Source: an uncultured virus (IMG/VR IMGVR_UViG_3300005405_000007)
Taxonomy: Duplodnaviria > Heunggongvirae > Uroviricota > Caudoviricetes
Length of the DNA: 64,000 nucleotides
Strand: one strand, 5' to 3'
Virus record (IMG/VR): IMGVR_UViG_3300005405_000007
Part shown: one piece after another, positions 1 to 64,000 of the stretch
Layout of the letters: each line of letters starts with the position of its first letter
Position numbering within the stretch: the stretch's first letter is position 1
The notes under the pieces: model-generated
Databases searched by the model: none
What the model saw: only the letters and a program-made list of their open reading frames with translations
What the model was told of the DNA's origin: nothing
Program-made: the position numbers and the translations under genes

Positions 1-199
1 CACACACACACACACACCAATAGAGACTGTGGTAGTTTGCTTGTTACCTGCTAGAACAGATACAAAATATTTTCATGAATACATATATGGTAAAGCTGAA
101 ATAAGATTTATCAAAGGAAGATTAAAGTTTGGTGATGCTAAAAATTCAGCACCATTTCCTAGTATGGTAGTTATTTTTAGGTCAAGTGATAATACATAA
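1..199 (+). CDS. Phage DNA N6-adenine methyltransferase (Dam-like), 3' part; begins in a (CA)n tract
   Basis: Frame 2 reads THTHTPIETVVVCLLPARTDTKYFHEYIYGKAEIRFIKGRLKFGDAKNSAPFPSMVVIF, the typical C-terminus of this family; 5' end lies outside the window. Confidence 0.85.
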   Translation, partial: THTHTPIETVVVCLLPARTDTKYFHEYIYGKAEIRFIKGRLKFGDAKNSAPFPSMVVIFRSSDNT

Positions 200-232
200 T
201 CAAAAATGAAATATAATAAAGGAGATTGATTA

Positions 233-965
233 ATTATAGAAAATTTAATTGGTAGGGAATTTTGTAGATTAACAGTTATTGAAAGAGATTATAGTAAGAA
301 ACATAAAACAGCAGAATATTATAGATGCGAATGTAAATGTGGAAATAAAAATTACATAACTACAGCAAAAGAATTACTAGGAGGCAAGGGGTCGTGTAGG
401 ATGTATAAAGAAGAATAATAAAGGATTCAATAGTTACAAAATTGAAGGAGAAGTGGCAACACTTTATTTTGAAAAAAGAAATGGAGATATACATGAAATA
501 ATAGTAGACGCAGACGAAATTGAAAGATTAAAAGAAGTTAATTACATGTGGAATACTCATTATAAACCATGTACAAAAACATATTATTCTGCGTACACTT
601 TATATGAAGAAACAGATGGCGAGAAAACACATAAAACTATTTATTTGGCAAGATTTATTATGAATGTAACAGATCCTAATATTACAGTAGATCATTGGAA
701 TCACGATACCTTAGATAATAGAAAAGAAAATTTAAGAATTACGGTTATTGGACCAAATGATACACATAGAAGTGGTAAAAATTCTAATAATAAATCTGGT
801 CATCGCAACGTCTCTTGGAATGGAAGTGGGTGGTCTGTTCAACTTATGGTAGATGGCAAAAATACTTGTTTAAAGAGGTTTAAGAAAAACCAGTTAGAAG
901 AAGCCGGAGCATATGCTAAAAGGATGAGACAAGAATTGTATGGTGAGTTTGCTGGAAATGGTTAA
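233..965 (+). pseudogene. HNH homing endonuclease with AP2-like C-terminus, frameshifted
   Basis: N-terminal NLIGREFCRLTVIER..CECKCG..SC joins 453..965 (VDHWNHDTLDNRKENLR, NNKSGHRNVSW) if one extra A at ~398 is removed, restoring SCGC. Confidence 0.75.
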
Positions 966-1043
966 TACATAAAATAAATTTCCGATAATATTCATACTTT
1001 ATTGTATAAATATAATAATATAAGAAAGAGGGATTAAAATACA

Positions 1044-2444
1044 TTGGAAAAGTTAAAAGTTATAGAATTGTTTGCTGGAATAGGAGCATATTCCAAAGCA
1101 TTAGATAGATTAAATGTAAACTATGAAGTTGTATCTGCAATAGAAAAAGATAAAAAAACAATAAAAAGTTATAATGTAATACATAATTCAAACTATCAAG
1201 TAACAGATATCACTACACTTGATGAAAGGTCATTGCCAGATTGTGATATGATATGTTACTCGCCCCCATGCCAAGCATTCAGTAATGCCGGAAAGCAGCT
1301 AGGATTTGAAGATAAAAGAGGAATATTGTTTTTCGATGCGTTGAGAATTATTAAAGAGAAGAAACCAAAATATTGTATAATGGAAAATGTTAAAGGTTTA
1401 ACCCAAAAGAAATTTAAAAATGAATTCAAAGAAATGTTAAACAGTCTTGAAGAAGCTGGATATGTAAATTATAAACAAATATTGAATGCAAAAAATCATG
1501 GAATACCACAAAATAGAGAAAGAATTTTTATTATTAGTATACGTAAGGATGTAATACAAAAATTCAATTTTCCAAAAGAATTTGATAACGGTTTAAGATT
1601 AAGGGATTTACTCGAACCTGATGTAGATGAAAAATATTATATAAATCAAGATAAGACTGAAAAATTAGTTGAACAATTAAAAGAAAAAGAATTTTCTAAT
1701 ACTGTACGGTCTGGAGGAAGAGGGTCATTAGATAGACATCAGTGGGATATGGTTTGTGTAAATACAAAAATGCAAGATACTCAAATAAGAGATGATGGAT
1801 TATGTTGCACTTTAACTTCTTCTATGTATAAAGAACCACCACAAGTAGCAATGCAAATAAATCATGGAACAGTAAAAATAAAAGAAGATGATATTTGTAG
1901 TTGTATTGATGCTAATTATGGTAAAGGATTGGACAATCACGCCGCCAGAACAGGGATTATGCAAGTTGGAATGTTAGATATAAAAGGAAACGAGCAAATA
2001 AGAAGGGTGTATGACCCAGATGGGTTAAGTCCTACGCTTAATACAATGACAGGAGGGAACAGGCAACCAAAGATACTCGAAAACAATGAATTAAAATTTG
2101 TTGGAGGTATTGATACAACAGAAAAATGGATAGAAGATAAAAATAATTTAAGTAGAAATTATAAAGAAGGATATAGAGTTTATGATAGTGAAGGAATTGC
2201 ATGTTGTCAGAAAACTAATGGAGGAGGTTTGGGTAGTAATACTGGATTATATTTAGAAAATACATATAGAATTAGAAAACTAACTCCTTTGGAGTGCCTC
2301 CGGCTTATGGGTTTTGATGATGAAGATTATTACATATTAAAAGATAGCGGTATTTCAAATAGTCAAATATATAAGATGGCTGGAAATAGTATTGTGGTTA
2401 ATGTCTTAGAAGAAATATTCAAGGCACTATTTTCGAATACATAA
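1044..2444 (+). CDS. DNA (cytosine-5) methyltransferase with long modular variable region
   Basis: Motifs ELFAGIG, SPPCQ, ENVKG, QNRERIF, RKLTPLECLRLMGF, AGNSIVV. Confidence 0.95.
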   Translation: MEKLKVIELFAGIGAYSKALDRLNVNYEVVSAIEKDKKTIKSYNVIHNSNYQVTDITTLDERSLPDCDMICYSPPCQAFSNAGKQLGFEDKRGILFFDALRIIKEKKPKYCIMENVKGLTQKKFKNEFKEMLNSLEEAGYVNYKQILNAKNHGIPQNRERIFIISIRKDVIQKFNFPKEFDNGLRLRDLLEPDVDEKYYINQDKTEKLVEQLKEKEFSNTVRSGGRGSLDRHQWDMVCVNTKMQDTQIRDDGLCCTLTSSMYKEPPQVAMQINHGTVKIKEDDICSCIDANYGKGLDNHAARTGIMQVGMLDIKGNEQIRRVYDPDGLSPTLNTMTGGNRQPKILENNELKFVGGIDTTEKWIEDKNNLSRNYKEGYRVYDSEGIACCQKTNGGGLGSNTGLYLENTYRIRKLTPLECLRLMGFDDEDYYILKDSGISNSQIYKMAGNSIVVNVLEEIFKALFSNT

Positions 2445-2463
2445 TAAACATAAAATAATTATT

Positions 2464-2501
2464 TATACCCTATTGCATTCAATTGTGATAGGGTATATAC
2501 T
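2464..2501 (+). promoter_or_regulatory. SigA-like promoter overlapping an inverted repeat (possible terminator or operator)
   Basis: TTGCAT(2473)-17-TATACT(2496); TATACCCTAT...ATAGGGTATA arms at 2464-2497. Confidence 0.55.
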
Positions 2502-2534
2502 ATTGTCAAGAAGAAAATCTAGGAGGTAATACAT

Positions 2535-2915
2535 ATGAAAATCATTAAACAGCGTGAAAGAAAAACTAATGTTCGGTATTATTTATCATTTGAGTGGAGT
2601 GATACTCCTGGTAGTGGATTTAACTTTGACTGTGATGAAAAAGGCAATGTATTATTAACAGATGCAAATAAAGAGAATTACCAAAAATGTATTAATGGTG
2701 AATATGATGTAATTGCCGAAGGAATACAGAAAGACAAGTGGAGTTATACTGAACCAGCTATTGGTAAATGTTCATGTGGAGAAGAAGTTGTTCTAAGTAG
2801 TTTTACAAACACTTGTGATAAATGCGATAGTGATTATAATATGCAGGGCGATTTACTTGACCATCGTTCACAATGGGGAGAGGAAACCGGAGAACATTGG
2901 ACAGAGTGTTATTAA
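2535..2915 (+). CDS. Hypothetical phage protein with Cys pairs
   Basis: ORF with AGGAGG RBS; CxC and CxxC. Confidence 0.7.
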   Translation: MKIIKQRERKTNVRYYLSFEWSDTPGSGFNFDCDEKGNVLLTDANKENYQKCINGEYDVIAEGIQKDKWSYTEPAIGKCSCGEEVVLSSFTNTCDKCDSDYNMQGDLLDHRSQWGEETGEHWTECY

Positions 2916-2936
2916 TTTAAAGGAGATGAGTACCAC

Positions 2937-3161
2937 ATGAAATTTCTAGACAGTGTTGACACAGAAATAGAATATCATAATGCAAAACCATTTAGTATTG
3001 ATATGTGGCACTTTCGTTCAGAAAGATCGTGGGTAGTTAGAATAAAAGATGAAGAAGGTAATCAGATTGGCGATGCAGTTTACGTGTATTCTAAACCAGA
3101 GGCGTTAAATCAAGTAGAATATTGGAAAGAGAAATATGGAATACCACTTATTAGAGATTGA
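2937..3161 (+). CDS. Hypothetical phage protein
   Basis: ORF with AAGGAG RBS. Confidence 0.6.
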   Translation: MKFLDSVDTEIEYHNAKPFSIDMWHFRSERSWVVRIKDEEGNQIGDAVYVYSKPEALNQVEYWKEKYGIPLIRD

Positions 3162-3212
3162 AAAGTAGGATAAAATTATATTTTCCTAGTATTTTAGAAA
3201 GGAATGGTATAA

Positions 3213-3389
3213 GTGAAAGAAATTAAACCATGTCCATTTTGTGGAGGCGAAGGTGAATTTAGAGAAGAAGGTGGTTGGGGTTCTATGTGGATAGAATGTC
3301 AGTCTTGTGGTGCTGAAGGTGCATGGGTAGACGGGAATAATGGAGCAACAGAAAATGATGCTATTGATAAATGGAATATGAGAGTATAA
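3213..3389 (+). CDS. Lar-family restriction alleviation zinc-finger protein (58 aa, not in ORF track)
   Basis: MKEIKPCPFCGG..IECQSCGA..AIDKWNMRV. Confidence 0.75.
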   Translation: MKEIKPCPFCGGEGEFREEGGWGSMWIECQSCGAEGAWVDGNNGATENDAIDKWNMRV

Positions 3390-3633
3390 GGAGTGAATTA
3401 TGTGGATAATAATTTTCTAATAACTTATTCCTATGAAAACAATGAAGGAATGACTGATTTTGGTTATAGTTGGTATGAATCAGAGGAATCTATGATTGAA
3501 GATGTAGATTTTAAAAGAGGGTTTTTGAAAGATTTTGAAATACAAGATGCAATGGAAATTTTAGGAGTAAGAAATATTGATTTAAAATAATACCAGCAAA
3601 TCTTGCTTTTTATGTGTTTTAAGGAGGAGTAAA

Positions 3634-4068
3634 ATGTATTATTGTCATACAATAAATGGTTACATAAATGAGAACATTAATAAAATATTATTAAGAGATG
3701 AAAATGTTCTAATATTTACAAATGATATTAATAAAGCTAAAATATTTGATCGGAAAGAAAATTTTTATTGCAGAGAGTTAAAAGATATTGACACAGAATT
3801 TATTGAGATATACATCCCTATAGAATTAAAAAAGTTTTGCATGAAAGAGTATCTAGGAAATATACAAGATAAAACAAAACTTGATGTCTTTGGTAGAAGA
3901 TATTTGACCAAATTTATCGAAAAATCAGACTGGGTATCAAACTGTGCAAAAGTAAATTTGTGGGAAGTAAATATCGAGGATAAATTATATAATAAACATG
4001 GTTATAATAACCATTGGAAAATGCTAATTGATGATTTCCTTGAAAATTATTATATTAATGTTTATTGA
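3634..4068 (+). CDS. Hypothetical phage protein
   Basis: AAGGAGG RBS, 144 aa ORF. Confidence 0.6.
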   Translation: MYYCHTINGYINENINKILLRDENVLIFTNDINKAKIFDRKENFYCRELKDIDTEFIEIYIPIELKKFCMKEYLGNIQDKTKLDVFGRRYLTKFIEKSDWVSNCAKVNLWEVNIEDKLYNKHGYNNHWKMLIDDFLENYYINVY

Positions 4069-4243
4069 ATTTATGTTAAAAGGATGGATAGCGTGTAATA
4101 AAGATGATAAAATCTTACTTGAAGGATTTGGTATCAAATTAAGCGAATACGGTGAAGGTGAATTTACTAATTGTATTGTACCGAAAAAAGCATTGAAGAA
4201 ATTACAACCATATTAGGGTAGATTTATTTGGGGATTATTTTAA
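4058..4243 (+). pseudogene. Small hypothetical protein with probable premature TAG at 4214
   Basis: ..KLQPY*GRFIWGLF*; read-through end falls just before the junction element at 4253. Confidence 0.4.
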
Positions 4244-4502
4244 TTTATAGCATAAAAGGAGATTTTGATTTAGTTTAAAATTAATAAAAGGAGGATATTC
4301 AAATGACAAATTCTGAAGCACAAGCATATGCGATGGTGGCACTCAACAATTTAATCAAAGCAGGTATCATTAAAGCGAAAAATAACAAGAATATATTAGA
4401 TAGTTTAGATAGAGAAATGTATTATCTTTTTGATAGATATTCTGAGGATGAAGTGGTAGAATTAATGGAAAATATTATGATTGGAGAGGTGGATTAAATA
4501 TA

Positions 4503-4940
4503 ATGATGACTTTAGAACAAGCAATTTCAATAGCATCTTTAGCACATGAAGGGCAATTGGATAAAGGTGGCGAACCTTACATTTTGCATCCATTAAGAGT
4601 TATGATGAAACTTAAAGATGAGAAACAAAGAATTATTGCTGTGCTGCATGATATTATTGAGGACACAAAATTAACAGACCAAGATTTGTTAAATCAAGGA
4701 TTGGATTATGAATTAGTTAATCATATTTTAACTTTGACTAGACGTAAAAACGAGAGTTATGATGATTATATTGATCGCATAAGTCAGGATGAATTAGCTA
4801 TTAATGTTAAGTTAGCAGATTTAGAGGACAATATGAATATGTCTAGAATCAAGAATCCAACTGGGAAAGATTATGATCGTATGGTTAAGTATGGGAATGC
4901 TAGGGATAAATTGATAAATATTTTATTTAATATGCAATAA
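4503..4940 (+). CDS. HD-domain small alarmone hydrolase-like protein (RelA/SpoT HD, Mesh1-like)
   Basis: AHEGQLDKGGEPYILHPLRV, AVLHDIIEDT, VKLADLEDN. Confidence 0.85.
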   Translation: MMTLEQAISIASLAHEGQLDKGGEPYILHPLRVMMKLKDEKQRIIAVLHDIIEDTKLTDQDLLNQGLDYELVNHILTLTRRKNESYDDYIDRISQDELAINVKLADLEDNMNMSRIKNPTGKDYDRMVKYGNARDKLINILFNMQ

Positions 4941-5144
4941 GGAGTGAAAAGAATGATAAAATTAGAATGGATTTGTGCGGATTGTGATACAGTCCAAACT
5001 TATGAAAATCTAAATAATGACCCATTGAAAACAAGTGAAATGATAAGGATTAAATGTAAAAAGTGTAAAAATATATTTGAGTTAATTATGAGATTAGGTT
5101 AGGGGATAAATCAAAAGTTTCGATGGAATTGGAGGTAAAATAAG

Positions 5145-5477
5145 TTGGAAGAAACTTGTTCTGATAAAGAATGCAGATATTTTAAAGATGAGTATGATAA
5201 ACAAAATGGTATATGGGAGTTTTATTCTTTTTGTAATAAACAAAATAAATTCATACCAAAAGAAATTATATGTGAACATTATTTAGAGCCACAGTTATGC
5301 TATAATTGTTTACACTCTTATACGATAGTTTATGAAACAGGAACAATTGATTCAATAGATTATCATTGTAAATTACAAAATAATAAGATGATTTTCAGTG
5401 ACTTAAATTGGGCGATTAGTCATCAAGGGGATTTTCCAGATTGTCCTATTGGTAAATGGGAAAGCATACGAAAGTAG
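5145..5477 (+). CDS. Cys-rich hypothetical protein
   Basis: GGAGGT RBS, TTG start, multiple Cys. Confidence 0.55.
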   Translation: MEETCSDKECRYFKDEYDKQNGIWEFYSFCNKQNKFIPKEIICEHYLEPQLCYNCLHSYTIVYETGTIDSIDYHCKLQNNKMIFSDLNWAISHQGDFPDCPIGKWESIRK

Positions 5478-5515
5478 AGTTTTATGTTATAAAAATAGCA
5501 AAGGAAGTGTTATCA

Positions 5516-5899
5516 ATGCATAAATTTAAAGTAGGAGATAAAGTTAAAATAATAGACGCAATGAATCATGACAACATAGGAAAGATTGGAATTATTGAAC
5601 AACTTAGTAGTAGTTATCCATTGTGTTACAAACTTAAAATTGATGAGAAAAGTGGTTCGTGGGGAAACGCCTGGTTAGAAAGTTGTTTAGAGAAATTTGA
5701 TGAAACTAAAAACAATCAAATAGAAAAATATAATGTCAATATTACAATTGAAGTTAAAGACGGAATGGAATTTGATAGAAAATTTATTGATTTTCTTGAG
5801 ACTAATACAATTAATTATGAATTAGAATTAAAAAGAATTTATACTAAAGAAAAGGAAGAAATTATTAAAGGTTTAATTGGAGTAACAATCAGAAAATAA
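5516..5899 (+). CDS. Hypothetical protein with KOW/SH3-like N-terminus
   Basis: MHKFKVGDKVKII..GKIGII. Confidence 0.55.
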   Translation: MHKFKVGDKVKIIDAMNHDNIGKIGIIEQLSSSYPLCYKLKIDEKSGSWGNAWLESCLEKFDETKNNQIEKYNVNITIEVKDGMEFDRKFIDFLETNTINYELELKRIYTKEKEEIIKGLIGVTIRK

Positions 5900-5985
5900 T
5901 ACACTTCGAAATAGATATTTTATAGTCTTTTAGATATTGAAAGATAGAGAACGAATGAGTAAATGGAAGTATGGAGGAGATAAAA

Positions 5986-6759
5986 ATGAGCAAAGATAAT
6001 CTTGGAGATAGAATGAAGGGTTATGAAAATATTGAGAGAAAACATCTAACAAAAAGAATGCCTACATTAATCAGACTTGATGGCAAAGCATTTCATACAT
6101 TCACTAAAGGATTCCAAAGACCATTTGATATGATATTAATGAATAGTATGTGGGAAACAGCACAGTATCTTTGTAAGAATGTTATGGGTTGTAAAATTGC
6201 GTATACTCAAAGTGATGAAATAACTTTACTAATTACTGATTACGATGCTCTTACTACTCAAGCATGGTTTGATAAAAACATACAAAAGATGGTTTCTATC
6301 TCTGCAAGTATGGCAACTATGGCTTTTAATGAAGGTTTTAGAGAAAAAGTAAATAATCTTGAAGTCAATAGTGGCGAGGAAGGTAGGCAATGGGAAAGAT
6401 ATTATTCAAGAGTCGGAACTGCAATGTTTGATAGTAGAGTTTATAATATTCCAAAAGAGGAAGTATGCAACGCTTTTATTTGGAGACAACAAGACGCAAC
6501 TAGGAATGCTATACAAATGGTTGGTCAGGCAAACTTTAGTCACAAACAACTACAAAATAAAACATGTAATCAAATTCAAGAGATGTTATTTCAAGAGAAA
6601 GAAATTAACTTTAATGATTTGCCAACTTATCAAAAGCGTGGAATTTGTATTGTAAAAGAGCAATATGATAAAGAAGGGATTATGCGAAGCAGGTGGGTAA
6701 TTGATGAAAATATTCCTATTTTTACACAAGACAGGGAATATATCGAGAAATATTTATAA
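5986..6759 (+). CDS. tRNA(His) guanylyltransferase Thg1-like protein
   Basis: LGDRMKGYE, IRLDGKAFHTFT, YTQSDEI, FDSRV, WRQQDATRN. Confidence 0.93.
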   Translation: MSKDNLGDRMKGYENIERKHLTKRMPTLIRLDGKAFHTFTKGFQRPFDMILMNSMWETAQYLCKNVMGCKIAYTQSDEITLLITDYDALTTQAWFDKNIQKMVSISASMATMAFNEGFREKVNNLEVNSGEEGRQWERYYSRVGTAMFDSRVYNIPKEEVCNAFIWRQQDATRNAIQMVGQANFSHKQLQNKTCNQIQEMLFQEKEINFNDLPTYQKRGICIVKEQYDKEGIMRSRWVIDENIPIFTQDREYIEKYL

Positions 6760-6908
6760 ATCAATTCAAACACGCATTTTAAATTAAATATATAAATTTT
6801 AACAGTAGAAAAATTAAATAAATAGGAGTATAATAGAATACAAGAGGTGTAAATCATGCAAGTAGAAATTATTCATACAAATGAAACATAACTGCTAAGC
6901 CTTAGCTT

Positions 6909-7073
6909 ATGCTAAAACAAGAAAATGCTTACAGATTGTTTGAGGAATTTCCTCATATTAGAAAAACTAAATTATGGGGTGGAAAGTTCTGGAGTGGAAG
7001 TAGTTTTGTTAGTACGGTTGGTAGTGTATCATTGGAAACAGTTAAACAATATATTGAAAATCAAGGAAAATAA
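6909..7073 (+). pseudogene. tnpA: IS200-type Y1 transposase, C-terminal remnant
   Basis: LFEEFPHIRKTKLWGGKFWSGSSFVSTVGSVSLETVKQYIENQ; HUH motif absent. Confidence 0.85.
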
Positions 7074-7118
7074 TTTTTGTAATTAATATACAAACATGAT
7101 ATAATAAATTAATGAAAG

Positions 7119-8571
7119 GTGGTGAATACTCTGTCTAATTTTGTTTTGACTCTTCCACTAAAAACAGAAAAATTTCAAGATGATGTCTTGGATAAGAATT
7201 TTGAGAAATGTAGAAAAATTTATAATGCTTGCATTACTGAATTGCATAAAAGATATAACCATATGAGAGAATCTAAAGAATACCAAAAGAATTGTAAATA
7301 TAAAGGTAAAGATAGAAATAAAATATTTAATACTTTGAACAAAAAGTATAAATTAACAGAGTATTCACTTCATGACTTTATTAAACCAATGGGAAAATAT
7401 TTTAATATTGATGCTATGACTGTTCAAAAAATTGCTACAAGAGCATTTAATGCTTTCCAAGGATTAATATTTCATAAAGCTAAAAAGATTAAATATAAGT
7501 CTTATGGTGAATTAAATTCCATTGAAGGAAAAACTAATAAACAAGGTATTAGGTTTAGAGATAATAATATATTGTTTGCAGGACTAAAAATTCCTGTGAT
7601 CATCAAGAAGAATGATATATATGTTCATATGTCTTTACAAAATAGAGTAAAATATTGCCGTATTAAACGAGAAATAATTAAAGGTAAATATCATTATTAT
7701 GTTCAGTTAGTTTTAGATGGAATTCCTCCAATAAAGATCAACAAAGATACAGGCGAAATTAAACATTATAATAATGATGGTGTAGTTGGTTTAGACATTG
7801 GAACCCAAACTGTAGCTTATTGTTCTAATAGTGAAGTCAAATTACTTGAATTAGTTCCAGAAGTACAAAATATTGAAAAGCAAAAGAGAGTATTACAAAG
7901 AAAAATGGATCGTTCCAGACGTTCTACTAATCCTAATAAGTTTAACGATAACGGTACAATTAATACCAAAGATAAAAACAAATGGATCAAATCCAATCAT
8001 TATATAAAAACTCAAATGAAGTTAAAAGAATTGCAACGAAAGCAAAGAGAAATTAGAAAGCAATCTCATAATCGACTTGCTAATTATATTTTAACATTGG
8101 GTAATGATATTAAGGTTGAGACAATGAGCTACAAGGGGTTACAAGCTAGAGCTAAGAATACTACTGTCGATAAAAAGACAGGTAAGTTTAACAAGAAAAA
8201 AAGATTTGGAAAATCATTAGCAAATAAAGCACCAGCTATGTTTTTGACTATATTGGACAATAAATTAAAATGGATTGATAAGAATTTAAAGAAAATTGAT
8301 ACTTGGAAAGTGAAAGCTAGTCAATATAATCATATTAATGACCAATTCACAAAAAAAGGAACTAGACGAAAGATGGAATGATTTTTGTGAATTTAAGATA
8401 CAGAGAGACTTATATAGCAGTTTTCTTATTATGAATGTTAATGATGATTTAGAAACAATTAATAGGGATTTATGTTTTGAGAAATTTCAAAGCTTTAAAG
8501 TTTTACATGATATTGAGATAGAGCGATTAAAAAATTCAGAGTTGAAAATAATGTTAAGGAATATATTTTAA
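7119..8571 (+). pseudogene. tnpB: TnpB RNA-guided nuclease, +1 frameshift in the A7 tract at 8351-8357
   Basis: RuvC motifs VGLDIG and IKVETMS; the third motif (QRDLYSSFLI) lies in the shifted frame 8338..8571. Confidence 0.85.
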
Positions 8572-8800
8572 AATATTAGATATTAAAAACAAGTCGAGAA
8601 TCGGGCTTGATACTAACGCCAATTTAGTTAATGGACTAATTGTTAGTGAAATTCTTATGGAAAATGATTAGTATTTATATGTTGTAGTTTATAGATGAGT
8701 ACAATACCTATAAATGAGAGTATAAAAGAAATTCATGAGTACATAAGAACCTGCCACGCTTTAGCGTGTGCAGAGGTTCGGATTTGAATTACCCATAATC
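8572..8800 (+). ncRNA. Putative TnpB omegaRNA (reRNA) with guide from the right flank
   Basis: About 200 nt between the tnpB stop and the right-end hairpin; position matches known omegaRNAs; 5' boundary uncertain. Confidence 0.55.
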
Positions 8801-9167
8801 ATTTTCCTGTTTCAAATGTATGACACTGATGTTTGGATCGATGCTTTTTATTTCAGAGATGAGGCAATTAGTCATTGTAGAAAATATGGACATAAAATTA
8901 TGAGAATAATTGATGAAGAATAGTTGTAATATTTGTTTTTCTGTGGTAGTATAATAAAGTGGAAAATAAAATATTCTAAACTATTGATTTATTTGGGAGG
9001 AGAGTGTATAATAATGGTAAGAGAAAGCGATATCGCATTTATCAGAAAGGCCATTGAGTTTTTAGAATTATCGAGCGATAAACATGGTGTATTACCACAT
9101 GTGACGATTATGAGGATTCAAAGTGTGATTGAGGAATTGAAAGATATTTTAGAGGAGGAATGTTAGG

Positions 9168-9425
9168 ATGAAAACAGTAATTATGAGAGATTGTAGAATT
9201 ATAACTGTTCCTGAAGAAAACAAATCATTCATAATCTTTATTGGAGCGAATATCACGTTTATTAATAGTGGTGCATATAAACATTCAGGCGTAATCACAA
9301 GTATTGTTCCAGAAGGTTTATTTTACACAGAAGATGAAGAATTTGACACGGAATTTGTAGAGTGGAATAAAATATCAGATATTTTATCTGTCGATGTTGG
9401 GAATGTGTTAGATTTTTTAAAATAG
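9168..9425 (+). CDS. Hypothetical phage protein
   Basis: ORF with GAGGAGG RBS. Confidence 0.55.
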   Translation: MKTVIMRDCRIITVPEENKSFIIFIGANITFINSGAYKHSGVITSIVPEGLFYTEDEEFDTEFVEWNKISDILSVDVGNVLDFLK

Positions 9426-9435
9426 AAAATTACAT

Positions 9436-9576
9436 TTGCCCAAATCACCCGTACTGAGATGTGAAAGGTGAGCTAATCTTATATCTGACTAATATAAGAC
9501 AGTTAAGTGTTATGGGCAACATCTGGTGTATCACAGATGAAGACGCTCCGACCCCCAAGGAAATGAACTTAGGGGG
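9436..9576 (+). ncRNA. Candidate structured ncRNA, family unknown
   Basis: Nested stems TTGCCCA/TGGGCAA, TCACC/GGTGA, TCTTATA/TATAAGA, then CATCTG/CAGATG and CCCCC/GGGGG; GC-richer than surroundings and ORF-free; strand assumed. Confidence 0.5.
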
Positions 9577-9725
9577 AAATTATTTAAAAATTGAAAGGTG
9601 TGGTATATATGTTAAGAGAACGGTTTGAACAAGAAAGAACTTCATTAATTAGAAAGCATGATTATCACTAAATATACCGAGCAATATTAAGTTTAAAAAT
9701 ATTTAAAGAAAGAAGGTCAAATATC

Positions 9726-10376
9726 ATGGATGATCGTACAACTATTGAACATGAAAGTTTTGCAATGTTAGGACTCGCAAGGAGTTCATGTAGTTCTAGC
9801 CAGAATTTATTTGGAAGTTCTATTCAACATAGTCACACAATTAAACTCAAAATTGCTCCTGCAAAAATTGATCGAATGTTAAATAGGGATTGGTTTCATG
9901 CTAATACAAAACCTTATATTGAAGTTGAAATGTCATATTCACAATTTACAGAGGCGATTACTTCAATGAATGTGGGAGATGGAGTACCTGTCACACTTAG
10001 ACGATTAGATGGTAGAATGATTGAAGACTGCCCACAATTTGATAAACGGCAGGAATTTGAGAAAGAGTTTGAAAAAGAAATGCTAAAGATCGGAAAGTCA
10101 CTTAGGATGCTTACTCAGCAAGCTGAAGCGTTATTGAGTGAGAAAAAAGCACCAACAAAAGCAGATAAAGAAGCGATACTCAGTGGCATTAAGATGTTGC
10201 GACAAGAAATTGAAAGTAACGTTCCTTTTATTCAAAGTAGTTTTAATGAGCAAATGGACAAAACTGTGCTTGAAGCGAAAGGTGAATTTGAAGGTTTTGT
10301 TATGCATAAGGTTACTTCAGCAGGACTAGAGGGGTTGCAGAAAGAATTTAAAATGCTTGGTGATAGTGAGGAGTGA
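9726..10376 (+). CDS. Hypothetical phage protein (216 aa)
   Basis: Long ORF with RBS; no recognised motif. Confidence 0.7.
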   Translation: MDDRTTIEHESFAMLGLARSSCSSSQNLFGSSIQHSHTIKLKIAPAKIDRMLNRDWFHANTKPYIEVEMSYSQFTEAITSMNVGDGVPVTLRRLDGRMIEDCPQFDKRQEFEKEFEKEMLKIGKSLRMLTQQAEALLSEKKAPTKADKEAILSGIKMLRQEIESNVPFIQSSFNEQMDKTVLEAKGEFEGFVMHKVTSAGLEGLQKEFKMLGDSEE

Positions 10377-10976
10377 TTAATTATGAGAAAATTAGTTTTA
10401 GATAATGGTATATGGTTATGGAGATATGTGAAGGGTACTGTTATAATAAAGAATCCCCAAGGTAAAAAATATTTAACGGACAAATCTGAGATAAGTGGAG
10501 TATCTTGGGAATCGTTTGATAATGGATATATGTTTGCAGTAACACCAAGTGTTATTAAAGATTGGATAGAAAAGAATTGTGTATAAATTTATTCTTTGGA
10601 TGGATTTTAAAATGAAAAGAGGATCGATTAACAATATATAATAAACTAACTCCGTTTATAAATTTCTTTAAAACTAAAAGAGTTAGAGATATTGCTGATT
10701 TAGTAGTTACCAAAATTGAAACATTAGAACAATATTATGTCCACAAATGCAGATATGCTGATGAATATGGAAAATCGTATATATCTGGCGACATTATTGA
10801 TTAAGAAATATTTAAAAGTTTATTGCTTCAAGCGAAAAGACCAATTGTATTAAGTGACATTTATGTTGACTTAAATCTAGAATAGTAAATAAAGCTTAAT
10901 ATAATTATTGAAAGAACATCTATATCATGTTAAAATAATTATATTAAGCTTTATATTCAAAAGGAGGAAGTACATA

Positions 10977-11444
10977 ATGAACATATTTGTCCTAGACTTA
11001 GACATTAAAAAATGTGCTGAATATCATTGTGATAAGCATGTTGTAAAAATGCTATTGGAAACATCACAAATTTTATGTAGTACTTATTACTTTACAAATG
11101 AATCTCACAAATCTCCCTATAAACTCACGCACAAAAACCACCCATGCTCCTTATGGACAAGAGAAAGTTTATCTAATTGGTTATGGTTAAGAAATTTGGG
11201 TCTAGCTTTATATGATGAATATAGAAAAAGATATGGTAACAAAGATCATAAATCAGGAGATGTTATTTTAGGTTTAGATGTTCCTAATTTGCCTGATAAG
11301 GGGTTAACGAAGTTTGCTCAAGCAATGCCAATAGAGTATAGGCATGAAGATGTTGTAAAGGCATATAGGGCTTATTATGTGGGTGAGAAGAAGGATATAC
11401 TACAGTATAAAGGGAATGTTCCTGAGTGGTTAAAGGTTAGTTAG
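10977..11444 (+). CDS. Pyrimidine-dimer DNA glycosylase / endonuclease V-like protein
   Basis: MNIFVLD..HCDKHVVKMLLETSQILCST..YKLTHKNHPCSLW..FAQAMP..AYRAYY. Confidence 0.8.
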   Translation: MNIFVLDLDIKKCAEYHCDKHVVKMLLETSQILCSTYYFTNESHKSPYKLTHKNHPCSLWTRESLSNWLWLRNLGLALYDEYRKRYGNKDHKSGDVILGLDVPNLPDKGLTKFAQAMPIEYRHEDVVKAYRAYYVGEKKDILQYKGNVPEWLKVS

Positions 11445-11460
11445 AAAGGATTGATAAATT

Positions 11461-14400
11461 ATGAAAACTTATATGACAGTTTTTATTCCAGAGTTGAATA
11501 TTATGCATACTGTTAGCAAAGATATTATTGAAATTGATTTTGATAATCCATTTAAAGTACATGGGAAGTCAGACAATTATTATACAGTCAATCCATATTT
11601 GTATTCTACAGGTGGTTATATTATTGATACAATAAGCAAAGCACAATTAGATGATTTAAATGTATATAAAAGTAGTATTGTTACCGATATGGAGCATCTT
11701 GGAAATATATTGGAAGATGAGATGAATATTCTTTATCATCAGTTAAATAATATAGGGGTTATAGTTACTTATACAGGTGATTGCAATGAATACGATGGTG
11801 AACAAATTGCAATTAATACAATGATTGAATATGTAGTAGAATTAAAAAAGATATGCCTTAATAGGCATTAAAAGTGTGGTTTTATCGGAAGGAGAAAATA
11901 TTTAATATGAATACAAAAGAATTTGAATTTATTGGAGATGTAAAGAGTTGGTCTGTAGATGGTTATAATTCAATTGACACACTTTATTTTGAAAAAGTAA
12001 TAAATGAATTTATTAGGAATAATGATATTACAAATTATACAGTAAAAGAAGTTTCTTGTATCCATAATGAAGGGAAATGTAAAGTCATAATGCGATTAAC
12101 ATGGAATGATAAAAATAAAGACTTTCAAAAGAAAGATGTTATTTCTGTCTTAAATGATCTTAAAAGTGAGGTTGTCCCAAGATTGAGTTTAGAAACAGGA
12201 CAAATAATTCCCGATATGAATGAAGAAGAAACGAAAAATATTACATTCAATGTTTAAATATAGCTGTTGAGTTAGTATCTAAATGCATGGAATGAAAAAG
12301 CAATTTGAATGGAGATAAAATGTGAAAATTTATAAATTAATTGGAATACTTGCGGATAGTGAAATTAGATTCATTAAAGGAGAATGGGAGTTTCATTAAA
12401 GAAACTAAAAATTATTTTGAAATTAAATCTGAAATGAGAACAAAAAGACTTAAGAAAGAAGAGTTGAATAAGATATTTTCGGATATTAACAATAATACTA
12501 AATATATCTCTTTTGCATGTTTTTGTGAAGAATGTAGTATTGTTGAAATAGAAGAAAAAATTCGTTTAAAATTAGAAGAAACTGTGAATCAATACCATGT
12601 AAATATTCAAGAATTAATGAAGGCGTTCCAATAAAATCTAGTTTCATTTGGCAATATGTCTTCATTTACAACTTTATAAATTAATTTAAATAGTTTATAA
12701 TGAACTTACTATATTAAAAAAGGAGTGTTATTATGAAAACTATGACAACTGATAAAGGTGAATACGTCTCTGTTCATAATCATAGAGGTATTGACATTTG
12801 GATTTTAAAAGAAACTAATCCATCTAAAGGCGATAGTCTCAAATATATGACTAAAACAATTTCAGGAGAAGAATATTTTAACACGGTTCAAGAGGCTGTA
12901 GATGTTATTGATAAGGATTGGGAATAATTTATTCCCAATCCCAACAAACGAGGAGTCTATGCTATTTTAAGGAGGAATTCTCATGAAACTTTTAGATGAT
13001 TATTTTACCATTCAAAAACAAATTTATGATTATTTTGGGTATGTCGATGATTGGAAAGTGATACCTCTTGATGATAGTAGGGAATATTTTTGGTATGAAA
13101 ACGCAAATGAAGTTTACTTTGCAAAGACAAAAGATGATTTCCAAACGGAAAAGTATTATAGTAATGAGATTTTTACCTATAGACATCTACCTAAGTTTGT
13201 TTATAGGGCAGAAGATTTTACTATGATTGTTGTGGATACTAATACAGATGGCAACAAATTTTTACAAATATTTGATAATAATAAAGAGTTAACAAATAAT
13301 CCGATAGACGAATAAAACTAATAATTGATAGTATTGGAGGGGGTATAATTAATGAATATCAATGATTTAAAAGAAAAGATTGATAATTTAATTGAAGATG
13401 GATATGGTAATTTAGAAATTTATAAAGATAGAGGAGATGGATGTGCAGATAGAATTATAAAATTACGTTTTCAATTGTTATATGAAGGTAAATTTTATCC
13501 TACAGACAGGGAAAATAATATGTATAAGAATATATTAGATCCTAGAATAGAAAATATTTTTAAATATGGGGAATGGGTGGTTAGATTTTTGTAAACACTT
13601 TAAAACTTTGATTTCGAGGAAGGAGTGATAAACAATTATGTGGATTGTTGGACATGATATGGATTATTATCCTAGAATTTATAAATTTGAAAAAGAATTA
13701 GACGCAATAGAAAAGTATAATGATATTAAAGAAGATATCATTATAGGTGAGCATCCAGATAATGATTCATGTGTATTTATTGCAAAAGTTAATAAGTATA
13801 TGAAAGGGAGTGATTATGAATTAATCGACGATAAAACAAATGAAGAAATTAATGAATAGAATACTCATTTTAATCAGTTTTTTAACAAAGAGGTGGTATA
13901 TTAATGTTCTTATTATTATATTTTGTATTGATTGCCCTGTTTTATGGATTTTCAAACAATTATGGGTTTCATATTAAATTTAATAAAGTTAAAGTGATAT
14001 CTACAATCATATTTGCGATAATAACTATGCCGTTACCCATTTATCATAATGATCTTTCAAAATTATTTTGACTTTTAAACCTTAACAATATATACTATAA
14101 GTAGAAAATAAAAATACGGAGGGAATACATAAATGGCTAACAAAACAAAAGCAGAGACAAAAATGAGGAACACAAAAAATGATAAGAAAGTACATATTTG
14201 TCCGGCTTGCCATAGTGAAAAAACAAACAAAGTGACACTCACAACGTGGTTTTGTATGGATTGCGATGTAGAATTCGATTCCACAGATAAGGTATATACA
14301 ATTCAATGGGATGGCACTTTGGTCGATCATTATGTTAATGAGTTTATTAATTGTGGATAGGAGTGAGAGATCTGTTTTGTCCTAAATGCAAAAGACTTCA

Positions 14401-16189
14401 TTTTGAATCTGAATTAGTTTATTGGAAAGGAAATGTGGTTTGTAGGAGAACTGGGAAGAGGATTGGTAAGGTAAAATAATCGTTTTAACCTATTAGAATG
14501 GAGTGAAAATAATAATGCCAAAAATAAAATATAAAAGTTATACGTATTACAGAGATGACGAAGATAAACAGGAAGAAACATATGAAGTGTATGGAGTTAG
14601 GGTTTATGAACAAAAGCAAAGAGAATATGATAATTCATGGACAGAAGAAATAACCGAATTCTTAATTTATTCTGGAGGCTGGAGTTGGGTAGATTCTAAA
14701 AATTATGAGTCAGTAGAATAAGAAAGGAGGATTAAACATATGAGAGAAGGAGAACCATGTAAACACAGAGGTTGTTTAAATCATATTTCTCATCCATGTG
14801 AAGGTTGTGGTAGAGTTGGAGGTAAATATATTTTAGATTTTGCAATAGAATCTGAGAAATATGGATTATATATTATATATGATGGAGATAAACATAAAAT
14901 AATGTTTGGTGGAAATTGTAGTCATTGTGGAGAATATTTTGAGAGTGAAATGATTTCATTGTTTTGTAGGAAGTGTGATAGAGATAATGGAAGGGGTTAT
15001 ATAAATGAATACATTAGAAATGGTAAATGAATTGAGAAAAAATCCAAACTTAAAAGCCCATTGTGTTGTTAGAGATGAATTATGGAAAGTAAAATGTGTT
15101 AACGGAAGCATAATGTGGGATGATCATTTTCATCCAAGACCAGGATTACTTAATATGAGTAATCGTATATTAAGACTTAACGATTGGAATATTTATAAAG
15201 AAGAAAAGAAAGAAGTGGAAATATTCCATAGATTGAATATCAAACTTAATAATGGTATTGGTAAATTACCAGAAGATAAAAATATTATTGGAGATATTTA
15301 TGTTCAAACATTAGATGGAAAATTACATACAATCAGGCCAATTGGGAAAATGTTTGCTGTCCCAACAGATGACAAAGAAGTAGAAGTAATGTTTAAATAT
15401 AAGGTTGTAGGATGTGTTTGTACATATTATGGTGATTATGGTGGTACTATTGTAATGGTTTGAATCAAATATTTGATTGGTAGAAAGGAAGTTTTAAAAA
15501 TGAATATAATTAATTTAAGATCATGGTGTCAGAAAAATAATATTACATGTGCTACTTGTTCACAATCATATAAAAATTATTATTCGGAAACAGAATATAA
15601 ATTATATTGTAATTGTGGCGGTATTTTGGTTAATGGAAAAGAAGTTTGTTTAGATTGGAACAGTCAGAGTAAATAAAATATTGTTTTGGTCTGGTTATGA
15701 AAGGAGGTGAATCATGTTTAAAAGGTTTAATTACAATTTAAGTAAAAATCCAGTGAGTGTAATTTGGAGCGTTTCTTTAAGTATGTTGCTTGGATGCTTA
15801 TTTAATTTAGCAATACCACAAGAAGGTATTGTGTCAAAGGCAGAACTTGCTTTGATCTTATTTGGATTTTCGACAATATTTAATCTTATTGTTTCTACTT
15901 GGTTTATATATAAAGGCGAGATTAAACAAGTTAATATTACATATGTTTGCCCTACGGCAAGGAAGTATATGAGTCAACAAGAAATAAATGAAGTGGAGGA
16001 GAGGTAATAATGGATAATAATTTAGAAAAACTCTTAGATTATGTAACTAAAGAAGAAGATAGGTACTATGGTTATGCATTCAAATGTTTAGATGAAAATA
16101 ATATGATAGGGAATATGGTTCATTCTGCTGAAGCAAGTGCTTTTCAAAGAGTTAGATATGCCATTGAAAGTCTATTAGAAAGCAATTGA
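11461..16189 (+). other. Array of about 17 short hypothetical accessory ORFs (e.g. 11461-11871, 12341-12634, 12733-12927, 12983-13315, 13352-13594, 13638-13859, 14133-14360, 14503-14721, 14740-15030, 15005-15463, 15714-16007)
   Basis: Co-oriented ORFs with strong RBS, many separated by the junction palindrome. Confidence 0.65.
14068..14096 (+). promoter_or_regulatory. SigA-like promoter
   Basis: TTGACT-17-TATACT upstream of the Zn-finger ORF at 14133. Confidence 0.55.
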
Positions 16190-16227
16190 AATGTGGATTT
16201 CGTTGGGATTAAAAGGAGGAAAGAAGA

Positions 16228-19200
16228 TTGAGGATATTAACATTATTTAGGGGTGCTCCAGCTTGTGTAGACTGTGACACGGAATATTTTAATGGAGTAG
16301 AATGGAAAAGAATATCAGAATATACTGAAGGAGATAAAGTTTTACAATATAATGACGACGGAAGCTCTGAGTTGGTGAGTCCCTTGGAATATCACAAATA
16401 TAAAGAAGACAATTTGTATTTAATTCAAACACAAGGAGTTAGTCAATGTGTTTCTTTGGATCATAATTTAGTATATATAAGTTCAAAAGGCAATATAAAT
16501 AAAAAAGTTTTTTCAGATGTTTATAAACAACATTTAAAAAACAATCATGGCTTCAGAGGAAAATTTATAACTACTTTTAATACATATGGTAATGAAAATT
16601 CAGAACTTAACGAATTTGAATTAAGATTGACAGTTGCTATTTGTGCAGATGGCAATTATCCTAGAGACACCAATAGATGTAGAATAAGAATTAAAAAACA
16701 AAGAAAAATAGAAAGAATAAGATTTTTATTAAATAAATGCAATATTGATTTTGAAGAAAAAATATACAATGAGACAAATGTTGAAGGGTACATTAATTTT
16801 ATGTTCAAATCACCATTGAGAATAAAAAATTTTCCTCATAATTGGTATAACCTATCGAGAAAGTGTTTAGATATAATTAGTGATGAATGTATAAAATGGG
16901 ATGGTTCGATTAATAAACAAGACAACTCAATTGCTTATTATACTACTAATAAACAAGATGCTGATTTTATTCAATATGTTTTTTCATCTACTGGTTATAA
17001 AAGTGGTATATCTATTGATGAAAGAGAAGACAAACCCATTACTTATCGTGTGAGTAAATGTTCTTATAATTTGGTAGGAATATCTACAAAAGGGAGAGAA
17101 GAATATAAGGATAAAATAATTAAAGAATATAAAACACTAGATGGACATAAGTATTGTTTTACTGTTCCAAGTGGTATGTTGGTTTTACGAAGAGATGGTC
17201 ATATAAATATTACTGGTAATTGTGGCAAGAGTACATTTATTAAAGATAATAATTTAGAACAATATGCTTTAAGTGCAGACAATATTAGGTTACTACTACA
17301 GTCTCCCATAATGACTACTGACGGAAGGTATGGAATTAGTCAAAAGAATGATAAAAAAGTTTGGGAATTGTTATTTGATATTCTAGAACAAAGAATGATT
17401 CGTGGAGAATTTGTAGTTGTTGATGCAACTAATTCTAAAACAGTTGAATTAAATCGATATAAAAGTATGGCAGAAACATATAGATACAGAATCATTTGTG
17501 TTGATATGACAGATGTTCCTATTGAAGTTTGTAAAGAAAGAAATCAAAATAGGAAACCTGATTATAAAGTAGTGCATGATTTTGTAATTGACAATATGTA
17601 TGCTAGATTTGAGTCTCAAAAGATTTCTAGTGGAGTAAAAGCTATTAAACCAGAAGAATTTTGGGACACAATTACATATTCACCTTTAGATTTTTCTAAT
17701 TATAAAAAGATTCATCATATTGGAGATTTGCATGGATGTAATACCGTCTTGCAAGAATATTTAGGTGGAGAATTAAAAGAAGATGAACTATATGTATTTG
17801 TTGGTGATTATGTTGATCGAGGAATTGAGAATGTAGAATTACTTAATTACTTGTTTTCAGTTATGGATAAATTAAATGTGATATTTTTACAAGGGAACCA
17901 TGAATGTTTAGCAAAAGGAACTGAAATACTTACAAAAGATGGCTGGAAAGTTATAGAAAATATTACAAAAGAAGATGTGGTGGCACAATATGACCTCATA
18001 TCAAAAGAAATTAGTTTTGATAACCCAATTGAAACAATTAAAAAAGAATCAAATACTATAATCAATTTCAATAGTCATAATATCAGACATAAGGTTACGC
18101 CTAATCATGATATAATATATAAAGGAGAAAAAGTTAAAGCAAAAGATCTTTTGAATAAACATAATTTAGAAGAACGTGATTTTACTCTATGGGGGTATAC
18201 AAATGATAATGTAGTTAATATAGAAGATGATTGGATTAGATTATTAACATGGGTAATAATGGATTCTACAATTGTGGATAATATAAAAGGTAATCCAAAT
18301 TCTATTAAAAAGAGAATCCAATTTAAATTTAGCAAAGAAAGAAAAATAAAAAGTGTTAAGCAATTGTTGGATAGAATGGACATACCTTATACTTTTCAAA
18401 AAGCAAAAATGAGTGACTTAAATAGAGTACAACCCTATTACATAAGAATATATGGAGAATATGCTAGAGATATATTCAATAAAATACATAATGAAAGATT
18501 AATACCTAACGAATGGAAATACTTTAATCAAAGACAAGTGTCTATATTTTTAGATACATTAATAAAATCAGACGGATATTTAAAAGCCAATAATATTGAG
18601 TGGAGAACAATTAACAGTCAAAATATAGATATTGTTCAAGAAATGTGCGTAAAAAACGGAATTATTTGTAAATATGATTATAAAGAAGGAAGTGGTTTTT
18701 CTAATGGAAAATATCAATATGTTGCGAGTATATTTTATTATGGAAGTGTTAACCATCCAGTAACGGTTACGGAAGAAGAATATAATAATTTGACTTATTG
18801 TTGCACAATGTCTAAAGGAACTTTGATTACTAGACTTGATGGTAGGGTTATTATTACTGGTAATTGTCATTTGTGGGACTATTCTAACGACATGCCAACA
18901 AAGAGTAAAGAATTTGAGCAAGTTACCAAAAGAGAGTTGAATAAATTGCAAATAGATAAGAAGAAATTAAGAATATTCTATAGAAAATTAAGACAGTTGG
19001 CATATTATACATATAATAATAAAGTAGTAGTTGTTACTCATGGTGGTATCAGTACAATACCAGAAAGATTTGAATTTCTTGCCACAGAACAATTGATCAA
19101 AGGAGTTGGAGAATATAAAGAAATGGAAATGGTCAATGGTAGATTTCTTAATTCAACTCCAAATAATTATTACCAAATCCACGGTCATAGGAACGTGGCA

Positions 19201-20349
19201 GATTCTCCAATTCAAATCAATGAAAGATGTTTTTGCCTCGAAGGAAAATGTGAGTTTGGAGGGTACTTAAGGATTGTCACATTAGATGACAAAGGATTTA
19301 ATACTATTGAGGTTAAAAATAATATCTTTAAGCCTATTGAAGAGAAAATTGAATCAATTAAATCCGAAGAGATTGTAGTTTCTAATATGGAATTAATAGA
19401 GAAACTAAGAGCGAATAGATATGTCAGAGAATCTAAATTCGGTCACATATCTTCTTTTAATTTTACAAAAGATGCATTCTATAAAAATATATGGGATGAA
19501 CAAACTATAAAAGCGAGAGGATTATTTTTTAATATTGAAACTGGAGAAGTGGTAGCTCGTAGCTATGAAAAATTCTTTAACGTCAATCAAAGAGAGAATG
19601 TCAAACTAGATAATCTTAAAAATGTATTCCAATTCCCTGTAACGGCATGGGTAAAATACAATGGGTTCTTAGGTTTAGTAGGGTATGATTCTAGTCGAGA
19701 TGAATTATTAATTAGCTCAAAATCAAATCCTAATAGTGAATTTGCAGGATATTTTAGAGATATATTTAATGATACTCTTACTCTAGACCAGCAATCAGAG
19801 ATAAAGGAATATCTCAAAGAACAAAAATCAACTTTAGTATTTGAAGTAATTGATCCCACTAATGATCCTCATATGATTAAATATATTTTCCCTCATTTAG
19901 TATTATTAGAAATTGTAGAGAATGATATCAATGAACCAAAGAAAAAATCATATGAAGAAATACAGTTGTTTTCAAATAAATATAATATACCTTTGAAAGT
20001 AAAAGCAAAGATATTAGATAATTGGAGAGAATTCTATCAATGGTATGAAGAAGTAACCGCAGATGACTATAAATATAAGGGGCAATATATCGAAGGATTT
20101 GTTTTAGAAGATAATGTTGGATTTATGACTAAAATAAAATTGCAGTATTATGGTTTTTGGAAACATATGAGAAGTGTTAAAGAGGACGTTTCTAGGAATG
20201 GATATACTAAATATACTAGTTCTTTAGCCACACCTCTAGCTAATGAGTTTTATGGATGGTTAAGGCATCAAACTAAAGAAGTATTAAGGAAAGATATTAT
20301 TACACTTCGAGAGATGTTTTATACTGAAAAAGGAGAATATAATAATTGA
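16228..20349 (+). CDS. Polynucleotide kinase / metallophosphoesterase / RNA ligase (Pnkp-like RNA repair enzyme) with two inteins; about 734 aa after splicing
   Basis: Spliced P-loop GAPA|CGKST, VVDATN; phosphoesterase GDLHG, GDYVDRG, GNHE, THGG, HGH; ligase ARGLF, YEKFFN, KYNGFLG, EGFV. Confidence 0.92.
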   Translation: MRILTLFRGAPACVDCDTEYFNGVEWKRISEYTEGDKVLQYNDDGSSELVSPLEYHKYKEDNLYLIQTQGVSQCVSLDHNLVYISSKGNINKKVFSDVYKQHLKNNHGFRGKFITTFNTYGNENSELNEFELRLTVAICADGNYPRDTNRCRIRIKKQRKIERIRFLLNKCNIDFEEKIYNETNVEGYINFMFKSPLRIKNFPHNWYNLSRKCLDIISDECIKWDGSINKQDNSIAYYTTNKQDADFIQYVFSSTGYKSGISIDEREDKPITYRVSKCSYNLVGISTKGREEYKDKIIKEYKTLDGHKYCFTVPSGMLVLRRDGHINITGNCGKSTFIKDNNLEQYALSADNIRLLLQSPIMTTDGRYGISQKNDKKVWELLFDILEQRMIRGEFVVVDATNSKTVELNRYKSMAETYRYRIICVDMTDVPIEVCKERNQNRKPDYKVVHDFVIDNMYARFESQKISSGVKAIKPEEFWDTITYSPLDFSNYKKIHHIGDLHGCNTVLQEYLGGELKEDELYVFVGDYVDRGIENVELLNYLFSVMDKLNVIFLQGNHECLAKGTEILTKDGWKVIENITKEDVVAQYDLISKEISFDNPIETIKKESNTIINFNSHNIRHKVTPNHDIIYKGEKVKAKDLLNKHNLEERDFTLWGYTNDNVVNIEDDWIRLLTWVIMDSTIVDNIKGNPNSIKKRIQFKFSKERKIKSVKQLLDRMDIPYTFQKAKMSDLNRVQPYYIRIYGEYARDIFNKIHNERLIPNEWKYFNQRQVSIFLDTLIKSDGYLKANNIEWRTINSQNIDIVQEMCVKNGIICKYDYKEGSGFSNGKYQYVASIFYYGSVNHPVTVTEEEYNNLTYCCTMSKGTLITRLDGRVIITGNCHLWDYSNDMPTKSKEFEQVTKRELNKLQIDKKKLRIFYRKLRQLAYYTYNNKVVVVTHGGISTIPERFEFLATEQLIKGVGEYKEMEMVNGRFLNSTPNNYYQIHGHRNVADSPIQINERCFCLEGKCEFGGYLRIVTLDDKGFNTIEVKNNIFKPIEEKIESIKSEEIVVSNMELIEKLRANRYVRESKFGHISSFNFTKDAFYKNIWDEQTIKARGLFFNIETGEVVARSYEKFFNVNQRENVKLDNLKNVFQFPVTAWVKYNGFLGLVGYDSSRDELLISSKSNPNSEFAGYFRDIFNDTLTLDQQSEIKEYLKEQKSTLVFEVIDPTNDPHMIKYIFPHLVLLEIVENDINEPKKKSYEEIQLFSNKYNIPLKVKAKILDNWREFYQWYEEVTADDYKYKGQYIEGFVLEDNVGFMTKIKLQYYGFWKHMRSVKEDVSRNGYTKYTSSLATPLANEFYGWLRHQTKEVLRKDIITLREMFYTEKGEYNN
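16264..17220 (+). mobile_element. Intein 1 (319 aa) with LAGLIDADG-type endonuclease, in the kinase P-loop
   Basis: Starts CVDCDTEYF, ends HINITGN|C; LTVAICADG block. Confidence 0.9.
17905..18864 (+). mobile_element. Intein 2 (320 aa) with LAGLIDADG-type endonuclease, after the phosphoesterase GNHE motif
   Basis: Starts CLAKGTEILTKDGW, ends RVIITGN|C; FLDTLIKSDG block. Confidence 0.9.
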
Positions 20350-21104
20350 TTGGATTTGAAGAGTTAATTAGAGATAGAGACATTCATATTACTAATTTTG
20401 CTAAAGAAATTGGAGTAAGTCCTGGTACTATATGGGATTGGTTTAGAAGAGAAAAAGTACCTGACAAATGTTTAAAGATTTTATCTGAGAAATTTGATGT
20501 TAATGAAGAATATTTAAATAGGAAAGTAAATGACATCAATACATATAAACCTAAATCTACAAGAAATGAATATATAGTTAATAGTGATAAAACAATAATG
20601 ATTGTAAATAGTAAGAAAGGAGGAAGGATAGATGTTGAAATAGATACTGAAGAATTAGATTTAGTAAAAGATTTATCATGGTTTGCAAGATTAGATAGAG
20701 GAAGATACTATATAACTACAACTTTAACTATTTGTGACATTGCAACTAAAAAATATATGACTAGAAATTTAGCCTTAACTAAATTAATTATGCGAGTTAA
20801 TGACAAGAATATAAAAGTTGATCATAAGAACGGAGATTCATTAAAGAATTGTAAAGATAATTTGAGATGTACTAGTAATTCATTAAATCTTAAAAATAGA
20901 CAAAATGGTAAAAATAAAAACAATACTTCTGGACATAGAAATGTATTTTGGAATAAGAAAGATGAGAGATGGTTTGTAGTTTTACAAATTGAAGGTAAGA
21001 GCAAATGTTTTGGTAGGTTTAAGTTTGACGATTTAGAAAAAGCAGGGGTACTAGCAGAGGAAATGAGACAGAAATATTATAAGGAATTTGCAGGGAAAGA
21101 CTAA
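20346..21104 (+). CDS. HTH-HNH-AP2 homing endonuclease
   Basis: N-terminal FAKEIGVSPGTIWDW HTH; VDHKNGDSLKNCKDNLR; NNTSGHRNVFW. Confidence 0.85.
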   Translation: MIGFEELIRDRDIHITNFAKEIGVSPGTIWDWFRREKVPDKCLKILSEKFDVNEEYLNRKVNDINTYKPKSTRNEYIVNSDKTIMIVNSKKGGRIDVEIDTEELDLVKDLSWFARLDRGRYYITTTLTICDIATKKYMTRNLALTKLIMRVNDKNIKVDHKNGDSLKNCKDNLRCTSNSLNLKNRQNGKNKNNTSGHRNVFWNKKDERWFVVLQIEGKSKCFGRFKFDDLEKAGVLAEEMRQKYYKEFAGKD

Positions 21105-21800
21105 TAAAAAAATACAACTCTCTCAAAAGAGTTATTTTAATCAAATGGAGGTGAAAATAATGAAAGAATTTATTCAAAATTATAGGGAATATTTTGCTAC
21201 AATTATGGAGGATCAAGAATGGTTAAATAAGACAGACAAAGAGGTTTTAGTTTTTATTAACAATTGTGTTGATAATATATTATTTCCAAGTACAAAAACA
21301 ATTCAAAATATGGAACTTAAGATGCTTAAAAATGCTTTTAGAGAAGCAAATAAATGAAACAGTTTTAATGGATCAAAAAAAAGGAGTGATTTTAAATGGC
21401 GATAAAAATTCAATTAAAAAGCGGAGTAGTACATAATTATCCCGATGCTAAATTAACTAAAGAATTCTTTGAAGATTGGTTGTTAAATAGTAAAACTGAT
21501 TTTAATGCTTTAGAAAATGATAAGACTTGTATTATTTATAGATTATCTGAAATAGAAAGTGTTCAGATAGATAGGAGGTAACTAAACATAATGGATCAAG
21601 AAAAGATTGACTTAGCAAAAGCAGTTCTAGAATTGGCAGAGCATTTACCAGATAAAGTATATATGAATAATCCTATTGCGGTTGATAAATGGGTAAGACT
21701 AGCAGGTAAAATATTATCAATTGAGACATTTCCTGAACTAAAATTTTTTATTGAATAACCTTAAAGAACAGATTTAAAGGAGTAAAAAGGAAAATAAAAA

Positions 21801-22325
21801 ATGAAAAAATACATATGCCCAAATTGCGGAGCGTTATCAACATCTGAAGAATGGAATAGAGAAACTAAAAAACAATTTAAAAAATATGATATTGTAGACA
21901 TCATACCTATCGAACAAAATTCTAGTGGTAGTTATTTTAATTGTCCTAATTGTAAAGAGGAATTTAATATGAGTTTTATTAAACCAGAGGAATTTGAAAT
22001 TGTAGAATATTTTATCGTGAATTCAGAATTAAACCTAAGCCCAGGGAAGGTTGCTGCCCAAGTAGCTCATGTTGCAACAATAATTGCAGTAGAAAATAGT
22101 TTTAAACGATGGGGATTATTTTGGCAATGGTATGAATTAGATCAAAAGAAAATAATTTTGCGTGGTAAACAAAAGGATTTGGAGAAGTTAATTGACGCAG
22201 GGTTTTATTACATAAGGGATAATGGGTTAACCGAAATTCCTTATGGAAGTCTTACGGTGGTAGGATTGCCACCTATGCTTAAACAAGATGCGAAAAAGTA
22301 TGTGAAGAGATTACAATTACTATAA
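21801..22325 (+). CDS. Peptidyl-tRNA hydrolase (Pth2 family) with N-terminal zinc ribbon
   Basis: CPNC..CPNC, then LSPGKVAAQVAH, QKKIILR, IRDNGLTEI, TVVGLPP, LQLL. Confidence 0.88.
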   Translation: MKKYICPNCGALSTSEEWNRETKKQFKKYDIVDIIPIEQNSSGSYFNCPNCKEEFNMSFIKPEEFEIVEYFIVNSELNLSPGKVAAQVAHVATIIAVENSFKRWGLFWQWYELDQKKIILRGKQKDLEKLIDAGFYYIRDNGLTEIPYGSLTVVGLPPMLKQDAKKYVKRLQLL

Positions 22326-22608
22326 AATATAAATAGTAAAGGAGAAACATGCCATATAAAAATACTGAAGATAGAATGGGAATATATAAAATTACGTGTA
22401 TTATTACAGGTAAATTTTATATTAGGATCGCTTAATAAGTGTAAGAATTGTGAGAAGAACAAGAAAATAAGTTTTGAGACATATAGTGAAATTGTTAAAT
22501 ATATAGAAAATACTTGCAATGAATGTATGGGAAGATTATTGTAAATTATTTAAACAATCCTAGCAAACAAGTTTTTTAAAGGATTTAATATTTAAGGATG
22601 ATAATTAA

Positions 22609-23001
22609 ATGTTAGGCAAATATCTTAAAGACATCGGTATAAAAGAGGATAATACTCATCAAGGTTGGAATAAAGATGATCCTAGACAGGAGAAATGGTC
22701 GAAAGAAAGAGAAATATATGGTTTTGATGAAAAGGAAACTTGGTCGATGGATTTTACATTTAAATTATGGTTATATGAAAGATTATCTATGTATAATGAA
22801 GTAAATAGTATTGATACGTCTTTTCATAAATACGAGTTCAAAGGGAAAACAATTACATTTCAAGAATGTATTGATAGGATGTTAGATGGTTTAAAGATTT
22901 ATTTAACTATCGATGAATACAAAATGACAGATGCGCAAAAAGAGAAAGCTGATGATGTAGTTAGTTTGTTTGCTTTGTGTTTGGATAGTTTATGGTGGTA
23001 A
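22609..23001 (+). CDS. Hypothetical phage protein
   Basis: 130 aa ORF with RBS. Confidence 0.65.
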   Translation: MLGKYLKDIGIKEDNTHQGWNKDDPRQEKWSKEREIYGFDEKETWSMDFTFKLWLYERLSMYNEVNSIDTSFHKYEFKGKTITFQECIDRMLDGLKIYLTIDEYKMTDAQKEKADDVVSLFALCLDSLWW

Positions 23002-23135
23002 TAATTAGAATGTAATTTTGATTGCAAGTAATAGTTATACAATATAAATAAAATTTTTATAAAATAATAGGTATATTGGACAAATTATTGGTCATAATAC
23101 TAATCATAAGAAAATAAAAAGGAGTGATTAGTATT

Positions 23136-23543
23136 ATGAAACAAACAATAAATAATGTTCAAGCTCAAAAAGAGATTAAGAGGGGCGATATCTATATTGC
23201 AAATCTTCCCAACAGTAATGGATCTATCCAACAATTTAAGCGTCCCGTAGTGATAATTAGCAACAACGCCTGTAATCAATATTCCAATGTACTACATATA
23301 TGTCCTTTAACTTCTGTGACCACAAAATCAAAATTACCTACTCATATACCCATCAGTAGAAATTCTGGCCTAAAAATGGATTCTATTGCTCTCTGCGAAC
23401 AGTCCATGCCAGTCACGAGAGATTTGATTGAAGAAAAAATAGGACAATGCGATGAGGAAACTATGTTAAGAATTGATAGAGGAATCGGTATACAGTTTGG
23501 ATTGGTAGAATTAAGAAATAAAAATGGTGTAGTTTATGCATAA
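23136..23543 (+). CDS. mazF: MazF/PemK-family endoribonuclease; no adjacent antitoxin recognised
   Basis: IKRGDIYIANL..KRPVVIISNN..N..S..PLTS..KLPTHI..DSIALCEQ. Confidence 0.9.
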   Translation: MKQTINNVQAQKEIKRGDIYIANLPNSNGSIQQFKRPVVIISNNACNQYSNVLHICPLTSVTTKSKLPTHIPISRNSGLKMDSIALCEQSMPVTRDLIEEKIGQCDEETMLRIDRGIGIQFGLVELRNKNGVVYA

Positions 23544-23574
23544 TAAAAATAAAGAGGAGGAAATAAATTAAATA

Positions 23575-25191
23575 TTGACTAAGAAAACTAATAAGAAGAC
23601 AACAGAACAATATAAACAAGAATTAGAAGAATATAATTTAAAATATGATACAAATATAAAGTTAAAAGAAGGAGTTGAATATATTGGTGCTAATACTAAA
23701 ATACTACATACTTGTACGTGCGGCAAGGATTGGTTAGTCAGTCCTTCTGGTATTATAAATAGAAAATCTAAAAGTAGTTGTGGATTGTGTTATACATTCG
23801 CAGAATGGGGGATAGATAATTTAGGAGAAGATTTTCTTAAAGAATATTGGGATTATGAGAAGAATAATGAATTAGGCATTGATCCTTGGAAAATTAATTA
23901 TAATAATTACAAAAAATTTTATATCTTTTGTAGAAAGAAAAACTATCATGGAAGTTATCAAATTAGTGGTTCGGATTTTATAAGAGGTAATAGATGTAGT
24001 TATTGTAAAGGACAAAATTCTGTACATCCTAAAGATAGTTTTGGACAATTTTTAATAGATTCGTTTGGTGTTACTGCGTTAGAATTATATTGGGACTATG
24101 ATAAAAATACAATTGACCCTTTTAAATACACTAAATATACTAATAGAAAAGTTTGGATTAAATGCCAAGAAAAAGATTACCATGGGAGTTATGATATTCT
24201 TTGCGGAGAATTTATTAGTGGAGGGAGGTGTGGGTATTGTAATTCGCGTGTAAAAGTACATAAATATGATAGTTTAGGATATTTATATCCTCAAACAATA
24301 GAAATTTGGTCTGATAAAAATAATAAATCTCCATATGAATATACCCCAGGAAGCAGTACAAAAGTTTGGTGGAAATGTAAAGAGTGTAAACATGAAGATT
24401 ATCCACAAATAATATATAGTGCAAAAAATTGTAATTTTGGATGTCCTGAATGTGTAAGAGAAAAAGTAGAGTCTAGAATGGCAACAACGCTTAAACAAGT
24501 ATTTAAGCATGAAGATCATGATACAAAATGGGAATATGATATAGGATTTAGAACAGATAAAAATGGTGTAAGCAAATATGATATTTATGTTCCAAGATTA
24601 AATCTATTAATAGAATGTCAAAGCGAATATCATGATGATGAAATACATATGGCGCGAGATAAACTTAAAAAGCAATTTGCAATAGATAATAAATATAATT
24701 ACATAGATTTAGACCACAGAGATTATTCTCCTTTGGAAGCAATACAGATGTTTTTCCCATATATTAAAGAAATGCCAGAATATATTGATGATAGTAAAAA
24801 TACAAGAAGAGATTGGGACGTAGAAGAAGCACAAAGATTATTAGATAATGGTTATAATTTTGATGAAGTTGCTGAATATGTAGGAGCAACTAAAGGTGCT
24901 ATAAGTTATTCAATTTGGAACAATATCTTAATTAAACCAGATGATTATCATCAAACAGGAACTATAAAAATTATTTGTTTATCTAAGGATTATAAATTTG
25001 TTAAACAATATAATTCTGTGAGAGATGCAACAAAAGATTTAGGTCTTGCGAATAACTCTGCAATTAGTAGTTGTTTGACCAAGAGGATAAGATCAGATAC
25101 TAATAAAGTTCGTGAGTTTGCAAAAGGTTATAGATGGATGTATTTGGTAGACTATGAGAATATGATTAAAAAAGATGATGAACCTCCGTAA
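23575..25191 (+). CDS. Zinc-ribbon-repeat putative homing endonuclease with a Vsr/DUF559-like nuclease and NUMOD1-like C-terminus
   Basis: Repeated YWDY.KN..DP..KVWxxC..H..CxxC units; YDIYVP..LIECQSEYH; YNSVRDATKDLG..AISSC..AKGYRW. Confidence 0.7.
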   Translation: MTKKTNKKTTEQYKQELEEYNLKYDTNIKLKEGVEYIGANTKILHTCTCGKDWLVSPSGIINRKSKSSCGLCYTFAEWGIDNLGEDFLKEYWDYEKNNELGIDPWKINYNNYKKFYIFCRKKNYHGSYQISGSDFIRGNRCSYCKGQNSVHPKDSFGQFLIDSFGVTALELYWDYDKNTIDPFKYTKYTNRKVWIKCQEKDYHGSYDILCGEFISGGRCGYCNSRVKVHKYDSLGYLYPQTIEIWSDKNNKSPYEYTPGSSTKVWWKCKECKHEDYPQIIYSAKNCNFGCPECVREKVESRMATTLKQVFKHEDHDTKWEYDIGFRTDKNGVSKYDIYVPRLNLLIECQSEYHDDEIHMARDKLKKQFAIDNKYNYIDLDHRDYSPLEAIQMFFPYIKEMPEYIDDSKNTRRDWDVEEAQRLLDNGYNFDEVAEYVGATKGAISYSIWNNILIKPDDYHQTGTIKIICLSKDYKFVKQYNSVRDATKDLGLANNSAISSCLTKRIRSDTNKVREFAKGYRWMYLVDYENMIKKDDEPP

Positions 25192-25238
25192 TAATACATA
25201 AATAAAATAATAAATAATAAAGGAGAAAATAATATAGA

Positions 25239-25802
25239 ATGATTGAAACTGTTTTCTTATCTTTTTTAGTTGCCAAATGGAATAACTATAAAATACTTCC
25301 TATTTTTAAAAAATGGAGTATTTACCCTGTTATGTTTATGGTGCTTCTATACATTTATCTTGAATCGACAATTTGGCAAGGTGATTATTCTTTAGTTAAA
25401 TATACATATTTATTTAAAACTGTTTATTTAAGTTGTTTCTTATTATTGGCGATATCTTATAATAAAATGAAGTTATATTTTTGTTTTATTCCTCTTGTTT
25501 GGATAGGTAGTATACTTAATACAATTGCAATAAGAGCTAATTCAGGGAAAATGCCAGTATTTTTTTCTAACTCATGGGCAACTGGATATGCAAAACATGA
25601 TATGTTTGTTAAAGCATTACCGTATGGAGACTATCATATAATGGGAGATGAATTTACAAAAATGATACCGCTTTGTGATGTGTGGGATTTCGGATGGTGT
25701 TGTATGTCGCCAGGGGATTTAATATTCAGATCGTTTGTATTTATAATTACTTACAATTCCATAAAAGCGTCCAACCAAATACATATAATAAACAAAATAT
25801 AA
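25239..25802 (+). CDS. DUF5317-like membrane protein
   Basis: Hydrophobic; GSILN..ANSGKMPV and LCD..SPGD motifs. Confidence 0.7.
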   Translation: MIETVFLSFLVAKWNNYKILPIFKKWSIYPVMFMVLLYIYLESTIWQGDYSLVKYTYLFKTVYLSCFLLLAISYNKMKLYFCFIPLVWIGSILNTIAIRANSGKMPVFFSNSWATGYAKHDMFVKALPYGDYHIMGDEFTKMIPLCDVWDFGWCCMSPGDLIFRSFVFIITYNSIKASNQIHIINKI

Positions 25803-25811
25803 AATTATTTA

Positions 25812-25841
25812 TTGACTTATATACTTTGCATATGGTATAAT
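25812..25841 (+). promoter_or_regulatory. SigA promoter for receptor-agrD
   Basis: TTGACT-18-TATAAT with extended TG. Confidence 0.7.
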
Positions 25842-25893
25842 TATCCTAAGATAAATAATAAGATAAATAATAAGAGATAGGGAGTAGATACAT

Positions 25894-26724
25894 ATGCAAA
25901 GTACAATTAATGCCTTATTAAACATGTTTTTAGTAAGTTTACCAGAAGAATTGTTCGTTGTAGCAATAGTATTAATAGGTATAAGTAGAGATGATTTATT
26001 AGATATCAGAATGTGGAAAGATAATATAAAATGGGTCGCTTTACCAGCAATTGGAATGTCTTTTATAATAAGTTTTGCAAGATTAACAAATATTTCAAAA
26101 TCTATTGCCCAAATAACTGGTATACTAGTATTATATTTATTAACATTAGTTGTTATAAAAAATAATAATTTACTTCAAGAGAAGATTAAATACTTTAAAG
26201 CATTGTTTTATACAATATTAGGAATTTTCATTATTTCAATATTAGAATGCTACTACCCGTTAATATTATCTCTCACAAAAACAAATATCTTATACATAAA
26301 CTCCAACTTTATTTTGAATTTTTTATGTTCATTACCAGCAAGAGTAATAGAATATTCTATATTGACATACTTAATAGTAAAAAAAAGTGAAGATGTAAAA
26401 ATTAAGTTATTTGATATAATACTAAAAAATAGTTTCTTAAAAAGATCAATGTTTAGTTTATTGATAGGTATAATGATTACAATGATTTACTTAATTAAAC
26501 TAATAGGAATAGATTTAATTTTAATAAATTTATCGTTTTTTGAACAATTAATTATAGTAGTTATGATGTTTATTATCCCGACGATTACTATAACATTTAT
26601 ATTATTAATAGTTAATTATATCCTAAAAGTTGAAAAAAGAATACACCAGACATACGAAAATCTTGCTACGCAGGATATAGTAATGGATGATGTAAAAATT
26701 AATGAAAAAGGAGGTGAATTCTAA
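25894..26724 (+). CDS. Multi-pass membrane protein resembling an AgrC/VirS sensor domain but lacking the kinase domain
   Basis: About 7 hydrophobic segments and a short C-terminal tail; no H-box or GHKL; stop overlaps the agrD start (TAATG). Confidence 0.6.
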   Translation: MQSTINALLNMFLVSLPEELFVVAIVLIGISRDDLLDIRMWKDNIKWVALPAIGMSFIISFARLTNISKSIAQITGILVLYLLTLVVIKNNNLLQEKIKYFKALFYTILGIFIISILECYYPLILSLTKTNILYINSNFILNFLCSLPARVIEYSILTYLIVKKSEDVKIKLFDIILKNSFLKRSMFSLLIGIMITMIYLIKLIGIDLILINLSFFEQLIIVVMMFIIPTITITFILLIVNYILKVEKRIHQTYENLATQDIVMDDVKINEKGGEF

Positions 26725-26843
26725 TGAAAAACAAATATACTATTATTGCAGGATGTCTTATCACAATTGCTACAGTATGTTCCTTATGTTTAGCTTCCGC
26801 AATGTGGAGTTATCAACCAGAAACCCTTAAATGTTTCGAATAA
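26724..26843 (+). CDS. agrD: AgrD-like cyclic autoinducing peptide precursor (39 aa, not in ORF track)
   Basis: MKNKYTIIAGCLITIATVCSLCLASAMWSYQPETLKCFE; AAGGAGGTG RBS; clostridial [CS]xxxx-[YH]QPE pattern; agrB 1 kb downstream. Confidence 0.88.
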   Translation: MKNKYTIIAGCLITIATVCSLCLASAMWSYQPETLKCFE

Positions 26844-26855
26844 GTTCATATTACA

Positions 26856-26883
26856 TATAGGGAAGGCTACGGTCTTCCCTATA
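26856..26883 (+). terminator. Hairpin after agrD
   Basis: TATAGGGAAG-8nt-CTTCCCTATA. Confidence 0.6.
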
Positions 26884-26921
26884 ATCATAAAATAATGTAA
26901 TGACAAAAAATAAAATATATA

Positions 26922-26951
26922 TTGACATACATATCCATTGTAAGATATAAT
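26922..26951 (+). promoter_or_regulatory. Consensus SigA promoter for HTH-mazF-agrB
   Basis: TTGACA-18-TATAAT. Confidence 0.7.
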
Positions 26952-27012
26952 TATATTATTAAATACCGAATATTGAAATATCTTACTAAAAATAAAAAGG
27001 ATGTGTATTGAT

Positions 27013-27804
27013 ATGTTTAACAAATTAATTACTAGGAAATCTAATACTGAGGAAAATGCTAAAAAAGATTTTAAGAAACTTGCAAATTACGTTATACTTG
27101 CAAAAGGTAATAGATCAATTGATAATTTTGCAGCAGATTGTAAGGTTAGCGGGGATTATATGGAGGGTGTAATTAAGACTAAAATGTCTACATACCCAGA
27201 TATAACATTTCTAAAGGTAATTTCTGATAATTCTCAAGGGCGAGTTTCGTTTAAGGATTTGACTTTGGCTTGTGGATATTCTAATTATACAAATAATGAT
27301 TTAGAAAAAATTAGAAATATAAAAATAGAACGTGGAGGAATATATTTTTGTAATTTTTCTGACAGTGGGATTGATTCAGAGGTGATAGGACATCGACCTG
27401 TGCTCGTGGTGCAAAATCCAAAAGGTAATTTATTCAGTAGTAACACAAAGGTTTTAGCAATAACTAGTCGTGTAGGCAGTAAACCGCCATTACCGACTCA
27501 TGTTTTTATAGGAAAGGAGCATGGTTTAAGATGTGATTCTATCATTTGTTGTGAATTAGAAGACACAATCAGTAAAAGAAGATTAATTTCAGGATCAGGA
27601 GTAGTAGAAAAAGTAGCAGAATGTTCGAAAGAATTAATGATGAAAGTTGCCGTTGGACTTGGTAAGGCAGACGGATATATTCCTTTAGATGTTCCTGAAA
27701 AGTTTGCTATTGAAGTTCTAGAAACTTTTAACAAAGAGAGAACACAAAAAACATTTCAATATCAAAATAACTATAATACAGGGAGGCAAGTAGCATTTGC
27801 CTAA
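27013..27804 (+). CDS. XRE-like HTH fused to a MazF/PemK endoribonuclease domain
   Basis: N-terminal AKGNRSIDNFAADCKVS..YPDITFLKVI..VSFKDLTLACGY; C-terminal IERGGIY..SEVIGHRPVLVVQN..AITS..LPTHV..DSIICCE; alternative start 27001. Confidence 0.82.
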   Translation: MFNKLITRKSNTEENAKKDFKKLANYVILAKGNRSIDNFAADCKVSGDYMEGVIKTKMSTYPDITFLKVISDNSQGRVSFKDLTLACGYSNYTNNDLEKIRNIKIERGGIYFCNFSDSGIDSEVIGHRPVLVVQNPKGNLFSSNTKVLAITSRVGSKPPLPTHVFIGKEHGLRCDSIICCELEDTISKRRLISGSGVVEKVAECSKELMMKVAVGLGKADGYIPLDVPEKFAIEVLETFNKERTQKTFQYQNNYNTGRQVAFA

Positions 27805-27820
27805 ATTGAAAGGAGTTTAA

Positions 27821-28528
27821 ATGAATCTAATTCAAATTATATCAAATAATTTAGCTCATAAAATGGTAAAGAAAGTACCATTAGATCAAATTGAATATGC
27901 TTGGGGATGGATCGCAGGGGTATTTCCACAACTCTCTCATAAGTTTAATATTAAAAAAATAAAAACCACTGAAGAACTTATAAGCGTATATAGTCTAGCA
28001 TTCATGTTTCCTGTTGGTGCGGTATTTAAAGGTTTATTATTAGTATTGTTGTCATTAATCTTGGGAGTCTTTTCACCTGCCATTGTAGTAGTCTTAACTT
28101 TTATGTCTTTAAGACCAATGGCAGGTGGATATCATTTTAAAACATATAATAAATGTACAGTAATATCTTTAATTCAATTCATTACAACATCGCTAATAGT
28201 AAAATACACTCTCCAATATTGGCCATTTTTAGGAATTTGGTATTTATTTATTTTTTGTGTTGTTATGACATTATATATAGTTTATCGCTATATTCCAAGA
28301 GACACGCCAAATAAACCAATTGCAGAACAATTAGAACGTCATAAATTTAAACGATGGTCATTATATTATTTATCCATATGGGCCGTATTAATGACCATCT
28401 TCTTGCTCTTTAATATAAAAATAATTGTCATATCAAGTTGTTTCGGTTTACTTTTAGAGTTGCTAAGTATTTCTAATATAGGTTATAATTATATCTATCC
28501 CTTACTAGACTCAAAACAAAAACCTTAA
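27821..28528 (+). CDS. agrB: AgrB accessory gene regulator B (autoinducing-peptide processing membrane peptidase)
   Basis: LRPMAGGYHFKTYNKC catalytic His/Cys motif, PRDTPNKPI, multiple TM segments. Confidence 0.92.
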   Translation: MNLIQIISNNLAHKMVKKVPLDQIEYAWGWIAGVFPQLSHKFNIKKIKTTEELISVYSLAFMFPVGAVFKGLLLVLLSLILGVFSPAIVVVLTFMSLRPMAGGYHFKTYNKCTVISLIQFITTSLIVKYTLQYWPFLGIWYLFIFCVVMTLYIVYRYIPRDTPNKPIAEQLERHKFKRWSLYYLSIWAVLMTIFLLFNIKIIVISSCFGLLLELLSISNIGYNYIYPLLDSKQKP

Positions 28529-28665
28529 GACAACGATACCCTTAAACCAAAATCCATCCAACCAATAACAACACAACAAAACAAGACCAAACATAATCAA
28601 ATAACATATATCTTTAAGTGAATTATATCTTGCTTTTTTGTTTATACTATTATATAATATAATTA

Positions 28666-28717
28666 TGATACATATTGATACATATTGATACATATTGATA
28701 CAAATTACATGTATCAA
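28666..28717. repeat. Four tandem 10-bp repeats ending in a palindrome; putative operator
   Basis: (TGATACATAT)x3, then TGATACA-AATTACA-TGTATCA, just upstream of the RBS of 28746. Confidence 0.75.
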
Positions 28718-28745
28718 TTAAATTAATATCCAAGGAGGAATAAAC

Positions 28746-30095
28746 ATGAAGCAAGACCGTCAAAAACTTGAAGATGTTTTAGATTTAATCGTCGAAGAAT
28801 ATTCAGTTGATACTAAGATTCAAGAAAAGGTTATTTCTAAGTTGATTGAAAAAGGAATTAGTCGAGGTAGAACTACTGGTATATTTACCAAAGTAACTCC
28901 ATTAGTATATCTCACAGAAAATGAATTATGTTTATTTGTAAAACATCTTTATGAATTTACACATGAATTAAAAATCAAGCCAAATGAGTGGTTTACTGAT
29001 ATTGAATTATCATATGCAGATTCATATCAAAAAACCGAAGAAGAAAAAGTAAAATATATTATGTTACACAATGTTGACCAAATCAGCGAGTCTCAATGGT
29101 TGTGTACAAAAGAAACTTATCAAAATATTGGTTTGTATATGGGAAATGGATTATTAACATATAACCCAAACACCCAAAGACCACTCCAGAAAAGGAAAAG
29201 TGGAAACAAAATAATTGAATCCATTGATATTGACCCAGATAAAGTTGCTGAAATCGCCAACTCTATGTTAAATAATACGTTTTGCCCCAATGCCATAACA
29301 TGGAATATACGCAAGATAAAAGGCATTCAGAAATTTAAATATGATAGTAAAGCAAGAACCTTATTAATTGAACCTGATGGTATATCTACGTCAGTGGACA
29401 TAATTGACGGAGCAAATCGGACAGGGGGAATGCTAAAATGCATTGAAAAAAGTAAGGACATTCAGAGGGTAACTAGTATTTATATTCATCATGTTACAGA
29501 AGAAAGAGCGAATGAAATAATTGAACAAGAAAGTTTGGCAGCACCCATCCCACCGGAATCCATCCAGTATAAAAGTTCTAGCAATATTAATATGTTAACT
29601 GCAAGATCAATTAATGAAAAGCAAAAGAAAAATGAAATGTTTAACCGCATTGGATTAAATGAACAAGAGCTAAAAGTTGAAAATAAACTAGTTACGTTTG
29701 ACACTTTGTCAAAAACGATTGATTATGTATATGATTTAAAAAATTTACCTATTACAGAGTCAGAAAATGTAGAAGAGTTTTTAATAAAACTTTTTAATAT
29801 TTGTATTGGTGTAAATTATGAATCTTTTAACAGTAAATTAACTGAAGCGAGAGAGAATTCATATGTTTCATCAAACAATATGTTTATTGGATATGTTGTT
29901 TTAGGTGAATTAGTTAAACAAAAATATGGTGATGATTGGAAAAATCAATTGACTAAAATATTAAAAACTTTAGACTTTAGCAAAACAAACGATATTTGGA
30001 AGAAAATTGGTATTGAAAACAATGTCAACAAAAAAACAATGGATAAAATATCTGACTATTTTAAATCTATTGTTGCTCAATGGGAGGTTCAATAA
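28746..30095 (+). CDS. SPbeta YopQ/SroE-like protein (DndB/DGQHR-like fold)
   Basis: YNPNTQR, PNAITWN, DIIDGANRT (DGQHR-like); size and position before an MrpR-like gene match the SPbeta repressor operon. Confidence 0.65.
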   Translation: MKQDRQKLEDVLDLIVEEYSVDTKIQEKVISKLIEKGISRGRTTGIFTKVTPLVYLTENELCLFVKHLYEFTHELKIKPNEWFTDIELSYADSYQKTEEEKVKYIMLHNVDQISESQWLCTKETYQNIGLYMGNGLLTYNPNTQRPLQKRKSGNKIIESIDIDPDKVAEIANSMLNNTFCPNAITWNIRKIKGIQKFKYDSKARTLLIEPDGISTSVDIIDGANRTGGMLKCIEKSKDIQRVTSIYIHHVTEERANEIIEQESLAAPIPPESIQYKSSSNINMLTARSINEKQKKNEMFNRIGLNEQELKVENKLVTFDTLSKTIDYVYDLKNLPITESENVEEFLIKLFNICIGVNYESFNSKLTEARENSYVSSNNMFIGYVVLGELVKQKYGDDWKNQLTKILKTLDFSKTNDIWKKIGIENNVNKKTMDKISDYFKSIVAQWEVQ

Positions 30096-30096
30096 A

Positions 30097-31080
30097 ATGG
30101 ATCATAAATTATTTAATGAAGATCGTAAAAATTGCTTCTTAAATGAGAAATATCCAAATGAATCAACCAGATCAACAAACACTTCTATTTTAAGAAGCGT
30201 AGGAAGATTTGAGTATGAACTAGATAAAGATTTGTGTAGTTTTAGTTACGAAGAAATTAAAGACTTATTAATTGGAATGAAAAAGAAATCTCTTAGATCA
30301 ATGGGTGTAGCTTATGCAATTATTATGCAATATTTAGACTGGTGCTGTTTGGATAAACACTATTCTTCAATGAATGTTTTGAAACTAGTCAACAAGGAAG
30401 ACTTAAAAAAATACATCCATAAAGTTGCTCAAAAAAATTCATTTATTTCAAGAGATCAAATGTATGACTACTGCAACAGACTCCACAACTACGTTGACAA
30501 AGCATTAATAGCATTACTATACGAAGGAATAAGAGGCAGAACTAAAGAGGGATTTTCCTATGAAGAAATAAGAAATCTCAAAAAGACTGATCTTATTCCA
30601 GAATTTAATATAGTGAATGTTATTAAAGACCCCGATGACTTAATTAAAAATCCTTCACCAAGAAAAGTTCAAGTGGATCAAAGAACTATGGATATCCTAA
30701 TAGCAGCATCTAAGGAAGAATATTATCATAAATCAAATGGTGATGCAACAGACACATTTTCTATTTTACCACTAAAGGATACCCCCTTTATTATTAGGTC
30801 TATGGACGTATTCTTTAGCGATGATGATAGAATGACTCCAGGAAATATTAGTTCAAGATTTAGAAATTTTAGAAGTTATTTAAATGTAAAGTTCTTAACA
30901 CCAACTCTTATATTTAAAAGTGGTTTATTAGATAAATGCTTATCAATGGAGAAAGAATTAGGGGAATTGAAGCCGGATCACTTTAAACAACTATACAGGA
31001 ATTTAGAATTGGATGAAAGAAATGGCAACTCTTTAAAGGAAATGTATGACAGTTACAAAAGTAGTCTAACCCCAAAGTAA
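30097..31080 (+). CDS. MrpR/YopR-like phage repressor with tyrosine-recombinase fold, probably catalytically inactive
   Basis: FEYELDKDLCSFSYEEI SAM-like N-domain; ALIALLYEGIRG..EEIRNLK; HxxR replaced by PTLIFKSG; GGAGG RBS before ATG 30097. Confidence 0.75.
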   Translation: MDHKLFNEDRKNCFLNEKYPNESTRSTNTSILRSVGRFEYELDKDLCSFSYEEIKDLLIGMKKKSLRSMGVAYAIIMQYLDWCCLDKHYSSMNVLKLVNKEDLKKYIHKVAQKNSFISRDQMYDYCNRLHNYVDKALIALLYEGIRGRTKEGFSYEEIRNLKKTDLIPEFNIVNVIKDPDDLIKNPSPRKVQVDQRTMDILIAASKEEYYHKSNGDATDTFSILPLKDTPFIIRSMDVFFSDDDRMTPGNISSRFRNFRSYLNVKFLTPTLIFKSGLLDKCLSMEKELGELKPDHFKQLYRNLELDERNGNSLKEMYDSYKSSLTPK

Positions 31081-31096
31081 TATTTGGGGTTAGATT
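31063..31096 (+). terminator. Hairpin closing the repressor operon
   Basis: AGTCTAACCCCAAA-6nt-TTTGGGGTTAGATT. Confidence 0.65.
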
Positions 31097-31194
31097 CCCT
31101 AACCAAAATTTAAAATTGTCATAAGGTAAAAAATAAAATTAGTTAAAAAGTAATATTTTGTCGAAAGACTGACTAATAAAGGGGAAAGAAAAAG

Positions 31195-31680
31195 TTGATA
31201 TTAAGTATGAAAGGTGGGATAATGTATGTACACATAGAACGAACTACAGTTCTAAAACAATGTGTAGAAAGGAACAAGTGTTTTGGTTTCACTATAAAAA
31301 TAAGAGGAGAAGATGTAATGAGGAAAATAGAAGAGTATGCGCTTAAGGACAGTAAGGGGAATTATGTGGGGATAAATTCTATTACATTTGACGAAATCAC
31401 TAAGCAAGATATATATTCTTCTTCAGAACAGCTTATAAATGGATTTTATACATACTCTAGCGAATTAGATGCAATCACATGTTTGCATGTTCTCCGAGAT
31501 AAGGGAATTAAAATAAAATTTGGTATACAATTCCATATAGAAAAAATTGATATTATGGAAGTAATGATTAAAGAGCATAAGATGGGGATAAAAAAATGTC
31601 CATTTAAATATGAAATAATAAAAGGAGGAATGACGATGGATGATTATATTAAAAGAAAAATTGAATATATGGGGCAATAG
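31195..31680 (+). CDS. Hypothetical protein (true start possibly downstream)
   Basis: ORF; GAGGAG RBS before MRKIEE. Confidence 0.5.
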   Translation: MILSMKGGIMYVHIERTTVLKQCVERNKCFGFTIKIRGEDVMRKIEEYALKDSKGNYVGINSITFDEITKQDIYSSSEQLINGFYTYSSELDAITCLHVLRDKGIKIKFGIQFHIEKIDIMEVMIKEHKMGIKKCPFKYEIIKGGMTMDDYIKRKIEYMGQ

Positions 31681-31746
31681 CCCCTTCTCTCTTATATTTC
31701 AACTAATCAAACAAAAATAAAATACATACGAAAGAGGAAACTAAAA

Positions 31747-32295
31747 TTGAAGAAAACTAAACTAATCACAGCACGAAGATTCGGAATCTTTGTGTGTATC
31801 TTCACTACTTTAGTTGTTAGTCAAGCAGGTAATCATAATATTATTGAAAACAATATTAAAACAGAGAAATATAAGTTTAAAACAAATTTTCCAATTAATG
31901 AAATCCATAAAACGCAACATTATACTACAAAGAAACCAATTCCATCAATTGAAGTCATAGTGTCGGCGTATGACTTGTCTTACCAATCTTGTCAGAAATC
32001 AAGAAATAATTCACAGTATGGTATCACTAGTTCTGGATTTGATTTAAAAGGGCATACATTATCTTCAGCAAGAGTAATTTCAACAGATCCTAAAATTATC
32101 CCAACTGGCAGCAAAGTAAAAATTGTTTTTAATGATCCTAAATATACAAAGTATAATAATGTGTATTATGCATTGGATCAAGGTGGTTTAATAAAAAATA
32201 ACCACATCGATTTGTTTATTGGTGATTTCAGAAAGTCTACTAAAATGGCAAATATATTTGGAGTTACAACCGCTACTGTAACAATACTAAAATAA
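31747..32295 (+). CDS. Secreted 3D-domain (MltA-like) cell wall protein
   Basis: N-terminal hydrophobic segment; SAY, GITSSG, ISTDPKIIPTGSKV, ALDQGG, HIDLF. Confidence 0.85.
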   Translation: MKKTKLITARRFGIFVCIFTTLVVSQAGNHNIIENNIKTEKYKFKTNFPINEIHKTQHYTTKKPIPSIEVIVSAYDLSYQSCQKSRNNSQYGITSSGFDLKGHTLSSARVISTDPKIIPTGSKVKIVFNDPKYTKYNNVYYALDQGGLIKNNHIDLFIGDFRKSTKMANIFGVTTATVTILK

Positions 32296-32618
32296 TTACA
32301 TAGAATAAAATATAAAGACAAAAATAAAAATATGAAGAGGGGAAGGGATCAAGATGATTAGTCCTTTAGATTTTCCTGTGAAAAATGACTATAATGTCTA
32401 TATTGGTTTAAGATTTTTTAATGAAAAAAAAAGAATTAAGAAAACTACAGCCTTAGAAAGAGAAATGATTGAAAAGAAGAAATTAAACAAAGGTAATTTT
32501 AGAATTTCCAGACAAGGTGATTGTTTAATTTGTGAGTATTGGGATTCAAGTATTTATTATTAACTACGTGTCTTCTTAAAGTATAAAATAAATATCTAGA
32601 AAGAAGAGTGAAGGACTT

Positions 32619-33373
32619 ATGATTATCACTAAACCAGTTGAGGTAACAGAAATTAAACAAATTCCTGTAGGTAAGGTGTGTAATAAATGTGGTCTCCCAT
32701 TTGAAATATATGATGATAGAATTCAATCCTCAAATACTCCTTTAGGAGAATATGGTAACTGTAAATCAGAAATATGTGATAATTGTTGGATAGAATTCAT
32801 AAAAACTTTTGCTATAGTTCCTACTAATTTTATGAGTGACCCAAATTTTACCTCTTCCTTTGATTTAGATCATAGCTTACATCAAAAATTATTTGATCAT
32901 TGGAAAACGACTGGCGAGTGGGAATGTAACGAAAATCCATATAGAGATTATTATTGTAGAGATGGAATGGAAGATGAAAGTGAATTAAATGAAGAAGAGA
33001 ATGATACAATAATTTATCAGTTTGAATATTATAAACCAGAAGTCACAGAATAAAGGAGAGAACTATAATGAGAATAAAAATTACTAAAAACAATCCTAAT
33101 TATAATAGTAATATCACAAATATTAAAAAATATATTGGTCAAGTATTCGATGTCGAAACATTTAATACTAAAGATAAATCTGCAATTGTTTTTGTCAAAG
33201 ATATGGGAAATATAATTATTCGTCCAGATGAATATGAAGTGGTTCATGGCAAAGACATTGCAAAAGAATTAAGCGATTATGTTAAAAACCATTATCCACA
33301 TGAATTGGAATGTCAAGATGTGATTGATTTTATTTTAGAGAATCGTACTGAGATATTTAATATATTGAGGTGA
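32619..33373 (+). other. Two hypothetical ORFs (32619-33053 Zn-binding; 33068-33373)
   Basis: ORFs with RBS. Confidence 0.55.
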
Positions 33374-33642
33374 TAAAAATAATAGGAATTTTATATGGAA
33401 GGAGGTGATTTCTAAAAGTTAAAAAATAAGCAATTATCTATTGAGATTATAGAATTCATGAAAGATAAAGAGATTGAATGTAGTGAAGAAAAATTTCAAA
33501 TTTATTATGGTTTTGCTGAGAGTCAATTGAAAAGCGAAACTAATTGGATGCCATGTGAAAACTGTGATAACCCATTTTGTAATTCACTGGAATTGAGAGT
33601 ATGGTATTGTCCAAATCAATCATAGAAAGAGGTAAAATAAAA

Positions 33643-34092
33643 ATGTTATTAGAACAAATTAAATCAGACTCTCTTGAGGCACGTAAGGCTCGAAAAACTG
33701 ATACCGCAACATTATTAACAACCCTATATTCTGAAGCTTCTATGGTAGGAAAGAATGCCGGAAACAGAGAATCTACAGATGCAGAAGTATTACAAGTCGT
33801 TGAGAAGTTTGTTAAGAATGCAAATGAGATTCAAACAATTCTTTTGAAAAATAATAAAGATACTTGTAATATTGTTTCAGAAATTAAAGTTTTAAGTAAG
33901 TATTTACCTAAGAAAATGAGTGAAGATGAACTTGGTCATGTTATCAGAGGTATAATTAAAGGATTGACTTCGATACAAGATAAATCTCCAAAACTAATGA
34001 GAGAGGTTATGGGTATGCTAAAATTATTGCATGGTGGAAAGTACAATGGAAAGATGGCGAGTGAAATTGCAAAGAAAGGATTGAGCAAATAA
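33643..34092 (+). CDS. GatB/YqeY-domain protein
   Basis: MLLEQIKSDSLEARKA..EIKVLSKYLPKKMSEDEL..MREVMGMLK..GKYNGK. Confidence 0.85.
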   Translation: MLLEQIKSDSLEARKARKTDTATLLTTLYSEASMVGKNAGNRESTDAEVLQVVEKFVKNANEIQTILLKNNKDTCNIVSEIKVLSKYLPKKMSEDELGHVIRGIIKGLTSIQDKSPKLMREVMGMLKLLHGGKYNGKMASEIAKKGLSK

Positions 34093-34532
34093 ATGATATT
34101 AAGTAATGAAGAATTAATAAAACTAGAAGTTCTAATTCTTGGCCCAATAGATGAGGAAGATAACAATAATTGTATGAAATGTACACTTAAAAATCCATGT
34201 TGTGGTTTAATTGATGTATGCAATAAATATGGGTTATTTAATCTTATTGGTGGAGCTAATGATATGGTTAGAGATTTATTTGATACTATTGATAATTTAA
34301 AAGATCAATTATTTAAAATGCGAAAGGAGTGATTAATATGAAACAACTAATCAACAATATGTCAAAAGAGTTATTACCATATGTAAAATTAAATATAATT
34401 ATTAATACATTAGATAAAATTATTTCACGTTTTGTGTCTTTATTGCTGTTTGGTGTGGGTGTATGGTTGTTATTTAAACTTTTAAATCAGATAGTCCTAG
34501 TATTTGGTTTACGTTAAATTTAAGGGTAAAAT

Positions 34533-34625
34533 TCATCTCAAATAGTGATAAATTAACATACTTACAAATGGAGTAATTATTACCACAATCCCTAAAATTG
34601 TAATTACAATTCTTTTAAATCTCAT
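34533..34625 (-). CDS. 30-aa single-TM peptide (type I toxin-like)
   Basis: MRFKRIVITILGIVVIITPFVSMLIYHYLR with AAGGAGTG RBS on the minus strand. Confidence 0.55.
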   Translation of the reverse strand: MRFKRIVITILGIVVIITPFVSMLIYHYLR

Positions 34626-35376
34626 TTCAATCACTCCTTAATATAATAAAAAGACCTTACCCAAAAGTAAGGCAAGGTTGGATGTAAGACGAGAGCATTT
34701 TTGTTGACAAAGTTATAATGCCCAATGTAGTCATAATTATACACTAATAAAGATAGAAAGGAGACGCAATAAAAAATGAGCAAATTAGTTAAAATAGAAG
34801 AACTAAATTCTGAAGAACAAGATTTTTTATGGATTAATAATAAATGTCCATTTTGTGGATCAATTATTCATAATAGAGATTTAAAAGTAGAAATCCCTTA
34901 TTGGATTTGTTATCGATGCGATAGCCAATTTATTGTGGAGTAATATCTAAATCTAATACATAAATAAAATTTAATAAATAAGGAGATGGAAAGGATGATG
35001 GGAAACACATGTAATCTAACGACAAAAGATAATAAGTGCAGAATTATTTGTTGGAAATATGAAGATAAAAGATGTTGTTATTTTTGTGTTGAAAATAATA
35101 TTTGTGAAAAACCTTGTGAGTGGATTAGAAGGATTATTAAGAAAAATAAGAAAGGGTGATTAATATGAAATGCATCAAAGAAGCATGTAAACTAAAATAC
35201 ATATCAGATAATTGTGGATTTTGTGAATTATTAAACACATTTGTTCATGGTGAAGAGCCTGATTGCTTACTGTCTGACAAGATTGTGCAAGTAGAAAATG
35301 AGTTGAGAGAGTATCAATGTGCATTGGATAAGATAATTATGTATCATTATAAGAATCAGAATAAGGAGGTTTAAAA

Positions 35377-35715
35377 ATGGACGATGAACTAGTAGAATAT
35401 TTTGTTGTGAATTCTGAATTAAACATGAGTTGTGGCAAGATTGCTGCACAAGTTGGTCATGTTGCAACAATGATTGCGATAGGCAAAAACAACAAACGAT
35501 GGGATTTGTTTTGGCAATGGTATGAATCAGATCAAAAGAAAATTATTTTACGAGGAAAACAAAAAGATTTGGAAAAATTAATTGGGCAAGGATTTTATTT
35601 TATAAGAGATAATGGGTTAACCGAAATTCCTTATGGAAGTCTTACGGTGGTAGGATTGCCACCTATGTTAAAAAGCGACGCACAGAAATTTGTGAAGAGA
35701 TTGCAGTTGCTATAA
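35377..35715 (+). CDS. Peptidyl-tRNA hydrolase (Pth2 family), second copy
   Basis: MSCGKIAAQVGH, QKKIILR, IRDNGLTEI; 60 bp identical to the first copy. Confidence 0.9.
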   Translation: MDDELVEYFVVNSELNMSCGKIAAQVGHVATMIAIGKNNKRWDLFWQWYESDQKKIILRGKQKDLEKLIGQGFYFIRDNGLTEIPYGSLTVVGLPPMLKSDAQKFVKRLQLL

Positions 35716-35770
35716 AAAATGTATTCTATACTTAAATAGACAAAAATAATCATTAGGAGGAATAAAATAT

Positions 35771-36550
35771 TTGAAATTATATTATAAAGATGAATATGCG
35801 AAACTTATTCATGGTGATTGTAGTGAAGTTTTAAATAATATGATAGAAAAAAGTATTCAAGTAGATATGATATTAACTGACCCTCCGTATGGAATAGAAT
35901 ATCAAAGTAATTGGGGAAGAAATGGCAATAAATTAGATAAAATAAAAAATGATGACAACCTTGATTGGTTTCAAAATTTTTCAGATCAATGCTATAAAAC
36001 ACTAAAAGATAATTCAGCGTTCTATTGTTTTACAAGATATGACGTATACCCATTAATGTATCAGTGTTTGGTGAAAAGTGGATTTAAAGTAAAAAACCTT
36101 TTAGTTCTTCAAAAAGGACAGAAGGGAGGGAACGGTGATTTACAAGCTCAATACGCAAATGATTGTGAATACATAATATATGCTAACAAAGGCAGAAGAA
36201 AGTTTAATAAAACACAACTAGCTAAGACAGATGGTAGAAAGGGAGCAAGTGAATACAGAACAAGATTACCTAATGTTTGGTTTGATACAAATTATAATAC
36301 ATATCCAAAATCTACAGTAAATGTTTCAAATCAAAATGAAGATTTAATTCATCCTACAGAGAAAAATATTGAGTGTTTAAATTGGTTTATAGAAATTAGT
36401 AGTAATATAAATGATATAATATTAGATCCTTTTTGCGGGAGTGGAAGTACATCTGTTTCAGCCAGGAATTTACATAGAAAAAGTATAGGAATTGAATTAG
36501 AAGAAAAATATTGCGAATTAACTAAAATTAGATTAGAGAGCATAGCCTGA
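35771..36550 (+). CDS. DNA amino-methyltransferase (N4C/N6A, beta class)
   Basis: TDPPY, HPTEK, LDPFCGSGST. Confidence 0.93.
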   Translation: MKLYYKDEYAKLIHGDCSEVLNNMIEKSIQVDMILTDPPYGIEYQSNWGRNGNKLDKIKNDDNLDWFQNFSDQCYKTLKDNSAFYCFTRYDVYPLMYQCLVKSGFKVKNLLVLQKGQKGGNGDLQAQYANDCEYIIYANKGRRKFNKTQLAKTDGRKGASEYRTRLPNVWFDTNYNTYPKSTVNVSNQNEDLIHPTEKNIECLNWFIEISSNINDIILDPFCGSGSTSVSARNLHRKSIGIELEEKYCELTKIRLESIA

Positions 36551-36629
36551 AACCATTGCTATAAGCCACTTTTAGAAATACATATTTCCTATGAAATCAG
36601 GATTTTGAGCTATTTAGAAAGGAGGGTTT

Positions 36630-36953
36630 ATGTCTGGTCTTACACCTGAAAAGAAAAAACAACTAAAAGAACTTATGGGTAGTTGCCCATCACCTATTAG
36701 TTGGAGTTTGGTAAGTATGGAGGAGAGATATAAGATGATTAAACCATTAATTGAATTAATAACTTGTGAATCAGGAGATTGGGAGGTATTACAAGTAAAT
36801 TTAGGTGAAGATTTTGTACGTGAAGGGCATAGAGTCTCAAATGAAGATTGGATTAGGTTATTGAAGGAGTTAGGGTATCCAGTTGTAGAGAAACTTTTAA
36901 AGGATGAAGATATGGAATACGGTGATTATAATGTAAAAGGGATTGATGAATAA
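36630..36953 (+). CDS. Hypothetical phage protein
   Basis: AAGGAGG RBS. Confidence 0.55.
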   Translation: MSGLTPEKKKQLKELMGSCPSPISWSLVSMEERYKMIKPLIELITCESGDWEVLQVNLGEDFVREGHRVSNEDWIRLLKELGYPVVEKLLKDEDMEYGDYNVKGIDE

Positions 36954-37199
36954 ATAATAAACATTGAAGAATTTGAGACAAATAAAGTTTATAGACATTA
37001 TAAAGGAAATTATTATTATGTTATGGATTTAGCAGAGCATACAGAAACAAATGAATTAATGGTTGTATACCATGCTTTATATAGTGATTATGAGTGTTAT
37101 GTTAGACCATTTGCTATGTTCGTGGAAGAATTGGATGATGTTACAAAGGGTTTATATAAACAGGAATATAGATTTGTGCCAGTCGATATGAGCAAATAA
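36954..37199 (+). CDS. DUF1653-family protein (no ATG/GTG/TTG before the conserved N-terminus)
   Basis: YRHYKGNYY..AEHTETNELMVVYHALY..YVRPFAMF..QEYRF. Confidence 0.8.
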   Translation: MINIEEFETNKVYRHYKGNYYYVMDLAEHTETNELMVVYHALYSDYECYVRPFAMFVEELDDVTKGLYKQEYRFVPVDMSK

Positions 37200-37263
37200 A
37201 TGAGAAGTTTCATGCTAATTTGTAAATAAAAATAAAATAATAAATAAGAAAGAGGTAATTAAG

Positions 37264-37938
37264 ATATTAGAATTAAATAAAGTACATAATATAGATGCAA
37301 TTGAAGGATTGAAAAATATTCTTCCAGAAAGTATTGATATGATTTTTACAGATCCTCCATATAAATTAGTGGCTGGAGGTAGAAAGAATTCACTTCTAAG
37401 AAACAATGATGGTGAGAATCCATTCACGACATCAGGAGAATGCTTTAATTATAAAACGCCAGAATTTAGTGAATGGATACCTCTTTTATATCCCATTATG
37501 AAAAATAGTAGTTACATATTTATTATGACAAATGATAGAAATATGAGAGTAATTTGGGATGAATGTGAGAAAGCAGGTTTTGTATTTTGTGAACTTTTAG
37601 TAATGAATAAAACAAATGCAGTACCTTCATCTTATTTCTATAAATCATGTGAGTTTATTCTTATGTTTAGAAAGGGTGGGTATAGAAAACTTGAAAAATT
37701 TGGTCAGAAAACAGTATTTGACGTAGTGATGCCAAGAGGTAAAAATAAAGTTCATCCAACTCAAAAACCAGAAGAATTAATTAGACCAATTATAGAAAGT
37801 TGTACTAAAGAAAACGAAGTGATACTCGACCCATTCATGGGTAGCTGTGTGGTGGCAAAAGTAGCAAAAGATATGGGTAGACAATTTTTAGGGATTGAAA
37901 TTGATAATACATATTTAAATAACTCATTAATTAAATAA
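37264..37938 (+). CDS. DNA amino-methyltransferase (beta class), probable ATA start
   Basis: LELNKVHNIDAIEGL, TDPPY, HPTQKP, LDPFMGS. Confidence 0.92.
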   Translation: MLELNKVHNIDAIEGLKNILPESIDMIFTDPPYKLVAGGRKNSLLRNNDGENPFTTSGECFNYKTPEFSEWIPLLYPIMKNSSYIFIMTNDRNMRVIWDECEKAGFVFCELLVMNKTNAVPSSYFYKSCEFILMFRKGGYRKLEKFGQKTVFDVVMPRGKNKVHPTQKPEELIRPIIESCTKENEVILDPFMGSCVVAKVAKDMGRQFLGIEIDNTYLNNSLIK

Positions 37939-38054
37939 TACATAAAAACTAACCTCTCTCATACTCACTTATACTCTTAAATGCTCCGTTTTTCAAGACC
38001 ATAAATTCCCTTAAAATTGTGATTTTAGAGGGTATAAAGACAAAAATAAAATAT

Positions 38055-38083
38055 TTGACATCGTGACTTAATTCATGTATTAT
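38055..38083 (+). promoter_or_regulatory. SigA promoter upstream of ligA
   Basis: TTGACA-17-TATTAT. Confidence 0.65.
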
Positions 38084-38135
38084 TAAACATAGGGATTAAG
38101 TCTAAATTTTTATATAAGAAAGAAGGAATGTGTAA

Positions 38136-40136
38136 ATGGATAAAATGATTCAAATGAAAGAACTTGTAAAAGAACTTAATAAGCACTCTTACGAATATTA
38201 TACTTTAAGTAATCCAAGTGTCTCAGACAAAGAGTATGACGCGAAATATCGGTCACTAGAAGCTTTAGAAGCAGAATTAAATGTAATACTTCCCGACAGT
38301 CCGACACAAAGAATTGGAGACGTTGTATTAGATAAATTTGAGAAACATGAACACAAAGCCAGATTATATTCGATGGATAAGGCACAAAATATAGAAGAAC
38401 TTGATATTTGGCATAATAAAAATATACAATTTGCAAAACAAAATAAATTACCAAAACTTCAATATGTTGTAGAGAAAAAATTCGATGGTCTCACAATCAA
38501 TAATACATACAAAGGTATACTATTGTCTTCTGCAACTAGAGGCACTGGTGGAATTAAAGGAGAATTAGTTACAGCACAAGTTAAAACAATCAAATCAATT
38601 CCATTAAGTATCCCCAGCGATATTTTATTAGAAGTACATGGTGAAGCGTATATGAAGAAAAGTGTATTTAATAAGTATAATGAAGCTGTTCAAATTCCTT
38701 TAAAAAATGTAAGAAATGGTGCATCTGGAGCAATCAAAAATTTAGATGCAAATGAAACTGCTAATAAAAATTTAGATGCTTTCTTTTATGATATCGGTTA
38801 TAGCGAGGGATTAAAGTTTAATACTTACATGGATATGATGAAATTCATTGAGGATATGAGATTGCCAGTTGATCAAGATTATTATCTCTGCAACACTATT
38901 GAAGAAGTTAAAGAGAAAATTGCATTAATTGAAAAACTTAGACCAAATTTAGATTATGAAATAGATGGCGCAATAGTAAGCATCAATGATATTCAAACAA
39001 GAGAATTAATGGGATTTGCTACAAAATTTCCTCGATGGGCAATTGCATATAAATATGAGTCAGAAGAGGCAACAACAGAAATATTGGATGCAGAATTCAA
39101 CACAGGAAGAACTGGAAAAGTAACTCCTAGAGGTCTAGTAGAACCAGTTGAATTGATGGGAGCGACTGTAAATTATGTAACATTAAACAGTATGGATGAT
39201 ATTAAACGCAAAGGGGTTAAAATTGGTGCAACAATATTTATAAGACGCTCAAATGACGTTATTCCTGAAGTCTTAGGTGTTGTGGAAGATAGTGTTACAG
39301 ATGATATGCCAGATATTAAAATGCCAACACATTGTCAATCATGTGGAAGTGAATTAGTTCAAGATGGGGTACATTATTTTTGTATGAATTCACTAAACTG
39401 TAAAGCACAAATTGTAAAATCAATAGACCATTTTGGTAGTCTTCAAGCTATGAATATTGATGGATTTAGTGAGAAGACAGCAGAATTATTTATTAAAAAT
39501 GGAATTATTGATAATGTTTTGGATTTATTTAGTCTTGAAAGTAGAAGGGAGAAAATAATCAAGTTACCTAAATTTGGAGTCAAGAAATATAATAATCTAA
39601 TTCAATCTATTGAAAATTGTAAAACTGCAACATTGCAACAATTTATTTTTAGTCTGGGGATTGATGATATTGGGTTAGGAGGTTCAAAGAATTTATGTAA
39701 TCATTTCAATAATAATATAAATGATATTATGAATGCAACAAAAACAGAATTGTTAAAAGTAAAGGATTTTGGTCCAATTACATCTGATAGTGTTTACAGT
39801 TATTTCAATAATAAAGATCATCGTTTACTGGTAGAAGGGTTGTTAGAATACATTACATTTAAGAGTGAGGGAAAGAAGGAAGTGAGTGATGTGGACGGTA
39901 TTTTAAGTGGTAAAAAGTGTTACTGTACAGGCACGTTCGAATCGTATAAGAAGGAAGAATTAAAGAATATTGTAGAGGGATTAGGTGGAGAATTTGCAAA
40001 TGGATTTAATAAATCTTTGGATTTTTTAGTTGTAGGAAAATTAAAAGGTTCTTCAAAAACTCAAAAAGCATTGGACGCAGGAGTTAAAGTATTACAAGAG
40101 AATGAATTTTTAACGATGATAGGGGAAATAGATTAG
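38136..40136 (+). CDS. ligA: NAD-dependent DNA ligase
   Basis: YY..P.VSD.EYD, EKKFDG, ATRG, DYEIDG, PRWAIAYK, GRTG, Zn finger, HhH and BRCT. Confidence 0.96.
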   Translation: MDKMIQMKELVKELNKHSYEYYTLSNPSVSDKEYDAKYRSLEALEAELNVILPDSPTQRIGDVVLDKFEKHEHKARLYSMDKAQNIEELDIWHNKNIQFAKQNKLPKLQYVVEKKFDGLTINNTYKGILLSSATRGTGGIKGELVTAQVKTIKSIPLSIPSDILLEVHGEAYMKKSVFNKYNEAVQIPLKNVRNGASGAIKNLDANETANKNLDAFFYDIGYSEGLKFNTYMDMMKFIEDMRLPVDQDYYLCNTIEEVKEKIALIEKLRPNLDYEIDGAIVSINDIQTRELMGFATKFPRWAIAYKYESEEATTEILDAEFNTGRTGKVTPRGLVEPVELMGATVNYVTLNSMDDIKRKGVKIGATIFIRRSNDVIPEVLGVVEDSVTDDMPDIKMPTHCQSCGSELVQDGVHYFCMNSLNCKAQIVKSIDHFGSLQAMNIDGFSEKTAELFIKNGIIDNVLDLFSLESRREKIIKLPKFGVKKYNNLIQSIENCKTATLQQFIFSLGIDDIGLGGSKNLCNHFNNNINDIMNATKTELLKVKDFGPITSDSVYSYFNNKDHRLLVEGLLEYITFKSEGKKEVSDVDGILSGKKCYCTGTFESYKKEELKNIVEGLGGEFANGFNKSLDFLVVGKLKGSSKTQKALDAGVKVLQENEFLTMIGEID

Positions 40137-40142
40137 AATAAT

Positions 40143-40350
40143 AATTGAGCGAGGGGTTGAAAAACAGATCCAGTCACAATAAAAACCGAATCCCAAACGG
40201 TGTGATTAATAATAAAACTGGGTGTTTGCTCAATTTATAACACGAAATGTTTAAGGACTAACTAGGATTTGGTCACTGAAAATTACAAAAGGCTTTTTGG
40301 CTTAGTGTTTCACTTTTGTAACTGTTAGTCCTTATTATTCAACAACCCCT
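40143..40350 (+). ncRNA. Candidate ~210-nt multi-stem, pseudoknotted ncRNA, family unknown
   Basis: AATTGAGC/GCTCAATT, AAACA..CCAGT/ACTGG..TGTTT, ACCG/CGGT, AAGGACTAAC/GTTAGTCCTT, TTACAAAAG/CTTTTGTAA; long-range AGGGGTT/AACCCCT and CACTGA/TTAGTG; strand assumed. Confidence 0.6.
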
Positions 40351-40589
40351 TCAGAATATCGATTTTGTTGGAAAGGACTGAAATTTAATTGGATGAAGTA
40401 ATTAAGGATGAATTATTAAAAGTTATATTTAAACATAAAGATTGGCAATGTGGTATGAATTGCTCAGAATGTAAACTAGATAAAAATGTAACAAATCACA
40501 GGATAACTATATGTGAGATATTAACAGATTTAGAAATTACAATACAATCATAGCCCAATTTTAAAGGGTAGAAGAAAGGGGTATTTACT

Positions 40590-41337
40590 ATGAGTGAAAA
40601 TAAAGTAGGATTTAGTTATGGAGTTTTATATGATCCATTAGAAAAACAAGCAAATGAACAGGGTTATACATTAGGAGATAAAGCAGAGATATTTGAGGAG
40701 ATTAGAAATTCTATAAATATGTGTATGTTTCATGTGGCAACTGATTCTCAAGTGTCTACCATGACAAAGAAATTGCACAATAAAGTTGTTAAGACATTAA
40801 AATCATTAAAATAATTATATAGAAACCTCATAAGTTGGAGGAGGTAATTATAAATGGATTTTGACAACATGACAAGAGAAGAATTGTTAGAGGGTTTAAA
40901 AGAAAGTTATATGAAATTAATTCGTCCTATACCCCATAGTTCATCATTTAAAGTTGGCAATTATTACAGGGGCGAACAAATTGGAGACGATGAAATAGAG
41001 GTATATGGAGATGATATTCTACTATATTTAACATTTGAAGAAACAGATAAGTATTTTAGAGAATAGAAAGGATGATAAAATAATGACTGAAACAGCAATG
41101 ACAAAAACAGAAATTTTACTTTATGGAGCTTTACTTGAAAGTGATATGTATGCTGATGGATATGGTTCAACTGAAGAAGATACAGAATTACTTCAAAAAG
41201 CTTTAATGAAGGTTTATGGAGTCATAGATAAAACTTCAGAAGATGCAGTAAAAGCAGAAAATCAAATACATGAAGATATGAAAAATTTAGTTGTAGAATT
41301 AAGGAGTAGGGTAAAAGAATATTTAGGTGAAAAGTAG
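40590..41337 (+). other. Three short hypothetical ORFs
   Basis: 40590-40814, 40854-41066 and ~41083-41337, each with RBS. Confidence 0.55.
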
Positions 41338-41391
41338 TACCATAAAAAGTTCTTTTATGTTATTTTTAAAGAAGGAAGAAGGATTATATAA

Positions 41392-42333
41392 ATGAAAGTA
41401 AAATTGTTTACGCATACAGATTTAGACGGTGTTTCTTGTGGAATTATAGGTAAATTAGCTTTTCCAGAAATTAATATTGAATACTGTGATTATGATAACG
41501 TAAATGATAAAATCAAACAATACATAGAGTCAGAAGAATATAAAGATTATGATACAATATTTATTACTGATATTTCAGTAAATGAAGAAGTGGCAAAATT
41601 AATTGATAATGTATTTACTCAAGAACACGAATTTGTATTGTTGGATCATCATAAAACTGCTTTGTGACTAAATAAATATAGATGGGTAGATGTTAGCGAA
41701 GGTTTAGTTGATAGAAAAAATAGTGGAACATATATGTTTTATCAAAATATCTTATTGTTTTATATTCCAGAATATCATACAAGATATAATATCTTAGAAA
41801 ACGCTGACAGTTTTGTTGAAATAGTTAGGCAATATGACACATGGGAATGGAAAAATAAATATAATAATATTATTCCTAAACAAGTAAATGACTTAATGTA
41901 TATTATTGGAAGAGAAGCATTTGTATATAACGTCTTAAACCAATTTACGATGATGCGTGAATTTGAATTAAAAGAAGAAGATTACGTATTGCTTAGAAGG
42001 AACCAAGAAAAAATTGATAGTTACATAGACACTAAAAACGAATCAATCATCGTAAAAGATATTCGAGGGTATCAGGCAGGAGTAGTTTTCGCAGAAAGAT
42101 ATTCTTCAGAATTGGGTAATAAATTATCTGAATTACATCCAGAACTAGATTTCATTGCAATTATTAATCCATCTCATTCTGTTAGTTATAGAACTGTGAA
42201 GAAAGGTATTGACTTGAGTATTGTCGCTAGTGCGTTCGGTGGAGGTGGACATATTTCTGCAAGTGGTAGTCCTATTGATGAGGATATGAGAAATAAGATT
42301 ATTGATTTAGTGTTTGAATCGAAAGGAGAATGA
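41392..42333 (+). pseudogene. DHH/DHHA1 phosphoesterase (NrnB/oligoribonuclease-like) with in-frame TGA at 41665
   Basis: HTDLDG, ITD, LDHHKTAL*LNKYRW; C-terminal GGGGHISASG in the same frame. Confidence 0.85.
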
Positions 42334-42337
42334 ATAA

Positions 42338-43136
42338 ATGAGCAACAATAAACAAGAAATCTCAATCGACCGTGTAAAACAAATCGTTAAAGAGGAATTA
42401 CAAAAATATGTTCAAGGTAATTTATCGGAAGAGAATTTGAGAAAAACAATTCAAAGTCAATTAGAAAAATCAGGGCAAGATATTGTATTTAAACAATTGG
42501 GTTTAAGAAGAGATTCATGGAAAAGTGGTTGGGAATTAAATGGAGGTTACGGAGGACTTAATGAAGCGGTTAAAAGACTAAATATTTATGATATTGGAGA
42601 ACAAGTAATTAAAGAAATCATTAAAGATGTAACTCCTGAAGATGTATTAGCATCACTTAATAAACAAAACATTCAATCATTAAAAAAGGTTTACAGAGAA
42701 GTTTTAATGGATTATTTTACAAGTAGAGTAAGAGAATTCGCACAAGAACATGGTAGAGAACAAGCTGAAAAATTATTTAAAGAATATTTGTTTGTAGAGC
42801 AATCCAACCAAATTTAACTTTTATCGGATTAAAAGGTGATTTATTGTGAAAAATGCATGGGAATTAACTAGTCAAAAATATAAAACTCAATTAGAAGAAA
42901 TATATGATAATATCAATCAAAATAGGATGAATGAATATAATAAATTAACAAAGAAAATGAGAAGTGAATCTAAAAAGAAATTATTACATACTAGAATGTT
43001 TTTAAACCAATTAACAAAAGAAGAATATGTAAACGAATATCTACAGTGGCATAAAGATTGTGTACTTAATGCTATTGAAGATAAAAAACCGATACCAACG
43101 GAAGTATTGAAGGAGTATAATTTTGAAAGGATGTAA
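42338..43136 (+). other. Two hypothetical ORFs (42338-42817, 42846-43136)
   Basis: ORFs with RBS. Confidence 0.55.
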
Positions 43137-44005
43137 TAGATATAGAAATTGATAAAATTTATAATATGGATAATCTTGAATTGCTGAAGCAAATACCAAA
43201 CAACTATTTAGACTTAATTTATTGTGATGTTTTGTACAATACAGGTAAAAAATTTAAAGACTATGATGATAATTTAGGTACTCCACAAGAAGCAATAGAA
43301 TGGTATAAACCAAGATTAATTGAAATGTATAGAGTGTTAAAAGACACTGGTAGTATTTATCTTCAAATGGATTGCAGATTGTCTCATTACATAAAAATAG
43401 AAATGGATAAATTATTCGGAAACAAAAACTTCAAGTCGGAAATAATTTGGAAAAGAAGAACAAATACAGTTAAAGCAAAAACAAAGAATTTTTCAATTTC
43501 AAATGATAATATATTGTTTTACACAAAAAGCAAAAAATATACTTTTAATATTCAATATAAAGATTATCCTAAAGAATATTATGAAAGATTTAAATATGAG
43601 GATGAACGTGGTAAGTATAGATGGCAAGTTATGGCAACATATTCAGAAGATAGATATAATCAATACAAAAAAGAGAACAGATTAAGATATTCTGAAAATG
43701 CGAAATATCCTGAGTATAAACAATATACTTGGGAATTGAAAGGGATACCAATTGAAAATATATGGGATGATATCAACATGATTAATTCTATGGGGAATGA
43801 GAGGTTGGATTACGATACTCAAAAACCTAAAGAATTATTAGAAAGAATAATAAAATCAAGTAGTAATGAAGGCGATATTGTAGCAGATTTCTTTTGTGGG
43901 AGTGGTACTACATTAGTGGTTGCTAAAGAATTAGGTAGACAATACATAGGTTGCGATATTAATCAAAAAGCAATTGGAATAAGCAAAAGTAGATTAATAA
44001 ATTAA
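43136..44005 (+). CDS. DNA amino-methyltransferase (beta class) with variant motif IV (DVLY)
   Basis: EIDKIYNMDNLELL, LIYCDVLYNTG, YDTQKPKELLERII, ADFFCGSGTT; first ATG at 43166. Confidence 0.88.
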   Translation: MDIEIDKIYNMDNLELLKQIPNNYLDLIYCDVLYNTGKKFKDYDDNLGTPQEAIEWYKPRLIEMYRVLKDTGSIYLQMDCRLSHYIKIEMDKLFGNKNFKSEIIWKRRTNTVKAKTKNFSISNDNILFYTKSKKYTFNIQYKDYPKEYYERFKYEDERGKYRWQVMATYSEDRYNQYKKENRLRYSENAKYPEYKQYTWELKGIPIENIWDDINMINSMGNERLDYDTQKPKELLERIIKSSSNEGDIVADFFCGSGTTLVVAKELGRQYIGCDINQKAIGISKSRLIN

Positions 44006-44033
44006 ATAATTAAAATAGAAAGGACTGGTATAT

Positions 44034-47000
44034 ATGAAAGAAATTAAAGATATTTATGAAAACATTTTAAAAGAAGGTGATATAATTTCAATGCCACACG
44101 TTATGGAAAATGGTTACGAAGGAAAAATAATACATGGATATTATATTACTAAATTGAAGTACGATAAAAACAAAGATTGTTTAATTACAGATGATAATAT
44201 GGGTATTTCTTTTGCATACGGGATAGTAAAAATCAACAGATAAAATTATGGTTTGATGTTAAGTAGAAAGGAAACAAATAAAAGACAGGAAGAGAAAAGT
44301 TTAACCAAACACTCGCAAAAATGAGCAATGAGAATTTAGCAGATTTAATACTTGGAGGAAGTTGCCCTAGTGAATTTGATCTTTTTGATAAAAAAGAAAG
44401 TGGTTGCCCAGTATTCTTTTGCACTAGTTGTTGGGAGAAGGCATTAGAAATGGAGTACGGACAATGAAGAAGATGACCGAAGAACAAAAACTTTATTTTC
44501 TTTATGGTGCTATGTATCAAATGGCAAAAGATATGAAGAATGAAGGATTATTTGAAGATTTAAATATATCACAAATAATTGGTTTGATTATTAACGATTT
44601 ACCAAATAAGTAAACCCTTCGAAAAGAACAACTTATTGGGAAATAATTATAAAGGAGAGAAATTATGAAAGGTGCAAGAGGATATTATAATATTATTTCA
44701 GAGGCAGATAGATTTAAGATAGGTAATTTAAGAAGACTAAACACAGATGACGCATGGGGTCTAGGCAAGGAGTGCTATATTAATGGTAATATTATATATG
44801 CATTAAGCGACCATGCAAGAGGTAAATGTTTTAGAGTATTCTTAGTTGAAAATATACATGGTTTAACTGACAAAGAATTAATTAATTCTAGTAATCGTTT
44901 TGAAGTTTATGGAGTTTTAGGTGGTCAGAATGGATGGACAGAATATTATGGTTGGAAACATGAAGGGAATTGGGTAAAATTAATTACTAATTATTTAAAT
45001 GATCTTAAGTCAAAGATTAACTTATATCATAAAAATATTGAGGAGAATAAGAAATTGAAGGAAGCAGAAATTAAAGAGCAAATTGAATCTACGGTCGATA
45101 GATTTAATAAGTTGTTCGCTTAAAATTGCATTTTTAATTGATTTTAGGAAGGATGAAATAATAATGGGATATATGACAACAATCACAATTTTAAACGATG
45201 CGTGGCACGTTATTGAAAAGAATCAACAACAATTCATTGATAATATTAATGCAGGTATGAATGGAATAGATGAATTCAGGGGTTGTGGGAGATATATTAA
45301 TGATTACAGTATTGGAAATCATTCTAGTCCAGTAATTGTAGCACAATCAAATCATGCAGATGACCCTAGATTATTCTTAACATGTGGTAATATGATGACT
45401 ACTTTTGGATATGTAAATGATATGACTAATATGGAGTTGAGAAAAGAATTGTTAAAGAGAGCAAAAGGAATTATTAAACAAGAAGAAAGAGCAATCAAAG
45501 AAATTGAAGAGAAAATAAAAAGAGGAGAATAAATTGAGTAAAGATGTTTTTAAAGAGTTAAAAGATATTTGTGTAGAATGTGATTACAATATTATCCCAA
45601 TCAAAGATAGACCTTGTAATGAAAATGGGCATTTAGATCGTAATTTAAATACTTATTATATAGACTGTTATTTAAGGAAAAATAATAAGAAAGTAAAATC
45701 AAATCAATGATACATTTCATGAGGAAGGAGATAAAAATGAAATGAATAGGGAATTATTTTATAAATCTGAGGGTGTTAGAGGTTGCGTTAAATGGTTAGA
45801 GAAAGAAATTAAAATAGAAAAGCAAGCTTTTGGTCGTGCTTATGGTAGAGATATTAATACTATGATCAATATAAAAATTAGTTTGGAAAAATACATGAAG
45901 AAATTACTACATCAAGCAGATGAGTAACCAGAATCAAAGAAGCGTTTCAAGTGAGGAGGGTAATGTGTGAATTGTATTTCAGGGTTTGATTTATCTTTAG
46001 CTAAGGAAATAATTTTTAAACAAAATAAAGACAATATAACCTTTAACATTCTTGCAAAATTTGATAAATGCGAATTCTTTTATCCAAGAGTATATATCAA
46101 TAAAATTGAAGCAGATTTTCTTACAGATAGTGATAATTAGGAAGGAGATTAATAATGAACGATCCAAATGATTTTCAATGTGTTTTTGTGAAAAGTGCAA
46201 AGTGTGGTTATGTAATGGTTGTGCATTTGAAAATGAATGTGATGAAAGGCAGGAGTGATAGGCAAAATGAACAAAGAAACGTTAGATGAATTATGGAAAA
46301 TATTATCTTCAGCCACTAATATAAATAAATTACATTATGATGAAGCAGTGGTTATTGGTTCTGTTTTCGGACAAATGAGGAAAGAAATTGAATATCTACA
46401 ATGGAGATTAAATACTACAAAATGAATATTTCATCGTACTAAGAAAGGAGTTTGATTATGACCAGAGGGCAAGGTATAAGAAAGGCAATAATGCTTATAA
46501 ATAAATTAAAAGGTGTTGAAGGGATGTCGAAAGGTACAATATTAGAACTTGATGAAATTATTGAACATCTTGAATTTGTATCTCAATTTTATTTATGATT
46601 AAAATATGAGAGGAGATACCCTTAATGAACATATCAAATTTTAATTCATTGTTACAACACATGGAAACAAAATTCCCTCTTAATGAATGTATAAACAAAA
46701 CTAACGAGGACGCAATTTATGAAGGTAATGATTTTTATATTTGCATGATAATTGACAAAAGATTTAAAGATGAAGTTATTTTAAAGATACTAAAACCTTA
46801 TATATGGGTTGGAAATGAGTCAAAAGATTTTAATGACTATGTTGGTTATGCGTGGATAAGTAAAAACAATAAATATTATGTTGATAATTTTGAAAATCCT
46901 GTACATGGCGAAGATGAAATAGTAATTGGATTTGTTAGATATAAAGACATTTCAGATGATAAATTTTGGGAATGAAATGGATTGTTAGAAAGGAATTAAC

Positions 47001-50000
47001 ATGAACAACAAAGAATTATTTAGGCGTGAATATTTAGGAAAATTATATCAACCATCAGAATGTTATTCAAGTGCATATGAATTATGGGTTGACTATGAAT
47101 ACAATTGTGAGAAATTTAATAGGAACGTCTGTCATGGGGGTTTAGATAGTCAAGGGTTTACTAAACCAGCAAATGCTCATGAGCTAAGAGCAATTAATCA
47201 AAATGCAAATTATCTTAGAGATAAAGTTTGGATGAGGGCAAAGGAATTAGGAATATTTGATTTTAAAGATTTTAATAATGCGAGAAGAGATGTTAATAGA
47301 TTAAATTGGGAGGGTATCCAGAAAGAATATCAAAAATTGTCTAGAAATTAAAATCTAAAATAAATTTGACTTTCTGCCTGTTATTATGCATACTAACCAC
47401 ATAACCCGAAAATAATAATCACTGAACCAACTACAATGTTAATGCAGAAATGAGGTGATTATTATGAATAATATTCCTACTCCTAATGGTTATATTAAAA
47501 CATTTTATGTGTTAGGTAATGAAAAAGGTAATGGATTCATCAATCACAGTAGTAGCAAAATCCTTATCACAGATCCTTTAAGATCAAGACATTTTAAAAA
47601 TTCAAAAGAAGCATTAGATTTTAAAATGAAAAATAAAAATAATTACAAAGACGAATTATTTGTTCATCATGTTAGAGTAATTGTTGAGTTAATTTATAGT
47701 TGATTTTTAGGATTTTAAGGTGTAATATAATAAGTGGAAAATAAAATATATTACACCTTTGTTTTTAAGGAGGATAGTGAAAATAATGATTAGATACGAT
47801 ACGTATTTAATACCAATTAGTATAAATGCATATCACCATAAAGGATATGAAAATGAAGGAACAATAATTGGAGTGCATAATGTAATGCCAAATTTAAGTT
47901 CAGATTTTAGATTATGTTATGTAATTAAATTTCCAGATGGATTTGAAGACCTAGTGCCATTATCAGAGGTTGAGTGTGGGAATTATAAAATTGTTGGAAG
48001 AAATGAGATGCTTTAAATACTACCTTTTGTTGTGTCGAAATATAATAAAATAAAGGAGATTAATAAATGAAAAGATTCAAAACAACAATAACCAGAACTG
48101 ATGAATACATAATTGAGATTGATGAGAATATTATTACTGAAGAATGGATGGAAGATTTCGCAAGATATTTTCATGGATTTGATACTTATGAAGAACATGC
48201 TGAATATTTAGCACAATGTAGAGCAAGATTTGAACAAAGTTTTATTGAAGGATATGGAGAAGTGTTGATCAATGGTAAAAAGTCTTGGAGTGTTGAAGAT
48301 GAAAAAGATGTTAATAAAGGAATAAATATAATTATTAAAAGCGAAGATGAAGATTGTGAAGTTGAAGTGGAGGAAATTAAATAATGGAAAGATATTTTGA
48401 AGTAACAAATCAAGCAAATTTATATAATCAATATATGGAATATAAATATAATCAAGAGCTATTATGTGATATCTCAAAAGAATTTATGGATTCTCAAGGG
48501 ATTGAAACAGAAGAGTATGCAAATCAAGGTAATACATTTTATATTGTACCTACTGAAAATGATTTGGAGGCATTTTGTAAATCATTATGCAAACCATTGG
48601 TAAACGATTTAAGGGCTTTCAAATCTAATTCGAAAATTGGTAAAGCATGGGGGAAATTATTAGAGGGAAAACAATTTAAAATTATAAATAAACCATATGT
48701 TGGTTTTAGTTTTATGAATTGTTTAGGCAAAAATCGTTCAAGAATATTTTCTATAGATGAAAAAGTATATTGCTCTTTTGCAAACGAATATAATTTTGAA
48801 GATACTCCAGAGGGGTTTATTGAATTAAAAACAAGTGAGTTTTGGAAAATTGTTGAGGATTATGAGGGGAGAGATAATAATGAAAGTAATTAAATACAAA
48901 GATCAAAAAGATAGTGTAAGAAGAATCAATGCATACTTCAAACATAAAGAATTAGTTAAAGAAGGCAAAATGATTTCTCTTGATGGTATTAGAAGAGATG
49001 AACCGGAATACCACAAGATATTTAGAAGTGAATTCTATGGTATGGATACATATAGAAGTGATGAAGAAGAAATGGCAGACTTCCTTTCCTATCTCATAGA
49101 TGAAGTCGAGATAGAAGAAGGAGATACAGGATTTAGTATGCCTCTTCCTGATAGTACAAGAGAATATATTATTATCTTTAATGATAAGATTTGGCTCTAT
49201 TTATACTTTTCGGATGAATATTTGGGAATGGGCGAATCTAATCAATTTGTTCATATTGAAAGTGTTATGATTACTGAAGGTACAGACATAGAAGAAGTAA
49301 GAGAAGTAAAGCATTGGTTGATTAAGGGTGGATTTAAGTTATTGAGATAAATCAGATAAAACGAATCTTTCAAGGGATAAAAATTAAAGGAGGAAAATAA
49401 TAAATGAGATATAAAATAGGGGATAAAGTTAAAATTATAAAATTTGATAAAGAAACTTCAGGTTACGATCCAAATAATTTTATAAATCAAATTGGTATAG
49501 TAACAGAAATAGTTGATAGGGAATATCCATATGCAGTTGAATTTGATGATGAGTCACTTTTGTTGTTCGCTGAAGATGAATTAGATTATGAAAAATCATG
49601 TGATTATTGTACGAAAAATAAATCACTATATTTTGACAGTAAATGCAACAATCCTAATTTACGTGAAGTATACATAGAAGATGATGGGGATATGACGGTT
49701 ATGCCTTATTTATGCGATGCTACTGAATCAGTACAAATAAAAATAAATTATTGTCCTATGTGTGGGAAAGAACTACTACGAACTTAACATTTTAACTGCT
49801 TATAAAAGGAGGATGCATAAATGGATTTACAATCTAAGAAAATATTTAAATCTAATCTTGCTATTTTATTAGCAATGGAAACTTTAGAATATGAGAACAA
49901 GAATTATTTGTCTGGAGATGATAAAAGCAGATCAATTTCGAAAGTAAAACTTATCAATCAAATGATAGATGAATTGAATGAAAATGTTAAATAGCATAAA

Positions 50001-53000
50001 GAACTGATTTTAAAGGATGGAAAATAAAATGGAAATATTAACTGTATGGAACAATAATAAAACAGGGTTAAACGAAGAATGTCTTCGCAATGAAAATGGC
50101 AATTACATAGGAATAAAAACAGGTACTATTTATGATTGTCATGTACACTATCACTCTCAACAATATGAAGCAATTATTATTTCTGTAGACGAAACTAATA
50201 TGACTGGAATGTATCATCTTTATAAAGAGTTAAATGATAATAATAATGAAAACAATAAGAAGTGGAAACGAAAATTCATTGGATGCTATGTTACCGTCGA
50301 AAAAACTCATTGGTGCGGAGAAAAACAAATTTATAGGTGTTTAGAGTTGGGAGATTATTGGTCTAGTGACGAAATAAAGTTACTATAAAAAAGAATTTTA
50401 AAGGAGAAAAGTATGGTACTAAAATCATTTGAAGAAATGTGCGACGATGAAACAATTTGTGACTATTGTTATCGAACAGATTATGGAGAGCATAAATCCT
50501 GTGTCACACCTTCTGGATATTCATCTTGTGAAGGAATGTGGTGCGAAGAGTCTTATGAAACGTATTTAGATGACAATAATGCATCTATAAAATTAATAAA
50601 ATATAAAAATAGTGTAAAATTATTAAATAATGAGGAGTTAATATAATGAGTACGGCACTTAAATTTGAATTTGATTTCGAAGAAGTTTTTGAGGGTATTA
50701 AGTTGGGGGGTAATTAAAGAAATGTCAGAAGCAACTTTTGATGACATTACCACTAGTGCAATTAATCAGGTTAAAAACGAAATGAAAAATAAGATATCTC
50801 TTACATATAAAGATGAATATGAAATCAGAGATGAAATTAAAAAGGAAATTAAAGAAAAGGTATATCAAAAATTAATTTCAGAAATTAAAGATGAATATAA
50901 AAAGAAGTATGAAGACACATTTAGTAAAGATGTGACAAAATCACTTGATCTTGCTGAAGAAGAAATTATGGATGAAATTAAATCTGAAACTATTGATAGA
51001 CTGTATAGTAACTTATATTCAGATATTCAAAATCAAGTAAAATCTGAAATCAATAATTCTATGTCTGAGTTAATTAATGCGATTACAGGAAATAGCATTA
51101 AAATTAAAAATACTAAAAATGCAATTTCCAAAGAGGAATATGATGAACTTATACATAGAGATGAAATACTAACTGCATTGGAAAATGGTGGAGTGGATAA
51201 TTGGGAGTGGTATGGTGAATCTTTGAGCAATTATTTTGATAGTAAAAATAAATAAAAGAGGGAGGATTATAAAAATGAGATTAATAAAAGAATCTACAAA
51301 TTGTGATTGTGGGCGTAAAAGACTGTTAAAAATTGAAAATGAGAAAGATGAATTATTCTTTATTGAATTACTTTCTGGTGATTACTATCATGATAAAATT
51401 GAATATCAAATTATAGGTTATCTTAAAGCATTAAAAGATAATAAAATCGAATATGAGATTGAAAATGCAGGAGCATTTTGTCCAGAGTGTGAATATTAAA
51501 AGAAATAAAAAATAATTTCAAGGAGGATGTATGAAAATTACATCAATTAAAAACAAAAATACTAATATTGATGTCTGCTCTCATTATCTACATAAAGAGT
51601 TGGATATGAGTAAAACCGTAATAATTGTTAACAATCCATTATTGGTAGTTTATGAAAAAGGTTCATTTTTTAACCACGAAAAAGTTATTAATGTAGAGCA
51701 TTTAGAGAATGGTAGTGTTAAAGTGGAGACTCAAAATAAAATATGGGTAATCCAATGATAGAGGAGTATGATGGGATGTACGCTCAATATATAGGAATTT
51801 ATGATGAACCTTATGTTCAATTACACGTAGTTAGAATTGAAGCAAAGAGTCAGAAAGATGCGGAAGACAAGTTTTTAGAACACATTGGAAAAGTAAACAG
51901 TGGAAATGATATCTATGTTGGTTTGATATCTGAGTTAGATATTATAGGATTTCCTGACCCCAATAATTTAAGAGGTAAGAGAAGTTCAGCATATCCTATT
52001 GATGATTTTTGTAATGAACCTGAACTATATAAAATGTTAGAAAAATATATAAAGACAAAATAATCATCTTCCATATACTCCACTATGCTTCCAAATGCTC
52101 TTGTTTTCAAATACTAATATCCCATGAAATCCAAATTTTAAAGGAGATTTTTTCAAAGATGCGTAATTGGTTAGGATTTTTATTACTTGATATTGATGAT
52201 TGGTTTGCAAAAAGAAATATATATTTTGATTTCTTAATAAAAGACAAAGAAACCCATGTGAATTTTTTATGTAGATGGGGAATTAAATTAATAAAATAAA
52301 GTAAACTTTTAAAGGGAAGGATAAATTATGCGAAAACCAAAAGAAAATGAACAAATTTGTACTTATCATCAATATATAGAAGATAAAGCACTTGAAATTT
52401 TAAAAATTAAGAACAATTCATATGATGAAATAGAAGATCTTCTTTATGAAGTACAAGATATAGCAGATGATATTCGTGATGTGGTACTTTTAGCATTAAA
52501 AGAAGGTCAAAATATGGAAAATAGATTAAAAGAATACAGAGACGCAATTGAAGGATTGGGGTTTATGAGGAAGTAATATAATAAATAAGGAGGAAAATAT
52601 GAATAAATTTAAGAACTGGTTGCGATTTAAATTAAGAGATTTTCTGGGAGTAGGAGACATTGAATCAAATTTTAAAGACCACGAAACATTTAATAGCATA
52701 CGATTTTCAGATATTGAAAGTGATATACATGACAAAACTACATATCTAAGAAAACTAATAAATGAAAATGCAAAATATATTTCACATTTTCAAAATTCAG
52801 TAAATGTTTTACATAATACTGTGGAAAATGTTGTGCATATTGGAACAGATGTATGTAAACCAGATCAAGGACATAGTTGGGCGGTAGTGTGTATTGAAGG
52901 AAAAATGAATATTGTTAAATTCGTTGATTTAAATAGACAGGATGCAAGAGGTATACTGGAATACTTAAAACATTTTGAAGCCGGAAGACATTGTATTGAT

Positions 53001-56000
53001 ACGCCATATAAAGAAATGTTCATGGAAGGATTGTTTAAGTTCTAGGCATAATGAATATAAAATAATTATTTGACTTAATAGCATGAATAATATATAATAA
53101 ATGTATATATAAATAGCACGAAAGGTTTCATTTATAGGGTTAGGGAAGGAGGTGAGTAAATCATAAAACTATATACACAAAAAGTTACTCATTGTTTAAA
53201 TTGCCCTAATATCTTTTCAATGAACACAAAAACTAAAACTGGCAAAACCATCAGTGAATACAGATGTAAAGTTGCTGGAGAAAAGAATTGGAAATTCATA
53301 CATATGCAAACAGATAAAGATTATTTTTCTGAATGGTGTCCACTAGAAGATGATGAAGAATCGGATTGTAATTGCAATACTAGAATAATGGATGAATAAG
53401 ATCAGTTAATAAGTTGATTCTATTGGAATAAAAAGGAGTAAAATAAATGTTTAATAAATTTACCAAACACGAATTAAATCAATGGTTACATATAGCTATG
53501 GTTGCTAGTGCAATATATTTTTCTTATGTTGGTAAACCAGTAAGCGCAGTAATACTTTTATTAACAGCAATTTGGGCTGAAGTAGATGAAATAAATAATA
53601 AATAAAATTAATAGAAAGAAGAAAAATAAAAATGATTAAAAGTACAGGATTAACATTACACCTTTACACGACTAAAGAGGAATTAGACAATGCCAAAAAT
53701 GGAGTAAGTACAATTGTAGGATGGACTAAAGAACAAAAACAAACTGGAGCAGTCTATCATATCAGTGTATCTTTAGATGTTTGTGATGTTTTAGAGAAAG
53801 AAGTAAGGATTAATGTTTCTAAAGTTCAAGAACAATTGGCATCTGCTGGTGCAATGATGGGTGAGACAATGGGTAAAGAATCAGAGAAGGTATTTAAACA
53901 GTTTGCTTAGTAAAATGGATCTTAGATTTATAGGAGGGATAAGATTAATATGAGTATGTTTGATGGTGATTGTTCAATGTGTTCTTTACCATCTGATAGT
54001 GACTGGTGTTTAACTTGTAAAAAAGAATTCGGTATGAACAAAGATAAAAATTGGATAGAAACAGATTTAAGTACAGCATTACATAAATTTACATTAGGAT
54101 ATAAAATTGAATGTAGAGTTAATTATTCAATTTGGCAATTTGATTTTTCCAAGAACAACGCAACAGTAATATTAAACCAAAGAATGATAGAGCGTGGTAA
54201 ATGGTTTATGTGTACTGAGAATTAACCAAATAAAAATTCTGTTTGAAAGGATCTGGGTGAAAAAATATGAAAAGTTTTCGTTTTCTTATTGAAGTAAATA
54301 GTATTGGCAAAGGATATGTTTCGGCAGAGAATATTAAGGAAGCAAAAGAAAAGATTAATAAAGGTGATTGGGCAGATATTTAAAGCAGAAATTGATGAGG
54401 AGGGCCATGCTGAGATAATTATAAACGGAGGTGAATTTTCAATATTTAATGGTGAATATGAGATTGTGGAGGAGGGAAATAATTAATGGCATTTTGGAAT
54501 ATAAAACCTAAAAATAATGAAGAAGATATTCAAATTCTAACTCTAAATGATCATGTATATGATTGCTATACTAATAAAGTAAAGGGTAATAAACTTCTTA
54601 CATATGAAATGGTTCAAAAGAAATTAACCAGAAATTATCATTTAGCTAAGAAAGTAAAATTAGGTTCACAAGAATTATGTCTATATGGATGCTTAACGTT
54701 TTTAGTAAGTGAGGGTTGTGTGCTTTGGATTAAGAATTATCCTGGAACAGATACATCTTGGTTCGAGAAAGATATGAAAAAGTATAACATGTTAAATGAG
54801 GAATTAGGTATTAGATATGAAAGGGAATACAAAATTGGATAGAAAGGATGTTTGACATTATGAATAAATTTGAATATAAATTAACTTTTGAATCTGATTC
54901 TGAGAATATTATTGAAATTTTAGGGAAAATCACCGAAATAATCAGAGAAGAATTATTAGGCAAAATGATTAACCCCGCACCATTGATTACTATTTTGGAA
55001 GGAGATAATAATTAAAATGAAATTAATCAAAATAGAAAATTTAGAAAAACAATTTACTATTTTAATTTCAGAAAGTGATTTAGGAACAATATTATTGGCT
55101 TTAGGGAAGTGTTCAGATATGGATATTAGAGAGCATAGAGATGAACGTTATTTTGGAATAAAATATAATCCAGATGCACTTAAAGTATTTCAAGAAGTGA
55201 AAAGTATATTAAAAGTTTAAAACAATTCATTTCTGGGGAGGGTAGTATGAATAAACAGGAAGATATTAAAGTTAGATTATGTATGTTGAAAGTATTAGAT
55301 GGTCAGCATCTAGGAAATTTATGTAGTGAAGAAAAATGTAAACGTTGGAATAAAGAAACAAAAGATTGTAATTTAAATACAAACAAATGACTCTTCTATA
55401 GGGTTGGGAAAGAGGAATAAAGTGGAAATTAAAGATTTTGAAGAAATGCATAGCAAGTTTAAAAAATTAGAAGGATTAAATTCTCAAATTAAGCAAGCAG
55501 AAAAATTTATTCAGTCTCTAGAGGGAGATTTTGAAGTTAAAGAAGTTAGTTTCGTATTAAAACAAGAAAAGAAAGGTATAACCTCTAAAGATATACTGAG
55601 AGTTCTTAATATTAGTAACAAAGAATTCTGTGATTTGTTTATTAATCCAAGTCTAATGGATTTAGCTAAACAGAAATTAGAACATTTACAACAACAATTT
55701 AAAGCAATTGAATTAGGATGAAATTAAGAATTTATGGGAAAGAAGGAAGAATATAAAAATGAGTAAAATAAATGATTTTGTAGCTATTAGAATGGCTGAA
55801 TTAGTCGATAATCAAGAGTGTTCTCCTGTTGGCGAGTATGTTGAAACGGTTGCAGAAGAAGTAAGAACCAAATTTAATATTCAGTGCGATACATGTCATT
55901 GCGGAGGATTTGATAGCCCTGGTTATGAAATTAATTGTTATGCAATGGCATGGATAAATGAAGATGGGAAACTAGAAATGCAAGATTTTCAAGAAGAATC

Positions 56001-56403
56001 TTATTAATTTCAAAGCAAATGTAGTTTTTAATCGGTTATAGAAAGGAGGGAAAATAATGTTAGGAATGATTAGTACAATTGTTATTACTGCATTAGGATT
56101 TTACTTATATCCACAAATACCCATACATGCTCAATATTGGTACGCTGTTGCAATAGGAGGAGCATCAGTGTTTACTCAAATATATCTTGATAGAAAATAG
56201 CATAAATGTTTGATTTTAATTGCTTTAATGGAAGGAGTGAAAAAATGCAAGATATAAAACTCTTAAAAACTTGTGAATATTGTGGAGTACATCTTACTTT
56301 AATGGAAAGCGTTAGATTAGATGATTCTCATCAATTATGTTTGGTTATCAGGTGTTTGAATTGTGGCGGTCATCAAGTAGAAGAGATTGCTGAGATTAAG
56401 TAG
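44034..56403 (+). other. Array of about 40 short hypothetical accessory ORFs (e.g. 44665-45123, 45164-45532, 46625-46975, 47001-47351, 48067-48384, 48384-48893, 48880-49350, 49404-49787, 50017-50388, 50722-51255, 52599-53045, 54486-54842, 55759-56007)
   Basis: Co-oriented, RBS-led ORFs; many junctions carry the palindromic element. Confidence 0.65.
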
Positions 56404-56436
56404 TAATAAGAAAATAATTAAAGAGGAGAAGTGTTA

Positions 56437-57327
56437 ATGGGAGAAATTAAAAAATATACTGATGTTGTTCGACTAGGGCATAGATCAACAGTGGGTGTTT
56501 TAAATGAAGGAGACTATATAGAGGTAACTGAAAAACTAGATGGAGCAAATTCAAGCTTTAAATTAAATGAAGAAAATAAGGTGGATGGATTTTCAAGAAA
56601 CACTCCAGTAGATGAGGTTAATACTTTGCGAGGATATTATGGATGGGTTCAAGGAATTAAACCTGAATTGTTGAATCCAAGGTATAGGTATTTCGGAGAA
56701 TGGTTGGTATCACATAAGATTCAATATAAACAAGAGTGCTATCAAAAATTCTATTTATTTAGTGTTTATGATGATGAATTACAAGAATACTTATCAGATG
56801 ACATTATGGAAAATGAAGCAAATAGATTAGGTCTTAATACAGTACCAATCTTATATAAAGGTCAATACATATCGTTCGAACATTTGATGAGTTTTGTTGG
56901 TAAGTCAGATATGGCAGTAAATTTTGGTGAGGGAATTGTAGTTAAGAATGTGAAATACAGAGACAAATATGGACATCAATGTTTTGTAAAATTAGTCCAT
57001 GAAGAATTCGCAGAAACACAAAAACAGAAACCACCTAAAGATCCTAATCGACCTGCTACGCCTGAACAAGAATTTGCTAATATGTGTGTTACAAAAGCTA
57101 GAGTAGATAAGATGTTATATAAATTAGTTGATGAGGGTATTCTTGAATCTGATTTTGGGATTGAAGATATGAGATTAATTCTTAGTAATTTAGGTACTAG
57201 AATTTATGAAGATATTCTCAAAGAAGAAAGTGATTCTTTACCTGAAGGATATGAGATTCAAGCACTTAGGAAAGCAATTGGTAGTAAAATACCTCAGATT
57301 GTAAAAGATATTATAGGTAATAAATAA
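56437..57327 (+). CDS. ATP-dependent RNA ligase (Rnl2-like family)
   Basis: VTEKLDGANSS, FSRN, FGEW, FYLFSVYD, GEGIVVK, FVKLV. Confidence 0.85.
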   Translation: MGEIKKYTDVVRLGHRSTVGVLNEGDYIEVTEKLDGANSSFKLNEENKVDGFSRNTPVDEVNTLRGYYGWVQGIKPELLNPRYRYFGEWLVSHKIQYKQECYQKFYLFSVYDDELQEYLSDDIMENEANRLGLNTVPILYKGQYISFEHLMSFVGKSDMAVNFGEGIVVKNVKYRDKYGHQCFVKLVHEEFAETQKQKPPKDPNRPATPEQEFANMCVTKARVDKMLYKLVDEGILESDFGIEDMRLILSNLGTRIYEDILKEESDSLPEGYEIQALRKAIGSKIPQIVKDIIGNK

Positions 57328-57381
57328 CCCATTAAATCATTCAATCTATAGTAAATTACTAATATAAAGGAGAGAAAATAA

Positions 57382-57693
57382 ATGTTAAACCTAACTCAAA
57401 TTGCAGTAATAGATCAAGAATTATTAGATGAATTAATTAATGATGGCGAATGTACATCAATTAAAGATGTAAATTTTGAAGATGTTCAATTTGGAGATTA
57501 TGCACAAACCGCTTTAGTTGATGAAGATAGAAAATGGATTATATATTGGAATGACAATATTCATGGTAATCCTGATGATTTTCTTGATGGTTTTACAAAT
57601 GCTTTGGAACATTTAGATATTGAATATTCATTAGAAACAGAAGTAAGAATGGATACTGATATGAAGGGGTACAAAGGAGTAACATATAATTAA
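57382..57693 (+). CDS. Acidic hypothetical protein
   Basis: AAGGAG RBS. Confidence 0.55.
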   Translation: MLNLTQIAVIDQELLDELINDGECTSIKDVNFEDVQFGDYAQTALVDEDRKWIIYWNDNIHGNPDDFLDGFTNALEHLDIEYSLETEVRMDTDMKGYKGVTYN

Positions 57694-58144
57694 TAAATAA
57701 ATAATTACATAGGAGTGATTGCCTTGGATAAATATGAATGGTACTGCCCTCTATGTGGTAAATATCATTACCAATACATAAGTGAATTTACTCCAAGAAA
57801 GTGTAAAAATTGTTATAATGAATTCTTTGTAAACAAAATTGGTGAAGTCAAGATTATTTGGGAAAGAGGATTTTAAGGAGGTTGAGATGTCAAAGCTCGA
57901 AGAACAGATGTATGAAGATTTAGTAGTGGCCTATGATTTAATATTACGTCTGATAGATGGGGAAGTGTCGGTAATGAAACTAGCAGTTGAAGATGCTGTA
58001 TTTTATTTAAATAAAAATGTAAAATATGCCAAAAGAGAATTACATTAACAAATATAAAATAATTTATTTGCAATTGTAATTTGGTTGTGGTATCCTAAAG
58101 TAGGAAGGTTATTCTATAAGAAAGGATGGAATCGAGGTGGTAAA

Positions 58145-58705
58145 TTGAATTTCAAACAACCTAAAAATGAAACAGAAACACATTTCTTACTAAAGGAAAT
58201 ATCCAAATACATACTTTTTGGATGGGGTTATAAAATTTTAGCAACTGAAGTATCAGGCATGTGGGACTTAGATATTGGCAAAAAGAGAAAAGAAATAATC
58301 GATTGTGTTGGTTTGAAGAAAGTACGTGTTGCTCCTAGAAAGTTTCATTATGATATGAAAGGTATAGAAGCAAAAGCAAGTTTAAGTGATTTTAACAATG
58401 GTTTCTGTTGTGCAAGTGCCTATACATACATAATTTGTCCTATAAATACTATTCCTATCGATACGATTCCAAAGGATATAGGCGTTATCGAGGTTGATCT
58501 TAGTATTTTTGAGATGAAAAAATATTCTCAAAAGATTTCAGACATGAAGGGTGTATCCTTGGTAAGAAAAGCTAAGAAAAGAATTGACTCAAGATTTAAA
58601 GACGAGGAAGCTTATAGAAAATGGTGTGAAAGAAGTTTAGAAAGAGTTGCCTATAGATGTGGTAGTGAATTGTTGTTTTGGAGGAATTTTATTGAGTTTA
58701 GTTAG
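58145..58705 (+). CDS. PD-(D/E)xK nuclease-like (MmcB-like) protein
   Basis: ATEV..IIDCVG..GIEAKASLSDF..YIICP..IPKDIGVI. Confidence 0.6.
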   Translation: MNFKQPKNETETHFLLKEISKYILFGWGYKILATEVSGMWDLDIGKKRKEIIDCVGLKKVRVAPRKFHYDMKGIEAKASLSDFNNGFCCASAYTYIICPINTIPIDTIPKDIGVIEVDLSIFEMKKYSQKISDMKGVSLVRKAKKRIDSRFKDEEAYRKWCERSLERVAYRCGSELLFWRNFIEFS

Positions 58706-58736
58706 TAGAAAATAATAAATAGGGAGGCATGTTGTT

Positions 58737-59396
58737 TTGATTAACTCAATAATGAACAATATAAGAGTAGCACAGGTAAGGTGTCTTAATGAAGAAAAAA
58801 CAGGAGCAAATAAAGGGTTTCTAGTTTGGTTGGTTGCAAACAAAGGTTATGATTTTGGAATGACAGATTATCAAGATCCAGATGAAGAAGATAGATTGCT
58901 TAAAGATAAAATGTTTACAGGAAATACTATTGATGAAGCATTACATCAAGCATCTGATTTTTTACTTGGATTGGAATTAAATGAGATAACAAACAATACA
59001 AAAGACAATACATTGAAAGTTTAGTTTAATAGGATTGGAGGTAAACATATGGAATTAGATAGAAAGAGTTTAGGACATAAAAGTATAGTTTGGGCATGTG
59101 CGTATGACGAAGATAATAATTATGATTATTCACATTTAAAACAATTACCAATAAGAGGAGTTATTTTAGATAAGCGTCAAGCAGGAATGACGAAACCTAA
59201 ATATAGCAGTCAAGTATTTGTACCACTTAATAAAAATGATGAACCAGTTAAAAGTAAAGTAGTAGATATTTATTCTAGGCACTATGCGAATACATATGAA
59301 GAATGCGTTGAAGTTTATAATGGATTAATTCAGACACGTATTGACCGATTAAATGAAATTATTAACGAGTGTGAAACGCATAAGATAACCAATTAG
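58737..59396 (+). other. Two hypothetical ORFs (58737-59024, 59049-59396)
   Basis: ORFs with RBS. Confidence 0.55.
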
Positions 59397-59987
59397 AACA
59401 GTTATTTCACAGTATTTTTATTGAAGGAGGTGAAACATGCAGAAAGTAAGATTTCTTAAAGACTTTGATACATTTGCGAAAGACTCTTATCGAGTAATTC
59501 TAGGCGAAGATGATCAGTATTATTTTATTCAAACAGATTTACATAGTTTAGAAACAACACATTTTCATAAGAGTCATAATGGTATATCGTTTATAGTTGT
59601 AGAAAGAAGCTAAAATAATAAATAGAAGGAGATATAAAAAAATATGAGTGTATCATACAATCGTAGGAAAAAAGTAAAGAAAATGATTGCACGACTCAAA
59701 CAAATGACAATTGAGCAGTACAAGAAATTAAGACCAGAAGAGGTAATTGGACACAGGAAGATTGTTGACTTTATGAAGGAACATGATATTCGGTGTAGGG
59801 TTGGTTGATCACTTCAAAGGAAAATTTTAAGCTATTATAAATTTTAGAAAGGATTGATTGCTTGCTTGAAGAATTCAGGTACAGGTTGGAAAGCAATTAA
59901 ACGTGGAGTACCGCCACCTATTGCAATATAATAATTATTTACTTAATGATAATAAAATAAAAATAATGGAAGAGGGTATTTATACAT

Positions 59988-60977
59988 ATGGCAAAAACAA
60001 AACATGGTTTACAAGAAACAACAGGATTATATCAAATTAGAGGTATTGTTAACGGAACTGATAAGGAAAAATTTTATACAGAAAAGAAAACCAAGACATT
60101 AAAAGATATGAGAATCCTAAATTTTGGTGTCGAAGTAGAACCAAACAAATCTATTTATCTTAATCTTAATGGAATGGTTAAAGATGAGGTTGTTTTTTCA
60201 TCAAGAGATAAAGAAGGGAAATCTGTTACTGAAAAAGTTAAATGGGATAAAAGAAAAACATTTAATAAAGAAGGATACAATCTTATTGGATTAAGGGTTG
60301 GTTTAGAAAAAGATGAAAGTGGTAAAAACATTCAACAAACTCTTACGGAATATGACGCTTGTAAAAAAATTGAAGAGACATTAGAAGATGATATGAGTAT
60401 TTTTTCCAAAGGTAAAATAGAGTTTAGTAGTTTTGAAGGTCAGGATGGAAAAAAACGTTCTATTAAATTTGTACCACAACAAATTTCCTTATGTAGCAAA
60501 GATCTAGATTTTTCTGATGAAAACTTTGAACTCAAATCAGATTTTAGTCAGCAAATCGTATTTATGGGCATAGACAAAAAAGATAACGAATTTGTTGTTT
60601 CAACTAAAATTGTAACATATTCATCTATTGAAGATGCTGAGTTTATTGTTAAAGATAAAGCTTTGGCTAATACTTTTAAACAGAAATTAAAATCTTATAA
60701 TGCAATTCAAGTTCATGGACATATTGAAGTATCAGAAAATGTTGAAACAGTCACAGATGATGATACGTGGGGTGAAAGCGATCCTACTAAAAAAATTGGT
60801 AGTCCAACAACAAGAAGATTAGTAATTACGGGAGCAAAGGGAAATACATTAGATACTACTACTTATACTAAAGAAAAAATTGAAGAAGCTATTCAAAAAA
60901 TTGAGCAGTCAAGTAATGCACAAGGAGATTGGGGATCTGGAAGTAGCGTAAATGACGTAGATGACGGAGAGTGGTAA
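59988..60977 (+). CDS. Putative single-stranded DNA-binding protein (SPbeta YorF-like position)
   Basis: Beta-rich, acidic tail DVDDGEW; first gene of the replication operon. Confidence 0.55.
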   Translation: MAKTKHGLQETTGLYQIRGIVNGTDKEKFYTEKKTKTLKDMRILNFGVEVEPNKSIYLNLNGMVKDEVVFSSRDKEGKSVTEKVKWDKRKTFNKEGYNLIGLRVGLEKDESGKNIQQTLTEYDACKKIEETLEDDMSIFSKGKIEFSSFEGQDGKKRSIKFVPQQISLCSKDLDFSDENFELKSDFSQQIVFMGIDKKDNEFVVSTKIVTYSSIEDAEFIVKDKALANTFKQKLKSYNAIQVHGHIEVSENVETVTDDDTWGESDPTKKIGSPTTRRLVITGAKGNTLDTTTYTKEKIEEAIQKIEQSSNAQGDWGSGSSVNDVDDGEW

Positions 60978-61050
60978 AAACCACTTTCCATTATCTAAAA
61001 TGTAATTAGAGAATATAAAAGAATAATAAAAATGGAGGTAACTATAATAT

Positions 61051-62205
61051 ATGGCAACTGCAAGAAAAGGTGGAAAAGTACAAAGTAAAATTCAAATGTT
61101 ACTTTTTGGTGAACAAGGAACTGGTAAAAGTACAATATCTTCACAGTTTTTATACTTAAAAAGACCAGATGGGAAACCATTTAGAGTGTTATTTCTAGAT
61201 GGAGAATCCGGTTCAATTGACGATATGCTAGAAGACATTGAGGCAGACGGAATTAATTTAGAGAATTTATATATTGTTTACACACAGTCCCTAAAAGAGG
61301 TAAATCAATACATAGAAAAAGCAACAAAAAAAGAGCCTTTTTATGAACTTAATGAAGAAGGTAAAGAAAATTTTGATAAAATGATATTGGATGCAGATGG
61401 AGAACAATTTGTTCCAGATGCGATTGTTGTTGATGGAACATCAGTTTTAAATTTGGCAGTAAAGCAAGGCATAATTGAGTTTAGCAAAAAAAGGGCAAAT
61501 GTAAAAGCAGAAAGAGACAAGTTGTTAGGTGAAGAAAAATTTGTAAAAGTAGAAGGCGCAGGGATTGAACTAAAGGATTACAATACTATCAATTTCAAAG
61601 GTCAAGATTTAGTGCTAACCTTGACTGGAAGTGGGTTGCATTATATTGTAACTGCCAGAGAAGTTGATGAAAAAATATCTGTAAAAGATTCTGAAGGTAA
61701 AATTACTTCTATTTCAACTGGCAAGAAGATTCCAGAAGGATTTAAAGGCATGGGGTACAATGTAAAAACAGAAATGAGATTGTTCAGAGAAGAAGGAGAT
61801 ATGGAATTAGTTAAAGCGCATGTTGTTAAAGACAGAACTAAAACATATCAAAATGGCGAAATTGTAGAAGATCCCTCATTATTCACTTTCCAATCAGTTA
61901 TCGATAAAACAAAAGATAATAAAGACGTTGTTGTTCAAAATAGATTGCATGATGCTATTAAACAAGAACTAAGAGAGACTGAAAAAGAGGTGCTTGGTTC
62001 AGAAACAAACGACAGTGATAATGAAAACAGCGAAACTAAAGACTTGGATTCACTTAAGGAACAACTAATGCAAAAACTAACTTCATTAACTCCAAAAGAA
62101 AAAGAAGAAATGAAAGTCAAGTTGAAACAAGAAGGGTTGCCAATTACTTTTAAAAATGTAACTAATATAGAGGTTGTTGAAAAAGCATTGGAATTAATAA
62201 GTTAA
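61051..62205 (+). CDS. AAA ATPase (Sak4/AAA_24, YorG-like)
   Basis: Walker A GEQGTGKS, FLDGESGS, Walker B IVVDG, KDRT. Confidence 0.8.
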   Translation: MATARKGGKVQSKIQMLLFGEQGTGKSTISSQFLYLKRPDGKPFRVLFLDGESGSIDDMLEDIEADGINLENLYIVYTQSLKEVNQYIEKATKKEPFYELNEEGKENFDKMILDADGEQFVPDAIVVDGTSVLNLAVKQGIIEFSKKRANVKAERDKLLGEEKFVKVEGAGIELKDYNTINFKGQDLVLTLTGSGLHYIVTAREVDEKISVKDSEGKITSISTGKKIPEGFKGMGYNVKTEMRLFREEGDMELVKAHVVKDRTKTYQNGEIVEDPSLFTFQSVIDKTKDNKDVVVQNRLHDAIKQELRETEKEVLGSETNDSDNENSETKDLDSLKEQLMQKLTSLTPKEKEEMKVKLKQEGLPITFKNVTNIEVVEKALELIS

Positions 62206-62219
62206 TATAAATATAAAAA

Positions 62220-62261
62220 ATTATATAAGTCAGGGTATTTTCATGCCTTGACTTATATAAT
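62220..62261. terminator. Long intergenic hairpin
   Basis: ATTATATAAGTCAGGGTA..TGCCTTGACTTATATAAT. Confidence 0.55.
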
Positions 62262-62287
62262 ATAAATACATAGAAGGTGTTTGTATA

Positions 62288-62740
62288 TTGAGTAAAGACA
62301 AATTTGATAGAAAAATATTATTTAACTATTTACAAGACAAATATGAAGTTACTAAACTTCCAAAACAATTCTTTATAAAAATGTCAAATATATTTAAAGG
62401 TAAACTTGACGGTTTATCAAAACCCATACCTCCAGAACATATGTATGATATGTGGATTAGGAAATCTAGTTATTTAGATAAAGTAAATTCAAAAAATATT
62501 TCAAAAGGTAAAAAACTAGATAATTATGCACGACTAAACTATGATTTGGCAATAATCATTTCAAAATACGATGATTATTTGTCATGGTTGGATAGACAAA
62601 AAGCCCAATCAGCAGATAATAGCAATTTAAAAGAAAGTGTAGTAATAACTGAAGTTTTGTATAGTCAAAGCAATAACCAAAAAATAAAAAATACTAATGA
62701 AGAAAATAATTTTGCGGATTTAATAGATGAATTGATTTAA
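62288..62740 (+). CDS. YorH-like replication protein
   Basis: Synteny between the ATPase and helicase; RLNYDLAIIISKYDDY. Confidence 0.55.
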   Translation: MSKDKFDRKILFNYLQDKYEVTKLPKQFFIKMSNIFKGKLDGLSKPIPPEHMYDMWIRKSSYLDKVNSKNISKGKKLDNYARLNYDLAIIISKYDDYLSWLDRQKAQSADNSNLKESVVITEVLYSQSNNQKIKNTNEENNFADLIDELI

Positions 62741-62770
62741 TATCTGGACTATGGTTAGGGGTGAGTTTAA

Positions 62771-64000
62771 ATTACTAAAATCAATAGTGACTTAGGTGAA
62801 CTAAAGGATTTATTAGTAAACGTTCAAAATGAAATGCTACTTGTAGGATGTTTTTATAAAGAACCAGATTTATACATAAAATATGGTCAATTTATTAGAA
62901 GTAAATATGATTTTGCTGATGAGGCAATGAAGTTTTTTTATGATTGTTTTGAGTTGATGTATAAAACATTTTCACAAACAATTGATGAGTTTAAAGTTAA
63001 TACTTTTATAACACAGGATTCAGAAAGATTTAAAATATATTCTAACTTTGGAAGATATGAAACAATAAAAAAAATAGTGCTTATTAGTGATACGAGTGAC
63101 ATAGATAATTATTTTGAAACTGTAAAAAAGTATTCTCTTGTTAGGGAATACCATAGAAAAGGTTATCCTATACAAAAAATGGTGCAACATCAAAGATTCC
63201 CATCAATGACAGCAGAGCAGGTTTATAAAACAATTAAGGCTGGCGCAGATAAAGTTAGCACAGTTATATTATGCAACAAAGAAAGTTCAGTAATTAATAG
63301 TGGTGTAAGTGATACAGTAAATAAATATTTAATTACTCCACAAATGGGATTAATGACTCCTTGGAATATGTATAATGAAATGTTTAGGGGATGTAGATCG
63401 GGAAAAGTAATTTTTGATGGTTTGTTATCAAACGAAGGTAAAACTAGAAAATTAATGTTGTTAGCTACATATATTACTATGGTTAAGAATGAGAAATTTT
63501 TTTTAGCCAGTAATGAAATGGACGAAGAAGATTTAAGAAGTTGTTTAATTACTACAGTATTAAATAATAAAGAGTTTAAAGAAATACATGGAATTGATAT
63601 AGTAAAAAAAGAACGAGAAGTAGTCTTAGGATTATATAAAGATGATATTAGTAGCGAATTTATATACAGAAAAACAAATAATCATGGTATTTTTATTGAA
63701 GATGAAGATGAATATATTAAAAGAGTGACTAAAAATTCCAATGAATATAGATTGACACAAGAGGTTGCTAAGTGGGTAGATAGCAAAAGGGAAACACAAT
63801 TGTTTTTTAAAGATGTTGGAATGGATTATTCTGATACGGCATTAGAATTTGAATTTAAGAAACACCAAATGATATATGGAATTAAATATGGTGGTTACGA
63901 TACCCTAAAGGGGTTTGGTACTGATGATTGGCAAACTGTAAAACAAACTGCGACAAAACTTAAAGAATTGATGAAAGAAATAAATATGTTTTTATATGCT
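62771..64000 (+). CDS. DnaB-like replicative helicase (YorI-like), 3' truncated by the window edge
   Basis: Open frame from ATT 62771 (first ATG 62834); Walker A LSNEGKTR, SNEMDEEDL, GYDTLK. Confidence 0.8.
   Translation, partial: MTKINSDLGELKDLLVNVQNEMLLVGCFYKEPDLYIKYGQFIRSKYDFADEAMKFFYDCFELMYKTFSQTIDEFKVNTFITQDSERFKIYSNFGRYETIKKIVLISDTSDIDNYFETVKKYSLVREYHRKGYPIQKMVQHQRFPSMTAEQVYKTIKAGADKVSTVILCNKESSVINSGVSDTVNKYLITPQMGLMTPWNMYNEMFRGCRSGKVIFDGLLSNEGKTRKLMLLATYITMVKNEKFFLASNEMDEEDLRSCLITTVLNNKEFKEIHGIDIVKKEREVVLGLYKDDISSEFIYRKTNNHGIFIEDEDEYIKRVTKNSNEYRLTQEVAKWVDSKRETQLFFKDVGMDYSDTALEFEFKKHQMIYGIKYGGYDTLKGFGTDDWQTVKQTATKLKELMKEINMFLYA

What the first reader, a model, noticed from the sequence alone, without database searches (positions are those of the whole stretch)
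3171..59409. Recombinase-core-like palindrome at accessory gene junctions: an integron-like cassette array in a phage?
Seen: YRAAW-N6-TTTYR with variable 6-bp spacer and frequent CC/GG flanks. Examples: ccctTAAAA ttgtga TTTTAgagg (38012), cccaTGAAA tccaaa TTTTAaagg (52125), TAAAA gtgtgg TTTTAtcgg (11869), TAAAA ctttga TTTCGagg (13601), TGAAA tgtgga TTTCGttgg (16187), TAAAA cgaatc TTTCAagg (49357). By eye I count roughly 50-60 degenerate copies at junctions, typically between a gene end and the next RBS. The left arm often supplies the stop codon (11869, 13857, 16187, 44241, 45121). I saw no clear copies at junctions inside the agr-repressor module or the replication operon. Established: inverted arms around a 6-8 bp spacer is tyrosine-recombinase core architecture, and integron cassettes often have their stop codon inside the att site. 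Inference: accessory genes are captured and shuffled as cassettes. Alternative: genome-wide binding sites for the recombinase-fold repressor.
Basis: partly seen in the sequence, partly recalled or inferred. Interest (0 to 1): 0.86.

Follow-up and report, generated by a model that had tools for sequence, protein, structure and literature searches.

The report
Gene-junction palindrome of SPbeta-like phages
About half of the gaps between the small early genes of this large SPbeta-like phage hold the same short AT-rich palindrome, which also occurs in the model phage SPbeta, where it marks the joints at which related phages differ in gene content.

Summary
The motif is real. The strict pattern is not enriched over the whole window (51 matches against 38.6 expected). 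At gene junctions it is strongly spacing-specific: 16 hits at N6 against 1-8 at other spacings. Unseeded motif discovery recovers it (log-likelihood 198 against 59-65 in shuffles). The consensus is AAATCCnATAAAAt-N4-aTTTTATnGGATTT. The window has 46 junction copies at 10 bits or more, and 45 of 95 junctions of 26 nt or longer hold one.

It is not an RNA or ssDNA hairpin: the arms do not covary and the fold is not stable. That argues against an attC/integron mechanism.

The same core, TAAAA-N6-TTTTA, fills junctions in two related contigs, in Bacillus phage SPbeta (34 exact copies against 0-3 at other spacings), in its relatives, in Geobacillus E3 and in a Staphylococcus SPbeta-like phage. It is absent from SPO1 and phage K.

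In SPbeta relatives, 18 of 21 palindrome-bearing junctions are mosaic boundaries, against 14 of 45 without it.

No active recombinase was found.

Best reading: a two-fold symmetric protein-docking DNA linker between exchangeable gene cassettes, reader protein unknown. The ParB/DndB-like YopQ/SroE is a candidate.

This scan noted the same element before on other SPbeta-like phages.

The parts
981..1006 (.). junction palindrome copy
   Evidence: PWM >=10 bits, junction; 13.3 bits
3166..3191 (.). junction palindrome copy
   Evidence: 12.6 bits
3591..3616 (.). junction palindrome copy
   Evidence: 14.4 bits
4248..4273 (.). junction palindrome copy
   Evidence: 10.6 bits
5102..5127 (.). junction palindrome copy
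   Evidence: 12.6 bits
5902..5927 (.). junction palindrome copy
   Evidence: 14.8 bits
6761..6786 (.). junction palindrome copy, directly behind the Thg1-like gene
   Evidence: 16.0 bits
   Evidence: 17.9 bits
12288..12313 (.). junction palindrome copy
   Evidence: 13.5 bits
12627..12652 (.). junction palindrome copy
   Evidence: 12.8 bits
12939..12964 (.). junction palindrome copy
   Evidence: 15.8 bits
13308..13333 (.). junction palindrome copy
   Evidence: 11.4 bits
   Evidence: 16.2 bits
14467..14492 (.). junction palindrome copy
   Evidence: 11.0 bits
15456..15481 (.). junction palindrome copy
   Evidence: 10.8 bits
   Evidence: 18.0 bits
22558..22583 (.). junction palindrome copy, last before the agr/repressor module
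   Evidence: 18.9 bits
31140..31165 (.). junction palindrome copy, first after the MrpR-like gene
   Evidence: 10.2 bits
36587..36612 (.). junction palindrome copy
   Evidence: 19.7 bits
37192..37217 (.). junction palindrome copy
   Evidence: 12.9 bits
   Evidence: 20.1 bits
40175..40200 (.). junction palindrome copy (weak)
   Evidence: 10.1 bits
40347..40372 (.). junction palindrome copy
   Evidence: 18.6 bits
40543..40568 (.). junction palindrome copy
   Evidence: 15.6 bits
   Evidence: 12.0 bits
44615..44640 (.). junction palindrome copy
   Evidence: 13.0 bits
   Evidence: 16.0 bits
45699..45724 (.). junction palindrome copy
   Evidence: 15.1 bits
45929..45954 (.). junction palindrome copy
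   Evidence: 16.9 bits
46413..46438 (.). junction palindrome copy
   Evidence: 18.8 bits
48009..48034 (.). junction palindrome copy
   Evidence: 14.1 bits
   Evidence: 21.0 bits
49992..50017 (.). junction palindrome copy
   Evidence: 15.1 bits
   Evidence: 22.1 bits
52292..52317 (.). junction palindrome copy
   Evidence: 11.1 bits
53114..53139 (.). junction palindrome copy
   Evidence: 15.2 bits
53402..53427 (.). junction palindrome copy
   Evidence: 13.4 bits
54226..54251 (.). junction palindrome copy
   Evidence: 14.7 bits
55213..55238 (.). junction palindrome copy
   Evidence: 10.7 bits
55378..55403 (.). junction palindrome copy
   Evidence: 16.3 bits
55714..55739 (.). junction palindrome copy
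   Evidence: 16.5 bits
56010..56035 (.). junction palindrome copy
   Evidence: 14.7 bits
56198..56223 (.). junction palindrome copy
   Evidence: 13.3 bits
57328..57353 (.). junction palindrome copy
   Evidence: 14.9 bits
   Evidence: 11.8 bits
59809..59834 (.). junction palindrome copy, last before the replication genes
   Evidence: 17.5 bits
28746..30095 (+). YopQ/SroE-like gene (candidate reader of the palindrome; inference only)
   Evidence: phrog_5732; 23% identity over 423 aa to SPbeta YopQ, E 8e-23; SPbeta YopQ hits Pfam DndB 7e-16
30097..31080 (+). MrpR/YopR/SroF-like recombinase-fold repressor gene (not the likely reader)
   Evidence: Pfam MrpR_N_CB 7.8e-18, MrpR_C_cat 1.6e-8; 23% identity to SPbeta YopR, His/Arg-II positions read T and K

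Best explanation
The element is the local, rather degenerate version of a junction palindrome shared by SPbeta-like phages. Its core is TAAAA-N6-TTTTA. In this window it extends to AAATCCnATAAAAt-N4-aTTTTATnGGATTT.

It most likely works as double-stranded DNA: a two-fold symmetric docking site for a dimeric protein not yet identified (inferred). It sits as a standard linker between gene cassettes. It begins at or on the upstream gene's stop codon and ends a few bases before the next ribosome-binding site (shown).

In the SPbeta family the junctions that carry it are the preferred places where blocks of genes are replaced between related phages (shown for SPbeta against Goe13, phi3T, SPbetaL8 and BUCT083; inferred for this window's phage). 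Whether the exchange is catalysed at the site, or is only tolerated and favoured there, is open.

It is not an RNA hairpin, not an attC-type site, and not the MrpR/SroF operator.
For: Enrichment at junctions, specific to location and spacing, with unseeded rediscovery against shuffled controls.

The position matrix is mirror-symmetric down to the minor alleles, and the symmetry extends to about 32 bp. The spacer carries about 0 bits. That is the pattern of independently drifting half-sites of a dimer site, not of copies of a mobile repeat.

No arm covariation: 5.26 observed pairs of 9, against 5.55 with shuffled partners. No fold stability: mean MFE -2.02 kcal/mol for n=54, against -2.32 for chimeric arms. 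In SPbeta the values are -1.64 against -2.11 for n=34.

The same motif is the top unseeded hit in relatives G001 and G002, in SPbeta (162.5 against 58.8-71.6 in 3 shuffles) and in Geobacillus E3 (177 against 49).

Exact TAAAA-N6-TTTTA counts:
- SPbeta: 34, against 0-3 at the eight other spacings N2-N10.
- Six loci of SPbeta relatives: 5-14, against 0-1.
- Geobacillus E3: 15, against 1.23 expected.
- Staphylococcus SPbeta-like: 7, against 1-2.
- Negative controls: SPO1 0; phage K 1, against 1.31 expected.

Mosaic boundaries in SPbeta:
- HSP ends inside the predefined 32-bp element: 13 of 40 and 7 of 44. Expected 8.6% and 8.0% of junction-zone positions; P 2.4e-6 and 8.2e-3.
- Junctions with a breakpoint: 18 of 21 with the motif against 14 of 45 without. 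Fisher P 3.4e-5, odds ratio 13.
- Homology starts exactly at |ATAAAA or ends at TTTTAA|, next to unrelated neighbouring genes.

In the window the motif is not tied to particular orthologous genes. Only 28 and 25 of 180 genes have homologues in the two collinear relatives.
Against: No protein has been shown to bind the element; the DNA-level reading rests on symmetry and on the failure of the RNA readings.

In the window's own clade the breakpoint test shows nothing: 1 of 64 HSP ends lies in the element. Identity there is only 64-84%, so the ends are fuzzy.

In SPbeta, 64 of 84 HSP ends lie outside the element.

The three relatives used per region are not independent. Counting unique positions gives 11 of 32 and 5 of 34 in the element.

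Junction length was not controlled in the Fisher test.

A search for precise joins of one copy's left side to another copy's right side found 0 in six comparisons, with a control of 0.

The strictly conserved arms are only 5 bp.

In relative G002 the unseeded log-likelihood (74.7) was not compared with a null and may be near it.
Confidence: 0.5

Rival explanations
1. The palindromes are docking or loading sites of the phage's ParB/DndB-like 'second repressor' (YopQ = SroE; window 28746-30095). It would bind as a dimer at dozens of junctions and help silence or organise the early region in lysogeny. The link with cassette boundaries would then be secondary. This names a reader for the best explanation rather than contradicting it.
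For: - A YopQ homologue sits next to the MrpR-like gene in the window and in G001, G002, SPbeta, phi3T, Geobacillus E3 and the Staphylococcus SPbeta-like phage. All of these have the palindrome.
[quoted passage not shown] SPbeta YopQ hits Pfam DndB at 7e-16.
- DndB binds a spaced palindrome, TACG-N10-CGTA (PMC4507180, abstract and passages).
- SroE is required for lysogeny and its role is stated to be unclear (bioRxiv 10.1101/2025.11.27.690993, discussion passage).
- Copies are rare or absent in the modules likely to be expressed in lysogeny.
Against: - The palindrome core is invariant, while YopQ is only 37.6% identical between SPbeta and phi3T and 23-33% identical in the other lineages. The neighbouring repressor changed its box over the same distances.
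- The window's protein itself hits no ParB or DndB model.
- No binding data exist.
- Co-occurrence was examined only in phages found through YopQ or close kin, so it is not a test.
Confidence: 0.2
2. An integron-like cassette system. A tyrosine recombinase (a YopP/XerC-like enzyme, or host Xer) binds the inverted arms and exchanges strands at the 6-bp spacer, so that single genes are captured, excised and shuffled as units.
For: - The architecture, inverted arms around a 6-bp spacer, is that of tyrosine-recombinase core sites.
- SPbeta, Geobacillus E3 and the Staphylococcus phage carry an orphan XerC-like gene (yopP, E3_0148, SPbetalike_00013) directly upstream of yopQ.
- Mosaic boundaries fall at the element in SPbeta relatives.
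- In the window, 17, 12 and 9 of 53 inter-site intervals hold 1, 2 and 3 genes.
Against: - The spacer is unconserved, and lox/dif-type exchange needs identical overlap regions.
- There are no attC-like hairpins.
- No Phage_integrase hit reaches the cut-off in G000, G001 or G002. The syntenic place upstream of yopQ holds agrB instead. These genomes are only 56%, 44% and 35% complete.
- 0 precise two-site deletions or insertions in six SPbeta comparisons.
- The MrpR-like protein lacks the His and second Arg of the catalytic set.
Confidence: 0.12
3. An RNA-level signal in the polycistronic early transcripts: a weak hairpin, an RNase processing site, or a translation terminator-and-enhancer unit between cistrons.
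For: - It always lies between a stop codon and the next RBS on the coding strand. The core end is mostly 15-37 nt before the start codon.
- 38 of 54 sites contain the upstream stop.
- The phage carries MazF-like RNases and RNA-repair genes.
Against: - No fold stability and no covariation.
- Mirror symmetry has no meaning for a single-stranded RNA reader.
- In long gaps the element can lie next to the stop and far from the next start, or the reverse.
- SPbeta copies also occur beside genes on the opposite strand.
Confidence: 0.06
4. Operator array of the recombinase-fold master repressor (MrpR/YopR/SroF-like, window 30097-31080).
For: - The repressor gene is present.
- SPBRE-type boxes are dispersed over the genome and some lie just upstream of an RBS in SPbeta.
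Against: - SPbeta MrpR ChAP-seq gave ten peaks, all at SPBRE promoters, although SPbeta has 34 exact palindromes (PMC10516654 passages).
- SPBRE rederived here is an asymmetric word, CAAATAyAAAwAATATGT, found in 7 of 7 upstream regions tested.
- SroF of phi3T is a monomer reading an asymmetric 26-bp box.
- The repressors of G000, G001 and G002 are about 25% identical to each other, yet the palindrome is shared.
- The window has a separate oriented box, RAAAATAAAATA: 7 of 7 copies on the + strand, against 1.06 expected.
Confidence: 0.05
5. No element at all: a chance composite of a TAA stop codon, an AT-rich gap and the T-rich run in front of AAGGAGG.
For: The whole-window count is not significant. 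The left arm is often the stop codon.
Against: - Sharp preference for the N6 spacing.
- The shuffled-junction null.
- 40 of 54 sites do not use the left arm as the stop codon.
- AT-rich phage K shows no excess.
Confidence: 0.02

Closest known systems
PeSLs (promoter-early stem-loops) of T4-type phages (Arbiol et al. 2010, PMC2839356; Comeau et al. 2014, PMC4122927; abstracts read)
   Same: A short conserved intergenic motif repeated through hyperplastic, ORFan-rich regions of a large phage. Insertions, deletions and replacements between close relatives have their ends at the motif.
   Different: PeSLs are composite sigma70-type promoters plus terminator stem-loops that recombine by homology and form mini-circles. 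Here there is no -35/-10 pattern, no stable stem-loop, only 5-bp invariant arms, and no circles or precise two-site deletions were seen.
SPBRE / Phi3TRE boxes bound by MrpR = YopR = SroF in SPbeta and phi3T (PMC10516654; bioRxiv 10.1101/2025.11.27.690993; passages read)
   Same: A dispersed repeated site in the same phage family, often just upstream of an RBS.
   Different: SPBRE is an asymmetric, highly conserved 15-26-bp word with about 10 copies in promoters. It is read by a monomer and differs between heteroimmune phages. The junction palindrome is symmetric, has 34 copies in SPbeta and about 46-56 here, and is identical in SPbeta and phi3T.
Integron attC sites with IntI
   Same: A site at each cassette boundary. 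The stop codon often lies inside the site. The array consists of small, mostly unknown genes in one orientation.
   Different: attC sites act as folded single strands with paired arms and a conserved R box, next to an intI gene. None of these features is met here.
Tyrosine-recombinase core sites (dif, loxP). The B. subtilis dif sequence was confirmed by text match in PMC3025954.
   Same: Inverted arms around a 6-bp centre, 26-32 bp in total.
   Different: dif has 11-bp arms with a conserved XerD arm and occurs once per chromosome. My by-eye alignment of the SPbeta left arm to the dif left arm at the spacer border gives 6 of 11 matches. Partner sites need identical spacers, and here the spacers are random.
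Stoperators of cluster A mycobacteriophages such as L5
   Same: Dozens of protein-binding sites placed in the short gaps between genes along a temperate phage genome.
   Different: Stoperators are asymmetric, orientation-dependent and bound by the immunity repressor. This element is symmetric and shared by heteroimmune phages.
REP/REPIN-type extragenic palindromes with RAYT transposases
   Same: Palindromes wedged between a stop codon and the next RBS.
   Different: REPs are stable hairpins whose copies share ancestry, spacer included. Here there is no stability and the spacers are random. Only a 54-aa Y1-transposase fragment is present.
DndB and ParB/KorB-type operators (DndB: PMC4507180, abstract and passages read; KorB: recalled)
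   Same: Palindromic sites read by a dimer of a ParB/Srx-fold protein. The DndB site is a spaced palindrome. KorB has about a dozen dispersed operators.
   Different: Those systems have far fewer sites, and GC-containing ones. No binding has been shown for YopQ/SroE.

Membership tests
Integron (IntI + attC cassette array) | IntI-type tyrosine recombinase gene beside the array | tested here: not met
   PF00589 search of G000, G001 and G002 found no hit over the cut-off; the best was 16.8 bits, in the MrpR-like ORF of G001. Caveat: the records are 56%, 44% and 35% complete.
Integron (IntI + attC cassette array) | Sites fold as single-stranded hairpins with paired, covarying arms | tested here: not met
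   5.26 against 5.55 pairs. MFE -2.02 against -2.32 for chimeric arms. SPbeta -1.64 against -2.11.
Integron (IntI + attC cassette array) | Conserved R-box core (GTTRRRY / RYYYAAC; recalled) at the crossover point | tested here: not met
   The conserved arms are TAAAA / TTTTA with TCC / GGA flanks.
Integron (IntI + attC cassette array) | Gene gain and loss breakpoints lie in the sites | tested here: inconclusive
   Block boundaries are enriched at the element in SPbeta relatives. In the window's clade the count is 1 of 64. Precise two-site events: 0.
lox/dif-type tyrosine-recombinase core site | Two inverted arms around a 6-8-bp spacer | tested here: met
   The N6 spacing preference and the symmetric matrix.
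lox/dif-type tyrosine-recombinase core site | Identical spacer (overlap) in partner sites | tested here: not met
   Spacer positions carry 0.00-0.21 bits. The SPbeta spacers all differ.
MrpR/SroF operator (SPBRE, Phi3TRE) | Asymmetric 15-26-bp word read by a monomer | tested here: not met
   The element is palindromic. SPBRE rederived here is CAAATAyAAAwAATATGT. Monomer on a 26-bp box.
MrpR/SroF operator (SPBRE, Phi3TRE) | Bound by MrpR in vivo | not testable with these tools
   Published ChAP-seq in SPbeta gave ten peaks, all at SPBRE promoters (PMC10516654). No data exist for this phage.
PeSL | Strong sigma70-like early promoter in the motif | tested here: not met
   No conserved -35 or -10 columns from -50 to +75 around 54 sites.
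PeSL | Stem-loop terminator in the motif | tested here: not met
PeSL | Lies in hyperplastic ORFan regions and bounds indels or replacements between close relatives | tested here: met
   Window. SPbeta relatives.
REP/REPIN + RAYT | Stable hairpin repeat plus a cognate Y1 transposase | tested here: not met
   No fold stability. Only a 54-aa Y1_Tnp fragment, at 6909-7073, beside a TnpB-like gene.
SPbeta-family junction palindrome (as noted earlier in this scan; no published name found) | Core TAAAA-N6-TTTTA between stop codon and RBS in many junctions of an SPbeta-like genome | tested here: met
   Window. SPbeta-like gene order, with yopQ-yopR followed by helicase, RecJ-like, PolIII-alpha, RNR and dUTPase genes.
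ParB/DndB-type operator | Palindrome plus a cognate ParB/DndB-fold protein that binds it | not testable with these tools
   The palindrome and a YopQ homologue are both present. Binding is untested.

The most novel reading that the evidence does not exclude
SPbeta-like phages, including the laboratory model SPbeta, may run a dedicated gene-cassette exchange system that is not an integron. In this reading a conserved phage protein docks as a dimer on a universal double-stranded junction palindrome and directs breakage and rejoining at its arms. The ParB/DndB-like SroE/YopQ is the most accessible candidate; an unrecognised nuclease or recombinase is the alternative. Any ORFan cassette from any family member, across Bacillus, Geobacillus, Staphylococcus and uncultured groundwater hosts, could then be plugged in between a ready-made stop codon and a ready-made RBS.
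Probability: 0.15. Interest if true: 0.9.

Novelty: new variant of a known kind. Interest (0 to 1): 0.68.

Why it matters
Large temperate phages carry long arrays of small genes of unknown function, many of them anti-defence genes, and these arrays turn over very fast. Only 28 and 25 of the 180 genes called here have homologues in two collinear relatives.

A single short DNA word marks the joints of these arrays. It is shared by SPbeta-like phages of several host genera and is present in a genetically tractable model. That makes the question of how phage accessory genes are swapped, and how they are controlled as units, directly testable in SPbeta and phi3T.

The element would also give annotators a simple marker for gene boundaries and cassette units in this phage family.

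I found no description of the element in the papers I could search. The 1999 SPbeta genome paper is not in the library.

Tried and rejected
RNA or ssDNA hairpin (attC, terminator, RNase III site, N4-type promoter): rejected.

Promoter: there is no -35 or -10 signal around 54 sites. YonO uses one late promoter in SPbeta (PMC5467207, passages).

MrpR operator: rejected.

Host dif/Xer site: the resemblance is weak, 6 of 11 positions by eye, and the geometry differs. Dropped.

REP/RAYT: rejected.

ComK (AAAA-N5-TTTT), CodY, cre, LexA and other Firmicute boxes were compared from memory only. None fits the N6 palindrome. Not tested.

Second highly conserved dispersed word in the window:
- The repeat finder gave none.
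- EM after masking gave only an A-rich word with log-likelihood about 72 and no null run.
- The exact word RAAAATAAAATA was then checked.

TTGATACA repeats: local to one promoter.

Public reads: no RNA holder is listed. The one DNA run is probably the source sample and is held as contigs. The joints seen there have short sides (23-57 nt) at low likeness and come from related phages in the sample, so nothing can be concluded from them.

Near-identical relatives: none in the 'phages' collection by megablast or blastn. Only two IMG/VR relatives were found, at 76-79% ligase identity.

Breakpoint test in the window's clade: 1 of 64, uninformative.

Arm versus spacer conservation in orthologous SPbeta copies: 1 of 230 against 1 of 138 mismatches, so there is too little divergence to tell.

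Precise two-site deletion search: 0, with control 0.

Earlier-findings look-up by place: nothing for this genome.

Not run: structure or complex prediction of the YopQ-like protein.

Full report
WHAT THE WINDOW IS

The window is the reverse complement of bases 30350-94349 of a 94,410-base virus record. CheckV estimates the record as 56% complete. GC is 26-31%. In my own crude gene call almost all genes lie on the + strand: 139 genes in the window and 180 on the contig.

The gene content is that of an SPbeta-like phage.
- A YopQ-like gene (28746-30095) and a MrpR/YopR-like gene (30097-31080) lie side by side.
- Downstream come a DnaB-like helicase, a RecJ-like exonuclease, a PolIII-alpha, a RecD2-like helicase, an intein-bearing RNR and a dUTPase. 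This is the same order as yorI-yorL ... yosS in SPbeta.
- The rest is mostly small genes without Pfam matches, plus DNA methylases, RNA-repair enzymes and anti-defence genes.

IS THE MOTIF THERE?

All six example sites exist. Counted over the whole window and both strands, the strict pattern is not above chance: 51 matches against 38.6, with 6 of 100 shuffles reaching 51.

Split by place and spacing, it is. On the + strand, junctions hold 16 hits at N6, 8 at N5 and 1-5 at each other spacing from N0 to N15. Coding DNA, seven times larger, holds 8 at N6.

Unseeded ZOOPS EM was run on the junctions with 400 random seeds and the 12 nt before each start codon removed. It converges on TaAAA..a..aTTTtAt.gg in about 56% of 121 junctions. 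The log-likelihood is 197.9 (118 junctions), against 58.6-65.5 in six shuffled sets.

With the refined 26-column matrix the window has 46 junction and 6 coding copies at 10 bits or more. By junction length:
- under 26 nt: 0 of 43 carry a copy;
- 26-60 nt: 28 of 55;
- 61-120 nt: 11 of 27;
- longer: 6 of 13.

ANATOMY

Across 54 sites the conserved columns run from -3 to +28: AAATCCnATAAAAt-N4-aTTTTATnGGATTT. The matrix is mirror-symmetric even in its minor alleles, for example C/A at the outer CC and A/G/C next to the A-run on both sides. The central positions carry 0.00-0.21 bits.

The element starts on or just behind the upstream stop codon. In 38 of 54 sites the stop lies inside the element, and in 14 of 54 it is the first three bases of the left arm. 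In most copies the element ends 15-37 nt before the next start codon. In long gaps it can lie at either end or in the middle. Nothing resembling a -35 box lies upstream.

NOT AN RNA OR SINGLE-STRAND HAIRPIN

Pairing between the two arms of a site is no better than between arms of different sites: 5.26 against 5.55 of 9 positions.

Mean MFE of the 32-nt elements is -2.02 kcal/mol (n=54). Chimeric arm combinations give -2.32 and shuffles -1.60. Only 4% reach -5. The 34 SPbeta copies behave the same way, -1.64 against -2.11.

A symmetric consensus with independently drifting halves and a random centre is what a dimeric DNA-binding protein leaves. It is not what a folded RNA, an attC site or a family of mobile-repeat copies leaves.

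A FAMILY-WIDE ELEMENT

Two IMG/VR contigs, G001 and G002, carry a ligase 79% and 76% identical in protein to the window's. They are collinear with the window but share only 28 and 25 of its contig's 180 genes. Unseeded EM on their junctions returns the same motif as the top hit. No null was run there, and the G002 score is low.

Because the gene order pointed to SPbeta, I ran the same procedure on SPbeta c2.
- The top motif of its early-region junctions is TAAAAt.....TTTTAaa, with log-likelihood 162.5 against 58.8-71.6 in shuffles.
- The exact word TAAAA-N6-TTTTA occurs 34 times, against 0-3 for each other spacing N2-N10.
- It is again placed between stop codon and RBS.
- It has palindromic TCTAGA-like flanks.

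Other phages:
- Six loci of Goe13, phi3T, SPbetaL8 and BUCT083 have 5-14 exact copies, against 0-1 at other spacings.
- A 41-kb stretch of Geobacillus virus E3 has 15, against 1.23 expected, and the motif is its top unseeded hit.
- A 32-kb stretch of a Staphylococcus SPbeta-like phage has 7, against 1-2.
- B. subtilis phage SPO1 (first 50 kb) has 0.
- AT-rich Staphylococcus phage K (first 45 kb) has 1, against 1.31 expected.

The element therefore belongs to the SPbeta lineage, not to the host or to base composition.

NOT THE MrpR OPERATOR

In SPbeta, ChAP-seq of MrpR gave ten peaks, all at promoters carrying SPBRE (PMC10516654, passages). I rederived SPBRE from seven of those upstream regions. 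It is an asymmetric, nearly invariant word, CAAATAyAAAwAATATGT.

A 2025 preprint reports the phi3T homologue SroF as a monomer reading an asymmetric 26-bp box (10.1101/2025.11.27.690993, passages).

SPbeta and phi3T differ in that box but share the junction palindrome. The MrpR-like proteins of G000, G001 and G002 are about 25% identical to each other.

The window also has a separate oriented word, RAAAATAAAATA. It has 7 copies, all on the + strand, against 1.06 expected. Most lie in promoter-bearing gaps, and the word resembles the reverse complement of the phi3T box. It is a better candidate for the repressor's site.

MOSAIC BOUNDARIES

Only the SPbeta group has relatives close enough (88-100% identity) for breakpoint mapping. 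I compared two SPbeta regions, 81.5-101.5 kb and 110.8-134.4 kb, each with three relatives. I took the internal ends of blastn HSPs of at least 150 nt and at least 85% identity.

Ends inside the 32-bp element, whose extent was fixed beforehand from the window's consensus:
- Region 1: 13 of 40. The element covers 1.6% of all positions and 8.6% of the junction zone. P = 2.4e-6 on the junction-only null.
- Region 2: 7 of 44. The element covers 1.5% and 8.0%. P = 8.2e-3.
- Counting unique positions: 11 of 32 and 5 of 34.

At the level of junctions, 18 of 21 motif-bearing junctions have a boundary in at least one relative, against 14 of 45 motif-less junctions of 16 nt or more. Fisher P = 3.4e-5 and the odds ratio is 13. 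The effect is seen in both regions.

The joints are sharp. In several cases unrelated upstream genes abut the identical ATAAAA-spacer-TTTTAA copy, or a shared upstream gene and copy are followed by unrelated DNA directly after TTTTAA(A).

Limits of this evidence:
- 64 of 84 ends lie elsewhere.
- The relatives share ancestry.
- Junction length is not controlled.
- A systematic search for precise joins of one copy's left side to another copy's right side found none, with a control of 0.

The data therefore show preferred replacement boundaries. They do not show excision or insertion of units.

THE WINDOW'S OWN CLADE AND THE READS

Against G001 and G002 (64-84% identity), 1 of 64 HSP ends lies in an element. 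This is uninformative. The motif does not travel with particular orthologous genes.

The only public run holding the sequence is probably its source and is kept as contigs. It shows other related phages in the sample but nothing interpretable at the palindromes.

RECOMBINASE AND CANDIDATE READER

No Phage_integrase-family gene passes the cut-off in the three partial genomes. The MrpR-like protein lacks the catalytic His and second Arg.

SPbeta, E3 and the Staphylococcus phage have an orphan XerC-like gene upstream of yopQ. In the window that place is taken by agrB.

The one conserved neighbour with the right properties is YopQ/SroE:
- It has a ParB_N_Srx fold (PMC8612738, passage).
- SPbeta YopQ belongs to the Pfam DndB family.
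- DndB binds a spaced palindrome (PMC4507180).
- It is needed for lysogeny, and its role is stated to be unclear.

This is a lead only. Its sequence diverges strongly (37.6% identity between SPbeta and phi3T) while the palindrome does not change.

PRIOR KNOWLEDGE

I found no mention of the element in these sources:
- two SPbeta overviews (term searches);
- the MrpR paper;
- the hybrid-phage preprint;
- the YonO paper;
- a full-text search for the two arm words together with 'phage' and 'intergenic', which returned 0 papers.

The 1999 genome paper and the 2023 sro paper are not in the library.

Earlier notes of this scan describe the same palindrome on other SPbeta-like phages. Two reach the reading given here, and one assigns it to the repressor. 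These are unchecked AI notes, not independent evidence.

The closest published analogue in function is the PeSL of T4-type phages (abstracts).

Noticed in passing
window 8962, 14520, 26906, 31713, 37228, 38042, 47737: An oriented 12-nt word, RAAAATAAAATA, occurs 7 times, all on the + strand, against 1.06 expected; 0 of 100 shuffles reach 7. Most copies lie in promoter-bearing gaps, for example just upstream of the ligase promoter. The word resembles the reverse complement of the published phi3T SroF box, so it is a candidate MrpR-like repressor box.
   Followed up: partly
window 28669-28717: Three tandem TGATACATAT units plus an inverted copy lie between a promoter-like stretch and the RBS of the YopQ-like gene. 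TTGATACA is not enriched elsewhere (9 matches against 6.0 expected). This is probably a local operator of the repressor operon.
   Followed up: partly
window 6909-8381: Remnant of an IS200/IS605-type element: a 54-aa Y1-transposase C-terminal fragment followed by a 420-aa TnpB-like gene (phrog_506), with small GC-rich hairpins on both sides.
   Followed up: no
window 16228-20349: A 1373-aa fusion of a kinase (AAA_33), a metallophosphatase and a T4 Rnl1-type RNA ligase, with a LAGLIDADG domain near residues 225-279 (probably an intein). Other parts of a large RNA/tRNA repair kit are a Thg1-like gene (5986-6759), an Rnl2-type ligase (56431-57327), a YqeY-like gene (33643-34092) and two PTH2 paralogues (21801-22325 and 35377-35715, which share a 300-nt repeat at 82% identity).
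   Followed up: no
window 23136-28528: Two MazF/PemK-like genes (23136-23543; 27013-27804, the latter with an N-terminal extension) and an agrB homologue (27821-28528) lie directly upstream of the YopQ/MrpR-like pair. In SPbeta-like Bacillus phages the arbitrium system and MazF are linked.
   Followed up: no
window about 37950-37985 and 52070-52105; L002 about 12040-12090: A second conserved non-coding stretch, of the type CTCTCATACTCACTTATACTCTTAAATGCTCC, was seen by eye in two long gaps of the window and downstream of the ligase gene in relative G002. Its function is unknown.
   Followed up: no
window 3213-3389 and 50722-51255: Anti-defence genes sit inside the cassette arrays: a Lar-like restriction-alleviation protein and a protein with a T7 gp5.9-type RecBCD-inhibitor domain.
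   Followed up: no
L024 (Staphylococcus phage SPbeta-like, 32 kb around yopQ): The top unseeded junction motif there is not the palindrome but an A-rich oriented word, AAGAAATAAAATATAAaAAA (log-likelihood 126 against 58 in shuffles). It is probably that phage's SroF/MrpR box.
   Followed up: no
window 40000-59999, run X1: The probable source metagenome holds other contigs that match short patches of this stretch at 85-95% identity, so several related phages coexist in the sample.
   Followed up: partly
SPbeta record 76171-76186 (L014): One SPbeta palindrome copy lies 9 nt upstream of the SPBRE of the aimR promoter, so the two elements can be neighbours.
   Followed up: no

What the first reader, a model, noticed from the sequence alone, without database searches (positions are those of the whole stretch)
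23136..31096. Agr-type cyclic-peptide signalling joined to phage MazF nucleases and an SPbeta-type repressor operon: candidate new lysis-lysogeny communication system
Seen: gene order mazF - [endonuclease] - DUF5317 membrane protein - kinase-less multi-TM protein - agrD - HTH-mazF - agrB - repeat operator - YopQ-like - MrpR-like, with internal SigA promoters and terminators. Established: in SPbeta-group Bacillus phages the repressor operon (yopQ/sroE, yopR/mrpR) lies next to the arbitrium genes aimR-aimP-aimX, which act by tuning the host MazEF. agr genes are known in a C. difficile phage (phiCDHM1) but, to my knowledge, not coupled to a lysogeny switch. Inference: an exported cyclic peptide replaces arbitrium here. 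No RRNPP/TPR receptor is visible in the window, and the phage carries its own MazF effectors.
Basis: partly seen in the sequence, partly recalled or inferred. Interest (0 to 1): 0.95.

Follow-up and report, generated by a model that had tools for sequence, protein, structure and literature searches.

The report
Phage Agr peptide module beside repressor
A group of large Clostridium phages carries, right next to its lysogeny repressor genes, a complete kit for making a ring-shaped signal peptide, a likely membrane sensor without a kinase, and two RNA-cutting toxins, which looks like a new way for phages to talk to each other when choosing between killing and dormancy.

Summary
Window 23136-31080 encodes, all on the + strand, MazF, a DUF4379/HNH endonuclease, DUF5317, a 276-aa 7-helix membrane protein (mTM), a 39-aa AgrD, an XRE-HTH–MazF fusion, AgrB, a 10-bp repeat cluster, a YopQ homologue and an MrpR homologue. 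The same module was found in 11 more loci, 10 viral stretches and one Clostridium MAG contig. It sits next to two YopQ/MrpR lineages that are only about 25% identical.

AgrD shows 11 different ring sequences in 12 loci. Two loci with 100%/99.7% identical YopQ/MrpR have mTMs only 43% identical.

mTM is new. It has no Pfam, PDB or fold match, but its profile resembles AgrC sensor domains (hhalign 85.8%, controls ≤1%). It also sits directly upstream of AgrD genes in bacterial chromosomes.

Five phage records, two of them complete, have no AimR, AgrC kinase, LytTR or MazE. Each has exactly two MazF genes.

Best reading (about 0.45): a kinase-less Agr-type peptide system takes the place of arbitrium and acts through phage MazF. 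Function is inferred; nothing was tested at the bench.

The parts
23092..23139 (.). Perfect 15-nt inverted repeat (TCATAATACTAATCA / TGATTAGTATTATGA). The mazF1 ribosome-binding site lies in its loop and the start codon in its 3' arm.
   Evidence: (I12); function not tested
23136..23543 (+). MazF1, a free-standing PemK/MazF endoribonuclease. The Arg-Pro and Thr/Ser positions I recall as catalytic in MazF are present. The C-terminal tail ends in ...VVYA.
   Evidence: Pfam PF02452 9.7e-25; phrog_1936; tail conserved in 10 of 11 loci
23575..25191 (+). DUF4379 (treble-clef zinc finger x3) / HNH-type endonuclease. Probably a mobile homing-type insertion, because its position and presence vary among related loci.
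   Evidence: variable position
25239..25802 (+). DUF5317 membrane protein
   Evidence: Pfam 1.9e-15. BLAST-detected in 9 of the 10 distinct further loci; not detected in L040. In bacteria it is often next to, or fused with, MASE9+HD_5 proteins.
25812..25841 (+). Promoter-like site TTGACT-18-TATAAT with an extended TG, upstream of mTM-agrD
   Evidence: 11 of 12 matches
25894..26724 (+). mTM, a 276-aa seven-helix membrane protein with a conserved cytoplasmic C-terminal helix. Candidate kinase-less AgrC-type sensor.
26724..26843 (+). AgrD precursor (39 aa). The predicted ring is S-A-M-W-S, just before the conserved YQPETLKC tail.
   Evidence: no HMM hit
26856..26883 (+). Conserved 12-bp hairpin directly after agrD, with no U-tract
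   Evidence: RNA fold -21.3 kcal/mol, z -5.6; kept in 11 loci, with compensatory changes at 3 of its 11 aligned pairs
26922..26951 (+). Consensus sigma-70 promoter TTGACA-18-TATAAT upstream of HTH-mazF-agrB
   Evidence: 12 of 12; TTGACA -35 hexamer kept in 9 of 11 loci
26940..26986 (.). Inverted repeat GTAAGATAT / ATATCTTAC. The left arm overlaps the -10 hexamer. Candidate operator.
   Evidence: second helix, largely kept in 10 of 11 loci. The DNA-operator reading is inference.
27013..27804 (+). HTH-MazF fusion: an XRE-type helix-turn-helix domain (about residues 11-91), an EndoA-type MazF domain (about 103-224) and a tail ending in ...QVAFA.
27821..28528 (+). AgrB peptidase/cyclase with the GGYHFKTYNKC motif (His and Cys seven residues apart)
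   Evidence: Pfam 3.3e-33; motif found in 11 of 11 loci
28665..28717 (.). Four direct TTGATACAWAT repeats at a 10-bp period plus one inverted copy, 29 bp upstream of the yopQ start
28746..30095 (+). YopQ/SroE homologue (DndB-like)
   Evidence: phrog_5732 4e-62; tblastn to phi3T and c-st
30097..31080 (+). MrpR/YopR/SroF-type integrase-fold repressor homologue
   Evidence: Pfam MrpR_N_CB 7.8e-18 and MrpR_C_cat 1.6e-8
31065..31094 (.). GC-rich 12-bp hairpin at the end of the mrpR homologue

Best explanation
This is a phage-encoded Agr-type peptide communication cassette. It occupies the slot beside the SPbeta-type repressor operon that arbitrium occupies in Bacillus phages, and it most likely biases the lysis-lysogeny or induction decision.

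**Proposed steps**
1. Two strong promoters drive mTM-agrD and HTH-mazF-agrB.
2. AgrB cleaves AgrD after the ring segment and closes a five-residue ring. The ring is a Ser lactone in most relatives and a Cys thiolactone in one. DUF5317 may help mature or degrade the peptide.
3. The peptide accumulates outside the cell as infections or lysogens increase.
4. The peptide is read by mTM, which is an AgrC-like seven-helix sensor with no kinase.
5. mTM passes the signal through its conserved cytoplasmic loop 1 and C-terminal helix to a cytoplasmic partner. The best candidate is the co-inherited XRE-HTH-MazF protein.
6. HTH-MazF and MazF1 have no MazE and carry an SsrA-like tail, so they may be short-lived. 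They change expression of the yopQ-mrpR operon, or cell physiology, by DNA binding and/or RNA cleavage. This would favour lysogeny, much as host MazF does under arbitrium control.

**Shown here:** gene content, order, conservation, motif integrity, and co-variation of the cassette.

**Inferred:** steps 2 to 6 and the direction of the effect.
For: **Synteny**
- The module is conserved in 11 further loci: L004, L005, L006, L034-L042. L037-L039 are identical in all listed rows. Protein identities go down to 27-40%.
- It lies next to two YopQ/MrpR lineages that are 24-28% identical.
- Its position matches aimR-aimP-aimX upstream of yopQ-yopR in phi3T.

**Signal diversity**
- AgrD shows 11 distinct rings in 12 loci, between a conserved leader and tail.
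- L006 and L040 have YopQ 100% and MrpR 99.7% identical. Their mTM is 43%, HTH-MazF 61% and AgrB 65% identical, and their rings are SWLWS and SWFWL.
- DNA identity between these two loci is 94.6% only from position 5091 of L006 onwards.
- L036 and L037 have HTH-MazF 92% identical but mTM 43% identical, with different rings.
- Ring similarity tracks mTM (rho 0.78), HTH-MazF (0.73) and AgrB (0.72). It does not track MazF1 (0.02) or YopQ (-0.07).

**Sensor**
- The mTM profile against clostridial AgrC sensor domains gives hhalign 85.8%, E 5.4e-6, over 116 columns. Four control comparisons gave 0.1-1.0%.
- The mTM core (helices 2-7) is variable, with mean pairwise identity 0.32-0.42. The N-terminus (0.66), loop 1 (0.73) and C-terminal helix (0.57) are conserved.
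- mTM genes lie directly upstream of AgrD-like ORFs in 6 bacterial loci.

**Missing canonical parts**
- 0 of 4 phage records have AimR; the phi3T control was positive.
- 0 of 5 have HATPase_c_5, 0 of 5 have LytTR and 0 of 5 have MazE. All 5 have exactly two MazF genes.

**Enzymes look intact**
- The AgrB His/Cys motif is present in 11 of 11 loci. The MazF Arg-Pro motif is present in 11 of 11 MazF1 proteins, and the corresponding Arg in 10 of 11 HTH-MazF proteins.

**Regulatory DNA**
- The hairpin, promoter and inverted repeat between agrD and HTH-mazF are conserved across 11 loci.

**Precedent**
- Arbitrium in phi3T acts through host MazF (abstract of PMC10769878).
Against: - There is no experiment and no expression data.
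- Conserved order could simply reflect common descent within one colinear phage family.
- Phage c-st has a MazF gene next to yopQ-yopR without any agr gene. Psychrobacillus phage Perkons has yopP-yopQ-yopR with neither annotated upstream. The repressor operon therefore needs neither.
- The mTM-agrD pair occurs in bacterial chromosomes with no HTH-MazF or repressor nearby. The sensor's ancestral output must be something else.
- The AgrC-sensor similarity is moderate: 85.8%, covering 116 of about 270 columns. A single bacterial family member scored 0.1% against the AgrC profile.
- None of the best 150 of 224 profile hits is longer than 326 aa, so no kinase-fused relative links the two families.
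- The mTM-agrD gene pairing would fit a peptide maturation or export factor equally well.
- The hairpin after agrD has no U-tract.
- Promoter-like sites are not enriched overall.
- The record is 56% complete and its host is unknown.
Confidence: 0.45

Rival explanations
1. The module is a prophage accessory ('moron') unit. It is a density-regulated toxin or defence system, or it manipulates host quorum sensing, and the agr genes and MazFs serve superinfection exclusion, abortive infection or host physiology. Its place beside the repressor operon only reflects expression in lysogens.
For: PHROGs files MazF under 'moron, auxiliary metabolic gene and host takeover'. mTM-agrD pairs and AgrB are ordinary chromosomal genes in Clostridia. 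phiCDHM1 carries agr genes with no known link to its switch (abstract of PMC3901668). c-st has MazF without agr at the same place.
Against: No PADLOC defence model matches any of 10 module proteins. The whole cassette, with its regulatory DNA, is conserved next to the repressor operon in 12 of 12 loci, including across cassette swaps. Peptide diversification between phages with near-identical repressors fits phage kin recognition better than tuning to a host receptor. No MazE was found, so this is not a standard toxin-antitoxin defence pair.
Confidence: 0.25
2. mTM is not a sensor. It is a maturation, export or immunity factor for the AgrD peptide, doing a job like that of MroQ in S. aureus. 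The phage only produces a signal, which is read by a host AgrC-type kinase or blocks it.
For: The mTM stop overlaps the agrD start, and the pair is kept in bacteria even where AgrB is elsewhere. Operons agrB-mTM-agrD and agrB<>mTM-agrD exist. The family has conserved charged residues in predicted helices: E18, E19, D37, E118, R150, N241. A second membrane step in peptide biosynthesis is known from S. aureus (search listing of PMC9388083).
Against: The profile resembles AgrC sensor domains, not AgrB. The family has no conserved His or Cys and no Pfam protease match, either in the window's mTM or in 20 distant members. The variable helix core with conserved cytoplasmic faces is what a specificity-bearing receptor would show. 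Some phages carry a second mTM paralogue with no peptide gene after it.
Confidence: 0.18
3. There is no functional coupling. The two MazF genes are addiction or stability modules, the agr genes are a passenger cassette, and gene order is conserved only because these phages are close relatives.
For: All loci come from a small set of metagenomes plus one MAG.
Against: Protein identities go down to 27-40%, and the repressor modules are about 25% identical across lineages, yet the order is kept while endonuclease insertions and a second mTM come and go. The cassette recombines as a unit beside an unchanged repressor operon. The intergenic regulatory DNA is more conserved than the flanking proteins.
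Confidence: 0.1

Closest known systems
Arbitrium (aimR-aimP-aimX) of SPbeta-group Bacillus phages
   Same: A phage-encoded secreted peptide signal lies immediately upstream of the yopQ-yopR (sroE-sroF) repressor genes. In phi3T the output runs through a MazF RNase (abstract of PMC10769878). Peptides differ between related phages. A hairpin follows the peptide gene; a section heading in PMC10769878 says aimX is regulated by a transcriptional terminator.
   Different: No AimR/RRNPP receptor is present. The peptide is an AgrD-type ring made by AgrB, so it would be sensed from outside the cell rather than after import. The candidate receptor is a membrane protein. MazF is phage-encoded, present in two copies, one fused to an HTH domain. 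No AimX or YopP homologue was seen in the module.
agrBDCA quorum sensing of staphylococci and clostridia
   Same: AgrB has the His/Cys motif. AgrD has a leader, a five-residue ring and a [YH]QP tail. A hypervariable unit spans the peptide and the sensor.
   Different: No AgrC kinase domain and no AgrA/LytTR in 5 phage records. The gene order is sensor-peptide-(HTH-MazF)-AgrB. The ring nucleophile is Ser in 11 of 12 loci.
agr3 locus of C. difficile phage phiCDHM1
   Same: A phage carries agrB and agrD (abstract of PMC3901668).
   Different: By that abstract, phiCDHM1 has a full AgrC histidine kinase and is a myovirus related to other C. difficile phages; the abstract reports no link to its switch. 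Here the kinase is absent, and the cassette sits beside an SPbeta-type repressor operon together with two MazFs. AgrB of this window has no tblastn match in 50,697 phage records.
MazEF / EndoA type II toxin-antitoxin
   Same: Both MazF domains are close to Bacillus EndoA/MoxT (4hke, E 7.1e-26; Foldseek 2.9e-11, TM 0.89 on the target).
   Different: No MazE in 5 phage records. One copy is fused to an N-terminal XRE HTH domain, which in 31 of 32 homologue clusters occurs with PF02452. Both copies carry a conserved C-terminal ...V-A-[YF]-A tail.
SPbeta repressor operon (sroA-F; YopQ/SroE, MrpR/YopR/SroF)
   Same: YopQ and MrpR homologues are adjacent and probably co-transcribed, with repeated DNA upstream.
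   Different: No YopP-like integrase gene lies between the cassette and yopQ. The operator repeats differ from those of relatives L004 and L005. Binding was not tested.

Membership tests
AgrB (PF04647) | Pfam model above its gathering score | tested here: met
   115 bits against a cut-off of 23
AgrB (PF04647) | Catalytic His and Cys seven residues apart (H77/C84 in S. aureus, numbering recalled) | tested here: met
   GGxHx6C found in 11 of 11 loci; His and Cys invariant in the 16-sequence alignment A6
AgrD precursor | Short ORF with a hydrophobic leader, a Cys/Ser nucleophile five residues before the cleavage site, and a conserved acidic/Pro-rich C-terminal tail | tested here: met
   Alignment of 11 sequences: A-S-x4-[YH]QP[KEQ]x[PL]xC; L004 has C-L-A-A-W. 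The position of the cleavage site is taken by analogy, recalled from C. perfringens AgrD.
AgrD precursor | Match to a curated AgrD model | tested here: not met
   No Pfam or NCBIfam hit at E<=0.01 / <=1. Short, divergent peptides often miss such models.
AgrD precursor | A ring peptide is actually produced | not testable with these tools
   Needs mass spectrometry
AgrC sensor kinase (HPK10) | Polytopic N-terminal sensor domain homologous to AgrC | tested here: inconclusive
   hhalign 85.8%, E 5.4e-6, 116 columns, controls 0.1-1.0%. One bacterial family member against the AgrC profile scored 0.1%.
AgrC sensor kinase (HPK10) | DHp/HATPase_c_5 kinase module | tested here: not met
   mTM ends after one cytoplasmic helix. 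PF14501 absent from 5 of 5 phage records. No fused form among the best 150 profile hits.
agrBDCA system | AgrA/LytTR response regulator | tested here: not met
   PF04397 absent from 5 of 5 phage records, two of them complete
Arbitrium | AimR receptor (PF22871) | tested here: not met
   0 of 4 phage records; phi3T control 3.3e-118. A search with the phi3T AimR protein found 0 of 5.
Arbitrium | Peptide controls lysogeny | not testable with these tools
   Needs a cultivable phage-host pair
MazF/PemK | PemK fold and model | tested here: met
   Pfam 9.7e-25 and 4.3e-18; Foldseek to 4hke/1ne8 with TM 0.88-0.89 on the target
MazEF toxin-antitoxin pair | Adjacent MazE antitoxin | tested here: not met
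   PF04014 absent from 5 of 5 records. The upstream 130-aa ORF has no Pfam match. Other antitoxin folds were not excluded.
SPbeta MrpR/SroF repressor | MrpR N-terminal and C-terminal Pfam domains | tested here: met
   65.4 and 34.9 bits, cut-off 27 each
SPbeta MrpR/SroF repressor | Binds repeated operator DNA and represses lytic genes | not testable with these tools
   Only a repeat cluster upstream of yopQ was seen
YopQ/SroE | Sequence homology to SPbeta-group YopQ | tested here: met
   tblastn 1e-11 over 80% of the query to phi3T_96, which is annotated as similar to yopQ; phrog_5732 4e-62

The most novel reading that the evidence does not exclude
A previously undescribed kind of Agr signalling has three parts: AgrB, AgrD, and a seven-helix AgrC-like sensor with no kinase and no response regulator. 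In large clostridial SPbeta-like phages this sensor is wired directly to an HTH-MazF ribonuclease and so sets the lysis-lysogeny decision. This would be a ring-peptide, outside-sensing counterpart of arbitrium in which the phage brings its own short-lived MazF effectors. The same sensor-peptide pair in bacterial chromosomes would be an unrecognised kinase-independent quorum-sensing route in Clostridia.
Probability: 0.3. Interest if true: 0.92.

Novelty: new variant of a known kind. Interest (0 to 1): 0.82.

Why it matters
Peptide control of lysis versus lysogeny by phages is known only for arbitrium, an imported linear peptide read by a cytoplasmic RRNPP receptor. An Agr-type ring peptide read at the membrane, placed in the same genomic slot and linked to MazF, would carry two implications. 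First, the 'communication slot' beside the SPbeta-type repressor would be modular and would have been filled more than once. Second, MazF would be a recurrent output of such decisions.

The finding also defines a candidate kinase-less AgrC-like sensor family: 224 representatives at 50% identity in the profile search, paired with agrD in phages and in bacteria. This bears on an open question: how AgrBD-only loci without AgrCA are sensed in Clostridia.

My five literature searches and a term search inside a 2026 review of phage communication found no description of this arrangement. DUF5317 occurs in none of the papers searched.

Tried and rejected
- **Complex prediction of mTM with HTH-MazF:** no answer, score 0.00 in both runs, controls not run. 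This is not evidence either way.
- **Fold of mTM:** AF2 pLDDT 80. Foldseek against PDB gave nothing at E<=0.001. VIA wide gave a best Z of 7.5, with only generic helical matches. The PDB sequence profile search gave 0 hits. Pfam gave nothing above cut-off on 20 distant members.
- **Idea that the phage avoids EndoA-type UACAU sites, rejected.** TACATA is over-represented on the sense strand (87 observed, about 35-37 expected) and not on the other strand (29 against 40-46). The only cluster of three or more TACAT per 100 nt is the repeat at 28669-28689. Whether these repeats are MazF sites or a protein operator is open, because the cleavage specificity of these MazFs is unknown.
- **Rfam on 22500-31800:** 0 matches at E<=1.
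- **PADLOC on 10 module proteins:** 0 matches.
- **Public runs:** one DNA run of a groundwater metagenome held all sampled words (possibly the source sample). No RNA holder was listed.
- **Megablast of the region, and tblastn of AgrB, against isolated phages:** no match.
- **Scan with a mixed MrpR alignment:** I looked at phage Perkons instead.
- **The listing of cluster members:** unavailable, so source names and accessions of mTM relatives are unknown.
- **The look-up of encoding contigs:** closed, so the genomic context of most of the 224 mTM family representatives could not be examined.
- **Earlier findings of this scan:** three look-ups, nothing.
- **ESM Atlas:** only each protein's own cluster and unnamed clusters.
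- **Paper supplements:** none were opened.

Full report
**What the window is**

The window is the reverse strand of bases 30350-94349 of a 94,410-bp viral record that CheckV rates 56% complete. It has 26-31% G+C and positive GC skew throughout, and nearly all ORFs are on the + strand. It has no near-identical relative among 50,697 isolated phage records. Other genes in the window include several DNA methylases, an NAD-dependent DNA ligase, RNA ligases, Thg1 and two PTH2 genes. None of the 57 other ORFs scanned matched a TPR/RRNPP receptor family at E<=1e-4.

**Check of the observation**

- MazF, 23136-23543: PF02452, 9.7e-25.
- A DUF4379/HNH endonuclease, 23575-25191.
- DUF5317, 25239-25802.
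- A 276-aa membrane protein with no family match, 25894-26724, here called mTM.
- A 39-aa ORF, 26724-26843, whose start overlaps the mTM stop.
- A 263-aa protein, 27013-27804, with a C-terminal MazF domain (4.3e-18).
- AgrB, 27821-28528: 3.3e-33.
- A YopQ homologue, 28746-30095: phrog_5732 4e-62; tblastn hits to phi3T_96/yopQ and c-st CST029.
- An MrpR homologue, 30097-31080, matching both MrpR Pfam domains.

Between agrB and yopQ lie four direct copies of TTGATACAWAT at a 10-bp period plus one inverted copy. This is the only such cluster in 64 kb.

The 'HTH' label has no Pfam support. Structure prediction does support it. In the AF2 model (pLDDT 72 overall, 80-90 over residues 20-85), residues 11-91 align to XRE-type HTH domains: 2ofy_B Z 10.2, C.AhdI Z 9.1, and SinR, ImmR, P22 c2 and HigA among the 50 rows.

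Promoter-like sites are not enriched overall (60 against 66.7 in shuffles). The two best matches, however, sit just upstream of mTM and of HTH-mazF.

**Is the small ORF an AgrD?**

No curated model matches it. The equivalent ORFs of 10 related loci align with it as a hydrophobic leader, an invariant Ala-Ser, four variable residues, then [YH]-Q-P-[KEQ]-x-[PL]-x-C. By analogy with clostridial AgrD (recalled, not tested), cleavage before the [YH]QP tail would give these five-residue rings:
- SAMWS (this window), SAMWT, SAFWT, SWLWS, SWFFA, SYFIS, SWAFS, SWFWL, SWLGA and SWLFS.
- CLAAW in locus L004.

A conserved Ser nucleophile implies a lactone. AgrB keeps the GGxHx6C motif in 11 of 11 loci.

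**Synteny**

Searches with YopQ, AgrB and the mTM alignment found ten viral stretches and one contig of a Clostridium sp. MAG. L037, L038 and L039 are identical in all listed rows. L043 is the same contig as L005.

Every locus has MazF, (endonuclease), DUF5317, mTM, AgrD, HTH-MazF, AgrB, YopQ and MrpR in this order, with these exceptions:
- In L004, AgrB lies before DUF5317.
- DUF5317 was not detected in L040.
- L036 ends before MrpR.

A second mTM paralogue lies between AgrB and YopQ in L004, L036, L037-L039 and L042, with no peptide ORF after it.

Identities to the window fall to 28% (mTM), 38% (HTH-MazF) and 27% (AgrB). The YopQ/MrpR genes fall into two lineages that are 24-28% identical. 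The endonuclease comes and goes and changes position, as a mobile insertion would.

In phi3T, the genes upstream of yopP-yopQ-yopR are aimR-aimP-aimX plus three small genes. In phage c-st they are a 220-aa MazF and a soluble protein of unknown function. In phage Perkons no communication or MazF gene is annotated there. The slot beside the repressor genes therefore varies between phage groups.

**The cassette behaves as a specificity unit**

- L006 and L040 have YopQ 100% and MrpR 99.7% identical. Their mTM is 43%, HTH-MazF 61% and AgrB 65% identical, and their rings differ.
- At the DNA level these two loci are 94.6% identical from L006 position 5091 to the end. Upstream they are about 70% identical or not alignable.
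- L036 and L037 have HTH-MazF 92% identical but mTM 43% identical.
- The window and L005 have mTM 91% and HTH-MazF 80% identical, with rings SAMWS and SAMWT.
- Over the 55 pairs, ring similarity correlates with identity of mTM (Spearman 0.78), HTH-MazF (0.73) and AgrB (0.72). It does not correlate with MazF1 (0.02) or YopQ (-0.07).

These correlations are confounded by relatedness, so they show linkage and not co-adaptation. The pattern resembles, as I recall it, the hypervariable agrB-agrD-agrC region of staphylococci.

**What mTM is**

- It has 26 close clusters, none carrying a Pfam domain.
- A profile search found 224 representatives. None of the best 150 is longer than 326 aa, so no kinase-fused form was seen.
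- The AF2 model (pLDDT 80) has seven long helices plus a C-terminal helix. Lys-rich loops suggest an N-out, C-in topology; this is my reading of the sequence.
- Neither fold search nor a PDB sequence search gave a convincing match.
- I took eight AgrC-type kinases found next to agrB/agrD in clostridial genomes and aligned their first 210 residues. hhalign of the mTM profile against them gave probability 85.8%, E 5.4e-6, over 116 columns (mTM 42-168). mTM or AgrC sensors against AgrB or DUF5317 profiles gave 0.1-1.0%. This is suggestive, not conclusive.
- Among the ten closer phage mTMs (L004 left out), the N-terminus (0.66), cytoplasmic loop 1 (0.73) and the C-terminal helix (0.57) are conserved. 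Helices 2-7 are variable, at 0.32-0.42.

In a sample of 399 scored genomes of the class of the MAG, 7 have an mTM homologue. An AgrD-like ORF lies directly downstream in L015, L016, L017 and L021. It does so too in L032 and L022, which were found next to AgrB. None was seen in L018, L019 or L020.

AgrB is adjacent only in L021, L022 and L032. In the other genomes it lies elsewhere; 5 of 5 genomes searched have AgrB. mTM is therefore a third, unrecognised partner of AgrB and AgrD in bacteria as well.

**The MazF proteins**

- The fusion's MazF domain is closest to Bacillus EndoA/MoxT (7.1e-26).
- The Arg of the G-x-R-P motif is kept in 10 of 11 fusions and in all 11 MazF1 proteins.
- The N-terminal HTH domain occurs in 32 homologue clusters, 31 of which carry PF02452. 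The fusion is therefore obligate.
- Each of five phage records, two of them 100% complete, has exactly two MazF genes and no MazE_antitoxin, HATPase_c_5 or LytTR match. AimR was absent from the four of them searched, while the phi3T control was found.
- Both MazFs end in a conserved tail...[VI]-x-[YF]-A, with N or R added in some. This holds for 10 of 11 MazF1 and 10 of 11 fusions, with L004 ending ASLA.
- The tmRNA tag of the MAG that holds L006 is ANDNLALAA. The resemblance suggests a protease degron and short-lived toxins. This is inference.

**Regulatory DNA**

The 170 bp between agrD and HTH-mazF are better conserved than the proteins around them. They contain three elements:
- A 12-bp hairpin, 26856-26883. 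RNA fold -21.3 kcal/mol, z -5.6. Compensatory changes are found at 3 of its 11 aligned pairs (5 of the 20 pairs of the whole predicted structure).
- A consensus promoter, 26922-26951.
- An inverted repeat, GTAAGATAT/ATATCTTAC, whose left arm overlaps the -10 hexamer.

The repeat looks like an operator, perhaps for the fusion's own HTH domain. The hairpin has no U-tract.

L004 and L005 carry a different conserved promoter region with another palindrome upstream of yopQ. This fits operator-repressor co-divergence.

**DUF5317**

DUF5317 was found in 60 of 300 clostridial genomes sampled. Of 12 neighbouring ORFs scanned, 4 were MASE9+HD_5 or HD_5 proteins of about 425-450 aa that overlap the DUF5317 gene, and one more was a truncated HD_5 protein. 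Open frames of 570-633 aa suggest fused forms. The invariant residues are G90, N94, N101, M105, P106, H133, D147, S157, G159 and D160. Its role here is open; peptide maturation or hydrolysis is only a guess. No paper in the library mentions DUF5317.

**Mechanism and rivals**

My preferred reading (0.45) is an Agr-type communication cassette that replaces arbitrium and acts through phage MazF. mTM would be the sensor and HTH-MazF the likely transducer.

The main rivals are:
- A density-regulated accessory or defence module, 0.25.
- mTM as a maturation or export factor, with sensing left to the host, 0.18.
- Mere inherited order, 0.10.

The precedent that arbitrium works through host MazF comes from the abstract of PMC10769878. 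The description of the sroA-F operon and SroF comes from the introduction of the preprint 10.1101/2025.11.27.690993. The phiCDHM1 agr genes come from the abstract of PMC3901668.

**Novelty**

Five full-text searches and a term search in a 2026 review ('agr' 0, 'MazF' 0 occurrences) gave no report of an agr cassette beside an SPbeta-type repressor, of a kinase-less AgrC-like partner of AgrD, or of an HTH-MazF fusion in this role. Subscription journals are not covered by the library.

I rate it a new variant of a known kind (phage peptide communication). Interest is high because the parts are intact, widely conserved and directly testable.

Noticed in passing
window 16228-20349: A 1373-aa ORF combines an AAA_33 kinase-like domain, a metallophosphatase and a T4-type RNA ligase (Rnl1) domain, with LAGLIDADG-type insertions that look like inteins. 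An end-healing and sealing enzyme of this kind acts, as I recall, on 2',3'-cyclic phosphate and 5'-OH RNA ends, which as I recall are the ends that MazF leaves.
   Followed up: no
window 5971-6759, 21801-22325, 35377-35715, 56431-57327: The window holds further RNA/tRNA repair or rescue genes: a Thg1-like tRNA-His guanylyltransferase, two PTH2 peptidyl-tRNA hydrolases and a second RNA ligase. Together with the two MazFs, this suggests a phage that both cuts and mends RNA.
   Followed up: no
window 23092-23139: A perfect 15-nt inverted repeat has the mazF1 ribosome-binding site in its loop and the start codon in its 3' arm. It could be a translational or transcriptional control element.
   Followed up: no
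window, whole + strand: TACATA is about 2.4-fold over-represented on the sense strand (87 observed, 35-37 expected) but not on the antisense strand (29 against 40-46). It is about twice as dense in intergenic DNA as in coding DNA. Unexplained.
   Followed up: partly
L006 and L040: These two loci are 94.6% identical in DNA from within HTH-mazF onwards (YopQ 100% identical). Across MazF1-DUF5317-mTM-agrD they are about 70% identical or unalignable. This looks like a natural exchange of the signalling cassette.
   Followed up: partly
L045-L064 (bacterial DUF5317 loci): In Clostridia, DUF5317 is often translationally coupled to, or fused with, membrane MASE9+HD_5 (HD-GYP-type) proteins. I found no paper on this family.
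   Followed up: partly
L003 (phage c-st 22935-27129 of the record): In phage c-st, a 220-aa MazF with a C-terminal extension and a soluble 218-aa protein of unknown function lie directly upstream of its yopQ and yopR homologues. There is no agr gene.
   Followed up: partly
window 50665-51255; 1044-2444, 35771-36550, 37309-37938, 43166-44005: A protein carries a T7 gp5.9-like RecBCD-inhibitor domain, and there are four DNA methyltransferase genes. This is an anti-restriction and anti-defence load typical of large phages.
   Followed up: no
window 31195-31680: A 161-aa protein with no family match lies directly after the mrpR homologue and is conserved in L004 and L005. In phi3T the antirepressor Sar (phi3T_99; section headings of the preprint) is encoded two genes after yopR. 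Whether this protein plays that part was not tested.
   Followed up: no

Follow-up and report, generated by a model that had tools for sequence, protein, structure and literature searches.

A kinase-less seven-transmembrane protein as candidate cognate receptor of a proposed agr-type, MazF-linked lysis-lysogeny signal in SPbeta-like clostridial phages

The window, meaning the whole stretch of 64,000 nucleotides that was analysed (G+C 28.7%), is part of a 94-kb virus record (IMGVR_UViG_3300005405_000007) that is 56% complete. The genes and sites around the candidate receptor gene are as follows.

23124..23543, + strand: mazF1, stand-alone MazF/PemK-like ribonuclease (PF02452, E 9.7e-25)
23575..25191, + strand: homing-endonuclease-like ORF with DUF4379 zinc fingers, an insert outside the core
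25239..25802, + strand: DUF5317 membrane protein (PF17248, E 1.9e-15)
25812..25841, + strand: sigma-A-type promoter candidate of the receptor-agrD unit (TTGACT-18-TATAAT, extended TG; 11/12 consensus)
25889..25894, + strand: TACATA between the receptor ribosome-binding site (RBS) and start codon (overlaps the start codon in 10/19 loci)
25894..26724, + strand: kinase-less seven-transmembrane (7-TM) protein, candidate cyclic-peptide receptor (ORF, family profile, model, covariation)
26724..26843, + strand: propeptide of the AgrD type, its ring predicted as SAMWS, followed by YQPE (positional orthologues, aligned motif)
26852..26883, + strand: TACATA (26852-26857) just before a conserved hairpin (26856-26883) closing the receptor-agrD unit (alignment)
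26922..26951, + strand: sigma-A promoter candidate for HTH-mazF-agrB (TTGACA-18-TATAAT, 12/12, best of 55)
27001..27804, + strand: HTH-MazF, a probable N-terminal HTH plus an EndoA-type MazF domain (PF02452)
27821..28528, + strand: AgrB peptide cyclase (PF04647, E 3.3e-33; intact R...GG.H...C)
28746..30095, + strand: SroE/YopQ homologue, SPbeta lysogeny co-repressor (tblastn to phi3T_96, similar to yopQ, E 1e-11)
30097..31080, + strand: MrpR/SroF/YopR homologue, SPbeta master repressor (PF22822, E 7.8e-18; PF22823, E 1.6e-8)

Scans of viral sequences gave 12, 20 and 9 loci. After removal of repeats of one contig or identical loci (L005, L006, L046) and of a locus at a contig end (L057), 19 distinct loci including the window remained. 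The TM gene, agrD and HTH-mazF form an adjacent triad in all 19, and HTH-MazF is the sole invariant neighbour besides agrD. Among the loci found via HTH-MazF, the TM gene lies upstream in 19 of 20, the other being broken by the contig end. AgrB is encoded in 19/19 loci, at varying positions, with its catalytic motif intact in each; DUF5317 and stand-alone MazF are found in 17/19 and 16/19, respectively, within the flanks fetched. The product of mazF1 keeps the active-site Arg and Thr/Ser in the alignment and has a C-terminal ...VYA end. The insert following mazF1 differs or is missing in related loci. DUF5317, which we take to resemble LspA, was considered as an LspA-like leader peptidase, a role that is unsupported: the model has a pLDDT of 70 and a best Z of 5.6, with no LspA among the matches listed. 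The promoter candidate at 25812-25841 ranks second among 55 sites (by consensus match only), and that at 26922-26951 is conserved in the alignment of loci. Since promoter-like sites precede both the receptor gene and HTH-mazF, the arrangement suggests two transcription units, receptor-agrD and HTH-mazF-agrB.

Some further features of these loci should be noted. In 8/19 loci (L003, at 10764-11597, L004, L010, L012, L055, L056, L058 and L059), a second receptor paralogue with no agrD of its own lies behind agrB or HTH-MazF, and L001 retains a remnant of one; it is possibly an eavesdropping receptor. An unrelated 52-kb prophage (L029) also has a homologue, near its integrase: the genes at 5552-8770 are, in order, an XRE-like gene, the long-tail homologue, AgrD and a serine integrase, with no agrB beside them within the 8.8 kb fetched. 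One metagenome contig also has a homologue followed by AgrD. Elsewhere in the window, a 1373-aa ORF (16228-20349) is, from its translation only, apparently a kinase/phosphatase/RNA-ligase-type enzyme with two intein-like inserts.

The ORF at 25894-26724 (+) encodes a protein of 276 aa, to which Pfam, NCBIfam and PHROG assign no family. The initial annotation described a gene fused to agrD, encoding about seven TM segments and a tail of ~35 aa. The two genes are in fact separate ORFs overlapping by 1 nt. The receptor stop codon TAA (26722-26724) has one base in common with the agrD ATG (26724), and the agrD RBS, AGGAGGTGA at 26709-26717, lies inside the last codons of the receptor gene, as had been described. 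The AlphaFold2 model, based on a 136-sequence alignment (pLDDT 95), consists of seven long helices (residues 2-29, 38-64, 69-90, 100-128, 139-165, 180-206 and 215-273); a hydropathy scan with a strict cut-off gave five segments only. The family means of Lys plus Arg are 4.3, 2.7, 5.5 and 3.6 in loops 30-46, 89-101 and 163-185 and in the tail, and 0.3-1.1 in loops 1-9, 63-71, 126-140 and 203-216. This alternation across the family fits seven TM segments with the N terminus outside and the C terminus inside, so that the annotated number of segments holds, as does the tail, which comprises residues ~243-276 (34 aa). The tail shrinks to ~10 residues in L055, L056 and L059. SxPEE and PxR are conserved as intramembrane motifs. 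Fold searches of the PDB with the model gave nothing significant, the best match of the wide search being Pex3 (Z 8.3, rmsd 3.6, 146 aligned). The BFVD search returned two uncharacterised phage proteins (TM 0.61-0.64 of target, E above 1), and PDB sequence searches were empty. The predicted complex of tail residues 240-276 with the HTH-MazF dimer scored 0.29 against a mark of 0.32, a value that speaks neither for nor against contact. The tail was also considered as a MazE/AimX mimic, and this idea was left aside: the match to AimX, in register at Tyr, has a weak post hoc score (p ~0.04), the PDB search with the tail profile returned no MazE, and one clade does not keep the tail.

The overlap with agrD had been taken as an argument against accidental truncation. 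The overlap itself is a weak argument, being found in 3/11 of the first distinct loci (the window, L001 and L011), but the absence of truncation is evident from the family. All 26 close homologues are 269-279 aa long (search window, 151-483 aa), and none of 7999 candidates of 490-2000 aa is a longer homologue. A profile search without length limit among 1.84 billion representatives gave 224 matches, of which the best 150 are ≤326 aa. No kinase domain was found with Pfam in the 100 homologues scanned or with NCBIfam in the 136 scanned. About 58 relatives carry a helical hairpin tail of 50 aa, and those with a known source are L029 and L030. Whether homologues are uniformly kinase-less had been left as a question in the initial annotation, and in the homologues examined they are. 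Because the length is the same down to ~20% identity, no full-length form is seen and the gene is intact in 19/19 loci, the receptor is, on the evidence of its sequence family, a whole protein and not a truncated one. LytTR (PF04397) and HATPase_c_5 (PF14501) are absent from the 94-kb record, as far as this 56% complete record extends, and neither these nor a receiver domain occur in five related phage records, two of which are rated 100% complete. The annotated lack of an AgrA/LytTR gene in the window thus extends to the whole record and to its five relatives, and the complete relatives hold no further receptor candidate. Two pattern scans of low sensitivity found no homologue in GTDB genomes, and INPHARED phages and plasmids contain no receptor homologue.

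The similarity to AgrC was examined with an alignment of 11 kinases of the HPK10 type, drawn from phiCDHM1, from plasmids and from a single database match, excluding the Cache-type kinase L024. Against the full kinases, hhalign aligned the receptor family colinearly over 190 columns with a probability of 67% (E 5e-5). The long-tail relatives extend this alignment into the AgrC DHp, with Glu at the phospho-His column; the tail-to-DHp match by itself has a probability of 2.5%. Against the AgrC sensor alone the score is 25.7 (probability 6%), compared with ≤20.5 for 60 block shuffles, ≤17.0 for 40 column shuffles, 13.6 for the reversed profile, and 14.9 and 15.2 for the unrelated membrane families AgrB and DUF5317. 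A 17-sequence alignment gave no match to the AgrC sensor, which is also absent from the fold matches of the receptor model. These profile scores suggest that the receptor likely descended from an AgrC-like sensor. As in AgrC kinases, a candidate sensor of 6-7 TM segments with the C terminus inside is encoded with agrD and agrB (19/19 loci). The HATPase_c catalytic domain and the phosphorylatable DHp His are both missing, and no cognate LytTR response regulator is found in the record or its five relatives. By sequence, therefore, the receptor is not a member of the AgrC kinase family.

The rings of the AgrD peptides provide another line of evidence. The AgrD of the window falls below the TIGR04223 cut-off, and 4/4 positional orthologues tested are above it. 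Ring positions were assigned by the clostridial AgrD rule, as the five residues that begin with Ser or Cys and precede [YHFN][QE][PS], and the predicted rings are different in 19/19 loci. Ring similarity correlates with receptor similarity with rho 0.72 (outer segments, 0.74; inner segments, 0.63; 19 loci). Net of the AgrD leader, the AgrD tail, HTH-MazF and AgrB, the partial rho is 0.42 (Mantel p 0.0005, the p-values being inflated by the relatedness of the 19 loci), while given the receptor, the values are 0.02 for HTH-MazF and ring and 0.07 for AgrB and ring. Thus the predicted rings follow the receptor, not AgrB or HTH-MazF. Within the main clade, the margin is small (receptor-ring 0.60 vs HTH-MazF-ring 0.55). 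Adjacent genes recombine together, and the AgrD leader too is tracked by the receptor (partial 0.44), so that linkage may contribute. The phages L001 and L011, otherwise almost identical, differ mainly in receptor and ring: HTH-MazF, SroE and MrpR are 92%, 97% and 95% identical, respectively, whereas the receptors are only 67% identical and the rings differ. The covariation with the ring gives real support for a receptor identity. The interpretation in the initial annotation is partly supported: the condition set for refuting it, full-length kinases among close homologues, did not hold, and the ring covaries with the receptor. The profile likeness to AgrC is weak, and PDB and BFVD gave no fold match. 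We regard it as probable that the 7-TM protein is the receptor for the AgrD-derived peptide.

HTH-MazF follows agrD in 19/19 loci and has the invariant Arg and Thr in its MazF domain, the best match of its profile being B. subtilis EndoA (4mdx, E 2e-25). Its N-terminal domain is weakly HTH-like (phrog_18248, E 6.7e-5; hhalign to XRE, 1.5%). The conserved MazF tails (...VA[FY]A and ...AYAN; 23520-23543 and 27780-27804 in the window) presumably recall SsrA- or Spx-type Clp protease degrons.

B. subtilis MazF is reported to cut at the 6-mer UACAUA, a site conserved in the other Bacillota tested (bioRxiv 2026.08.06.743204), and UACAUA enrichment in phi3T and SPbeta genes has been published (bioRxiv 2023.04.27.537455). 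The site was initially counted as the 5-mer TACAT, which had drawn attention by its place ahead of the hairpin behind agrD and which in mrpR is the most depleted of 1024 (2 vs 17.6 expected); the phi3T control lacked the 5-mer pattern, and the test was then switched to the 6-mer TACATA following the published site definition. Across 11 loci, TACATA occurs 102 times in 137 other ORFs against 42.7 expected (rank 1/4096) and 46 times in the cassette genes against 16.3, but only once in sroE plus mrpR against 12.8, in an over-called 5' end. The reverse complement is neutral in these loci. Scored against codon usage alone, the sroE plus mrpR depletion ranks 10/4096. The enrichment was repeated over whole records (67 vs 31.8; 90 vs 51.6). 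In 8 new loci, sroE and mrpR again have no site (0 vs 6.7 expected), whereas the enrichments in the TM gene (8/3.6) and the HTH gene (6/3.3) are equalled by the reverse complement (9/5.9 and 6/3.7) and are not strand-specific. The coding regions of sroE and mrpR in the window contain no TACATA. Besides the site before the receptor start codon, TACATA lies ≤45 nt past the agrD stop codon in 15/19 loci. In phi3T, TACATA is absent across the sro operon and occurs 13 times elsewhere in 12 kb, once 21 nt past aimP. The site-free sro region is also found in phi3T, c-st and Perkons, all of which lack the TM-agrD-HTH/MazF cassette. Since cassette-less phages share it, the pattern shows that this family of phages uses a MazF logic but does not show that the receptor drives it, and the cutter of UACAUA may be host MazF. 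The invariant neighbour HTH-MazF and the placed UACAUA sites on the receptor-peptide mRNA together lend indirect, sequence-level support to a MazF link of the receptor.

Three tandem 10-nt repeats, each with TACATA, lie upstream of sroE in the window (28669-28694), and the sroE leader has one TACATA in L001, L002, L004, L010 and L011; in L004 and L010 a hairpin comes after this site, ahead of the RBS. MazF could act on the sroE mRNA by processing it without destroying it. Another 6-mer, ATAACA, is strongly avoided on the coding strand of 67 ORFs in the record of the window (G000; 4 vs 35.9, reverse complement 33 vs 41.3). It is not avoided in this way in G001 (53 vs 65.8), and is low in several loci. 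A second ribonuclease may have ATAACA as its target.

The cassette lies directly upstream of sroE and mrpR, a position that the initial annotation had missed, and the order in phi3T is aimR-aimP-aimX and then sroE-sroF. By gene order, the cassette occupies the aimR-aimP-aimX slot of phi3T. All ORFs between mazF1 and sroE were assigned, and none is RRNPP, AimR or AimP; AimX and SroA-D were not seen at the locus. By its gene content, then, the cassette is not arbitrium. Its phylogeny is uncoupled from that of sroE/mrpR (rho ~0). Among loci L001-L067, sroE/mrpR are of two divergent types (~25% identity), swapped independently of the cassette. The botulinum phage c-st was considered as a cassette carrier and rejected, having only a MazF-like gene near yopQ/yopR: in L014 (5225-9419), this gene lies two genes upstream of TACATA-free yopQ/yopR homologues, and there is no agr cassette.

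We propose, with a probability of roughly 0.55, that SPbeta-like clostridial phages have a lysis-lysogeny signal built on agr chemistry, that the 7-TM protein is its cognate receptor, and that it acts through MazF without a kinase. AgrB would cyclise AgrD into a pentapeptide initiated by Ser or Cys, building up with the number of infections. From peptide binding onward we infer the steps. The 7-TM protein would bind the peptide outside the cell in the manner of an AgrC sensor and, instead of autophosphorylating, would alter its grip on a partner in the cytoplasm, for which the co-inherited HTH-MazF is the likeliest candidate. HTH-MazF might be held by membrane sequestration, as LRS inhibitors hold LytTR regulators. 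UACAUA cleavage by phage and/or host MazF would then rise with the signal, the sign being set by analogy only. MazF would cut lytic mRNAs and, as feedback, the receptor-agrD mRNA while sparing sroE-mrpR, so that the repressors would win and lysogeny would follow at high infection density, with the same end logic as in phi3T arbitrium. That the receptor-peptide system acts on lysis-lysogeny at all is reasonably likely, and the odds that its output runs through MazF and needs no host kinase are about even or slightly better. More speculatively, these phages could have a second phage communication system of independent origin, in which arbitrium was replaced by an AgrB-made cyclic peptide and a kinase-free 7-TM receptor at the cell surface that directly gates phage MazF, sparing repressor mRNAs, with private dialects and, in some, a second eavesdropping receptor; we hold this wider picture only tentatively.

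A cognate receptor might instead signal via a host partner, either an AgrC/VirS-type kinase, the receptor being split or a pseudokinase, or another regulator, with MazF acting in parallel. The longer relatives (~58), whose hairpin aligns with the AgrC DHp and has Glu at the phospho-His position, are in line with this, as are the proposal of host response regulators for phage agr in Hargreaves 2014 (PMC3901668) and the MazF pattern in phages without the cassette. However, the phage clade has lost even the DHp-like hairpin, the tail-to-DHp match is weak by itself, and HTH-MazF is within the cassette in every locus. A host partner is therefore unlikely, though the strongest of the competing explanations. 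In another scenario, the protein would be a helper in maturation, export or immunity of the peptide (a leader peptidase, an exporter or self-protection), with the sensor elsewhere. Co-transcription with agrD, the tracking of the AgrD leader, the SxPEE and PxR motifs, which could be catalytic, and the lack of an identified fold would all suit a helper. The tie between ring and TM protein (0.60), however, is stronger than that of the leader (0.44) or of AgrB; the colinear AgrC-sensor similarity exceeds all controls, and complete relatives offer no other receptor candidate. We judge a helper role rather improbable.

The initial annotation also suggested a decoy that binds peptide or poisons host AgrC. 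As a peptide sponge or dominant-negative against host agr sensing, with the phage peptide acting on host receptors, such a jammer would agree with a receptor devoid of an output domain, and the second paralogue in 8/19 loci could broaden the peptides bound. The distinct ring of each phage tracks its own receptor, which argues for private signalling and not jamming, and the gene sits in the lysogeny module, likewise in the unrelated prophage L029; the decoy is accordingly less likely still than a helper. An accidentally truncated or decaying agrC is hardly credible: the weak AgrC similarity makes ancestry from such a kinase probable, but the constant length to ~20% identity, the lack of full-length forms among the best 150 of 224 matches and the intact gene in 19/19 loci speak strongly against a relic. 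The cognate receptor of a kinase-free signal acting through MazF thus remains our preferred reading.

The cassette is real and conserved, and combines known parts in an undescribed circuit. No published description of a TM-agrD-HTH/MazF cassette was found in the literature searched, whose coverage largely leaves aside subscription papers and preprint supplements. In the literature examined, every lysis-lysogeny signal of phage origin that has been characterised relies on a receptor of the arbitrium type, and since 2014 phage agr genes have gone without an assigned function; the cassette offers a concrete, testable one. If the proposal is true, the phi3T repressors and MazF logic would run on a different chemistry, a case of convergent evolution of viral quorum sensing in which viruses count each other before choosing killing or hiding. 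Cyclic-peptide receptor signalling without a kinase would also fill a gap among agr systems; agrC/agrA are absent from many agrBD loci of clostridia. The 19 natural receptor-peptide pairs and reporters for EndoA-like MazF, which exist in B. subtilis, make direct tests feasible.

Comparison with known systems places the receptor among several precedents. AgrC/VirS (HPK10) is a polytopic sensor adjoining agrD and agrB, and the receptor is so too, with weak colinear profile similarity, but no relative examined has the DHp His or an ATPase domain. The agr3 locus of phiCDHM1 (PMC3901668) resembles the cassette in being phage-borne and without a phage response regulator. Unlike the phiCDHM1 AgrC, a full kinase of 453 aa, the receptor is tied to MazF and SPbeta repressors. 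The Brevibacillus phages Emery, Davies and Abouo have membrane proteins without a HATPase domain beside agrBD, according to the same source (PMC3901668), and this combination of phage agrB-agrD with kinase-less membrane proteins is the published precedent for the cassette anatomy. The Emery proteins gp53/gp54 (221-222 aa) have no significant similarity to the receptor family, and the protein partnering them has LytTR alone (PF04397, E 0.0016, below the cut-off), with no MazF or sro genes. The Emery locus (L016, 18813-21224) consists of two membrane proteins, agrB, an agrD-like peptide and the LytTR-only protein, and has the appearance of an agr signal coupled to a pair of the LRS kind; the literature searched contains no functional test of the Emery, Davies and Abouo proteins. 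In the LytTR Regulatory Systems (LRS; HdrRM and BrsRM), a membrane protein inhibits a cytoplasmic regulator in a phosphorylation-free manner (PMC6193735), which provides a model for the proposed kinase-free output. The cassette has no LytTR protein, none being found in its own or related records, whereas LRS have no AgrB/AgrD. The closest parallel in position is arbitrium of phi3T, as portrayed in three preprints (bioRxiv 2023.04.27.537455, 2025.11.27.690993 and 2025.11.23.689978). Both systems occupy a common slot upstream of sroE-sroF homologues, both have diverse private peptides, and in both UACAUA is enriched in phage genes, absent from repressor genes and present just 3' of the peptide gene. 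The peptide of the cassette would be cyclic and AgrB-made, whereas that of arbitrium is linear and re-imported; a candidate membrane receptor stands in place of the cytoplasmic RRNPP antiterminator AimR, and the cassette phages encode two MazF proteins where phi3T arbitrium uses host MazEF. Taken together, these comparisons suggest that the receptor would act in the manner of an AgrC sensor whose signal goes into a switch of the arbitrium type.
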